Assembly (NCBI RefSeq): GCF_030144855.1
Contig: NC_082708.1
Coordinates: forward strand, 67,704,001 to 67,768,000
Direction of reading: 5' to 3'
DNA length: 64,000 bases
Origin: Hypanus sabinus
Taxonomy: Eukaryota
In this document: positions 1 to 64,000 of the stretch, in pieces
How the letters are laid out: every line of letters begins with the position of its first letter
How positions within the stretch are numbered: position 1 is the first letter of the stretch
Position numbers and translations under genes: made by a program
Notes under the pieces: model-generated
The model's input: the letters and a program-made list of their open reading frames with translations, nothing else
Database searches by the model: none
What the model was told of the DNA's origin: nothing

Positions 1-2236
1 TTGGCAGGACTGGAGAAAAAAAAGATGAGGAGCAGATTTAAAAGGTGGGGGGAAGGGGAGAGAAACACAAGGTGATAGATGAAACCGGGAGGGGAAGGGA
101 TGAAACAAGTAACTGGGAAGTTGATTGGTGAAGAAGATACAGGGCTGGAGAAGGGGGAGTCTGACAGGTGGGGATAGAAGGCCATGGAAGAAAGAAAAGG
201 GGGGAGGAGAACTAGAGGGAGGCAATGGGCAGGCAAGGAGATAAGGTGAGAGAGGGAAAAGGGGGACGGTTGGTTGGGAGGGGGGAGCATTACTGGAAGT
301 TTGAGAAATCGATGTCCATGCCTTCAGATTGGAGGCTACCCAGGCAGATTATGAGGTGGTGCTCCTCCAACCTAAGTGTGGCCTCGTCACAACGATACAG
401 GAGGACATGGATAGACAAATCGGAATAGGAATGGGAAGTGGACCACTGGGAGATCCTGCTTCTTCTGGCAACGGAGCATAGGTCTTCGGCAAAACGGTCT
501 CCCAATCTACGTTGTGTCTCACCGATATACAGGAGGTTACACCGGGAGCAATGGATAGAATATATGCCCTCTGACTCACAGGTGAAATGTCACCTCACAT
601 GGGAGAACTATTTGGGGCCCTGAATGGTAGTAAGGGAGGAGGTGTAGCGGCAGGTGTAGCACTTATTCCACTTGCAAGGATAAGTGTCAGGAAGGAGATC
701 AGTGGGGAGGGACAAATGGACAACGGAGTCATGTATGGAGCGATCCCTGCAGAAAGCAGAAAGTGAGGGGTGACGAAAAGATGTGCTTGGTGGTGCGATC
801 CTGTTGGAAATGGCAGAAGTTATGGAGAACTATGTGCTGGATGCAGAGGCTGGTGGAGTGGTAGGTGAGGACAAGAGGAACCCTATCCCTGGTAGGGTGG
901 CAGGAGGATGGTGTAAGAGCAGATGTGTGTGAAATTGAAGAGATGTGGTTGAGGACAGCGTTGATGGTAGAGGAAGGGAAACCCATTTCTTTGAAAAAGG
1001 TGGACACCTCCTTCATTCTAGAATAAAAAGCCTGTTCCTGAGAGCAGAGCAGCGGAGATTGAGGAATTGAGAGAAAGGTGTGGCATTTTTACAAGTAACA
1101 GGGCTGGAAGAGATATAGTCCAGGGTGCTGTGCAAGTCCATGGGTTTATAATAGACATCAGTAGGTAAGCTGTCTCCAGAGGCAGAAACAGTGAGATTGA
1201 GAAAGGGGAGGGAGATTGAGAAAGGGGTAATGGACCAGGTAAATTTGAGGGCAGGATGGAAGTTGGAGGCAAAGTTGAAGTCAACACACTCAGTATGGGT
1301 GCAGGAAGCAGCACCATTACAGCCGTCAAAGTAGCATAGAAAAAGTGGGGACAGACACCAGCGTAGGCTTGGAACATAGACTGTTCCGTGTAGCCAACAA
1401 AAGGCAGGTTTTGCTGGGACCCATGCGTGTGCCCGTGGCTCCACCTTTTGTTTGAAGGAAGTTAGAGAAGCAAAAGGAGAAATTATTAAGAGTGAGGACA
1501 AGTTCCACTAGACTGAGGAGAGTGGTGGTGGTTGGGTCTGGTGTCCAAAAAGAAATGGAGAGTTTTAAAACCTTCCTGCTGGAGTATGGAGGTGTATAGA
1601 GACTGGACATCCATAGTGAAAATAAGATGGAACTTGAGTTCATTGAAAAGATCCAGAATGTGTGAAGTGCCACATCTGTAGGTAGGAAGGGACTGAACTA
1701 GGGGGGGTTAAAACAGAGATGAGGTATGCATATATGAGTTCAGTGGGGCAGGAACAAGCTGAACCAATGGTTCTACTTAGACAAGAGGTTTTGTGGATCT
1801 TGGGGAGGAGGTAGAAACAGGAATTGCAGGGTGCAGGAACTATGAGATTGGTTGCAGTGGATGGGAGATACCCAGAGCTAAAAAGGTCAGTGATTGTGTG
1901 GGAGCCTGGTGTTCCTTAGTGGGATCATGTTCAAGGGGTAAGTAAGAGGAGATGTCTGAGAGGTGTTTCTGGACCTCAGCAAGTTAGAGGTCAGTCTGAC
2001 AGACTACTACAGCACCCCCTTTATCTGCGGGTTTGATGGTGAGTTTAGGATTAGTGCGGAAGGAGTGGAGAGCAGAGCATTCGGAAAGGGTAAGGATGGA
2101 ATTGGAGAGAGGAGTGTTGAAGTCAAGACAATAGATGTCCCATCAGCAGCTGGCAATGAAAAGGTCCAGAGCAGGTAGACGACCAGGCAGGGTGTTCAGG
2201 AAGAGGAGGAGGGTTGAAGATGGGAGAAGGGGTTAC
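1..2236 (-). mobile_element. Penelope-like retroelement (RT + GIY-YIG endonuclease), degraded; 3' end runs off the window start
   Basis: Minus-strand frames give ELVLTLNNFSF..FLQTKGGATGTRMGPS (PLE RT, normally GVAMGTRMGPS), FLCYFDGC (decayed YIDD), TDVYYKPMD, RDRVPLVLTYH, LLYIGETQRRLGDRFAE and RLEEHHLIICLGSLQSEGMDIDFSNF (GIY-YIG C-terminus); many frameshifts. Confidence 0.92.
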
Positions 2237-2564
2237 TGCAGATTCTGTCTTGTTTCTGTAGTGTTGATATTTCATCAGTTTAAGAAGCATTGAAAAGAAG
2301 ATCTTTCCAGGGAAGAAGAGAATGTTATACAGAAATAATGCAGTCCTACAGAAATATTACACCACTAACAACAACAAAAATCCCTTATTGTAAAGTGTGT
2401 CTAAATTAGATGCATTAAATCAGTCTAATGCAAGTTAAGATTGCTCCAGTTGAGCCAACTAATTTTTATATCATATAATCCAGACAGAATAAGATGGTAA
2501 AGGTGTTGGGCAATATTTTTCATGGATATAGTTGCTGTATCATAAAAAAATCTTAATATGCTTG

Positions 2565-2840
2565 TCACACACGAGGAAATCTGCAGATGCTGGAAATTCA
2601 AGCAGCACACGCAAAATGCTGGTGGAACACAGCAGGCCAAGCAGCATCTGTAGGGAGAAATGCTGTCGACATTTCGGACTGAGACCCTTTGTCAGGACTA
2701 ACTGAAAGGAAAGATAGTAAGAAATTTGAAAGTAGGAGGGGGAGGGGAAAATGCAAAATGATAGGAGAAGACCGGAGGGGGTGGGGTGAAGCTGAGGGCC
2801 AGAAAGGTGATTGGCAAAAGGGATACAGAGCTAGAGAAGG
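2565..2840 (-). mobile_element. Penelope-like element 3'-end/pLTR fragment
   Basis: Purine-rich tract similar to 1-200, followed by the tail motif (plus strand tctgcagatgctggaaat...cagcatct) also present in the PLE insert at 58208-58731. Confidence 0.8.
2662..2699 (-). ncRNA. Degenerate minimal type I hammerhead ribozyme motif in PLE tail
   Basis: Reverse complement reads agtc-CTGACAA-agggtctcagtcc-GAAA-tGTC-gacag; CUGANGA core has one change, GAAA and GUC cleavage triplet retained. Confidence 0.6.
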
Positions 2841-3044
2841 GTTGCTTGTGTTTATCATAAATCTGAGTAAAATCATAATTCATTGCATATTGTTTCAAGG
2901 AATGTGAGTAATACAGTTCTTGTCAATTCCTAATCCCTTTAAACTGAATGCTGGGACAATTTGGAAGGTAGTCAAGATGCACCTGCAGTGCTGTGGATCT
3001 GTTTGAGAGAGGTAAAATGTGACAGACAGTTTTTGTCTTCGTAA

Positions 3045-3262
3045 CTCCTCACCTGGCTTGACCTATCACCTACCAGCCTTTTCTCCCCCACCTTTTTATT
3101 CTGGCTTCTTCCCTCTCCTTTCCAGTCTTGATGAAAGCTCTCAGCCTGAAACATTGACTGTATATTCACCACTATAGATACCGTCTGACCTGCTGGGTTC
3201 CTCTGGCATTTTGTGTGTTTTGCTCTGGATTTCCAGCATCCGCAGAATTTCCTGTGTTTGTA
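3045..3262 (+). mobile_element. Penelope-like element 3'-end fragment (inverted relative to 2565-2840)
   Basis: cagtc-TTGATGA-aagctctcagcct-GAAA-catt-gactg, then gatacc..cctgctgggttcctctggcattttgtgtg..ttccagcatccgcag, the reverse complement of the 2565-2700 tail. Confidence 0.8.
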
Positions 3263-3579
3263 TTTATTATTTTTCTGGGAGGGATCTTGGCATTGCAGTT
3301 AAGGCCAGCATCTGTTGCCCATTCCTGAATGACCTTGAGATGATCATGCTCACCCAATTTCTTCAAGCATTGCAGCCTCATAGCGAAAGTACCCATCAGT
3401 ACTGATGGATAGCAGTTTTCTGGTTCAGACCCAGCAGCAATGAAGAATGACAATATATCTCCAGATCAACACAGAAGTCCTTATCCTTCCTGGAAATAAA
3501 GATTTGGTGTTTTTGGGAAATTGTGTTGAAGTAGCCTATATCATAAGTGACTGTTTGTTGGTCTCCCCCTTTCACTGTC

Positions 3580-4120
3580 CTTTGTGTCCTTTGTTAGTGA
3601 CATGTCAAACTGTCAGGCAAGCAAGAGATTTTGTTGACTGCAGATCATGGTCTCTCATTGAGGGCTTTACTGTTGCTTGATGTGTGGTGGGTGGTGATGC
3701 TTTCTGCTGCAACAGGTGGTGGGAGGGGGGAGGTTGATGCTTTGCTGCTGCTTGTGCAGGGGAGGGGGAGAGGGGGCTTTGGGGTTCTAGACTTTCTCTG
3801 TTGTTCATTCTTTTGGGATTCTTTTCTGTTTTTCATGGATGTCTGTGAAGAGTAAGGATTTCAGGTTGTATACTGTACACATTCTCTGATAATAAAATGA
3901 AACCAAAGTGGATCTCTCAGTCTTCCTTGACCTGGTCCTTGCACTGCATTTGTCTATCTGCATTATACTTTCTCAGTACCTGAAGCACTAAGTTCTACAT
4001 TCAGCTTTCGCTTTTCCCTTTGTACTACCTCACTATACTTCTACTTGGAATGATCTGTTTAGATGCCTTGAAAGTTCTTCATTATATCTCAATGCGTGTG
4101 ACAATAATAATCCAATTATC
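3580..4120 (+). mobile_element. Non-autonomous retroposon / LINE 3'-tail fragments
   Basis: Tail-like ends (tgtatactgtacacattctctgataataaaatgaaacc; tgtgacaataataatccaatt) resembling the Rex-type tails repeated elsewhere in the window. Confidence 0.45.
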
Positions 4121-4129
4121 AATGATGAT

Positions 4130-4580
4130 TTACTCTGCGGCCATAGCATAGTGAATCAATGTTTAGAGTGATCAAGTGGTCTGTTTTCTCCTGGATGCTG
4201 TTAACCTTCTTAAGTGTTATGATAGCCACTGAGGTATCAACGGTGAAGGTCTCTGTGTTGGTAATGCCATTGAATGTCAAAGACAGATGGCTAGGCAGTA
4301 TCTCTTTGGAGAAAGGCATTGTCCGATGCTTTTATGAGTGTGACAGTAATTTCCACTTCTCAACTCATTTGTATAGGTCTTGTTGCATAGATAAGGACTG
4401 CTTCACTTGATGATAAAATACTAATTAAAGTGAACATTGTGTAATTACTGATATGTCTTCTTCTGAGCTTGATGAAGCAGCTGAAGATAGTGAAGTAAAA
4501 ACTCTACCCCCAAGAAACTCTGACAGAGATGTCTTAGGGCTGGAATGATTGATCTCTGATAATCGTGGGCATTTTTCTTT
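4130..4580 (-). mobile_element. Old LINE (CR1/L2-group) ORF2 fragment
   Basis: Minus frame HLSLTFNGITNTETFTVDTSVAII resembles the PLTFNGITI..SPT..ILGV C-terminal region of CR1/L2-group ORF2. Confidence 0.5.
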
Positions 4581-7419
4581 GTGTTAAGGCATAGGAAATG
4601 ATAATCAATTTAGGAAGTATTTTACTTGGTACAAACTAAAAATGGTAAGGACATTAATAAGTTGATTGCTGTCAAAACATTTCATTGTAGTTTTAGTATT
4701 AGAACAGAATAGAGATACTGGACAAGGTTCATTAGGTATTCTATTCACAGTTCTTATACAAATCTGCCTGTAAGTAAACATCCTCTTCATGATTACATTC
4801 TAAAGAAAGAACAACTCTGTAACAAGTCCTTGAAGCTGGACTCGACATGCATGAAGGAATGAAATAAAAATCAAACTGGACATAGGTAGCAAGTAACATT
4901 AACCACCAAAAAATGTCAAGTAGTATTGAGAAACAGAGGAAAGGCAGCCAATATTCAGACTCATAAAGATAAGTATAGCTTTGCCAGGAAAGGATAAAGA
5001 ATTCTGCATTTTTAAAGGTGAAAAGATGGTCATTATACTAAAATGCATGCTTAGCACATGTTCTGTTTTATGGCTCACCAGAACAAATTATCACAGGATT
5101 GATTTGTTTGAATGATCAGAACAAAATAAAAGCCAGATTTTCTATTTCAAGGCCCTTCCAGTTCTTTATGATTTCATGGGAGAACTTTAGCATGCAGTGA
5201 AATACACACCTGACATTGTCAGCAAGAGTAAGTCATATTTTTCGATAGGAGTGTAAGACATACTGTATTTTTCAGAACTGTCCCCACTTTGGAGATGGTG
5301 AGAAACAGGAAATGATCGTTCTGCAATGATGTTTTACACCTTTTCTTCTTAGGCGAGCCTGCATTTTAGCTGCTAGTACAAGAAGGTCCATCCCAACTTA
5401 TTCCCTTTCATATCAGTTTTCTGATATTTTGTTGATGATTCTTTGAGAAGAAGGAACTGTGGCATTGTACTAATGGATGAAGGGTTTGCAGAGTGGAAAT
5501 CAATGGATAGAGAAAACAGAACAACTCAATGTGAGTATCCACATCATCAGCTTTAACTGCCCAGAAAGTGGAGGTGGAAGATAATCAGACACAACCAGAA
5601 TACAGAGTAATGGCATTGTGGCAACTGCCAGGATACTGGGCCATGCAGTCCATGATCCACTACATATGGTCACAGAGAAGCTGGATGAAGCTTTCCATTC
5701 AAGTGTATGACAGATTTAACATAAACTGCAGTCAGCATGCAATCTTATTATTTAATACCACATTAAAGGCTAAAATCTAAAGGCTAAAAGTAAAGCAATG
5801 CAGTATTTTTAACCGCTGGCTTGAAACCAGAATTGAACTTGGAACTGATTTATTATTGTCACATGTACCAAGGTACAGTGAAAAGCTTGTCTTGCATAAT
5901 GCTCACACAGATCAATTTATGCATAGTGCATTGAGGTACTGTAGGTAAAAACTAACACTTAAAACATAAAGGTGTATTGTATTGGTCACCTTGGTAGCCA
6001 TTGGCAAGCCAGTCATTGCTCTGCCCTAAGGTTCCAAATGTTAATTCATGTAAGTGAAGATATATTCATAGACTAATTCATACATTGCTCCTTAATGAAA
6101 TTCAACAATAAAAATTATTTGAGAAAATGAATAAAGAAGGTCTCCTATCTAATTTGATTCTTTCCTGTTCCAGAAGCCTATCCTGTCATATGCAAGATAC
6201 ATTCATTCTCCCCATTATGTTGCATTTCAACAAGACCTACCTCTACATCTGATGCAAGTATTCAGCTCTTTAAAACAAACTCTTGTGGTTTTACAGCAAC
6301 AGATCAGAGAAATAAATCAGCAGCTAAAATGTAACTACAGCATAATCCTTTTAAATAATGCTAGTTGGGGGAAGGGTTAATGCTATTAGCTGCTGAAAGT
6401 GTGTTCAGAAATGCAGGTTTATGAGAGTACGATAACTGAAGTGTGAAGCTTCAAGATGGTAGTCTTGGCATCAAATCAACAATGGAATCACCATTTTCAA
6501 TATCCGTCTGCACCGAGTATTTCTAGTGGGCCTTCAGTAAGGGCATTAATTTCTGGCCAGCAAAGGATCAGTTTGCACTGGCAATTGCACTACAAAGGTG
6601 CAACCACAGCAGCTTCTTGCACCTCTCTGCACTCATACCGCCCAATCACGGCTAATGATCCAAGAATCTTTATGCAACTGTTTTGATAGTCATGCTTAAT
6701 TTAATCTTTTTTTACTTTATTGCAAACAGCTCTTAATAATAAGCACAACATGATGGCAACATGGAACTTCTCAACCAGAATATTTTAAATAATGTAACAG
6801 AAAGAACATTTCAAACTTGTAGAGCTTTCCTAATGCATCCCTTTACCTTACTAATCAAAAATAATAAAATGCTATATCTACAGTAGATGTTTTATTTCTT
6901 AACTGTATCCTGTTCTCTATGATTGCATCAAACAAATTATTGGTATTAAGTTCAGTAGACCAATTGAACCAGATATCAAAGTTGTAATTATAGCAAAATT
7001 ATTAGCATGCACTGTCATTGCATTGTGAAATTGACAGCAAATTTTGTACTTCCACTTATCCTTCTTTCAATGCAGGAATTATTCCTGTTAGTGCTTTAGA
7101 TTTCACCTGCAGTTCTGCAGGATTGTTCACCACAGTCTAGCAAAAACACTTTTATTTATGTAAGTGTGGATATTTTGGAACTGGTTTCACTGTATCATGC
7201 CCTGAAAATGCTGTATGAGGTCAGAGTGCACATTTTAAGCACCTAACAATCCATCATTATTAATGTACCTTCGTCCTTGACTTTATCTGTCTTGCTTAAG
7301 CAAATTGTCAGAAGCTTGAAACTATCATCTGCTCACCTTTTACCCCATTCACTCTGCCCTTTGTGAGAAATACCAGTTAGGATAGGCTTCTGAGATAAAC
7401 GACTATTCTCAAATGGAAT

Positions 7420-7548
7420 CTAGATGAAAGGTCTCAACACAAAACATCAATTGTCCATTTCAGTCCATAGATACTACCTGACTTGTAAGTTCATCCAGCA
7501 CTTTCTGTGTTGCTCCCTATTCCAGCATCTGCAATCTATAGCATCTCA
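7420..7548 (+). mobile_element. Penelope-like 3'-tail fragment
   Basis: gatgaaaggtctcaacacaaaacatcaattg..catagatactacctgac..ttcatccagcactttctgtg..ttccagcatctgca matches the tail at 3121-3260. Confidence 0.65.
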
Positions 7549-7627
7549 AGTGCAAACCTCCTTGAAGTATTCAGACTTCAAAACATATTTTGTCAAAATT
7601 GTTGTATGCCAAGTTTGTGACCAAACT

Positions 7628-8060
7628 TACTTTAGCAAGGCCTTTGACAAGGCTTTGCATGGGAGGCTGGTCAAGAAGGTTCAGTTGCTCGGTATTCAGG
7701 ACGAGAAAGTAAACTGGATTCGACTTTGGCTTCAAAGGAGAAGCCAGGGTATAGTAGTAGATGGTTGCCTCTCCGACTGGAGACATGTGACTAACGGTGT
7801 GCTGCTGGGATTGGTGCTGGGTCTGTTGTATTTGCCATCCATATCAATGTATGATATAGATGACAATATATAATGAATGTATGGATGATATATGATAAAA
7901 CAGATCAGCATATTTGTGGATGATATCAAGATTGGGGGCATAGTGGACTACCGGGAAGGCTATCAAGACTTTCAGTGGGATCTGGATCAGCTGGAAAAAT
8001 GGGCTGAAAAATGGTAGAAGGAATTTAATGCAGACAAGTGTGAGCTGTTGCACTTTGAGA
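7628..8060 (+). mobile_element. CR1 LINE RT fragment
   Basis: FSKAFDKALHGRLVKKVQLLGIQ..NWIRLWL..VVDGCLSDW..GVLLGLVLG (decayed GVPQGSVLG); near-identical in type to 58871-59491. Confidence 0.9.
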
Positions 8061-9002
8061 AATTATTAGAATGCTGCCACAAAGAAATTATGCCTTCACA
8101 TCTGCCTTAGTTCCTCCTAGAAAAATGCTGAGATGGGATGTTGCTCTGGAAGAATCAGAACCACCTGCAGTTAAAATGTTATTTGTTTGAGTACAGTTCA
8201 CACTGTGAAATTAACAAGGGACAGAAAGAGCTGTGATACATATTTCCATAATAAAAGTTGGGTTAGAATGATAATTCGTTGATAAAAGTTGGTAATACCT
8301 TTTGTATGTACATGTTTTCTTTCTTGAACATAAAGTTTAAATCTCTGCAACTACTGACAATAATAGCCAATAGAAGATCATATTCTCTTTCTGTGACGTC
8401 TGATGTTTGGGAATCTTATTTTTATTCTTTACTGTAGAAATAAACCTTAAATAAAGTCAAAATATCCTCACCAGTGATGATTTTCATCTCTGTGGAGACC
8501 CAAGCATGAATTTAACAGCAGTGGGTAAGTGGGGAGTCAGGAAAAATGAATCACATTCCATTGCCTGAACCTGCTAAAGGCTTCCTTGGCTCTTCCCCTG
8601 GACAGTCCATAATCAAGATTTTAGATCTATCTAGTTTCATCATCTGGTGTCCAAAGAACAAGACAGTGGAACTGAAGCACAGCCACAGATGATGAATAAT
8701 CTTTTCTCTGACTACCCATGGAGAAGGAATTAAGGTGGCCTCACCAAACTGTAGACCATCTGGAAATGCTTTAACCTAGTTAGAAACTTGTTACAATCCC
8801 CATATACCCTATACTCCACTAGAAGAAAGCCCATTGGATCTTTTGCCACAAATATGGATTCAATTGTCCTACTTCATAGTTTATCTAACCAAAGAACTCA
8901 AATGGATTTGGGACTAAATACCAAAGGAATAGGAAAATATTAGTAACATTAGTAAGCACAGTGTAGGAGTCATGCATCTGTTCTCTATCTTCATTGTATT
9001 CT

Positions 9003-9366
9003 ATGTTATTATGTTCATTATGGTAACTAGTCACGTGGATGGGGAGTGGTAAAAGAGAAGGGAATAAGTTATAGGGTTGTGCTTTGTTTGTGGCAGTTTG
9101 CAGCTGGGGGATCAACGAATGCCGTTTCTTTAGTTGACTGCTCAATTACATTCAATTAAGCCCAACTTACACTTGGGTTTGCTTAAGCTTCATCGCCTCA
9201 AGATTATTTGTTTGCTAATTGCTAATAGAGGATTGAATACATATCTTTGACTTTGGAGCAGTCATTTCTGGAGCTGAGAGCACATCATCCAACCATAACA
9301 AATCCATGGGGCTTGCCAGCAGCAGCAATTGGTTTGATTAGAATTGGCTGCTATGTTCTATCAACA
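9003..9366 (+). mobile_element. Possible 5' LTR of the BEL/Pao element
   Basis: TG...CA-bounded segment (tgttatt...tcaaca) directly upstream of the BEL gag remnant; no partner LTR in the window. Confidence 0.3.
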
Positions 9367-9639
9367 CAAGTTTTCGACGTCAAGGGAACATCAGTATTCA
9401 GACATGTCTGTGAAATTAGAAGCACCACAGCCTGTAGCAGCTTGTGCCAAGTAATGACCTTTTGTTGATTCATGTTGTGTGTTGGGTTTGAAACAGTTTT
9501 GAATGGTCAGTGCTGCCTGTTGCCTTGGGGACTGTGAGCTCTATAGTGCAGTGCTTGCCTAAGGGTTTAGCACTTAACTCTGCTGAAATTTTAACTACTT
9601 TGACTGTAAAGAATTGAATTGAATTGCCATCATTTTATC

Positions 9640-11355
9640 TGGTTTTCACACTTGGAAAACAACATGAGTCAAGCTGGAAGCAGTGGCCTTGAAGTCAAGA
9701 GCTAGAGAGAAATTAAACCTACTGGGAAAGTTTTGGTGGTTGGAATTGACAACATTCAAAAGATCTACAATAAAATTGTTAAGAAGGTTAAAGATTTAAT
9801 ATCATTAATTAGAAGTCTCTTGCAAGAAAAGGAACAAGAAGTTTCTTGAGTGCAGTTTCTCTTGGATGATTTAAAATTCTTCATGAAGATGTTGCTAAGC
9901 AGCATAACTTGCTGTTGTCTTTAACGCCTATCTCTGAACAAGATAAATAAACTGAAAACTTGGTAAACATTGATACGTTTATTGATACAGTCACAACAGA
10001 GGGTGAACAATGGTTGAAACAAACGTGCAATGTTGAAGGTCAAATTGCTGGAGGAATTGAAAATATTTATAAAGCCACAGAGCATGCTGTGACTACATTT
10101 AAAGCTGATGACTTTCAGGATGATGTACACCCTATAGACAGCACATCTAACATGCTTACAGCAGGTTCTATTGCTAGCAAAGCATCACTTATGTCTGATA
10201 ACTCACTGGCGTACTTTAGAATGAAGGCTGATTTAGTGCAGTTATGCACAAGACAGCAAATATTGAGCAATAAACACACATTGGAAGATAGAACAGCTTC
10301 AGAAAAACAAGGATGAAAAGCCAGAGCACCTTCAAAGAAAGATGGAGTAGCTTACGTTGCAGGAAGATATTACAGCTATGATGGCTGGAGTTAAAATGAA
10401 GTCCATCATACACAATGTAATGTGCTTCGGCAGGAAAGTTCTATGGTGAGAGTTCTATGTTGACGCGGCACAGACAAAGTCCAACATACTCAATGTCAAT
10501 GTTCCTCAAATGTCTATAAGGCCCTGAGTTTGAACCGACGGAGTAGTTCAAGATGTTCCCTCTCAGCTTACACCAGAGGCATTCTGAACTGATGTCACAT
10601 CCAATAGAACAGGCACTTCTGAGGACATTAATTTACAGTATGATGCCACTCGTGTTTCAGATGATACAGGCCTAAGTGCTAAGCTGGAGGCCATAAGGAT
10701 GCAAAAGGAAACAACAAGCATAGTGGCGCAACAACAATGCATTGCATCTCTGCCTAAAATAGAGATTCAAATATTGAGTGCTGATCCATTGTAGTCTCAT
10801 TCATTTATGAGGGCTTTCAAGAATAGCACTGAAGGCAAGACTGATAATTATGGTAACTGGCTCTATTTTCTCAAACAGATCACTGGAAGTTATCCTACAG
10901 AGCCTGTCAAAAGTTGCCATCAAGTCAGCCCAGAGCAAGGATATCAAAAGGCCTGAGTTTTGCTACAGGAATTTCTGGTGATAGCACAAAATTTCTGTGG
11001 CCAACATGAAAAAGGCTCTTTCTTGGCTGCATATCAAAGCAGAAGACAAGAAAGCTCTTCAAGACTCCAATGTTTTTCTTAGATGCTGTTGCAAAGCCAT
11101 GGAAAAATGCAGAACATGCATAAGTTAGATGTGCTTGCTAATATGACAATTGTCATAAATAAATTGCCAGATAAACAGTGAAAAATGGAGATCGGTGGAC
11201 TATAAACTGCAAGAAAGGCACAACTACAAGTATACTTTCACTGTCATTGCAGATTTTATTGAGAGGCAAGTAAAGATTGCCACACACCCAGTGTTTGGGA
11301 ATGTATGCATTACAACATCACCAACAGTAAGCAATGGTATGAACAAAACTGAATC
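9640..11355 (+). mobile_element. BEL/Pao LTR retrotransposon gag remnant (DUF1759-like), 3'-truncated
   Basis: From ~10750: LPKIEIQILSADPL*SHSFMRAFKNSTEGKTDNYGNWLYFLKQITGSYPTEPVKSCHQVSPEQGYQKA, later FIERQVKIATHPVFGN, typical of fish BEL/Pao gag; many stops. Confidence 0.85.
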
Positions 11356-11361
11356 ACAGCT

Positions 11362-11879
11362 TTAGACCACCTGGACAACACAAACACCTATGTCAGGATG
11401 CTGTTCATTGACTATAGATCAGCATTTAACACCATCGTTACTACAATTGAGAAGTTGCAGAACCTGAGCCTCTGTATCTCCCTCTGCAATTGGATTCTCG
11501 ACATCCTAACTGGAAGACCACAGTCTGTGTGGATTGGTGATAACATCTCCTCCTCACTGACGATCAACACTGGCGCACCTCAGGGGTGTGTGCGTAGTCC
11601 ACTGCTCTACTCTTTATATACACTTGACCATGTGGCTAGGCATAGCTCGATTACCATGTATAAATTTGCTGATGATACAACCATTATTGGTAGAATCTCA
11701 GGTGGTGACGAGAGGGCATACAGGAGTGAGATATGCCAACTAGTGGAATGGTGCTGCAGCAACAACCTGGTATTCAATGTCAGTAAGACGAAAGAGCAGA
11801 TTGTGGACTTCAGGAAGGGTAAGATGAAGGAACACATACCACTCCTCAGAGAGGGATCAGAAGTGGAGAGAGTGAGCAG
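11362..11879 (+). mobile_element. Rex1/Babar-like LINE RT fragment (5' part of a copy broken by inversion)
   Basis: [64 protein letters not shown]; stops abruptly at gagagagtgagcag. Confidence 0.93.
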
Positions 11880-11961
11880 GTTCTACTACTTCTCAATTGG
11901 GATTGTGGGAACAATGGTATTAAATGCTGATCTATAGTCAATGAACAGCATCCTGACATAG
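11880..11961 (-). repeat. Short inverted copy of the adjacent Rex1 segment 11388-11465 at the rearrangement junction
   Basis: 11920-11961 is the exact 42-nt reverse complement of 11388-11429; similarity continues to ~11877. Confidence 0.9.
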
Positions 11962-13560
11962 AGGCTGGCGAGAGCTTTCTGGGAACATTGTCCGTGCACC
12001 CCATGTTTCGAGCTGCTTTTGAGGATGTGCATGGCTGCACTGGGCTGGATATTGATCTTAGATAACGGACTGTGTGGTTTACCCAGTCAAAGCCAGTGGT
12101 GGTACGGCCCAGGGGAGTAGTGAGAGTGATGAAGACACCCAAATTTCCCAGAGTGCCTGAGGGTGAGGCCCTCTTGGTGGACCCTCCGGAAGATCATGGA
12201 CGCTTCAGGGAGTTGGGATTTCCTGCTGGGGTACTGCTGAGGCGCGAATTGCAAAAGCCCTCAGTTGTGCAGGCGAGCAGGATGGCAGTGATCGTCAGGA
12301 ACACTACGAAGAGGGAGGTCACCTTCAATTGGGGGATGTCCCAGCGCATCCGTTCCCAGTGACAGTAATGTCTAGTAGCCAGGGAGAAATTATTGGGAAA
12401 AGGGGGAAGTTGACTGCTGAGTCATTCAACTTCGGGGACTCCCCAGTGCCTGCGGGTTGGAAGAGGAGGTTGGCAGAGAAGACGTTGAAGCTGGAAAGTC
12501 TCTTTTCCGCTGACGAGTTTCATGTGGATTGTTCCAAGAGCACTCGTCACACTATCTGGGTGACCGAGGACACCCCGTTAGAGAGAGGTCACGGCGACTG
12601 GCCCCTGCAGAGGTGCAAGACGTTCGGCAGCATATGGGTAAGTTGAAGAAAGCTGGGATCATCACTGAGTACCGAAGCCCCTATGCGTCCCCAGTAGTAG
12701 TGGCTCAGAAGAAGAATGGAAACGTATGGATGTGTGTGGATTATAAGATTCTGTACAGGTGCACCGTCTCTGACCAGTATCCAGTCCTGGGGATCGAAGA
12801 CACTCTGGCCTGTCTGAATGGTGTGAAGTGGTTCAGTGTACTGGACTTGAGGAGAGGATATTACCAGATATTACCAGGATACCAGGATATTACCCCCATG
12901 AGTGAGGCCGACAAAGAAAAGACAGTATTTATATGTCCCCTGGGATTGTTCCAGTTCAAAAGGATACCCAGGGCATATCGGGAGCCCCTGCAACCTTCCA
13001 GTGGGTCATGGAGAAGACGGTGGGGGATTTGAACTTCTTCCGATAATGTATTGGTGTATCTGGATGATCGCATAGTGTTTGAATCCACCTTAGAAGAACA
13101 TGAAGCAAGACCACTGAAGGTGCTGGGCTGCCTAAAAGCTGAAGGGTTAAAACTTTCCCTGGACAAGTGCCAGTTCTACAAAACATCTGTTAGCTACATT
13201 GGACACATTGTCTCAAGTGATGGAGCAGCTATGATCCAGCTAAGATAGAGGCAGTGATCACTTGGCCAAGACCCCAGGTAGACCAGAAGTATCACCAGTA
13301 ATGTCGGAACCTGAAGAGTTAGGTGAGGGGGAACAGAGGGGGAAGAGTTAGGTGAGGGGGAACAGAGGGGGAAGAGTTAGGAGACCACCGGATAGACTGG
13401 CCTATGTAGCATCAGGGCTAGAGTATGATCCCTACCATTTTAGGGACCTATATCACTGCCTCTTACACCTGGGTTGGACTTTGTGTTTTGCAGGAAGGGT
13501 TGGTAAATTATCTCAAAGTCATGAGGACATGACTAAAGTTGGTGGGGGGGGGGGGAAGAG
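11961..13560 (+). mobile_element. Ty3/Gypsy pol half (PR-RT linker and RT; RNase H and integrase deleted)
   Basis: GIITEYRSPYASPVVVAQKKNGNVWMCVDYK, WFSVLDLRRGYYQI, DKEKTVFICPLGLFQF, LVYLDD; jumps at ~13280 to the terminal RVRRPPDRLAY; polypurine tract at ~13541-13560 abuts the LTR. Confidence 0.92.
13313..13381 (+). repeat. 29-bp G-rich tandem repeat (about 2.4 copies)
   Basis: gaagagttaggtgagggggaacagagggg repeated exactly. Confidence 0.85.
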
Positions 13561-14118
13561 TGTAACATGCTGTAAGGTTTCACTGCTAATGTAATGGTTT
13601 CTCTGTAGCAGCAATGTTTGGGTTATCACTAGAGATAATGGGGGTTTGGCATGTGTGCCATCCAATGAGAGGCATCTTGTTTTTTCTTGTGGGTCTGACA
13701 GCAGGGATTTTGTGGCCTTTTGTTGGTGAGATATGAAGAGAGAAGACACAAATGCAAAGAGTTGTTAGACTAGTGGACAGAATGGACTCAGAGCAAGGGT
13801 CCGACGGTCAGCAACGCTCGGTGGAGGACGTCAATGGATGGCTGGAACCATGAGCTCCAATGTGCACATCAGACATTTTATTAAAATGGGCCCTTTTTCT
13901 TTTTATTTTCTTTACTAACCCTATACTGTATTCAGATTAAGATTTATAAAGTTCAATCGTTTAATTGCATATGGTGCACTGTCTGATATTTTGCCGTTTG
14001 GATTTGTAACCGGGCAACACATCATGCATCATCCACACAAACAAGATTTCTCCGTTTGACTGGGCCAGAGGCTGTCTTCCCCTAGATAACTGCATCCTGG
14101 CCAAACCTGAGGGTTACA
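13561..14118 (+). mobile_element. 3' LTR (558 bp) of the split Gypsy element
   Basis: TGTAAC...GTTACA ends, preceded by a PPT; aligns along its length with the reverse complement of 19613-20160. Confidence 0.93.
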
Positions 14119-16759
14119 TCACTAAACAACACTTCCTGCTCCTAGTCTTCAAGTGTGGGCAGTTCTGGAGTTTGACAAAGCTGCATTGTGCTTGCTGGAG
14201 GCTGCACACAGTTGGAGTATCACATAGTGGAGATCCAACTGGCTTTCCTTGAATCAGAGAGCAGAAGCTAATGATGAGAATAGCTGTGGATTGAACATGG
14301 TTGTAATAATTCCTGTGAAAAGCATAAAGGGTACAACAAAGAGTCAGGGAAGGTGTGGAAGAGCCAAGACCAACTGACAAACACACAATGGCACATTCTA
14401 ACGACTTACCTAATCTCATTCAAAATTGCGTGGCAAACCCATTCCTTCCTCTCACCAAGCCCTTGAATTAAATAAGGGATTGGGCTCTATGGATATTATA
14501 TCAACTTAACTTCCTGTGGGTGTCCGCATATTTGCTCAAAACAGCAGGTTATATGGGAGGATTCATTGTTGTCCACTACTTTTTCTGCTGCCCTGACAAA
14601 TCAGGATAATTGCTGATGCAAGGTCTGGACTCAAAACATCTATTGCTCCTTCCCACATCTCCTCCCCACCCCCTAGATGTCACCTGACATACTAATTGTT
14701 GCTCCATGAGAAGTTAATGGTGATTTCAGTTTTACCTATTTGTTTCTTGGCTGTGTCTCTTATAAATCTGAAAATATAAATTGCAAGTGGAATAAAATGT
14801 AGCTGGTAAGTTTCACTAAACAAACTTTTTAAATGGTAAATAACATCTGGACTGAAATACCATCCTTGGGAAAGTTTAAGGAACTTCCCGTGCTTTCAAA
14901 GGAAAGCAAAAAGCAAAGGAGCACATTTTTATATTGATTTGCATAACCGTTAGGCAGGAAAAATGGAAGAGGCTTCCAGAGTGGCATTTAATCATTTTCC
15001 ATCTGGATGTTAACAAAGTCACAAAAATGGTAACCACAAGGCCAGACTTTGGGATGAGTCTGAAACACAATGAAAATGTTTGAAATTTTTTTAAAAATAC
15101 CAAATGCTCACATTATTGTGAACTATTCCATTAGTTCAATTTGTTTTGCTTCATACTTTATTGTAGACATTAGAAATATGGTTAACAGATAAAATAGTAA
15201 CTAAAACGAAGAGCAACTTGTATAAAGCTAGAAAAGGTAAGTGGGAATGGTGAATAACCATTCTTTCCTAAGAGCATGAGTGACTGCTCTTGCTCATCAA
15301 TAGATGACAAACTGCAAGGCGTTTATGATTCTCCTGCTCCTGCAGTGAAGGTAAAAGGTTATTGTCACAGCATCTTGAATGTGACTTACACTTTAGTCTG
15401 ATTCTCAACATAATATAAAAGTTCACAGCAAAACTGCGTAAAGACATAGAATGATAGAGTCATACAGCTCAGAGATAGGCCCTTTGGCCTACCATGTCTA
15501 CACCAAGCCTAAAATAGTTAACTATACTATTCTTATTTACTAGTTTGGAAAACATGTATTGAAATGTAAAGAAAATAATAGATGTGTTATTAAGCATGTA
15601 TCTACCAAAATTCATAAAAAAAAGCATCTGGTACAATAATGCCTTGAAGTGGAAGGAATCTGACATCCTTAATCAAACTGGCCAACTTGTGATACAGGAC
15701 TAAATAATTTTGGCTTTAACTAAAACGGCTTGACATTCTGTTGTCTCAAAAGCAATGAATTGAGATACAGTAAGTATAAATTGGGATGAAGCATTCAGCC
15801 TAGGTACCAGATTAGTACTTCAGAAAGCACTTCACTTATCCTTAATAAAAGCTCACCTCACAAACATTTGGAATTGGTGTCTAATCTGGGGAAAGAGTCC
15901 CAAAGACTTATTAATCAGAAGATTGACATACTGATACAATCATATAAAAAATTCAGACTTATACTCTTTAAACGCTATTATTTTTTCTTATTAATGTTAA
16001 TTACTTATAAACCATTTAACTACAAATTCCATTCCACTATACTTCCACTCGAAACAATTTGCCATTATTAATGGTATCACTGTAATCCGTGTATTGTAGC
16101 CCAATTCTAACCAAACCAGTTGGCAACCCCCACAGATTTGTTATATTTGTATGATGCAACTTTGGCTCCGATAATAATTGTTCCAAAGTTGAAGATATGT
16201 ATTCAATCATTTATTAGCAATTGAGAAACATACATCTTGAAGTGATGAAATTTAAGCATTTTAAGTGTAATTGAGAGGTCAACAAAAGATATGGCATCCA
16301 TTGATACCCCAGCTGCAAACTGCCACAAACAAAGCACAAAGGCATAACTTATTCCCTTCTCTTTTACCACAACCCCATTCATGTGACTAGATACCATAAT
16401 GAACATAATAAACACACACAACAGAATACAATTCAGATACAGAATTGATGTATGGCTCATACATTCCAACTCTCTAATGATTATACTATAATAATTATAA
16501 CTACATGCTACCAAGACACAGGAGACCTGAAATTGCAACATTCACACTAATGTTCTGTTTTTGGTAGGTAGTCTAACCTGGATTGTGACCTTCTCCTGAC
16601 AAACATGTTTGTTTCTTTTGACTGCATTCAGGGAAATCTGTCTTGAATGCTTGCTGCTAAAGCTTATTCAAGTGCAAACTGAAATCCTGTTAACTGTCAG
16701 CTCTGGCCTAGTGTTGTCTCTTCCACCAGCACAGATTCTTTTCAATGGTCAATTAACAG

Positions 16760-17778
16760 AGTCAGAATTAGGTTTATTATCACCGGCATGTGATAAGAAA
16801 TTTACTAACTTAGCAGCAGCATTTCAAAGCAATACATAATATAGAAAAAAAACAAAATAAAATAATAATAAATAACAGTATACATATATTGAATAGATTA
16901 AAAATCATGCAAAAACAGAAATACTGTATATTAAAAAAAGTGAGGTAGTTCCAAGGGTTCAATGTCTATTTAGGAATTGGATGGCAGAGGGGAAGAAGCT
17001 GTTTCTGAATCACTGAGTGTGTGTCTTCAGGCTTCTGTACCTCCTACCTGATGGTAACAGTGAGGAAAGGGCATACCCGGGTGTTGGAGGTCCTTAACAA
17101 TGGATGCAGCCTTTCTGAGACACACCACCCCCTTGAAGATGTCCTGGGTAGTTTGTAGGCTAGATTTACAACCCTCTGCAGCTTCTTTCAGTCCAGTGCA
17201 GTAGCCCGCTCCTCCCCCCACCCATACCAGATAGTGATGCAGCCTGTCAGAATGCTCTCCATGGTATGTCTACAGAAGCTTTTATGTGTATTTGTTGACA
17301 TACCAAATCTCCTGAACTCCTGATGAAGTATAGCCGCTGTCTTGCCTTCTTGCCATCTGGGAAAAGGCTCCGAAGCACTTGGGCTCTCACGACCAGACTA
17401 TGTAACAGTTTCTTCCCCCAAGCTATCAGACTCCTCAATACCCGAAGCCTGGACTGACACCTTGCCCTACTGTCCTGTTTATTATTTATTGTAATGCCTG
17501 CACTGTTTTTGTGCACTTTATGCAGTCCAGTGTAGGTCTGTAGTCTAGTGTAGCTTTCTGTATTTTTTTATTACTTGGTTCAGTCTAGTTTTTTGTACTG
17601 TGTCATGCAACACCATGGTCCTGAAAAATCATTGTCTCATTTTTACTATGCACTGTACCAGCAGTTATGGTCGAACTGACAATAAAAGTTGACTTGACTT
17701 GACTTAATAACTGCATTGATATGTTGGGACCACATTAGATCCTCAGAGATCTTGACACCCAGGAACTTGAAACTGCTC
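16760..17778 (-). mobile_element. Rex1-like LINE 3' part (continuation of 11362-11879), with an oppositely oriented Rex-type 3' fragment at ~17351-17704
   Basis: Reverse complement starts gagcagtttcaagttcctgggtgtcaagatctctgaggat (FKFLGV..SED), continues KKARQRLYFIR, ESILTGCI, RKAASIVKD, and ends in an aataaacc-tail; the inner plus-strand piece ends in (gactt)n. Confidence 0.88.
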
Positions 17779-19612
17779 CTTGCAGGCCCCCATGAGCCTA
17801 CTCACAAGAGGGGTGTTGGTCCCCACCAGAATTGAAATGCTGCCCTTCTCAACGGGGTCCAGACAAACCAGCACTAATGTATCAAGGACTTCAGCCGCTC
17901 CTGCATCAGACTCCGAAAACTCCAGCTTCACTGACAAATAACCATTATATGGATAATCACCAGCACTGAGACCCCAGATCTCCAGTGCACTGAATGTGAT
18001 CAAAGGTAAATACTTCCAATACTGGTTGTAAAATGAACGGTAAAACAACGTGACCTGCGAAACCCAGTGTCGAGGATGGCTTTAGCATAAACACCCTCTA
18101 TCTGTAGCGACACACTGGAGCATGGTCCCACTAAGCCTTCAGGAATTGGGCCTTTCACTTTTGGGAGTTCCTTGGCATATTGCTGGGAATGTGTTCCCAC
18201 AAAGACACCAGGCTGTTCCTCACTGTGTCTCCGCTAAGCTTTCCCAATGACTTACTCTGCTTAGGTACCTGGGGGCTCACTCTCCTTCCCGCATGACACC
18301 TGCTGCCAGCATCCCTTCGCATTGTTCATCCCCTTGGGGAATCCGCTCCCCCCCCATCAGCTCCATCATATGAGGGAGTCACACCGGCTGATAACGGCCG
18401 ACATATCTCTGTTCTCAACTCTGCCACAATCTCCTCTACCGCTCCCTAGGGTAGGCTATCTGTGGTCACTTCATGGCAGGGGACTATGACCCACTTCTGT
18501 ACCTCTCTGATTAGCTCAACAAAAGAGGGAGGGGGCACGTCTTACGGGACTGTCAGAGACCCCAAGCAATCAGGTCCTGGGACTGGGCACCCTTGGCTAT
18601 CTGGTCCATTCTTAACTGATCCACCTCAGCCTCCTGAATGAATCCTCTGCACCACAAGCAATTTAGCTGCCTCTCTAGCCAAAAAATGTAAGCAGAAAGC
18701 TGCTCCCCCTTCTCCTGACGCACGTTCTGAAACCATGCCAGGAGCTCCTGTCATAGCAAAAGCGCTCTCCAATGCACCCAGATAATCGGCAATGTTAGCT
18801 AAAGGTTGGCATGTTTTCACAGCTCTCACCACATCAGCGGCCCACCCGCTCAAACTCTCAACCAATGACTGTCACTTAACGTCATCAGAGCACTGCCACT
18901 CATCTTACAACTGAGCGGTCTGCTCCCAAGTCTCATACTCCTCTTCCCCTTTAGGGGCAGGCGTTATTCCAGAGAATAGGTAGAGTCTACCATAGCTGGG
19001 ACATTGAACCTGGGCATTTTTCTATTTATTTGTCAAATAGGTAAGGGCAGATTCTACTTCAGAATTCTCACTCTTCACTGGGGAAACAGGGACTAATTAG
19101 ACACTCCAAATCTGACCACTCCTTCCCCTCACTCCTCAAATGATAGAACCCTGCATTGAAGTCTCCACCCCCAGCTACAGGAAACTCAACTTGTGACTTG
19201 GCCCACACTGCTACACTCCCCTCCTCCCTGACAGAATGGACAAGCCATGGACCCACCTCACCTGGGGCACCAATAGAAGCAGGCAGTCCCACCACCGTTA
19301 TGTCAGCACTAGTCTGAACTAAAACAAGGTCTGAGCCCGCCATGTTTTCAAATCTCCACACTACAACTGTAACTTTGCCAACAGCTTTAACAGTACTTTC
19401 ACAAAAATCGAATTAACAATTCATCCGGGGAACAAGTATCCACCCTACTCAACACGCATGCATTAGTTACCGGTAACCCCATGGAGGCACAGCACTGCTC
19501 CACCCCAACAGTATCCATACCAGCACAGTCTTAAGCCCACAACCCACTGGTTCAATGCTCAAGGCAATCACACAGCATCTAACGGAATCAATTTCGGACA
19601 AGCCCCCATAAT
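17779..19612 (-). mobile_element. Ty3/Gypsy gag (PNMA-like) and protease half
   Basis: FSGITPAPKGEEEYETW, LVESLSGWAADVVRAVK..ADYLGALESAF (PNMA-type capsid); IPEGLVGPCSSVSLQIEGVYAKAILDTG (aspartic protease); ILVGTNTPLVSRLMGACKE at the break. Confidence 0.9.
19591..19608 (-). promoter_or_regulatory. tRNA-Pro primer-binding site
   Basis: Reverse complement TGGGGGCTTGTCCGAAAT vs canonical tRNA-Pro PBS TGGGGGCTCGTCCGGGAT, 4 nt downstream of the 5' LTR. Confidence 0.85.
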
Positions 19613-20160
19613 TGTGACCCTCAGGTTCAGCCAGCCTGTGTTTGTCTAGGAGAAGACAGCCTCTGGCCCAGCCAAACTGAGAAATCTCGTTTATGTGAAT
19701 ACTGCATGATGTGTCACCCAGTTACAAATCTGAACTGCAAAATATCGGACAATATACCATATGAAATTAAACAATTGAACTTTATAAATCTTAATCTGAC
19801 TATAGGGTTAGTAAAGAAAATAAAAAGAAAAAAGGCCCATTTTAATGAAACAGTCTAATGTGCACAATGGAGCTCACGATTCTGTCCATTCGTTTCCCAT
19901 TGACCTCCTCCGAGCATCGCTGACCATTGGACCCTTGCTTCGAGTCCACTCTGTCCGCCAGTCTACCAACTCTTTCCATTCGCGTCTTCTCTCTTCATCT
20001 CTCACTGACAAAATCCCTGCTCTGAGACCCACAAGAAAGAACAACGTGCCTCTCATTGGATGGTGCACATTCCAAACACCCATTATCTCTAGACATAAGC
20101 CAAACACTGCTGCTAGAAAGACACCATTACTTTAGCTGTGAAACCTTACAGTGTGTTATG
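19613..20160 (-). mobile_element. 5' LTR of the split Gypsy element
   Basis: Inverted homolog of 13561-14118, followed by PBS and gag. Confidence 0.92.
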
Positions 20161-20516
20161 GTTAGGGTCTTGTTTCATGACAAGTTCAGGATTTCCATGA
20201 AACTAGGCATCAGCAATTCCTACTGTGGCTACCACTGAAAGGAGTGGTGCTGCAGGTGAGAGGGAAAACACTGACAGATTTATACAAATTAATTTTGAGA
20301 TGAAGATGCTTAAAATAAATGGGAGGCAGAATTTCTGTGTTCTCAGGGACAAGAATACCCATGCATTGCCATCATTACAAGACACAGGCAAGATGTGGCC
20401 TGAATTGTATCTCATTGTCTCCTCCAGGGATGATAATCCATGGCTAATGGGGCAATAGTGAAATAACTTGCATGACCTCATGCAATTTGGCAAAGTAAGC
20501 TGCTCACTGCATAAAT

Positions 20517-20560
20517 ACACGTGTGCGCACACACACAAACATACACATGCACCCACACAT
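20517..20560. repeat. Imperfect (CA)n microsatellite
   Basis: acacgtgtgcgcacacacacaaacatacacatgcacccacacat. Confidence 0.6.
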
Positions 20561-22738
20561 TGCCAATTGCACTCAGAATTAATCACATACACTGTTGGTC
20601 CATTGACCTCTTCCAGTTGACCAGTCCTGTGCTCAAACTCAATCCAACATTGGCATTCTACTTCCTCCATCTCAGCGCAGAAGTCAAATGTGCAGAGAGA
20701 AAACAATTAAAAGTTTGCTCAATATCTTTGGAGAATAGAGTGAGGTAAATGTTGGAAGCACCACTTGCTTACAGGGGTGGGTTGGAAGAGACGGTGTTTA
20801 GGGAGGGAGTGTGGGTGGTCTAGGCTAGAGGAGACCACCCTCTTCTTCAGGTAGGCAAAAACTGCCAGCTATGCTCTCTGACAATGCTTTATTCCGATCA
20901 CCACATTCCCTTTGATTTGATCAGCAATAGGCATCTTCATCACCTTTCATACTGCTGCATCACCATTAGGTCAAATTCAACGTTGAGCGCATGGTCATAT
21001 TTAAAAGTACGTACATGCACTAGTGCAATGAATAACTTGCTAGCAGCAGCATCACAGGCTTGAAGCTGCTCTATTCGGAACAGTGCTCCTGCTGTCCAGT
21101 CACAGAGAGCATGCTTTTAATAGCCAGAGCCCTTCCTAAATAGGTACAGATTATAATGATGGAAATTATTTTCATTTGGGTCTAGTCACATCAGAAGACA
21201 TGCAGATTCTGCTTTACCATATACTTCTGAGTGCTAACTCCCCTGACATTTTTCTGAATCTCATTTTGTGCATTATTTTTACCATAAATCTAAATTATTG
21301 TATAATAGCTAATTCAACATGGAAGATATTTTCCCCATCAAACCAAAACCGGAATTTCCACCCCAAGCATTTTTTTTTTGTTGTTTTAGATTCTATATGG
21401 TTGTGATACAGACAAATGCATCATCAGTGTTGCCATCTGCTTAAATGTCACCGCAGTCAAAGCTCCATTCTGGCAACCTGAAAATCTAAACCAAGCTATC
21501 ATTCTGTGTATCAGTCAGAATATTATTGTACGTTTACACACTGTGGGGCCTTAATGCACATTGGCTGCTGTACTTCTCCATATTAGAACAGAGAAAGTAC
21601 ATCTAAGCTGAAATGTCTGTGACTTATGAACATATGACTTGTAAAGGAAGAAAAAAATTGAAAAAGCTTATCAAATCTCAACAAAATCCTTACAAAGCCT
21701 TGTGTGGTATGGTTTCAGCATGATTCCAAATTTTTTCCAATAATAACTGTAAAGCTCCAACATGGTAAACTGATCTACCATCTGAATTATTTAATGAACT
21801 GTCAAACTGGCAAGGTATTTATAACTTGGGTTCTGTCTGAAATTGGTAGGCATAATGATCAATAGTGGTGAGAACGAGTCTAATAGAAGTTACTATATAA
21901 ATGCAAGGATCTGTCTCAGCTCAGCAATAAAATTTTCTTTTATCATTGGTTGAGCAAAATTGCCTTTCTTTGATTTGTGGTTTGGAACAATTTATATTCT
22001 CTTAAATTATTGGGACATATAGATATGATTCCCAAAGCACTTTGTAGCCAATAAAAGTACTCAAGAAGTGTAGATAACATTGCAGTGTCAAAAATGCCAT
22101 CTACTCTGTTCAAAAAAGTCCCTTAAACACTATTGAAATAAAGGACCTAATTGCCCATTTTTCTGTGTTTTTTAAAATTTTTTCCATAATGCCAAAAGAA
22201 CTATTCTGCTCTTCTTTGTATAATACCATAGAGCCAATTATCTCCAGACACTATTTCAAAACCTATCATCGCTTCTGGAAGTCAACATTCTTGGCAATGT
22301 ATTCTTCCAATGAACAGTGCTGGTGCCTGTTTAAAATAGTTAAAGGTGCGGCTAAGTACCTCTAGAGTTCTGAGATTTTGTGCAGGAAGAGAAGTTCCAG
22401 AGTAGAAGTTTGTCTTGCACGATATGTATGAAAGCATCTCTTTAATGAACTGAACTTTGAATTTGGTTTCATTGAAGTGAATGTACTGCTAGTGTCATAT
22501 ATAAATACCATTGAAGTCAATGTACCATGTAGTGTCATGATAGTACAAGGCAAACTTCTGTCACATTAATTTTTGTTCTTCTTCCACTGAGCTTATATAA
22601 GGGTCTCCTCCCCCAAAATTCCATCCTAGAAAACGTTACTTATGGTTAACCAAGTATTGAATCTCACAGCAAGAAATGATGCTGGGTGTCAGTGGCAAGG
22701 CCATGTTTATTTTCCCTGACTAGTTATACATAAACTAT

Positions 22739-23050
22739 GGGGGTGGCACGGTAACCTAGCAATTAGCATAGTGCTACTGCAGTGTCAGTGATCACTGATC
22801 ATGGTTTAATTCCCACTGCTGCCTGTAAGGATTTCCGTGACCAGGTGTGTTTCCTCTGGGTGCTCTGGTTTCCTCCCACATTCCAAGGACATATAGTTAT
22901 GGTTAGTGAGCTGTGGGATTTCTATACTGGCACTGGAAGGATGGTGACAATTGTGGGCTGCCCAGCACAATCTTCACTGAGTTGATTTGACACAAAGAAT
23001 GGATTTCATTTTATGTTTCAATATATATGTGACAAATAGAGCTCATCTCT
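22739..23050 (+). mobile_element. tRNA-derived V-SINE (HE1-like)
   Basis: tRNA-like head (ggggtggcacggt..ggtttaattccc) and V-domain core ttcctctgggtgctctggtttcctcccaca; LINE-like tail tgtgacaaatagagct. Confidence 0.8.
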
Positions 23051-24648
23051 CCTTTAAAAATTAGAAGTAAGAAATTCCTTGAACTGCTGCAATCCAGATG
23101 TAATTCTGAGCTGCAATTCAGTTCAGATGTTAAGAGCACATGGGATGGGGTTTGACTAGAATGGGCAAGGACAACAGGTATCCTTCCCTTGAGGTTCTTA
23201 GTAAACCACTGGGCCTTTTACATCATAGTCTCTTTTTACAGATTGCTGTTTAGTAATGAATTTGAGACTTAATAAAGGAATCAAAAACTTAAAAAGCAGA
23301 GATGTATTTTTCATGTATGTGCTTTGGAGAAGTCTTTTGGATTAGTCGTCCAATAATACAGCCACTGCATGAGCACTGCATCATGTTATTAGAGCCTTAG
23401 CTCCATTGCTAATGGCACCATGACAAATCCAGATCCAGTCTGATAAATTTCACCTACAGAATGGAGAATTGCTGGATAGTTCAATTAAATTAGTGACCTG
23501 GGACTTTGTCATTAGTTTGATAATCTTGAATAAACTTGAATAATTTATGTCCTTTAGTAAATAGATGGTGTTTGCCAAGTCTCTTGGTTCCTTCTACTTG
23601 CATGAAATCTTTTTTTTAACTTCAGGACCAAACTTCTCACTTCATGCCTATCTCCTGCTCTCAGTACATCTGCATTATTCAATAGGTGTCAACTTGCTTT
23701 GGCATCACCCTTTCTGTTGTTCCTCTGTCTATCCATTACTGATAGAATGATTTCAGAATGCATTCACTGGAAAGTGATCAGTAGGAAATTATTATTGATA
23801 TGAAGAAGCATTTACTTTTTCAAGTTTGTTGATTAGTGATGCAGAGTTATTTATACATGAGCTCAGTTATTTCTTCTCCAATTTTTCATCAAAGAGCAAT
23901 TCAAAGGCTGATGCATTTGTAATTACTGTCAGTTTAAAAAATCTTCAGTTACTTCAAACCATGGAAAATTTAGAAGTGCAGAGAACAAGTTAGGTTGGAC
24001 TAAATGCAAATATTTTGTCCTAATATTTTTTGCTTCTGTGGCTATGAAACTCAGCTTGAAATTCCACTTTCATTTGCCATGATGAGTTAATTCCAAAATG
24101 ATATTCGGTACATGCTGGAACATTCGCATGGCAAGCCGGAAAAACCACATTATCAAAGGATTTGTGTGTTTTTGTGTGTGCAGCTAATGATGGAAGTAGT
24201 CAGGAAAGGCAGGATGTGATGTCATTCACCATGCATCACTGTCAATATTTGAACTCCTATTCTCAAAGCTCCCTCTCTTTATTTCACACCCTCTCTCTAT
24301 TTGGCACAACTGAACGCTCTCTCAGCAGCATCCCTTGGCACTATTTAAAGGATTGCTAGTTACTTTCCAGTTGGTTGCTGCTTGATTTGTACTACAATTC
24401 CACAAATGTTTTGTCTTTAGAGTTCAATAGCATTACTAGAAGTGGCATGGTGAATTAGGTGTTGAAATATTTTGGCCTGACCTCAATGTTTTGGATGAAG
24501 CATGGTGAATTGTAAGGCATTTGCCTGTGAAATGGGCCAACTTGGGAGACAAAAGCAAATAAAACAAAAACAGAATGCCACTGCCAGAGTGAGGTAGAGG
24601 AGAGAAGAGCAAGACACGTAGCAGGAAGCTATCTTTTCTCAGGGGTTC

Positions 24649-24890
24649 TGATGCACTATCAATTACTCCAAAAGACTGGAAGTAGAGTAAATACCGAAAG
24701 GCTTTTATTAATAGTAAAATGGATTCGCGTCCATGCTGTATGTCTGTCCTGGACAGTGGGAGGAGCAGTGACACAATCGCCTTTATTCAGGGGTCTGTGG
24801 GAGGAGCCACAGGAGCAGTCAGCAGATGGGCGTGTTCAGGCATGTTCAGACAGATAACCCAGTTACAACCTATATACATGGTTTACCAGA
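24649..24890 (-). mobile_element. Solo LTR (242 bp)
   Basis: Starts with TG on the plus strand, other end decayed (ccaga for ccaca); flanked by GGTTC/GGCTC (5-bp TSD, 1 mismatch); aataaa signals on the minus strand. Confidence 0.7.
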
Positions 24891-25261
24891 GGCTCAGGCA
24901 TCAATCCCCTCAACAACCTCAGTAGGAATAATATGTGAGAACATCTGTGCCTCAATATTATTTTCATTAAAATCTATCGCAAAGCAACCTCTTGGCAAGT
25001 TGTGGACTGTCTTGTTAGTACCTCTCACAGTCACTGTGACCAATAATCTCTAAGTATTATGTCTCAGACTGCAAATGAAAGCTTTTGCTTTATCCAATAG
25101 TGTATGGTAGATGTGCGGTTGTTCAAGCAATGTTATACGGTGCAGTCTATTTAGAGGGCAGAAGGTGGAGAAAACACATGGCTTAGCAAGGTTTGCAGCT
25201 TTTCCCAGTGGGTTTTATTACATGTACATCACTTTATAGAAACCTCATATTGAGATTGAAC

Positions 25262-25505
25262 ATGGTACAATGGTACAACAAGTAGAGCGATTGTCTCACC
25301 GCTCCAAAACTCCAGATTCCATTCTGACCTCAGACACTCACTGTGTGGATATTGTATGATCTTTCTATGGTCACTGGGGTTTCCCTAGAATAGAGCAGGA
25401 GGAGAATGGATGGGGAGCTAGTGGGTCTGTGTGGGGGAACAGGCTACAGGGAGTGAATGGGTTGATGAGATATCTGAGAGCTGATTCACACTTGATGGCC
25501 TGAAT
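25262..25505 (+). mobile_element. Degraded V-SINE
   Basis: tRNA-like head and ctgtgtgga..ttgtatg..ctgggg tttcc V-domain remnant, CR1-like tail gatggcctgaatg. Confidence 0.55.
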
Positions 25506-26927
25506 GTCTTACTTCATGGGGAAATTTGACAACAGAATATATGTCACCACAAAATCAACATGATTCCCTCAATGCCCATCCAGTGCCTTTCCAAAGCCTG
25601 TATGTCATACAAGTTATCTGTCATCATTTCATTCTGCAGAATGCTAAATTGCAGCTCTCACAGCAACCCAAGGACGGAGACTGGGTGCCAGAGTTATCCA
25701 GTAACAATATATTTCTTGAGTCCAATATGCAATGCATGGGGCACATGTATATAATGAATAAGATGCTGCCATGTCAATGAAGTAAAACAGATCACTGACA
25801 ATTAATTCTTCTGTCTGGACACTGCTATGAAGGAGTCAGCAATATTCTGCAGAGCAGCTGTCAAGAAGTGTGGTGTTATGTACTGTATAGGTATTTTTTT
25901 CCAATCATTCTGCAGTGAGCAACAGAATGGCTGGAAGAAAATGAAAAATAAGAGCAGAAAGAAGAAAGAAGGAGATAAGCTTGATATTCACTTTTCAGCT
26001 GGCCGATCAATTCACATCCCATCAACTGCAATATCAGTATGCCAACATCTGCTGCTCAACATGGCCACTCGAGATCATCACAAGTTCCATATGGTCACAA
26101 GTAATCATAAACAAGGAATCAATGCCATGTCAATGTTCCAAACTAAAGATACAAATCAATATACTGTATGTCATGTCAGATAGAAATTTGCTTAGTATCT
26201 ATTCTATGTACAATTCCATCTCTTCTCTTACTGCTGCAGCTAGGTGAAGGGAAGGCTGTTCTCTTTAAGAGAAGACTCTGAATGTGTGGCGAGGTGACAT
26301 CAAATACCTTTGAGTCTAGAAAGCCCAGCTTCATTCCACTTTTTAACCATGAGCTTCAGAAGGGCTAAGCATGGCAGGAATAGCTGTCTGGCAGGCAACA
26401 CCAAGAGCAGTAGTACAGTGCCAGTTGTAGGTCACAATGCCACCATCCTGATGGAAGACAACACATCCATAGTCAAAGATCTTTTGGCATCCCCTGGCTT
26501 GGTGCTTCAACAATTCTAAAATTACATCAGAGAAAATATTGCTGGATTATGTGACACATTTGTACAAATGTCTATACCTACTATCATTTTAATGTCTGCA
26601 ATTGAATGTAAGACAAGAACTTGGATAAAACAGAGGTGTTTGCATGACAGCAGCAGGAATTTCCACTGGAATATTCAAATACTGATCTGCTGGCTTTTCA
26701 GTGGGAACTGAAACATCCACCACCAGGCTAGACATGCCTTGGCTCTGGAAGTGATGATGTGAAGCTAGGTGGAAAAGAGGGTGTCAGAGCTCATGCCAAG
26801 CCCCATGTAAGGTTCGTGCTGAACTCCATTTCTTGAATATTGTTAGGATGTTGGTTTACAGATCTTCCAGCCAATGCTTTAAACAATCCATTATACATGC
26901 TCATTACTCTCCTTCTATAGGCAACCT

Positions 26928-28130
26928 AAGATAAGAAATAAGACATAGGAACAGAATCAGGCTATTTGGTCTATGAGTTTGTTCTATCATTCCATCATGG
27001 ATGATTTATCACCCCTCTGAACCCCATTCTCTTACCTTCTACCTGAAACCTTTGAAACCCTTATTAATCAAGAATCTTATCAATTTCCACTTTAAAATAC
27101 CCAATGATTTGGCTGCCACATATGTCTGTGCAATGAATTCCACAGATTCATCACCCAGTAGTGAAAGAAATTCCTTCTTATCTCCATTCTAGAGAGACAT
27201 CCTTCTGTTCTGAGGCTGTGCCTTTAAGCTTGAGACTCACCCACTTTAGAAAATATTCTGCCCACATCCATTCTATCTAGGCCTTTCAATATTGCGTACA
27301 GTAGGTTTCAATGAGATCCTCATTCTTCTAAACTCCAGCAAGTACAGACCAGAGTCATCAAATGTTACTCATATGTTAACCCTTTCATTCCTGGGTTCAT
27401 TCAATTGAACCTCCTCTAGACACTCTCCAGTGTCACTATTGATTCTTAGATAAAGGGCCCAAAGCTGCTTGCAACACTCCAAGTGCAGTCTGACCAATGC
27501 CTTATAAAGCTTCCAATTTATGGCCTTACTTTTATATTCTAGCCCTCTCAAAATGCATGCTAACCTTGCATTTACCTTCCTTGCCACCAATTCATCCTGT
27601 AAGAAACTTTTGGAAATCCAGCATGAGGACTTACAAGCCACTTTTCTGAATTTATCCCATTTATGTCCATGCCTTTATTCTCTCTATCAAAGTGCAAGAT
27701 TACACTCTTCCCTATTCTATATACCATCTACAACTTCTTTACCCATTCATTGAATCTGTCCAAATCCTTCTGCAGACTCCTTTCTGCCTCAACGTTACCT
27801 TCATCCCCACCTATCTATACATCATCCACAGACTTGGCCACAGAGCCATCGATTCTGTTATCCCAACACCGACATCACTAGTCACTGGCAGCCAACCAGA
27901 AAAGGTCCGATTTATTCCAACTCCTTACCTCCTGCCAGTCACCCATTCTTCTAACCATGCTAGTATATTTCCTGTAATCCCATGGGTTCTTATCTTGTTA
28001 AGCAGCCTCATGTGTGACACCTTCTGGAAATGCAAGTAAGCAATATTCACTGACTTTCTTTTGACTATCCTGTGTGTCATTCTTCAAATAATTCCAACAG
28101 GTTCGTCAGGAAAGATTTTCCCTTAACCAT
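26928..28130 (-). mobile_element. CR1 LINE 3' fragment
   Basis: KVNARLACILRGLEYKSK..KLYKALVRLHLECCKQLWALYLR; CR1-type microsatellite tail at 26928 (taagataagaaataagacatagga). Confidence 0.88.
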
Positions 28131-30316
28131 GCAGACATCTGCTTATATTATTGTACATCTCCAAATACAGACTCAAGCAACATTAATACCAACAACTTCA
28201 AAATCCTCAATAAATACACCATTTTCTGAATTTCTCTGTGACCTTCTCTTCTATTTGCCAACCTCTATTTAGGACCATTCCCTAACCTTTCCAATTGCCC
28301 ATGTTCCAGTTAGCATAAAGCCAGCATACCTAAACCAACTCCCATGTTATGTGTTGTCAATATTTGTGTTAACTGTGAATGTTAAATTAGGGGGTGATGT
28401 CTTTGTCACCTCAGTCTTGCTCTTATGGAAGTAGAAAGGCATAACAGTAGGACTGAGGTGTAGGAAAAGGGGCAAGTTAGGGATGCAAGCTTACATAATT
28501 TTCTGTTTGCAAATCAGAAGGGAGAAATTCAAATCAAAGAGGTTTGGATATGACAATAGCATCATCTTCTATGGGGTTTCTGCTGCTGATCCTGAATATA
28601 TAATAACTATTCCAATTGTGGAAAGCATTTTTTTATCCATGACGCTGATGTGATGTGACTATAGCTGTTCTCTACCAGTGAAATTCTGTTGCTGGTGACC
28701 ATGTCCTGCAGGAGTCAGGGAAGTGCTGGTGAGTTTTCCATAGGTGATGTGCTTGTCATGGTTGTGCAGTTGCCTGCATGTGAAATCTGTGTATGTTTGC
28801 AGTAGTGATAAAGGTGTGAGGAAGCAGTGAAACATATGAGTAATACAAAAATAATGACTTTTCATCTATTTAGGCTTGGCATCATTAGAAACAGATTGCC
28901 TATTAATATAAGCATTCACTTTGACATGTGCTATAGCCCTGCTTGCACCTACATCATTTGAGAGTTTCCAGATAAGGGCAAATGTACACAGCTAAAATCC
29001 TGATAGAGTAAGGTTTTAGGAGGTGACCAATGGCTTGGAAGTGTTTTGAACATTGTATGAATCTTGTGGTAGAGCTGGGGAATATGAATTATCAGAAATG
29101 TCTGATGTATCCTCTGCAACTCTATTTCTATCACTTTCCTAATTCCGACAAAATACTGAAGCACTAATTTCATTTCTCTTTCCACAGGTGCTGCCTGACT
29201 TGCTGTGTGCTTCCAGCAGTTGCTTTTATTTTGGAGTTTCAACATCTGCAGTTTTTTTTATATCGAATTTCATTTTCTCTTGGATATGGACAAAGAGCTG
29301 AGTTTGACAAAACAAACTTGAATTCAAGTGAACGCTTTGTGGAACTGTATCATGGTCTGGGGTTTGGTTCCTGATATTGCTGTTCATGGTTGTCTGTTCC
29401 TTATGCCTTTTAAGCATCTATCTTGTTCACCTCCTAGTAGAAACAAAGCAGTGCCTTCAGCCAGCAGTTTCAAAGCAGTGTCAAAAATCCATGTAACCTG
29501 TCTCCCATATTGTACCATTTGTGAAGTGTATCTACCTAAGTTAGCATGGGGATCAGAATGTCTTTGAGACCCTGCTCCCAATATGAAGACCTGGCTATTT
29601 ACAGAACTGCTGCAGTATAATCCATGATGAACCTAATTAATGCAGATTCTAAGGAGCAATGATTTACTTGAATTTGCTAGTCTGCTGACAACAAAATGAA
29701 CAAATAATTGTACACTGAGGTCCTCCAGCTTGTTTTGTGGGAGCTATTCCAATTAAGCACAAAGTGTGCTATGAATTAGAATGCCCTGTGTTAATGGTTA
29801 CCAAACAGATTTTCTTCCTTACATACAACTTCTGGTTGAAGCTCTTATCAGTAATGTCTCAGGTCATAATGCTTTCTCTCTTATGTCTGATCTTTATTTT
29901 ATTTATGCCTCTAGATGGCAGTCAGTTAATTAAGAGATGATGAAGGTCTAGGGGGAATATTTTCTGTTCAGCATTCCTACATTTCATTAATTTAAAATCA
30001 GTGGCATTTTATCTCTTACCTATTAAGGCTTGGCTTAGTTATAACTACAGAACTTCTAATAAAATAAACATTCACTTTTGCTTGTGCTTAAGGCCTGCTT
30101 GCAAGCAACATTTTAGAGAGGTTTCAGATAATGCACAATTAAAACTAAGACATCTCCCAGTAGAAAACGGTTGCCATTATTATTGAATAAGTGAAAGAAT
30201 GCAGGCAATCATTCCCACTGGAGAAACCTCCTGCCTTAATTAATTTATCTTCGGAACCTTCTTAGCTTCGCAGGAGGATGTCATCCAGCAAGGACTTGTT
30301 TCCTTTCACTTCAAGA

Positions 30317-30560
30317 TTCAAGATTTAATTTTATTTATTCCATGTACATCAAAAATACAGAGAATTGTGTCACTTGCATAACAGCCAACACACCCAGGGG
30401 AATGCTGAGGGCAGCCCACAACTGTTGCCACACATTCCAGTACAAACATAGCATGCCCACAATGCTTGGATGAACAACATAAAACACAACAAACAAAACA
30501 ACAGCAGCAAAACAAGCCTACAGTCCTCTTTCCCACCCATGCACATACACAGTCCTCTAA
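30317..30560 (-). mobile_element. Retroposon tail fragment (same family as 22930-23050 and 52000-52140)
   Basis: Shared gggcagcccaca/gtggcaacagttgtgggctgccc and tgatgtacatg..aataaa tail. Confidence 0.6.
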
Positions 30561-32229
30561 ACACAAGTCAGTCTGTATTCTTTGACCTTCAGTCTTCAGT
30601 GGACTGAACTGCACATTGAGAGAAATAGAAGAAAATTGAAGGAATTAGGAGGCAAAAGATTTGTTTAATGGCTTTATGCAGAAAAATGCTGAAGTCCTCT
30701 TATTCAAGACCAAAATTTCAGAATTTAAAGATAACAGCTAACTAAGTGTGATTTGAATCTCAGCAAGGTCAATCTCAAATAAACTTAGATTTTCATCGCA
30801 GTGCCCCATAAAATTGTACTCCTAGTGACCTTCCTGCTGGGCCACAAAATAATTTTTTTAAATTTTTTGCTGCTGCTTCATGCTCAAAAGTAGAATAGTT
30901 GAGTCTGGTGGTACCTTGTGTATTGACCCAAGCTGTGCAGTGAACTTTCGGAAGCTGCTTTGTGTCAGAGAACATGCATATCCATTTTAGCAAAATTTTC
31001 TGGATGTAAAACACCATCAAACTATCAATGTCAATTCTGCATTTTTTGGGGGAGATTTGATTTGGTGTTAGTACTGAAAATCAAGATGTTTTAAAGGGTT
31101 CAGTCCAATTTCTGGACTCATTTCAGGTTAAGTGTCCCAAAATTTCTTCTAAACTCTGACTGAAAGAGATCCAAATTCAGAGTTCCTGTACACTTAATGC
31201 TTGATTTACTAGAAATATTCCAATTGCAAGGAAAAACTAAATACGTGCAACAAAATTCAGAAGACTGAAATTCTGCAGGATTTGGGAAATATATCTGAGC
31301 ATGTCCTATAATTGACACTCCCAGTCTTTCTTTCTTTCTTGATTGTGGCAAAATTAAAGGACATTAAAGAACCTGGAATTATTCTTCTTTGAAGTGAAAA
31401 GCGTAAAAAGAAATTGCATTCATGTATTCAAAATTTTTTGAGGATTGCATTTTATTTCCGATGCTTCTGACATTGGTAATATTTGTGAGGAGAAACTATT
31501 GTTAATGCTTAGCGAGTTAGAAACAAAGCAAGCTTACATGCTGCAGATGCTGGTAGTCTGAAAGAAAAGCAGAAAATGTTAAGAGCAAGCCAATCAGTAT
31601 GTGAGGAGAGAAACAGTTTGTCTTCATTTCATTAGAGCTGAAAAAGAGGTAAAACACACATGACTGAAGTTGCCAAGAAGGAGAGAGGGAGTACTTGTGA
31701 CAATGGATAATAAGGCTGTCTAGGTACTTTCAGTGCTGGCTGTCAGAGAGAGAGAAAAGAAAGCAAAAGAATATCTTAGGACTGTCAGATGCAAAGCACA
31801 GCAATTGCGGGAAATTTGAAACTAAAGAAATGCTGGGAACCGATCAAGGAACATCTGTGAACAGAGGAATACCTGAGTTATTGATAAGGTGGATGCCCTG
31901 ACATTAGATCTGACAAACAGAAAAGTCTGCTAACAAGAAATTGTTGAAATCAAAATTGCAATGTCTTTGGAGGGGAAAATTTTGATACTTGGTAAAAACA
32001 AAGAGAAGAGATAGATGGAAAAGTTAGAACACAGAAAATTGTTACGATCTGGAATATATTGCCTGAAAGGAATACAGAAAGCAGATTCAATCATAAGCAT
32101 TAAAAGAGAACTGAACTGGGAAGATTTTCAGTGGTATAAGAAAAGAATCATAGGGAATCAGAAATCAGAGCCACGTAGTAGAAGATCTAGTCCAGCTGTT
32201 CCATCATAGTTCCAGTTGTAACCTTTGAT

Positions 32230-32500
32230 GCTGTATGTGTGAAGACTGCATGTCCTCACTGTGACTACGTGGACTTTCTTTTGGCTAATTTTGTAATGGG
32301 TCTCTCTCCAGGTCCTCCAGTTTCTTCCGACATTGAAAAGTATGCAGGTTTTTGGATAAATTAGCTTAGAAAATTGTCTTTGGTATGCAGGTGATCGGTA
32401 GGATCTGAATACAGTTGATAGGGTCGTGAGGAGAATCAAATTAGTGAAGGCAGAATTAGTGTGAAGAGTAAACCTTAATGATCAGCATGGACTATAGGTC
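32230..32500 (+). mobile_element. Degraded V-SINE
   Basis: gctgtatgtgtgaag..gcatgtcctc..ctctccaggtcctccagtttcttccgacat V-domain remnant. Confidence 0.55.
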
Positions 32501-33049
32501 TGTGTAGGTTCACCATTAGAAGATCATACGCTCGTTGAACAGAACACTGCAAACTGCAGACTAGTGAAAATACTACAACAACCTCAACCCCCACCACCCC
32601 ATCATACACAAAATCATTTCTACGTCAACTTAATATCAAACTTGATTACTGCTAATGGTTTATTCAGGGTGCTTTTTGAATAGAAATAATTGCCTTGCTG
32701 AGGTGAAGCATCTGACTGTGAATTAATGTAACTGAAGCTGTAGCTGCCATCCTATTCTGGAAGTGTCTGGATATGTGAAGTTCATTTCGGTCTTGAAAAA
32801 CAATTTTAGAAAACCTAGCATATCTGTTTTTCAGCATAGTCCCCTCCTACATTTACACACTTAGTCCATCAGTCATGGAGCATACGGATCTTGGACCTCC
32901 AGAAAGTGACCACAGCAGGGGTGATTGATAAGTTTGTGGCCTAAAGGCAGAAGGAGATGAGTTATACAGCTCTTGTTACATGCACATGCAGGTGAACTCT
33001 TTGAGTGATTATGCAGAAAATTTGAAGTTAATAACTCATCTCCTTCTAC

Positions 33050-33480
33050 CTTGGGACACAAACTTATCAATCACCCCTCATATCTAAATCAGCAGAATCT
33101 CTTTTTTAATAGTCAACATCACATAATGACCAATCTTGGAGTAGGATGAAATGTTTCTTCCAGGCTCTAGGTGACACCTGTAACCCTGGGACTGGGCAGA
33201 TAGTACAGCTATTGAGACTCACACAGTTACAACAAACATGATTTGTACCTTTAATGACACTATCCCATGTTACTTCTACATTCCTCATGCCTCTAGCCCC
33301 CTCAACCATAATATAGAGCTGTCATCAGATCATTCATCTTTCCATCAATCTTTAATCTTATCTACACATGCTGAAAGAATCCAATAGCTGTTGCAAGTGT
33401 ACAAGAATAGAAGTTACTCTATCACTGGCTTCTGGACCCCCATACCTGCTTCATTCATTATAATACTTTTCCATCTTCTT
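33050..33480 (-). mobile_element. CR1 ORF1 (SGNH esterase-like) fragment
   Basis: VEVTWDSVIKGTNH..CPVPGLQV resembles the VVIGDSIIRGT..CLPGARV motif of CR1 ORF1. Confidence 0.6.
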
Positions 33481-33512
33481 TGTAAGCAAATTGATGGACC
33501 ACTTCATGGAAT

Positions 33513-33852
33513 TGTTGCAAGGACATGGCAGTGGAACAAACCCAAGTGCAGAACATAGGCATAGAGGCATAGTCAGGAGGCTTTATTAACATAGCAAGCG
33601 TGGAGTCAATATCCAGGAGCAATGCTTGACCTCGAACTGATAGTCCAAAGAATCATGAAATGAGCTTATTCACACACAAGTTTACCAACACGATGGCAGC
33701 TCCTTGTTGTGCTCACGGGGCTTTTATACTGCATTGCTGATTGAAAGCAGGTGTTTGTAGTTAGTGGAACCTGGGAATGATTGGAACTAAATGAGGTGAG
33801 TGAGGCCTGAGGCAAATAGCCAGGTGGGCAATTGCCAGAAGGGACCGTGACA
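33513..33852 (-). mobile_element. Solo LTR, chromovirus-type
   Basis: TG...GTGACA ends; shares cccaagtgc and gtgaca landmarks with the LTR at 41963-42340; TATA-like (tataaaa) and aataaa signals on the minus strand. Confidence 0.6.
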
Positions 33853-36800
33853 AGAACAAAGGGTCCTCCTCCTTCACTCATTGCAGTGTATGAATCTTGG
33901 ATTCCAGTTCTATAACTCCAAGATAAATTTCCTGAAACCAAAATGAAGCCAGTTGTTCAACACTACAGGGCCTGTCTGACCTCTCTGTTGCTATGCTAAG
34001 CAGAAAGTTGGGAGATGTGATAGAGAGCTACTGTGGCTGCTTGGAATAATCCTACAGTGAGTAATTTCAGAGTCACTGGTGAGACCAGTCCAGCCAAACC
34101 ACATGGGCAGAAGTCATACTACAGAATGGTGCCTACATTGGAGATAACTGTTTTAGAAAATCTGAGTTTGCAAATATATGCTCATCAGAAATGTTCACAT
34201 GAAATGTGGTGTCTCTAAAGACTCCTGTGGACCAGTTCCTTTGCTCATGCTGATCAAAGACCACAACCCATGAGGAGTAGCCAATCACTTCCATAAGAAT
34301 ATCTCCAATAATGGTGTGCAGTCATCAGTCAGTACAAACACTGTTTTATTTTCCTTGCAGTTTATTAATTGGTTACCTGCTTGTGTTTAAGTTTTTCTTA
34401 TATGCACTTATCAGTTTAATATGCTTCTGGTAGATCCACAAAATATAATTCTGGAAAGCTCTGGAAGCTTCTTCTGCAGCATTAAATGAATAAGTGCTTT
34501 CTCGTTGGTTAATTTGGTACTGTGGTATTGAATGAGTGCTTTCTAATTGGTTAATATTTATCTACAGATATGAATACAACTTTCTTATCTCTATGGGTAA
34601 GCTAAACACAAAGCAGCACAATCTTAATCTTCTGAGCTCTTTAATCTTAGCATTCTCTATCAAAGTCTGTTCAACTTTCCTCTGTCTTATCAACTCTTAA
34701 TAAAATGATTGTGAAAAAATATGTTTTGTGGCTCTTTCCTGACTTTGAAAAGAACTTTAGATTGAAACACTAGAATCCTACAACATCTTTGAATGAGTAA
34801 CTTGGTAGCTCATTCTGGAAAAAACACAATGTTTATTGTAGTACTCTTTGGGCCTTGCAGAGCATTTAAGCAGACAGCAGTCAATCAAAAGCACGTCCAT
34901 GAAATTGTCAATGAAGTGCATGAAACTATCAATTTGGTCTCCTGATGTCAGCAGAATGTCCCTTTATTAACCTGTAAGGAATTAACTAGCATGACATGCT
35001 CTTGGGTCAAGTGAAATTATCCCATGAAAGTTGCAATGTGGAGCTGTGAGATCTAATTTATGTTGGTATAGAGAGAAATAGGAATAGTTATGTCATTAAG
35101 TTCTTGCCTGTGGCTTTGAGAAGGTTGAACATGTCAGCATGAGTTCAGTTCAGTTTTACATTTGTTATGATTTCAGCTGAAAATTATTGTTGGTGTCATT
35201 TGCTCTGGGTAAAATCAAAATTTTAGTGCTATGTATCATAAACTAAATAGAAAATATTATCCTGAGAAACTATTCACTACAGCAAAAGTGGAAACATGCA
35301 CCTGAGTTCAGACTAAGACATTATGCCATGTGGATTAATATCTCCTGCTGCAAACAATAGTGAAATCTTGGAACAATTGAGTTGTGGAGGCTATCTGTAG
35401 AAGTACTTAAAATGGAGCTAGATAAATATTTGAAAGATTGGGGAATCTAACACAGAGAAGTTGCAGAGATTGGGGCAGATCAGCCAGATCATAATGAACA
35501 CTGGGCAGGTTTGAGGGCCAGCTGACCTACTGCTTTTGGATCTGGAGATGACATTGAAAACTGGTTCAAGCTGGACTGATAAAGAACTCTTCTATGATTG
35601 AAACAGCCTGTGAGACAAAGACAGTCTTGATTTACACAGCTGTAACATCTCAGTCTTACAGACAAAGAAACTACAGAGTGTAGAATTACTATACTACAAT
35701 TACTGAAAATCCATTGAGCACTTACAGTCAAACAGGTGATTATGCAAACATATAAGCAAGCATAAAAGAAATTAAGCTATAAGAAAGACATAACTTTCAA
35801 CTTGACCCAACACATTCATATTGCTATTGCATCATAATGCTTATCAACAATAGTCTGAAGCCCACCATGTATTGAATGATGCTTCCCATTTCAGCGGTCC
35901 TGCACCCTATCTTCTCACAGAGCAAGCTTCTTCATTGAAAATATAACACCAGATGTAAGGAAGAGCAAACCAGGTTGTCAGCCTGGATTCCAACACTTCC
36001 CAATCCATCAGCTTTCATCCTTATATCATTCGGCCAGGCAATGCAAACTGCTGCAGTCCAGGTCAAGATGAACCAGCTTGAATCAGGCCTTCAGTATCCA
36101 AAGCAGCTTGAGGTCACTACTCAGCACTGTTGCATCTTCCCCAGCCTCTGCAGCCTTCCAACTGTCAAACATTAGACACTGTGGAAGCAGATTACAGGAC
36201 TGCAAGAACAGGGAATGATCCATCAAAGATGGGCAACAAGAGAATGTGCAAGATAATTGCATTAACTGTGTCATCTTTGTCTTGATTTGTATTGATCTGA
36301 TCACTTTTGATTGGATTTTAAACTTTGCATTGATATTAATGTCTGCAGTAACGAGGACAATGGCTAACTACCAGGCTACCCCTCTATAGAGTTGATAACT
36401 TTTGGAAGGGACAACAGCATCAGAATTGCAAAGGCTCCTGCTGTATAGACAAATCAAATTCTGGCAAGCTAGGACTTGGTAAAGCAACTAAAATTTAGGT
36501 ATCAGCCAAGAATTTTAGACAGTAGAATCATATAATCATAGAACAATATCATATCTCAGAAATTACATTGGTCTTCACTGGCACGATATAGTCCCTTTAA
36601 ATATTGGCAATGGTCTCTTCATAGTGTACACTGATATATTCCGTGAAATAAGTTCAGATTTGAGTCCCCAATTATCAGGTACCTTCGTTATGCCAATGAC
36701 AGCTTTAGATAAAGACTGTGTACTGACCCAGCTATGATCAGTGAACAAAAATGGTGGCATGCAGAGACTCAGCAGCTTTTCTCGTTCCCAATAATGTCGC

Positions 36801-36959
36801 TAGTTTTAAATTCTTAGGTAATATTTCAAAGTTCGAGTCATCGATATCAGTCAACCAAAGTTCTGTGAACACAGTATTACTAAACTCTAAGAAAAGCTTA
36901 CTTTTAATACACTAGCATCAGAGTTAATAGCGGTGCTCAGTGGACTAGGGATTATTCTA

Positions 36960-37530
36960 CAGACACCAGGCCCGGTGACAGTTGCTAATCCCTCTACTTT
37001 CTGAAGGGAGCTGGACTATGCACATCAATACTCCTGTCATTCTACAGATGCACATTAGAGAGCAGCCTAACATGTTGCATCACTGCATGGTATGGAAACT
37101 GCACTGCGGTGGACAGGGGCTCTAAAACACATAGTCAAAACTGCCCAATGAATCTCCAACACCAGTGTACCTGCCATTAATTTGTTTTTAGTAAATATCT
37201 GAAGCAGATAATGTTCAGTTCTATTTGGAGCATAGAACAGTACAACACAGGAACAGGCTCTTCTGGCTGTACGTGATGCTGAATTAAGGGAAATCTGTTC
37301 TAGTTATTTATGAACGCTATCCCTCCATGCCTAGCATAATCATTTGTCTAGCAGCCCCTTAAACACCACTATAGTATCTACTTCTACCACTATCCTTGGC
37401 AGTCTGCTCCCAGCTCCTACAACAGTGTAAAAAAAAACATGCCTTTCACATCTGTTTAAACTTATCCAAGTCTCACCTTAAATACATGGCCTCCGATACT
37501 TGATGTTTCTGCCCTGGATAACATTTGTAA
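36960..37530. mobile_element. Rex1-like fragment (+, ~36960-37180) and CR1 3' fragment (-, ~37230-37530)
   Basis: ESSLTCCITAWYGNCT-like frame; catagaacagtacaacacaggaacaggc CR1 tail. Confidence 0.7.
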
Positions 37531-37559
37531 CTCCCCAGGAAAGAGAACAATCACTTCAG

Positions 37560-38590
37560 CATGTAGGAAGACCTAAGTTCTAAGTTCAGGAAGATTAAGT
37601 TCAGTTTAAACAAGTTGTGAAAATGCTGTTGTCCTATTATATTACTTAAGTAAACAGAGTGGACCATCACACAATCACTATCTCCAGCAAGAGAGAGTAT
37701 ATTCATCTCTCCTTCACATTCAAAAATATTTTCATCATCAAAAGCTGTTGTCACTGATTAACTGTCTCTGACAACTCGCACTCATTCTCCAATCATTCTT
37801 CATTTACCTGTGCACAAGGAGAATGTCTTGGCTCCTGTCACCAAAATGTTCTGAAATGTCAACGAAGAAATGTTGTTTTTATACAGATATTGATTAGTTG
37901 TATGCAGATATTCATCCAATAGGAACATTGTGCAGTTCTAAATCCCAGCATTTGCATACTTAAATACCAATAAAAATACATATTTCAGATGTGAATAACC
38001 TATTAAATGTATGTGTTAAAGGCTAATAATCTTGAGAATTAGTAAAATAGCTGTCCAATAATAAGTTTTGCCCCAGAATTCTTCATTTGTGTTTATCTTG
38101 TCTTAGTGTAGTTTGATGAACTTGGCCCCCAAGATTGAACAGAAAGACAGAGAGTTAGACTTCAAGGGCTGTTAGGCCTGGGTGACTGGACTAAATCTGT
38201 ACACTATCTCTGTCAGATTATCATCTTGACTCTTACTTTACTGAACTTCCACATTCAGAAAAGGCTGGGTAAAGGGAAGTCCAGAGATTTGGTCTGTTCT
38301 GAGCAACAAGGGCAGTTTTGAACAGTACACTAACAATCATTGTTCGGACAACTGAAAAATGTTCTGTCAATTGAAATGTAGATCAAAGTTAGCAGGAAGG
38401 GTAAGAGTGGTGAAAATGTTACTGCGCTGTTACATTATCTAAATAAAAGAGTGGCCTGTCACACAATAATCATTTCCAGCAAGAGAGAGTATATACGTGT
38501 CGCTCCTTTACATTCAAAAATATTTTCATCATCAAATGCTGTGCTTCATTGATAGTTTTGGAATGAAGAATGGAAGATGTAAAGTCAGAT
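37560..38590. repeat. Unclassified ~0.8-kb low-copy repeat, about 1.3 tandem units (copy A)
   Basis: Block aaataaaagagtgg..caagagagagtata..cattcaaaaatattttcatcatcaaa occurs at ~37640-37745 and ~38435-38535; the region aligns with 56960-57617, 61700-62040 and 63290-64000. Confidence 0.9.
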
Positions 38591-38689
38591 TTCTTTTCAC
38601 TTACATATACAATAAAATATCTTATAGCAGCAATACAGTGCAATAAATAAAAATACTATAAACTACAAAAGAAAAACAATCAGAAACCA

Positions 38690-39015
38690 CTATTAAGTGC
38701 CAGAGAAGAGCCCAGTGTGGTCTTCTGCTGCTGTACCCCATCCACTTCAAAGTATGGCGTGTTGTGCATTCAGAAATGCTCTTCTGCACACCACTGTAGT
38801 AACATGTGGTTACATGAGTTACTGTCATCTTCCTGTCAGCTTGAAACAGTCTGGATATGTTTTTCTGACTTCTCATTAACAAGGTGTTATTGCCCGGAGC
38901 ACTGCCACTCACTGGATTTTTTTTTTTGTTTGTTTTTTGAACCATTCTCTGTTAACTCCAGAGATCTCTGGAATAATTTGAGGAGTAAAACACATCCAAT
39001 GAAAATCCCAGGAAT
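38690..39015 (-). mobile_element. Tc1/mariner non-autonomous derivative, left part
   Basis: SRLFQADRKMTVTHVTTCYYSGVQKSISECTTRHTLKWMGYSSRRP = Tc1 transposase DNA-binding region; paralog at 62170-62982. Confidence 0.8.
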
Positions 39016-39017
39016 TT

Positions 39018-39290
39018 TGGGGTGGCTTAGTGGTGCAGCAGTTAGCGTGATGCTGCTACAGCTCGGGACACCAGAGTTCAGAGTAGTTTCAGCACCATCT
39101 GCAAGGAGTTTGTATGTTCTCCACTTGACCACATGGGCTTCCTTTGGGTGCCCTGGTTTCCCCCCACAGTCCAAAGATGTACTGGATAAATTGTCCTGTG
39201 ATTAATCTGGTCTTAAATGGGTGGGCTGTTGGGTGGTAGGGATATTTGGGCTGGAAGAGCCTGTCCTGTGCTGGATTTCTAAAGAAATAA
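39018..39290 (+). mobile_element. V-SINE inserted in the Tc1 derivative
   Basis: tRNA-like head, gcaaggagtttgtatgttctcc, ttcctttgggtgccctggtttcccccacagtccaaagatgt. Confidence 0.8.
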
Positions 39291-39299
39291 TAATCAGCA

Positions 39300-41960
39300 T
39301 TCTCTCAGGTTTAGTTGGTGGAATCTTACAGGGAAGCATTCAAAAACAGCTCCTAACTGAAGCACAGTATATATTGAAAAAAGCAGTGGAAATCACTGTT
39401 TCAATGGAAACCGCAGTCAGAGACGCAATTGAGTTGCAGTCAGGAATGAAAGTGAGCACACATCAAGTTGCAACGTATAACAGAAACCAACGTAGTGAAG
39501 CAAATTGTGTTTCCATTATGGCACAGGCTCATAGCTATCTAACAAATGCAGAGTTAAAGGTGAAACTTGCAGAAAATTCAACAAAGCAGGTCACATACAA
39601 AGATCATGTTGGGCAGACAAAAAATTTACACATGGGAGAGAAAGCAAAAATGACAAATTGTATTTTCAAAGAGAGCACTAACCTGCACACCGTTGATAAA
39701 AAATCTGATAATGATGAGAGTGACACAGGTTTGTGTAGCCTTGAGATTAACAGTGTGAAAATTAACAATAGACAAACAATGTGGCTTATGCCAGAAATGA
39801 CTGTCAAATTAATTAAAATGGAATTGGAAACTGGTTCAGCTGTTTTATTCATTCCACAAAATGAGTTTGAATGGCATTTCAAAGATACTAAACTGAAGCT
39901 TGCAGATATCCAGCTAAGAACTTATACTGGAGAAAAGATAACTCCTGTGGGAAGGACATTTGCAGCAGTGAAAATACAACAACCAACAAGCCCCATTGAG
40001 CTTGTAGGTGGTAAAAATAGAAGGATCCGCATTGTGGGGACATGATTGGCTGAGACAAATATAACTTGTTTGGAAATCCATCCACTGTTAGCATGCCACA
40101 TCCCTTGTTATGAAGCCATATTAAGGTGAATTAAGAAAGGTACTGGATGATGCCAAAGCAGTTTCAAGAATGGCATTGGAAAACCCAAATATATCAAGGG
40201 TAAAATACTATGAAATGAAAATGCCACACTCAAGTTTTGCAAAGCCTATCCAGTTCCTTATACCATCCATGATAAAGTAGCCTGTGAGCTAGATCACATG
40301 AAGGAATTTTTCCCAAGGTTGAGTGGAGTCCATGGGAAATACCTGTAGTCCCAGTAGCCAACAATAATGGGTCTGTCAAGATATGTGGTAATTTCAAGGC
40401 GTAGATGGAGATGGAAGAAAAGTCCAAAGGGTTTCTCATCATAAGCACTCACAAAGGGCTGCATTGGTATAATAGTCTTAGTTTTGGAGTGGCAGCTATA
40501 CCTGCACTCTGGCAGAAAGCTACGGACCAGGTGCTGCATGGCTACCCAGGCACTCAGTGATACCTGGATGACATCTCCATTACTGGTAAGGATGACAAGA
40601 AACATCTTCAAAACCTCAAGACAGTGTTAAAAAGGTAAGAAGATTATGGGCTCAGAGCACGATGTAACAAGTGTGAATTCTTATAAGCAGGCATCACTTA
40701 CACATCACTCAATTGACACATAGGAATTACACAAGCGTGCTGAGAAAATTCAAACTGTGGTGAATGCCCCAAAGCCAAAGGACGTGTCACAGTTCTGTCC
40801 TTTTTAGGATTTGTCATTACTATAAGAGGATCCTGCAAAACCTGGCTACAGTGCTCCACCCCTTGAACTCATTACAGCAGATCGGGAAGAAATGGCAATG
40901 GACATGGCAGTGTGAGATGAAACTTAAACACAGATTGACAGAGAGGCCCTAATTCTGCTCTAGGGTGTAAAACGTTTCAACTAGTACTTGTATGGGAGAG
41001 GGTTTACCTCGTTACTGATCATCAACCACTGGTGTCCATTTTCAATCCCCAGAATGATGTCCTACAAACATCAGCAGCACAAATGCAGAGGTGGGCTCTG
41101 TTTCTTGGAGGACATTTACAAGATTGAATTCAAGAGGTCAGCTAATATTGGGAATGCTGAAGGATTGTTCACTTTACTCTTGGGAAAGGAAGTACCTGAA
41201 AAACTTAGTGAAAAAGACACTCCTCTTGATGTATTCTCCCTAATCCAAAACAAAAGTCTCCTTATTATGGCAGGGATGATCCAAAGGGAAACCAGAAAAG
41301 ATCCCACACTGTCAGATCTACATGGCCACCCAACATGCAACAGAAATCCCAGTTCTTCCATTTTTACCATTGCTGGGATGAGTTTGTCCTTGATGGGGAT
41401 TGGGAGTAGTTATAACATCCGTGCTGAGAGCTAAAGCTTTGGAGGAGCTACATGCCGGTCATCTAGGTATGGTCAAAATGAAAGCATTGGCTCAAAGCTT
41501 TGTCTGGAGGCCTGGGCTAGTTCAGCAGATTGAGCTGCTTGCCTGGCACTATACACGATGTCAACATGTCCAGAAGATGCCAAGAGCAGCACTTCTCTCT
41601 CCCTGGGAATGGCCTGCATTGCACTGTCAGAGGATTCGTGTAGATTTTGCTGGACCATTCATGAGCACAGATTTCTCAGTAGTATTGGATGGAGCTACAA
41701 GGTGACCAGAAGTGTTTCCAATAGCCCCCACTGCAACTGCACACACTGTTGATCTAACAAAAAGCCCCTTCACAAGGGTTGGTATACTAGAACACTTAGT
41801 CAATTGTGGGGGAACAGTTACAATCATTTCTAAAAACTGAATTGAATAAGACATATTACATATGCACTATATCACACAGCTACAAATGGCTTGGTGGAAA
41901 GGTTTCTCCAGAGTCTAAAGAATGCACTGTGAGTAATGTCAGCAGAACACACTACACTAA
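39300..41960 (+). mobile_element. Ty3/Gypsy (Mag-like) element: gag end, PR, RT, RNase H, integrase; no 5' LTR
   Basis: KMELETGSAV (LDTG-like), QLRTYTGEKI, SVKICGNFK, YLDDI, LLTDHQPLVSIF, LEELHAGHLGMVKMKALAQSFVWRPGL..CQH, QRIRVDFAGPF, SHSYKWL/NGLVERF. Confidence 0.9.
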
Positions 41961-44072
41961 CATTATTCAACTATGGCCCAAGTGCGGAGAGACAGACGCT
42001 GAAAGGAAAAAGAAAACAATAAACACTAGGCCAAACGGGGCCATTATCTAAAACTCTCAAACAGAAAGCTAGAAGCCAACCCAGCGGCTGAAAGCTATAT
42101 CTGAATATCAAATGAATACTGCTAGTCTTCAGCCTCAGTCGACTTGATAGTCCACGTTCTCAGACAAGGCCAAATGCAAGCATGCAGCTTAAAGTTTTGT
42201 GCTTTGCTCAAGTCTCAGGAAGCACTACAATGAAAAGAAGGAGTTAAATATCGTCACAATGTAATAATAATTATCTGACATGAGCATACTTATGAGTGCA
42301 ATTGCCGAATCTGCTGCGCTGATGAATCTGTGGTTGTGACAGGTGCAGTTCCTGAGGCGCCACAGCTGTGCCTGCTGGAAGTCCCAGATGAGCAACTTGT
42401 CCAAGATGTCCTTTGCTGGGTTCAAGAGCTTTTCTCAGGATCATGCCCTTCCTAATCCACAAGATACTGGACCTGACAACGTACCCGGCGAGAGTCAGGA
42501 GGTACAGTATAGACCAGAGGACCATACACCAAGTGGGAAGGAGGGGGACGAGGGGTAACTGAGCACAGGGGAGAGGTAGTAACAGGCTTGAACAGAGAAA
42601 CAGGGAACATGGGGTGGATTTTCATTGACACTGTTAGACGCAATCTGTACAAGATCTTGTTGACAGCCTTTTCCATTACAAATGGTCCCACATAGTGCAG
42701 AGCAAATTTGCAGTTCTCGACTTTCAGGGGAAGATCACTTTGTACTGACTAGACCTTGTCTCCTGGCTTGAAAGGCCTCACCTGTCAGCGGAGTGGATCA
42801 CCCTGCCAGGTATATTGTTTCTCGCTCGTCTCCAGATTCATTTGTAGTGCGAGATCAGCTGTTTAGTAGCAGGAACTCCTAATTAACCTCCTGATCAGGG
42901 AAGAGCAGGGACTGGAATCACTTCTGGAATTCAAATGGAGACATACCTGTAGAGGATCTGGAGGTTATTGTGGTTGATCTCTGCCCAAACCAATTGGGAG
43001 CTCCAGGACGTGGGGTTGGAAGAGGCAATGCAGCGCAGAGTTGTCTCCAACTCCTGGTTCACTCTCTCAGTCTGGCCATTGGATTGGGGTGAAAACCAGA
43101 TGAGACGCTGGCCATGGCTCCTACTAGAGAGCAGAAAGCTTTCCAAAAGAGGGAAGTGAACTGTGGTCCATGATCAGACGCTATGTCTTGGGGAAAGCCA
43201 TGTGGCAGTCTCATGAACTGATGGGAGCTTGGGGAGGGCAAGGAAGTGGGCAGCCTTGGAAAATTGATCCACAAAGACCAAAATTGTAGAGTTCCCATTA
43301 GAGAGGGGCAGACCAGTGATGAAATCTACTGAGAGGTGGGACCAGGGGCAGTAGGGCACAGGCAGTGGAAATTGCAGATCCACAGGAAGCTGGCATGATG
43401 TCTTGTTCTGAGCAGAGGTGGGCTAGGCAGATACGAAATTGTGGACATCCTAGGACATAGATGGCCATCAACATTGTCTCTTAATAAACCTCTGGGTCCG
43501 TTGAATTGCCGGATAGCCAGTCAGACAGGAGGAATGACCCTTTTCCAACACTTTGGAGTACACCATGCAGGGACAAATTGCTGGCTAATAGGTCACCCAC
43601 CCAGGCCTGGATCCAACTATTGGGCGGCCTTCCCCTCTGCTTCTATTCCCCAGATTACCAGAGCAGTGATGTACAAGTGAAGAAGGATGGGCTCTGGATC
43701 GGTATTGTCCTCAGATCCATCAAACTGCTGGGAGAGGCCATGGGACTTGGTATTCATCTTGCTGGAACAATAGAAAGGATTAAATTAAAATGAGTGAAGA
43801 TGAGAGCCCAACAGACTTGACAGAGTTGAATCTCTTTCTGTCCTGAATATAAGAGAGGTTTCTGTATCTGTCCAAGCTAAGAAACGATTATCTGCCCTAT
43901 CCAGTCTGTGTCATCATTCCTCCAGGGCCTCCTTGGCAGCTAGAAGTTCCCAATTTTCAACATCAGAATTACTCTCAGCCAAATTCAGGTGACAGGTAAG
44001 AAAGACACAGGGTTCAGAAGGGCGTTGAGAGAGAACAGCTCCAATGCCGACATCAGATGCATCCATCTTGAC

Positions 44073-44965
44073 TATGAATGTGGAGAGTCTGCAGAGGGAT
44101 ATAGATAGGTTAAGTGAGTGGGTCAAGGTCCGGCAGATGGAATACAACATTGGTAAATGCAAGATCATCCACTCTGGAAGGAATAATAGAAGATTAGATT
44201 ATTATTTAAATGATAAAAGATTGTAGCACATTGTTGTACAGAGGGACTTGGGAGTGCTTGTTCATGAATTGCAAAAAGTTTGCTTGCAGGTACAACAGGT
44301 TATTAAGAAGGTAAACGGAATGTTGGCCTACATTGCTACAGGGATTGAACTCAAGAGAGGGATTTCATGCTGTAACTATACAGGGTACTGGTGAGGCCGC
44401 ACCTGGAGTACTGCGTGCAGTTCTGGTCTCCTTACTTGAGGAAGGATATACTGGCTTTGGAGGCAGCGCAGAGGAGGTTCCCCAGGTTGATTCCAGGGAT
44501 GAAGGGGTTAACCTATGAGGAGCGATTGAGTCGCCTGGGACTATACTCTCAGGAGTTCAGAAGAATGAGAGGGGATCTTATAGAAACATACAAAATTTTG
44601 AAAGGGATAGATAAGATAGAAGTAAGAAAGTTGTTTCCATTGGTAGGTGAGACTCGAACTAGGAGACATTGCCTCAAGATTCAGGGGAGAAGATTTAGGA
44701 CGGAGATGAGGAGAAACTGTTTTTCCCAGAGAGTGGTGAATCTGTGGAATTCTCTGCCCAGGGAAGCAGTTGATGCTTCTTCACTAAATATATTTAAGAT
44801 ACAGTTAGATAGGTTTTACATAGTAAAGGAATTAAGAGTTATGGGGAAAAGGCAGGTAGATGGAGCTGAGTTTATGGACAGATCAGCCATGATCTTATTG
44901 AATGGTGGGGCAGGTTTGATGGGCTGGATGGCCTACTCCTGCTCCTATTTCTTATGTTCTTATGA
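44073..44965 (+). mobile_element. CR1 LINE 3' portion inserted in chromovirus RNase H
   Basis: [66 protein letters not shown]; (ttcttatg)n tail. Confidence 0.95.
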
Positions 44966-45117
44966 TGGGTCTGGGTGTTGCAGCACTGGAGCAGTGGTGA
45001 AATATCACTTTAACTCCAAAAATGCTTGGTAAGCATCGTCAGTCCAGTGGAATCCTGCCAAGGACCTCCTGATGAGCGCATTTATGGGAGCCGTGATAGA
45101 TCTGAAATTCTGGATGA

Positions 45118-45627
45118 AACATAGAAACATTGAAAACCTACAGCACAATACAGGCCCTTTGGCCCACAAAGTTGTGCTGAACATGTCCCTACCTAAGAAA
45201 TTACTAGGATTACCCATAACCCTCTATTTTTCTGAGCTCCATATACCTATCCAAAAGTCTCTTAAGAGACTCTATCACATCCGCCTCTTCCACCAACATT
45301 GCTGGTAGCCCATTCCATGCACTCACTACTCTCTGAGTAAAATACTTACTCCTGGCATCTCCTCTGTACCTATTCCCCAGCACCTTAAACCTGTGTCCTC
45401 TTGTGGCAACCATTTCAGCCCTGGGAAAAAAGCTTCTAACTAACCACACGATCAATGCCTCTCATCATCTCATACACCTCTAACAGGTCACCTCTCATCT
45501 TCCGTCGCTCCAAGGGGAAAAGGCCGAGTTCACTCAACCTGTCTTCATAAGGCATGCTCCCCAATCTGGGCAACATCCTTGTAAGTCTCCTCAGCACCCT
45601 TTGTATAGTTTCCACATCCTTCCTGTA
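45118..45627 (-). mobile_element. CR1 LINE 3' fragment
   Basis: YRKDVETIQRVLRRLTRMLP, RGDLLEVY, FTQRVVSAWNGLP; (gtttctat)n tail at 45118. Confidence 0.92.
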
Positions 45628-47396
45628 ATGAATTGAATTTGAATGAACTTGAATTGTATTGACTTTATTACTTACATCCTTCACATACATGAGGAGTAAA
45701 AATCTTTATATTACATCTCCATCTAAATATGCTACGTGCATTCATAGTAATTTATAATGAATAGAACAGTCAATGTAACATAGAATACACTCAAACCAGC
45801 GTTTCATCAGTCTGATGGCCTGGTGGAAGAAGCTGTCCCGGAGCCTGTTGGTCCTGGCTTTTATGCTGTGGTACCGCTTCCCGGATGGTAACAGCTGGAA
45901 TAGATTCTGGTTGGGATGACTTGGGTCCCCAATGATCCTACGGGCCCTTTTTTACATGCCTATCCTTGTAAATGTCCTGAATCATGGGAAGTTCACAACA
46001 ACAGATACAGGGGGTTGTCCGCACCACTCTCTGCAGAGTGCTGCAATCAAGGGAGGTACAGTTCCCGTACCAGGCAGTGATGCAGCCAGTCAGGATGCTC
46101 TCAATTGTACCCCTGTAGAAAGTTCTTAGGATTTGGGGGCCCATACCAAACTTCCTCAACCATCAGAGGTGAAAGAGGCACTGTCGTGCCTTTTTCACCA
46201 CACAGCCAGTATGTACAGACCACATGAAGTGCTCTGTGATGAAAGCACTGAGGAACTTGAAGCTGCTTACCCTCTCAACCCCAGATCCATTGATGTCAAT
46301 AGGAGTTAGCCTGTCTCTATTCCTCCTGTAATCCACAACCAGCTCCTTTGTTTTTGCAACATTGAGGGAGAGGTTGTTTTCTTGACACCACTGTGTCAGA
46401 GAGAAGACTTCTTCCCTGTAGGCCACCTCATTATTGTTTGAGATAAGGCCAACCAGTGTAGTGTCATTGGCAAATTTAAATAGCAGATTGGAGTTGTGGT
46501 TGTGATACAGTCATGGTTATACAGGGAGTAAAGGAGGGGACTCAGTACGCAGCCCTGAGGGGCTCCTGTGTTGAGAGTCGGAGGGTTGGAGGTGAGGGAG
46601 CCCACTCTTACAACCTACTGGCAATCTGACAGGAACTCCAGGATCCAGCTGCACAAGGCAGGATCAAGGCCGAGCTCTCTGAGCTTCTTGTCAAGCCTGG
46701 ATGGAACTATGTTGTTGAATGCTGAACTGTTGTCCAAGAACAGCATTCTCACATAAGCATCCTTCTTCTCCAGATGTGTAAGGACAGTGTGTAGAGCTGT
46801 GGCTATTGCATCGTCTGTCAATCGGTTGTATCAGTAGGCAAATTGTAGGGGTCCAGTTTGGGTGGTAGCAAGCTGCAGATGTAATCCTTGACCGGCCTCT
46901 CAAAGCATTTGCTTATTATTGAGCTGAATGCAACAGGACACCAGGCCTTCAGACACGTTACCTTGGTCTTTTTTGGTGCAGGGACAATGGTGGATGATTT
47001 GAAGCAGGAGGGCACTCTACACTGGGAGAGGGAGAGATCAAAAATGTCTGTAAACACACCTGCCAGTTGTGCTGCGTACATCCTGAGTACTCGCCCTGGG
47101 ACGCTGTGTGGTCCAGCAGCCTTCTGACTGTCTACTCATTGGAAACATCTGCGTACCTCAGCCTCAGAGATGACCAGGTTGCAGGTAGTAGCGGTGACTT
47201 TCCTCGAAGGCTCAGAGGTAGCGACATCGAACCAAGTGTAAAAGCAATTGAGCTCATCTGGTAGAGAGGTTGCAATGTTGGCGGCACCACAACATTTGGC
47301 TTTGAAGACTGCGATGGTAGGCAGCCCTCGCAACAAGTCACATGCGCTCTTCGTTGTGAATCTTGACTCAGTCTTCTCCCTATATTGTTGCAATAG
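45628..47396 (-). mobile_element. Rex1/Babar-like LINE, 5'-truncated
   Basis: [87 protein letters not shown]; (attca)n tail at 45628. Confidence 0.95.
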
Positions 47397-48544
47397 GTGG
47401 TAATAAAAGTTTGCAAGCCCCATGAAACAGCGTACCTGTTTGACTGCAGCTGATTTGGGCCACTTTGTAACTGCCTGAACTTTACAAGGATCTACTCGAA
47501 CACTGGATGGGGTAAGTATATAGTCCAAAAATGACACCTGGTCTTTATGGAACTCACATTTCTTGGGCTTAGTGTGCAGGTTATTTTCGAGGAGCCATCA
47601 GAGAATCCCACTGACATGCTGGATGTGTTCCTGGTAAGAGAGGGAATGGATCAGAATGTCGTCTAAATATCCAAAAACAAAATGGATCACCACGTCCCTG
47701 AGCACATTGTTAACTAAGGCTTGGAATACATCAGGAGCATTGGCAAGACCAAAGAGCATCATAAAGTACTCATAGTGGCCACTAGACGTATTGAAAGCCA
47801 TCTTCCACTCATCCCCTTCTCTCGTATGAACCAGATTGTAAACATTGCACAGAGCAATTTTGGAAAATATGGTTTCTCCCTGGGGATACTGGAATGCAGA
47901 TGCCAGCAAGGGAAGAGGGCAGCGGTTCTTCACAGTGAAATTGTTCAGGGGCTGATAATCGATGCAGGGGTGGAGCTTGCTGTTTTTCTTGCTCACAAAA
48001 AAGATGCCTGCTTCTGCTGGTAAGGCTGACGGATGGATAAACCCTCTTTGATGTATTCCTCCATTTTCACCATTTCAGAAGAGAGGGAGAAGTACCAGCC
48101 GCAGGGAGGACTTGTGCTAGGTAGGAGGTCTATGGCCGGTGTGGGGGAAGAGAGGTGGCCTTCCTTTTACTGATAACCTCAAGGAGATCTGCATATTCCA
48201 CCAGAATCTCAGACAGGTCCACATCCTTAGCTGACACAGCGGGGGATTTATGGAACTGAGGTTGGGCTAGACCCAGACGGGTAGACAGGCACGCTGGTCC
48301 CCACTCTTGGAGTACTTTAAGAGACTAATTGATCCATGGGTTATTTTGGGATAGCCAGAGAAGACCAAGCACCAGTGGCAGTTCAGGAGAATCAACCAGA
48401 TAGGAGAGTCCTTCACTATGGTTGCCTCTGAGCACAAGTTTGAGGGGTTTGGTTGAAAGGTGGATCTGGCCAGTGCCCCAGAGTTTGACCGTCCAGGGCC
48501 TTGACATTGATCTTTTCACTCAATTCTTGAGCCGGAGCTCCCTT

Positions 48545-49308
48545 CCTTTGAGCTACGGAGGTGATCAGAAGTGGAAAGATTAAGGACTTGGAAAGATTAA
48601 GGACAGAACTGGACCACTCTCCTACACAGTGAAGATTGCATCTGATATCATCTGGAGCCAATACATCAATCAGTTGAGGAGAGAAAATGAAATTGTTAGA
48701 GAAGAAAGTTGGCTACTGCTATCAGAACTACGTCCTACAGTCTCAGAGTCAACTCCAGCAACCACCACTGAGGAGGCTCCAGAACCCGAGATTGTTTGGC
48801 TGCTGCAAATCTCACATGCCAAGCAGAGTGACCCTCACCCGCCACCACCCCCTAACCCTGTCAGGAAAGGCATTTTCCCACGAGAGAAAGAAATCCTCCA
48901 CAGAGATTGAATCTTTAGACTTGAAAGGGACAATTTAAAATTTACTATGCCATAGATGTCTGTATATAGTAGTTGAATTATATATAATATATTATATATT
49001 ATACCGTGTACATAGTTGAGATACATTCTATATTGAAATGATGTTTATACCTAAGCAGAGAGGAGAATTGTGTATTTAACATTTCAATAATATTTGAGTA
49101 ATCTTGCACTTATATGGTTTGATTAAGGGTTCTTTTTCATTTAAATAATTAATTACAGGTTATTATGTAAAAATATGTTAATTGCATACATTATCATGCT
49201 ACCACATGATACATGCACCCCTCACTTAAAGACGAACTTACACCTGCATTCTTTATTAATTCTTTAATTGAATTAATTTAATGTTTTGAAATTTAAAAAA
49301 ACGTAACA
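48545..49308 (+). mobile_element. 3' end of the Mag-like Gypsy (integrase C-terminus, PPT, 3' LTR 49069-49308)
   Basis: KDRTGPLSYTVKIASDIIWSQYINQLR, RHFPTRERNPPQRLNL*; PPT aagcagagaggagaa, then TGTGT...AACA. Confidence 0.85.
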
Positions 49309-50164
49309 TTAATGGCGGTACTTTTTTTGAGGCGTTGCCTGCTGCATGCTGGGGAGGCTTGTGCCATGATGGAGCTGGCTGAGTTTACCATGCTCCACAA
49401 CATTTTTTTCCCAAATCTGTACATTGACCTCCTCCATGACAGCCAGAGATGTAACCAGTTAGAATGCTGTCATGAAACGTCTCTAGAAATTTGCTACTAA
49501 TTAGCCATGGATAAAAGTAATTAGAACCTCAGTATTCTGTAGCAAACATCTCACCTAACTCCACTAAACCTGTCATGTTGCACTGTCAACATGGAAATCT
49601 TGGTTGTTGCCAGGACTCAATAGACTAAGTTATAAGGAGAGCTTGGGCAGGCTAGGACTTTATTCCTTGGAGTGTCAGAGACTAAGAGGCAATCTTATAG
49701 AAGTGTATAAAATCATTTGGGGCATAGATGCATGAGTTGTATGCATATGGTCTTTTTCCTACTTTGGGAAGTCAAGAACTGGAGGAGGTTAGATTTAAGG
49801 AAAGAAGGAAAAAAATAGTAGAAACTGAGAGTCAAATATATACTGGCTGGTATGTTTATGGAATGAGCTGCTGGACCATGTGGTTGAGGCAGGTACAAGA
49901 GCAACTTTTAGAAGACAGTTGGATAGGTACATGGAAAGATTTAGAAGTTTATGGTGCACCCCAAAAGAAAATGGAATGGATTAATCCCTGTCATCAATGG
50001 AAGAGAGGCCCATGACTGAGGCAGAAGTTGGAAGATAAAGATGAAGGATTTGGAAAAATGGATGGTGTCCTGAAAGAAACCATATGAAAGGGATCAAAAC
50101 AGGAATCATAGTAACCAATCACCTTCTCTGTAAAATTTTACAAGACAGATGTGTTCACCTAGTA

Positions 50165-51786
50165 CGGGGGTCGGCAACCCGCGGCTCCGGAGCCACATGT
50201 GGCTCTTTTACGTCTGTGCTGCGGCTCCCTGTTGCTTTGGGAAATAATTGGTTGTGGCGACCCTTTTCCTGGCACATCCGAACCGACTCACAATTAGATA
50301 GCCTACGGGGGTTTGTGAGCACAGAGCTTTGGAGCCTCTGCGCCATGGGGGGGGGGGCAGGTTGGGGGGGGGGGCAGGTTGAGGGAGGCTTAAAAGTGAG
50401 GCTGAAGATTTCGAATAAAGTTTTTTCCTTCGACTGCAATTACCGACTCCGTGTCGTAATTTTAGCGCTGCGTGTAGCACACCGCTACATGGTCAGTATT
50501 TAATTAAAATGTATTTTATGTTAGTTTGTTAGTTTTTGAAATGTAAATCTAAATTTGAAGATTATGGTGATCTTGTACAATCTAAATAAGACGTTGTGGC
50601 GACCCATTTTCTGACACATCCGAACCGGCTCACAATTAGCCAGCGTTCAGGCTAAGGGAGATAGCCTACGGGGGTTTGTGAGTACGTGTCTTTTGGAGCA
50701 TCCGCGCCCATGGGGGTGCGGGTTGAGGGAGACTTAAAAGCAAGGCTGTTTAGTTCGAATAAAGCTATCTTTGACTGCAGTTTACTGACTGCGTGTAGCA
50801 TGCCGCTGCAACTTGTTTTTATCGCTGGCTGTCCAGAGGGGAGGTGCTGAAACGCTTTGTCGCGTGTCTGGAAGAAGTGAAAACTTTCCTGGGCAGCAAA
50901 GGGCTCACCTTTCCTGAGCTGGAACAGCCAGAGTGGCTGGAAAAGCTACACTTCATGGTAGACATGACAGCGCACCTGAACACGCTGAACACAGCTCTTC
51001 AACGGGGTAAGGACGTACAGCCCTGCACATGTTGGAGGATGTTTTGGCATTCGAGCGCAAGTTGACGTTGCTTGCCAGAGATTTACAGAAAGGCACTTTG
51101 TCTCACTTCCCCAATTTGAGAGAGTTCAAACAAGGTCACGACATGATAAATTCAGAGTATTTACATTCTGCAATCATCGCAATGCAAACATCGTTTGGGA
51201 AACGCTTCTGTGAGTTCAGAGAGGAAAAAAACACATTATCCTTCCCGGTCACTCCCCTAAGCATCGATCCATCCCTACTGAATACGACTGCATTGTCAGG
51301 TGTGAGTCAACCTGAACAAGTATGATAAATATTTTAATTGCCTATTATTTTACGTATATTCATATGTTTTCATTGTTCAGTGAAATAGTCCTTTTATTTT
51401 TCAGGTTGACAGCTGGCTGACGTTATTTTTGGTTTGCTGCTGGCGGCAAATTTAAGTTTGGCGTTTTTCATAAATACAAGAAGGACTCAAATAGACGTTG
51501 AGTATTTTACTTAAAAGTAACCTTCAACCCAACGTCTCTTTTTCGGAGTTCAAAATGTTTTTGTTGCATGCAGAAATGTAATTTCGTTTTCTCTGCAGGA
51601 GTTCATCAATTTCATAAATGCAACACATTATAGTTTGTTTATACATAGCATAAAGGCAAAACAAAACGTTGTATGCAGTGTTATTTCATTTTAAATGTCA
51701 AACGGGTTTTGCGGCTCCCAGTGTTTACTTTTCTGTGGGAAACGGGTCCAAGTGGCTCTTTCAGCGGTAAAAGTTGCTGACCCCTG
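50165..51786 (+). mobile_element. hAT DNA transposon (Buster/Charlie group), internally deleted, 1622 bp
   Basis: Perfect 8-bp TSD ACCTAGTA (50157-50164 and 51787-51794, nnnTAnnn type); TIRs CGGGGGTCGGCAAC / GTTGCTGACCCCTG; transposase piece RWLSRGEVLKRF..WLEKLHFMVDMTAHLNTLNTALQ..FERKLTLLARDL..LSHFPNL (50823-51325, one frameshift). Confidence 0.97.
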
Positions 51787-52269
51787 ACCTAGTACAACAG
51801 CAGAAGTGTTCAAGGCAGGATTCCAGGAGAGGGATGGTGGTCACAGGAATCTCTTAAAGGTGTAGCTGCTGCTTAAACATGTTCAAAGTGTGAGAGTGTA
51901 TTCAAGGTGTCAACAGAGAGTGAACCGGTATTCACAGGAGGTTATCAGCAACATCTCCATGGTTTCCAAGGGACAGTGTTCACAGGGGTCAGATTCAGAT
52001 AAATTGTATCCAGCATATGTACATCGAAACATAAGCGAAATGCATCATTTGTGGCAACAACCAACACAATCTTAGAATGTACTGGGAGCAGCCTGCAAGT
52101 CATCAGTGACATCAGAGTGTTTCCCAGGGAACCACAGGCTGTCGGACAGTGTTCACAAAAAATCTTCACAAATATCTTTCCTATGATTCATTTATAATTC
52201 CCCCTATAATATTGCACTTTATTGCAAAATTCTTTACGTTTCAATTGAACTGGCAAGAATTATTTAAAT

Positions 52270-52452
52270 ATTTTCTGGAATGCCTCAGCATTTTCATGTT
52301 CAAAGTACTATTTTAGCCCCGGATCTCCCTTAACTCAGGGAAGTGGGCAAAGAGAATGAACAATCCCATTTCTACCCAGGAGATCCAACCCATTCCCAAA
52401 ATCACAGACACAGGGACACCTTGGAAATCAGTTACTCCTTTCACACATTTCA
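52270..52452 (+). repeat. Paralog of 63130-63283 (part of the local duplication)
   Basis: Shared gaagtgggcaa-gagaatgaacaa-cccatttctaccc-ggagatccaaccca..gacacagg-acacc-tggaaa-cagtt-ctcctt. Confidence 0.9.
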
Positions 52453-52684
52453 TTCCATTGTAACCCTGCAAATTACCAAGGTTTTTACTAAATGTGAAGT
52501 TGTTAGGTTTAACTAAACAGGGAGAGGTCAAATCCTGACATCAACAAACCACTGTCACAATGAGCTGTTACATCACAATAGGTTTCAAACTCTGGTCACC
52601 TGCAGGCCAGAGGCACAACAACCTCCCTCAACACAGCTGGAGTTTGCTTTTCTGATTGGGAGGCTAGAGCGTTACAATCCTTCT

Positions 52685-54850
52685 GGGCTGTAAATTTTAC
52701 TGATCTTCTGATTTGACCAGTCTCCAAGTGGCAAGTCTGGTCCTTGTGTTAGCATTCCCAAAGGATCTGCATGGATTGAGTCAGGACCTCATGGTAGTAC
52801 AATGGGCTGACAGGCCTTCACCTGGCTGATGGACTTCCTTTCCTCAGTGAGGTTTCATCATGGCCTCGACTCCTTTCCTGGAACAGCACCTTCCATAATT
52901 GAAATCCAATACTGGATTGGATGCACCTGGCAGTCTGGAAGAGAGCACATTCTGTTGAGAAGGAGAAGCATCTGAAAGAGGAAGAACTGGAGATGATGAG
53001 GAAGAGGACACACTAGGACATTGAGCAGTACCACAAAGAGCCAAAATGCCTCTTCCAGAGATTCAGGGTCCTGGTCCTTGGTGGGATTTCATCCCAGTTT
53101 TGACTGACTTGCCTGATCCCCTGCTTTCGTGCCCACAGCACCCATGTTGCTCACAATGTGGGCTGTTTTGGTTCTAAGACCTTCCACTGGTGGACACACT
53201 GGTTGGTGATGTCCTGGTCTCCAACCATCCACCCTGAGTGAGAGTCATCCTGAAGCCTCAGGATGGCACTTCCCCTGCCAGGAATGTGCCCACTGATCTC
53301 TTGTTTTGTTCCAACTCAGAGAACCAGGATTCCAGGATCTCAGCCTTCTCTAGACTCAGTACTATGGCCCTCAGTCTCTTCAGACACTTTGGAACCTGAG
53401 TGGGGGTGCTACATTCAGGACCAGTGGGCTTCTGGGCATTTCCATAGGCCCAGAGTATGAAGATACAATGGATATTGTCCAGTTCCAGACTCAGGGCGGG
53501 GTTAAGTCTGCGGGTCTCCAGACAGAAGTCCAGAAGTCTGAAAATTGGCCAGGGCCCAATCCTCGATAGCTCTGACTAGGCGACACATTGTTTCACATTG
53601 ATGCCTGAGCAATGGGTTGAGACTCTTGGCCCCATCTGCTGGGGTTGGACAATCCACCAACTGGCTCCCTTAGCTGCTCTGAGCTCCACCCTCATAAGTG
53701 GATCATCCACATGGAGCCAGTCAGGAATCCCTCCTTCAGTCAGGAGGTGTTACCAGCTCAGCAAGCTGCTTACATCCATGGATAATCACCATTCTGCTTG
53801 AACATCAGGCAGAGGCTCCATAGCCTGTGGTCCATTTTCAGCTCCTTGGTGCCTGAACTCCAGGATGTTATTGGAAGTTGAAGTGGATACAGGTTCTGGT
53901 TAACCTTTTCCATGCCTCACAAGACAGCCTCCTCATTGCCCCCTTTGTGCTTCACTATTGCCAGGTCAGCTTAGGAGCTAACAGGAAAATCCTAAGTCTC
54001 CCAACGTTTAAAGTTAAGCCGACACTCTGTAGGGAATCTCTTCATCCTAACATACTCCACACATTGCTGGACACCGTGTAACTGGACCTCAGGCTGAGGA
54101 AGATGGAACCAGTGAGGGCTATCAAAATCAAAATGAGGGCTATTCTCAGACACCATCACTATAGCTAAAAGGAGCTGAACAGTCAGGACATGGATCTGGG
54201 CTTCCCAGCTTCAGATTGATGCTCTGGCTGTTCCATGATGGAACTCCCATCAAGTTATGCAATCCCAGCCATATGGCGTTCACTGAGAATGCTCACTTTG
54301 ACAGCCTCCTCCCAGCCAGGCACCTCCTCTCTCCTCACACTCTGGGCTGCTTTCTCAGTCACCAGCTGTGTGTGGAGAATGCCCTTAGTGAAGATCAGCT
54401 TCTCTGTAAACTGGTCCTTTGCTTGCTTTTCCCTTGTAAGCTTCCACTCATTCTTCACCGTTTTCTACCTACCTAGATAGATGTCCCATTGGGTGTTATG
54501 GAGAGTACTGGGTCTGTTTGTTCCTCTTCCTGGACTGGCTTTAGGTGTCAACAAGCTGGAACATGCTCACAATTCCCCCTGCACAGGAACCAGCAAAGGA
54601 GGGGAGAAACAACATTTTTTTTGGCTTTGAAAGGAAGAGCATCAAAAACACGCCTTCAAATGGAGACCACACCTGGAGATATTTTCTGCTGCTTAACTTC
54701 CCCCACCATCCCACCCACCAATCTTTGGGAGCCAATGTTTCATTCAATCAGTGCTGGCACAGCCTGCCCTAAAGGATGGGATCAGCCCACAGCCAGTCAC
54801 AAGCTCTTAAATTGAGCACTGTGGGGAAGGATGGAGGAAGGTTTTGGCCC
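52685..54850. mobile_element. Possible very old PIF/Harbinger remnant
   Basis: GC-richer block starting gggctgtaaattttac; plus strand has faint TWLM..SIIE..SG then an acidic tail ending LFQRF; convergent minus frame EKAAQSVRREE..VSILSE resembles Myb/SANT-ORF C-terminus; all weak. Confidence 0.3.
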
Positions 54851-55314
54851 AATGATGCATGTCATGGCATCTGTCTTGCTGTTGGTTGAAGGGTGGGATG
54901 AGATACCATTGAGACGAAGCTCTGAGTTCAGATGGAGAGAGTGGTCACAGAATGTATCACACACAATATTGTTTCAATGATTCATCATGATTTACCATCT
55001 GGAAGTTGTGTGGCATTGACCTTCTCGGGTGCGTTTGCTGACTTATGCAAATTTATATGGAGCACTGTCACAAGAAATTAGCATCCATCATTAAAGACTC
55101 GCAGCCAAGCAGGCTATGCTCTCTTCTCATGACTGCAGTTGAACAGGAGGTGCAGGAACATTTGGTTCAGGAACAGTTATTACCCTACAGTCATCTGTCT
55201 CCTGAAATTGTATTGATAACTTCAGTCAACTCAACCCTAAACTGATTCCACAACCAACAGACTCAAGTGCTCCCAGCTCACACAAATTCAAGGACTCCCA
55301 ACATTTTGCTTCTC

Positions 55315-55870
55315 CCAAGGATGTAATATGGAGGCTTTATAAGGCACTGGTGAGGCCTGACTTGGGGTATTGTGAGCAATTATGAGTCCTTATTAAAGGA
55401 AGGATGTGCTGACATTGGAGAGGCTCAGTGGAGGTTCACAAAATGATTCTGGCAATGAAAGGCTTATCATATGAAGAGCAAATGATGGCTCTGGGGGATC
55501 TTATTGAAATCTTTCAAACGTTGAAAGGCCTGGATAGAGTGGATGTGGAGAGGATGTTTCCTATCATGGGGGAATCTAGGACCAGACAGAATAGAAGGAC
55601 ATCCATTTAGAATGGAAATGAAGGGGAAATTCTTCAGCCAGAGGGAAGTGAATCTGTGGAATTCATTGCCACAGGCAGCTGTAGAGGTCAGGTCCTTGGG
55701 GGTATTTAAAGCGGATGTTGATAGGTTCTTGATTACTGGGCATGAAAGGTTATGGGGAGAAGCTAGGAGAGTGGGGTTGAGTAGGAAATGGATCAGACAT
55801 GATGAAATAGTGGAGAAGACTCGATGGGCCAAATGGCCTAATTCTGCTCCTATATCTTATTGTCTTATGG
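55315..55870 (+). mobile_element. CR1 LINE 3' fragment within Rex-type tail fragments (~55060-55270 and ~55880-56065)
   Basis: LYKALVRPDL, GDLIEIFQTLKGLDRVD, FFSQREVNLWNSLPQ; tcttattgtcttatgg tail. Confidence 0.9.
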
Positions 55871-56379
55871 AATATTCGTGTTGTCAGTATTATTTATTTT
55901 TTTATTTCCAAAGTTTATCTTTTGCACATTGGTTGTTTGTCAGACTTTGTGCATTGTTTATCATAACTTGTATTTCTTTATTTTCCAGTAAATGCCTGAA
56001 AGAAAATGAATCTCAAGTTAGTATATGGTAACATATGTGAACTTTGATATATATTTGACTTTGACTAAGTGATTGACCCGAGATCAGCTGGATCTCCGAG
56101 TCTTGTCCCAGTCTTCGGTGGGGGGCGGGGGCTGTGTGTGTGGATATTGATGCTTAGACACACAAACACACAATTCACAGGCATGCATGCAACAACTGTA
56201 AGTTCAGCTTAAAGGAGTTTGAAAATGGTGCTGTTCTATTGCATTAATAGTACGATCACTCGAGTTAAGTATAATATTCTCCTAAGGGGTTGTCTATTGG
56301 TGGGTCCTCAGTTACCTGTACAGATCTAATCCAGTCCCACATATTCTGGTGCAGTGTGGGTAAGGGTAAGTAATGGCTG

Positions 56380-56960
56380 TGGTTTGTCGTTTAGTCTCGC
56401 CTCTCACAGCTGCCTGGCACTTGTTCCCTATGGCACACTGGAGGATGTTCTCATACAACATAGCTCCCTCTTGAACTGATTTCCTCCAGGTGTATCCGTT
56501 GTGTGCATGGTCTTCTCTGCTTTTAGATTTATCATTGAATTTCTTCAGGATGGATTTGATGTTATCTTTGAAGTGTTTCCTTTATGCACCAGGGGCTCAC
56601 TGACCTTTGTTCAACTGCAAGTAAAGAATCTGTTTGGGAAGATAGAAGTTAGGCATCCAAGTGAAATGACCTATCCTTTGGACTTGGTATTGCTTTATTG
56701 TGGTGGAGATGCTGCTTATGTTGGCCTCCTTCAGTGCATTGCTGTGAGTGGGCCTGTCCTTCCAGTTGATACTCAAATTCTGTCGTAAGGATCTTTTGTG
56801 GTGTTGATCCCCACTGTAGATGATCCATGATTCAGCTCCATACAGCAATGTCGGAATTACGACTGCTCTATAGACCAAAGGATTTGTTTGTATCTGTAGG
56901 CCATGGTCTTCAAAGATTCCTTTCTTTAATCTTGCATAGGCTCCACTACCACTGCTCAGT
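56380..56960 (-). mobile_element. RTE-clade LINE 3' fragment
   Basis: AYARLKKGIFEDHGLQIQTNPLVYRAVVIPTLLYGAESW..SLRQNLSINWKDR..RIGHFTWMPNFYLPKQILY typical of RTE/BovB-like ORF C-terminus. Confidence 0.88.
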
Positions 56961-57617
56961 ACATTACCTAAATAAAAGAATGGACTGTCATACAATCACT
57001 ATCTCCATCAAGAGGGAGTATACTCATCTCCCCTCTACATTCAATAAACATTTCATCATCAAAAGCTGTTGTCACTGATTAATCTGACAACTCACAGTCA
57101 TTTCTCAATCACACCTTACTTACTTGAATGCAAGGAGAATGGTTCGGCCACTGTCACCAAACTCTCCTGAAATCTTCACAAAGAATTGCTATTTTATATA
57201 GAAATTGACTAGTTGGAAACAAGTATTAATTTATTCATCCAATACAAACTTTGTCTATTTCTGAATCCCATCTTTTGCATATTTAATACAGATTTCATGC
57301 ATTAATAAGCAATTAAATATACATGCTAAAGCCTAATATGTTTGAGAATGAGTAAAATAGCTGACCAATAATGTGTCCTGCTAAAATCCTTCATTTTCAT
57401 CTTCAGCTTGTCTTGGAATACTTCGTGACCTTGGTACCCAGCCTCGAGCAGAAACACTGTAGATAAAAAAGTTAATCATTCAAGGGCTATGTTCAGCTTG
57501 GGAGACTGGACTATGTCTGTATACTGTCTCTATCAACTTATCATCTTCACTCTTGTCTCATTGAACTTTCATACTCAGAAAAGGCTGGATAAAGGGGAGA
57601 CCAAAAGTTTGGTCTGT
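56960..57617. repeat. Unclassified ~0.8-kb repeat, copy B
   Basis: Colinear with 37640-38300 (e.g. catcatcaaaagctgttgtcactgattaa identical); truncated by CR1 tail at 57618. Confidence 0.9.
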
Positions 57618-60600
57618 TAGAGTCACAGAGTCATGGGAAAGTACAGCACCAAAGCAGGCCCTTTAGCTCATCTAGCCCCTGATGAACCATTTAACCTCCC
57701 ATTGACCTGCACCTGGACCATTGCCCTTCATACCCCTGCCATCCATGTACCTATCCAACTTCTTTTAAATGTCGAAATTGTGCCCACATGCATCACTTGT
57801 GCTGGCAACATATTCCATGCTCTCATGACTCTCTGAATAAAGATGTTACCCCTCATGCTACCCTTAAATTTTCACCTTTCATCCTTAAAACAAGACCACA
57901 AGTTGTGGTCCCAGCCAACCTCAGTGGAAAGAGCCTGCTTGCATTTACCCTATCTGTACCCTTCATAATTTTGTATATCTCTATTAAAACTCCCTTGACC
58001 TTCTATGTTCCACGGAATGAAGCCCTAAACTATTCAATCTTTCCTTATAACTCAGGTGTTCAGGAACAGACAACATCCTGGTAAATTTTCTCTGTACTCT
58101 TTTAACCTTGGTAACATCTTTCCCGTATGTAGGCAACTAAAATTATACATAATACTTCAGATTAGGCCTTGCCAACGTCATATACAAGTTCAACATGACA
58201 TCCCATCGCAACAGACAAACTGCTCGGCAACTCACCAGGTCAGACAGCATCTATGGAAATAAATGAACAGTCAATGTCTTGGGCTGAGACCCTTCTTCAG
58301 GACTGAAAAAGAAGGGGGAAGATGGCCAAATAAAAGGTGGAGCGAGGAGAGGGAGGATAGCCAGAATGTGATAGGTGAAGTCAGGTGGGTTGGAATGATA
58401 AAGAGCTAGAGAAGAAGGAATCTGATAGGAGAGTGGACCATAGGAAAAAGGGAAGGAGGAGGGGGCCTGGGGGAGTGATAGGCAGGAGCAAAGAGGTAAG
58501 AGGCCAGAGTGGGGAATAGAAGAAGAGGGGAAGGAGAGGGATTAATCTTTTTAATGAAAGGAGAAATTGTTACTCGTGCCATCAGGTTGGAAGCTACCTA
58601 AACCAAATATTAGGTGTTGCTCCACCACCCTGAGGATGGCCTCATCTTGGCACAAAAGAACGTGATGGACCAACAGGTTGGAATGGGAATGGGAATCAGA
58701 ATTAAAATGTTTGACCACCGGGAAGGCTGCTTCCCATCTTCTGTTCTCAATATTTTGATTAATGAAGGCCAAAGTGCCAAAAGCTTTCTCATTGAGCCTA
58801 TCTACCTGTGCTGCCACTTTCAATTAATTATGGACCTGTATTTGCAGGTCCCTTCTCAGTCCCCTACCTTTCAGTGTGCAAGACTTCCACTGGTTGGTCC
58901 TACAGAAATGCAAAGCCTTGCAATTGTCTGCATTAACTTCCATCTGCCATTTTTCAACCCAGTTTTCCAGCTGGTCATATCCTGCTGCAAGCTCTGATAG
59001 TCTTCCTCGCTGTCCACTGCACCCCTTATCTTGGTGTCATTCACACATTTGCTTATCCAGTTAACCACATTATCATCCAGATCATGTATATAGATGAGAA
59101 TCAACAAAGGACCCAGCACTGATCCCTGCAGCACACCACTAGTTGCAAGCCTCCAGTTAGAGGGGCAACCATCTACTACCATTCTCTGGCTTCCCCCACA
59201 AAGCTGATGTCTAATCCAGTTTACTACTTCATCTTGAATGCCAAGCGACTCTTCTTTGTTGACCAACCTCCTATGCAGGACCTTGTCAGTTGCCTTGCTA
59301 AAATCCATGTAGACAACATCCACTGCCTTGACTTCATCAACTTTCTTGGTAACTTCCTCAGAAAGCTCCATAAGATTTGATAGGCACAACCAACAGTGCA
59401 CAAAGCCATGCTGACTATCCCTAATCAGTCCATGTCTACCTAAATACTCATCTCTCCAATCCCTTAGAATACCTCCCAATAACTTCCCCACTACTGATAT
59501 CAGGCTCTTTGGCCTATAATTTCCTGATTTATTTTTAGAGCCTTTCTAAAACAGTAGAACAACATTAGCTATCCTCCAGTACCTCACTTGTTGCTAAGAA
59601 TTAATTCAATAACTCTGCTAGGGCCCCTGCATTTTCTGCCCTTACCTCCCCCAGGGTCTGAGGGACACCTTGTCAGGCCCTGGGGATTTAGACACCCTAA
59701 TTTGCCTTAAAACGGTAAACATCTCCTCTGTAATCTGTGTGGGTCTCATGACCTCACTGCTGATTTTGCTCTTTTCTATAGACCCTGTGTCTGTCTCCTG
59801 AGTGAATACCGAACCAAAAAATCCCATTTAAGATCTCCCCCTTCTCTTCTGGCTCCATGCACAGATTACCATTCTGATCTGCCAGAGGGCTAATTTCATC
59901 CCTTGCAATCATTTTGCTCTTAATAGGACAAATTCATGCCTTCTTTTAGACCTTCTGCTTTCTTTATTAAGTGTTTTCTTTCATTTCTTATACACCATAA
60001 GTAACTCATTTGTTCCTACCTGCCTATACCTGCTATACACCTCCTTCATTTCTTAACCAGGGCCTCAATATCTCTTGAAAACCAAGGAAACTCTATGGAC
60101 TGAAACCACCCTGAACATACTTGACAAACCCTATCCCATCTAGTCCTTTCACAGCATGAGCTTTCCAGTCAATATGTGGATAGTCAACATTACCTACTAT
60201 AACAATCTTATGGTTCTTGCAACAGTCAGCAATCTTCCTACAAATTTGTTCCCCTAAATCCCACAGACTGTTGGGTGGTCTATAATACAGGCCCATTAGC
60301 ATTGTCTTACCTTTCTTATTCCTCAGATCCACCCATAAAGCCTCACTAGACAAGTTATCCAGTCTGTCCTGACTGAGCACTGGCATGACATTTTCCCTGA
60401 GTAGTAACGCCACCACTCCCCCTTTAAACTCTCCTGCTCTGTCACGTCTATAACAACGGCACCACAGAATACTGAGCTGCCAGTGCAGCTCCTTCTGCAA
60501 CAAAGTCTCACTAATGGCAACAATATCAAAATTCTGTGAGTTGATCCATGGCTAGACCTCATCTGCCTTCCTTACAATATTTCATGCACTGAAGTATACA

Positions 60601-61690
60601 TTGCTCAGAACATTAATCACACCATGCTCAAACTTTTGATATCTGACTTTGTCTGAATCTTAACAGCATCTACCTCCACTATCTGTTCTGGCACACTGGC
60701 TCGCGTTCCCCTGTAACTCTTAATTCAAACCTCTCCCCCATGCAGCACTAGCCAACCTCCCCACTAGGATATTAGTATGCCTCTACTTCAGGTGCAACCC
60801 TTCTCTTCTCTACAGATCCCAATTTCCCTGTGTAGTCTTCCTATCTGTGGCCTCAATAGCTTATGGCAGGGTTAGCAATCCTGAAAACACAGCCCTGAAG
60901 ACCCTGTCTTTAACTTACACCTAACTCCTTGAACTCACTTTGCAGAACCTCGTCACGCTTCCTGCCTATGTCATTGGTGCCTACATGGACCACAACCTCT
61001 GGCTGCTCAACTTCCCACTTAAGAACGCTGGGGACACAATCCAAGATCTCCCTGACCCTGGTACCCGGGTGGCAACCATACCATCTGACAATCTCAGTCT
61101 CCGTCCACAGAATCTCCTCTGCATTCACCTAACTAATGAATCACCACAGTGTGCCTGTTCTCCCCGCTTTCCTTCCGAGTCACAGAGTCAGACTCAGTGC
61201 CAGAGACCTGATTGCTGAGACTTTCCTCTGCTAGGTCATCCTACTCAACAGTGTCATAAGTCTACCTGTTATTGAGGGTGATGGCCTCAGGGGTACTCTG
61301 CACTGGTTGTTTAACCCCCTTTGTCCCCTTCCTGACTGTCACTCAGTCAATGTGTTCTGCACCTTGGGTATAGCCTACCTATGTCCTATCTATCACATTT
61401 TCAGCCTCCCAAATGATCTGCAGTTCATCCAGTTCCAGCTCCAACTCCTTAACATGGATTGTTAGAAGCTGCCCCGGATGCATTTTTCACATGGGAGTCT
61501 CCCTGCTTTCCCACATTCCGCAAGAGGAGCATTCAACTATCTATCCTGCCATCCCTACTAACTGTGCAAATATAAAGAAGGAAACAATAAGTAAACTGCC
61601 AAAAAAAATATACCTACTGTCTTTTTTTGCCTTCTCTCATTCAAACCTCTCCTCATTGAAACCTCGAAGAGCTAACGTATCAAATAACCA
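57618..61690 (-). mobile_element. Long degraded CR1 LINE (ORF1 zinc finger/zipper + SGNH esterase, APE endonuclease, RT, 3' tail)
   Basis: VECSSCGMWE..ELELELDELQII; EQPEVVVHVGTNDIG; YRRDR..GGVVALL..GLYYRPPN..VGNVDYPHIDW; KSPGPD; DSQHGF..VDVVYMDFSKA..SGVLQGSVLGP; tail (tgactcta)n at 57618. Confidence 0.93.
58208..58731 (-). mobile_element. Penelope-like 3' fragment inserted in CR1, 7-bp TSD
   Basis: PVVKHFNSDSHSHSNL..EQHLIFGLGSFQPDG (GIY-YIG end); TCCCATC at 58201-58207 and 58732-58738; hammerhead-like motif at 58268-58305. Confidence 0.9.
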
Positions 61691-61699
61691 CTCTAACAC

Positions 61700-62040
61700 T
61701 TGTCATCTTGACTCTTGCCTAACTGAACTTCCACATTCAGAAACAGATGGACAAAGGGAAATTGTAAATGAGCACGCACTTGAAAAATAGTCTGAAAAAT
61801 AGTCTGTCATGTGAAAAGTAGATGAAAGACTAGCAGAAAAAGTAAGCTCAGCCTAAAAAAATTGTGGAAATGTTATTATTCAAGTACATAACCTAAATAA
61901 AAAGAGTGGACTGGCACATAATGATCATCTCAATCAAGACAGAGTATACATCTCACTTGTTTACATTCACTGGCATATTCATCATCAAATACTGTCCTCC
62001 ATCAATAATCTTGGAATGAGGGATTTAAGATGGAAAATCA
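61700..62040. repeat. Unclassified ~0.8-kb repeat, copy C (partial)
   Basis: Aligns with 38220-38590 (tcatcttgactctt..ctgaacttccacattcagaaa; aaataaaagagtgg; ttggaatga). Confidence 0.88.
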
Positions 62041-62149
62041 GAATCAGAATCAGGTTTATTATCACTGACATGTCATGCGATTTGTTGTTTTGCAGAAGTA
62101 ATACAGTACAATAAATTTTAAAAATACTTTATATTACCAAAAAATACAA

Positions 62150-62982
62150 TCAGTATATTTAATCGGTATGTGAGTGGAACCCAGTGTAGCACCTCCTCTT
62201 CAAGGTTCAATGTTTGATGTGTTCAGCATTCAGAGATGCTCTTCTGCATAGCACTATTGTAACACGTGGTTATTTGAGTTACTAATGTCGTCCTGACAGC
62301 TTAAACCAGTCTGGCTATTTTTCTCTGAATTTTCACTAAAAGGTGTTAGTGCCCGCACATTTACCTCTCACTGGATGTTTTCCATTTTTGAACCATTCTC
62401 TGTAAACTCCAGAAATCTCCAGAATAATGCAAGGAATGAAAAATATCCAATGAAAATCCAAGGAGATTTGGGGCACCATGGTAGCGTGAAGCCACTACAC
62501 CAGAAGCATCAGAGTTCAGAGTACAATGTCAGCATCATCTGTAATGAGTTTGTATGTTCTCCATGTGACCATATGGGTTTCCTTGGGGTGCTTGGGTTTC
62601 TTCCCACAGTCCAAAGATGTACTGTGTAATAGGTTAATTTGTCATTGTAAATTGTCCTGTGAGTAGGCTAGTGTTAAATAGGTGGGTTGCTAGGCAGCAC
62701 AGCTCATTGGAGTACAAAGGTCTGTTCTGCGCTGTATCCCTAAATAAATAAAAATCAGCAGTTATTTAAACCACCCCATCTGGTACCATTAATTATTCCA
62801 AGGTGAAAGACTCTTAGATTATATTCCCTCCCCATTTTGATATTTGGTCTGAACAACAGCTGAACTTCTACACTGCGTTTGCATGGTTTTATGCATGGAG
62901 TTGCTGCTATATCATTGGCTGATTAGATATTTGCATTAATGTGCAGGCATACAGATGTTCCCAAACAAGTGGCCACTGAGTG
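62150..62982 (-). mobile_element. Tc1/mariner non-autonomous derivative with nested V-SINE (~62468-62752)
   Basis: Paralog of 38690-39290 including the SINE at the same site; ends agtggccactgagtg|TA, a Tc1-like terminus with TA target. Confidence 0.8.
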
Positions 62983-63289
62983 TATATAAAATAAGTACTG
63001 TTAAAGAAAAGTGGTGGGTTGGAGACACGTCTCTACCAAAGAGGTGTAAGGCATTCCTTCCCTCCACTAGCCTGCAGGTCACTCTTGGGTAAGGTTTAGC
63101 ACCTGCCTAGCAAGAATGATTTAAATACTTTCTTCAGGAACTCAGCATTTCCTTGTTCCCATGCCCTGGTTCTCCCTTAACTTGGAGAAGTGGGCAAGGA
63201 GAATGAACAAACCCATTTCTACCCGGGAGATCCAACCCAGACACAGGAACACCATGGAAACCAGTTGCTCCTTTTACACATTTCTTCTC

Positions 63290-64000
63290 ATTGAAAATAG
63301 ATATTCATTTAGTCATCCAATTCAAACTTTGTCCATTTCTGAATCCCATCATTTGCATATTTAAGTACCAATCATAATACAGATTTCAGATGTTAATAAC
63401 AAATTCAATCTGTGTTAAAGGCTTATATGCTTGGCAATTAGTAAAACTAACTGTTCAAAAGTAAGTGTTGCTCTATAATACTTTGTTTATGTCTTCATGT
63501 TGTCTTCGTATGCTTGGAGTCTTTGGTCCCCAGCCTTGATCAGAAAGACTACAAAAGAAAGTTAGGCTTACAAGGGTCGTCTTCAGCCTGGGTGACTGGA
63601 CTAAGTCTATACACTGTCTCGGTCAGCCCGCCATTTTGATTTAATGCATTTCCACATTCAGGAAAGGCTGGACAAAGGGAAGTCCAAAGACTTGGTCTGT
63701 TTTGAGCATCTAGGCAGGTTCAAACAGTACACCAACTATCACAGTTCAGACACCTGAAAAATGGGCTGTTAATTGAATTGCAGACAAACGAATAGCAGAA
63801 ACCTTAGCCTAAAAGATTTATGGAAATGTTATTATTCTATTATATTACCTAAATAAAACAAGTGGACTGGTACACAGTGACCTTCTCCATCAAGCGAGAG
63901 TATACATCTCAGTCCTTTATATTCAAAGACATTTTCACTATCAAATGTTGTCCTCCATCAGCAGTCTTGGAATGAGGGATGTAAGGTGTAAAGTTAGAAT
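63290..64000. repeat. Unclassified ~0.8-kb repeat, copy D (runs to window end)
   Basis: Colinear with 37900-38590 (e.g. gcctgggtgactggactaa, ttccacattcag, aaagggaagtcca, ttggtctgtt). Confidence 0.9.

Follow-up and report, generated by a model that had tools for sequence, protein, structure and literature searches.

Among the closest described systems are the tandem segmental duplications of vertebrates, in which nearby blocks in the same orientation share transposable element (TE) junctions and decay neutrally. Unclassified low-copy interspersed repeats, which form the 'Unknown' class of RepeatModeler, and small non-autonomous LTR elements (TRIM), in which direct repeats surround a short non-coding middle, also come into consideration. 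In the 64,000-bp stretch of the Hypanus sabinus genome analysed here (contig NC_082708.1, positions 67,704,001 to 67,768,000; hereafter the window), five related sequences, termed cores A to E, were recognized on the same strand. These cores belong to partial copies of a larger block. The odds lie, in our estimate, slightly in favor of a single composite block, now present as three or four partial copies in the same orientation, which was duplicated locally, is likely decaying without function and descends from an unnamed non-coding repeat.

A preliminary description, made by eye, had placed five cores on one strand, the first two about 790 bp apart; all five were recovered at these sites by self-BLAST of the window, a more sensitive pass and alignments (Table 1), and the A–B spacing is 792–794 bp. 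The score of core A against core B is 165, and the maximum among 300 shuffles is 28. The two subtypes described after the core proved to be real in the alignments: the type A cores (A and C) continue into the spacer, and the type B cores (B, D and E) into a tail of about 50 bp. The left ends of cores A and C were both cut by inserts, core A being truncated by a repeat-rich stretch. At 37583–37605, in the left part of core A, a contig of run X8 has about 155 letters and the window 21, a length difference that, as read from the letters alone, would be a lineage-specific insertion or deletion.

Table 1. Positions in the window of the block copies, the pieces assigned to them and the inserted DNA
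Feature	Position	Strand	Remarks
Core A (type A)	37587..37752	.	Strict core 37638–37742; self-BLAST, alignments, read depth
Spacer of block A–B	37753..38400	.	Self-BLAST, alignments, read depth
Core B (type B)	38406..38589	.	Strict core 38431–38536, plus tail of ~50 bp common to D and E; alignments
Train of three repeat fragments	38590..39299	.	Common to block D; low-copy joint 38925–39005
Gly-X-Y-like piece, copy 1	52250..52463	-	Broken by frameshift and stops
Displaced left end of core C	56199–56246	.	Insert of ~710 bp between; score 59, shuffle maximum 38
Core C (type A) and spacer	56960..57618	.	Core 56960–57063; ends at TE boundary
Inserted retroelement DNA between C and D	57619..61690	-	Reverse transcriptase 58874–59545 (PF00078, E = 3.8e-11)
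Extra spacer scrap	61691–61760	.	Corresponds to 38218–38278
Spacer end, core D (type B) and tail	61792..62044	.	Core 61885–61989
Repeat train	62045..62760	.	Collinear with 38590–39299
Gly-X-Y-like piece, copy 2	63107..63296	-	Joined directly to E spacer; open for 54 codons (63137–63298)
Spacer, core E (type B) and tail	63302..64000	.	Core 63841–63945; truncated by window end

The repeated unit had been taken as a monomer of about 0.8 kb in five turns. This does not hold: there is only one intact core-to-core period, and the real unit is a larger composite with the order Gly-rich piece, type A core, spacer of about 650 bp, type B core, tail and train of three repeat fragments. The displaced left end of core C, the repeat train and the Gly-rich piece are absent from the preliminary description. 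Within 27 kb, self-BLAST gave three same-strand homologous alignments, 682, 710 and 1010 columns long, and the surviving copies are scraps of 0.35–1.7 kb. The spacer was correctly assigned to block A–B (37750–38400), but D, which had also been credited with it, holds only the scraps 61691–61760 and 61792–61834; the further holders are C (57071–57618) and the stretch before E (63302–63798). Spacer identities are 407/527 for A–C, 385/484 for A–E and 301/395 for C–E, a divergence of 20–24%. The copies are thus clearly diverged, as had been said, but the 70–80% identity estimated by eye becomes 76–80% for the block copies and reaches higher in the cores (72–84%, gap-free, over the ten core pairs). 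Because the extra scrap before D duplicates spacer that is already present in C, C and D may be two separate blocks. In the spacer of A, an 18-bp direct repeat with its copies 21 bp apart occupies 37877–37915.

The left 37 kb (window 1–37500) contains no significant copy of the unit; the copies are bunched towards the right end of the window, and the cluster may therefore continue beyond 64000. On the minus strand, 4260–4330 gave a weak match to the core profile (E = 0.002–0.011) that is probably due to chance. No array was found over the unit by TRF at periods up to 500, and, in agreement with the preliminary description, no long terminal inverted repeats, by which a DNA transposon or MITE would be bounded, were found in three scanned regions. 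Nor was any terminal inverted repeat, long target duplication or tail found that would mark the ancestor as a TE, which tells against the favored reading.

The composite nature of the block is seen best in the flanks of B and D. Beyond the tail, these flanks are collinear for about 750 bp (score 122, shuffle maximum 29) and contain the same three repeat fragments at identical junctions, together with a low-copy joint at a depth of about 1x. The shared train measures about 710 bp; this comparison is of B with D, E being truncated by the window end. One train fragment has a Tc1/mariner-like helix-turn-helix match (PF01498, E = 3e-4, short of the curated threshold), and another has a high copy number and is presumably SINE-like. 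Since it is implausible that such a train was inserted twice, independently, at identical junctions, the block was duplicated after the train had formed; between B and D the train fragments differ by 21–23%, like the spacers. Of the proposed old tandem array shredded by TEs, local multiplication and the subsequent cutting by TEs (the train at the same junctions in B and D, inserts that split C and part C from D) are supported, and the plain head-to-tail array of 0.8-kb units is not.

The DNA inserted between C and D amounts to about 4 kb. At 39206–44198, starting directly after block A–B, lie the remains of an LTR retrotransposon (Integrase_H2C2, SH3_Tf2-1 and RT_RNaseH), which may cut this block. 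A DNA-transposon-like insert at 50165–51789, which we take to be a hAT element, has similar inverted ends and an exact flanking duplication of 9 bp, and interrupts an unexplained stretch (about 49940–50160 and 51790–52480) adjoining the Gly-rich piece. Within 51931–52160 there is a short repeat with relatives at 30267–30423 and 22949–23048; it is bordered by a diverged duplication of about 50 bp with 14 exact bases in common (51971 and 52144). The translations of 290–2700 and 58210–58720 are, we assume, Penelope-like (GIY-YIG-type motifs), and the ORFs scanned there had no Pfam match.

In the core tree, built on 105 sites, the grouping is (A,C),(B,(D,E)) (support 84/90); eight informative sites unite D and E, six A and C, and two A and B. 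This grouping indicates that the internal duplication likely preceded the block duplications, and the tree is not clean, A being equally close to B (84%) and to C. The breakpoint of this older internal duplication is the point at which the subtypes diverge; between the B tail and the start of the spacer no similarity was found. The following order of events would account for the locus. An old low-copy sequence would have undergone an internal duplication of 140–190 bp or more, from which cores A and B arose at a distance of 790 bp; three repeat fragments would then have become neighbors of core B. The block, presumably of about 2 kb or more, would next have been multiplied in tandem, with unequal crossing-over as the likely mechanism, and later insertions and deletions would have cut the copies. 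One likely deletion would have brought the Gly-rich piece to the E spacer.

Mismatches between spacer copies are flat over the three codon positions (47/212, 44/212 and 46/214 for A–C; 31/163, 32/161 and 37/163 for A–E), and those in the cores are 20/35, 22/36 and 16/36. In all six registers, stops common to at least two copies were found (12–25 of 343 columns); the best A–B frame has 11 stops in 300 codons, which 11% of 2000 resamples equalled or bettered. Parts of A–B are present in 13 runs under seven organism labels, with no RNA run listed among them, which tells neither way, and orthologues and depth were compared in four runs at 80% likeness over 36900–39300. In run X1 the orthologue differs at 34/1465 sites. 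In run X8 it differs at 24/339 and 63/811 sites, and the repeat-rich flank at 45/508 (7.1–7.8% against 8.9%), so that the unit shows, in these small samples, a slightly lower divergence than the flank. There is no clear constraint on the unit, and the divergence of the X8 orthologue is near-neutral, as far as such samples go. The corrected divergence of the blocks is about 0.24–0.29; the distance to X8 is roughly a third of this. Given the mutation rate of one shark (7 × 10^-10 per base per generation, as given in the available part of PMC10587355), the block duplications are probably very old, and no date is claimed for them.

Copy number was estimated from run X14 (1934 Mb of raw Hi-C reads, about 1/100 of the run), with the eight lowest bins, chosen by us, as the baseline (mean 0.73x). 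Core bins have depths of 0–1.7x, the exception being the bin that covers the right end of A, with 5.5x. Among the spacer bins, three have 18–22x (about 24–30 copies), two 7–9x and two about 1x. Parts of 37710–38276 thus have roughly 7–30 detectable relatives genome-wide, a lower bound since a paralogue of the joint known at 84% identity went undetected, while some of the depth may represent short chance matches; the spacer relatives may number in the low hundreds. The neighboring repeats reach 1362x and 4674x, i.e., thousands for the adjacent transposons against tens for the spacer. At 37950–38000, alternative letters were found in up to 37 contigs of X1 and 18 of X8; among the 14 sites listed, they agree with copy C at 8/11 and with copy E at 10/13, and true relatives therefore exist outside the window. 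One relative matches 37876–38030 at about 80%, in an alignment of 155 bp without gaps that recurs in contigs from three runs, X1, X8 and X15 (the last an RNA run by guess). Copies C and E carry 8 bp in excess of A, and this relative lacks the extra bases.

The main rival to a non-coding repeat ancestor, which we rank ahead of it, is a host gene in several copies that encoded, on the minus strand, a short and interrupted collagen domain. Such a gene would have been dead before the local duplications or shortly after them, leaving the spacer and cores as its decayed globular part or its introns. We regard this as possible, clearly more likely than the other alternatives but still doubtful. It draws on the Gly-rich piece of 190–210 bp, which was co-duplicated with the block and hints at a dead gene: one copy abuts the E spacer, at a junction likely left by a deletion, and the other lies 3.7 kb beyond C, while none was found near A. 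Read on the minus strand, the piece gives short Gly-X-Y runs that amount to no more than about ten triplets and are interrupted by breaks in which Cys and Pro occur. Copy 2 has four G-x-x-G pairs and three PG/KG dipeptides in 40 stop-free codons, and this 40-codon stretch is unique in the 64 kb. The strict Gly-X-Y rule was satisfied in 0/150 Markov-resampled windows and the relaxed rule gave 0.03 hits per window, both being post hoc, since the rule was set with the sequence in view and was loosened after its first version had missed the observed piece. The two Gly-rich copies are identical at 164/187 sites (88%), against 1093/1406 for the spacer (Fisher p = 0.001); this better conservation, which a gene origin would explain, speaks against the composite block of non-coding origin, and tens of relatives would also fit a gene family. 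However, mismatches in the Gly frame show no third-position excess (4/48, 7/48 and 5/48) such as coding constraint would leave, and splice-like sites, judged with an approximate matrix, are not rarer than in the background. By eye, the runs with Cys-containing interruptions resemble interrupted-helix collagens (type IV or FACIT-like) and shark egg-case hybrid collagens, as we take these types to be built, but differ from them in the small number of triplets and in having neither a Pfam or sequence match nor a sign of selection.

The protein searches likewise gave this gene no homologue. In Pfam, nine frames of the Gly-rich pieces matched neither Collagen nor any other family at E < 0.04, and no homology of these pieces to a known collagen was found. 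Over 21 frame translations of the unit the best value was E = 0.057; the 110 ORFs of at least 85 aa gave only TE domains and one DUF6604 match (E = 0.008). Word-indexed searches of longer proteins, a weak method, scored none of 1046, 6 and 221 candidates. PDB contained no homologue (best E = 0.057), and the best ESM Atlas scores of 0.75 and 0.79 mean low recognition. The sole match among 1.84 billion representatives, P0003 with one minus-strand frame, was an artefact of 20 summed repeat domains of at most 3.9 bits each, without tblastn support. These negative results hold as far as the libraries cover cartilaginous fishes. Resemblances noted by eye to TSPN, collagen IV NC1, C1q, vWA and LDL-receptor class A modules, to Ig V/J segments with recombination signals and to hammerhead ribozymes found no support in the searches and were dropped.

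It is a long shot that the window is the left edge of a dead, cartilaginous-fish-specific cluster of collagen-domain genes, for example of the egg-case hybrid collagens reportedly described by Goh et al. in 2022, lost in a live-bearing lineage, with the off-window relatives as the rest of the cluster. Neither the repeat nor a loss of egg-case genes came up in literature searches. Elasmobranch egg capsules consist mainly of collagen from the oviducal gland, according to the available part of PMC10230700, and in that of PMC9999432 nothing was found on shark egg cases. If the gene origin were true, the locus would be a datable pseudogene record of a lineage-specific structural gene family, possibly linked to egg-case loss.

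The core-spacer-core arrangement could also be a TRIM-like element with the cores as terminal repeats: direct repeats of 140–190 bp flank about 600 bp of non-coding middle, AATAAA is present in four of the five cores, and A and B are 84% identical. We consider this improbable, because across blocks the cores group by position and not by element, because they are rarer than the inner part, the opposite of a solo-LTR excess, and because homology extends past core B into the tail and the repeat train. The RNA-cluster, viral and satellite origins that the preliminary description had offered found no support. The core might be the RNA of a tandem non-coding cluster (box C/D snoRNA-like, or a piRNA or lncRNA source), given that RTGATGA, which we take as a box C motif, is aligned on the minus strand of four of the five cores and that a 386-bp contig of the supposed RNA run matches 37876–38030 at about 80%. 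That match, however, falls in the spacer and not in a core, and TEs are covered in the same run; Rfam gave nothing at gathering score (best E-values 1.1–1.2), the consensus folds were weak (two-sided changes in 0/26 and 1/7 pairs), and we consider this origin improbable as well. An origin as an endogenous viral fragment or as a long-period satellite, with which the lack of host annotation and the single 790-bp period would agree, is about as improbable: in viral contigs, protein patterns from a part of the frames were confirmed in 0/20 and 0/201 candidates and one DNA motif was empty, as were the metagenome scans. For a satellite, one would have to reconcile a single intact period, no three full monomers in a run and no homogenization at 20–24% divergence.

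In short, the unit is real and of an ordinary kind, and no name was found for it by the searches run. On this reading it matters little beyond annotation, as an old repeat without a name and as an example in which a local duplication is dated from TE insertions common to its copies. As a non-coding repeat it resembles the low-copy interspersed repeats of the RepeatModeler 'Unknown' class in lacking an ORF and clear ends, in its tens of diverged relatives and in its uneven coverage. As a set of copies it resembles old intrachromosomal tandem (segmental) duplications, since the blocks lie near each other in the same orientation, carry TE insertions whose junctions coincide and are decaying neutrally. 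This situation differs from that of typical segmental duplications, however, in that identity between blocks is far under the 90% of the usual working definition, which applies to recent duplications, and in that the copies have been reduced to scraps.
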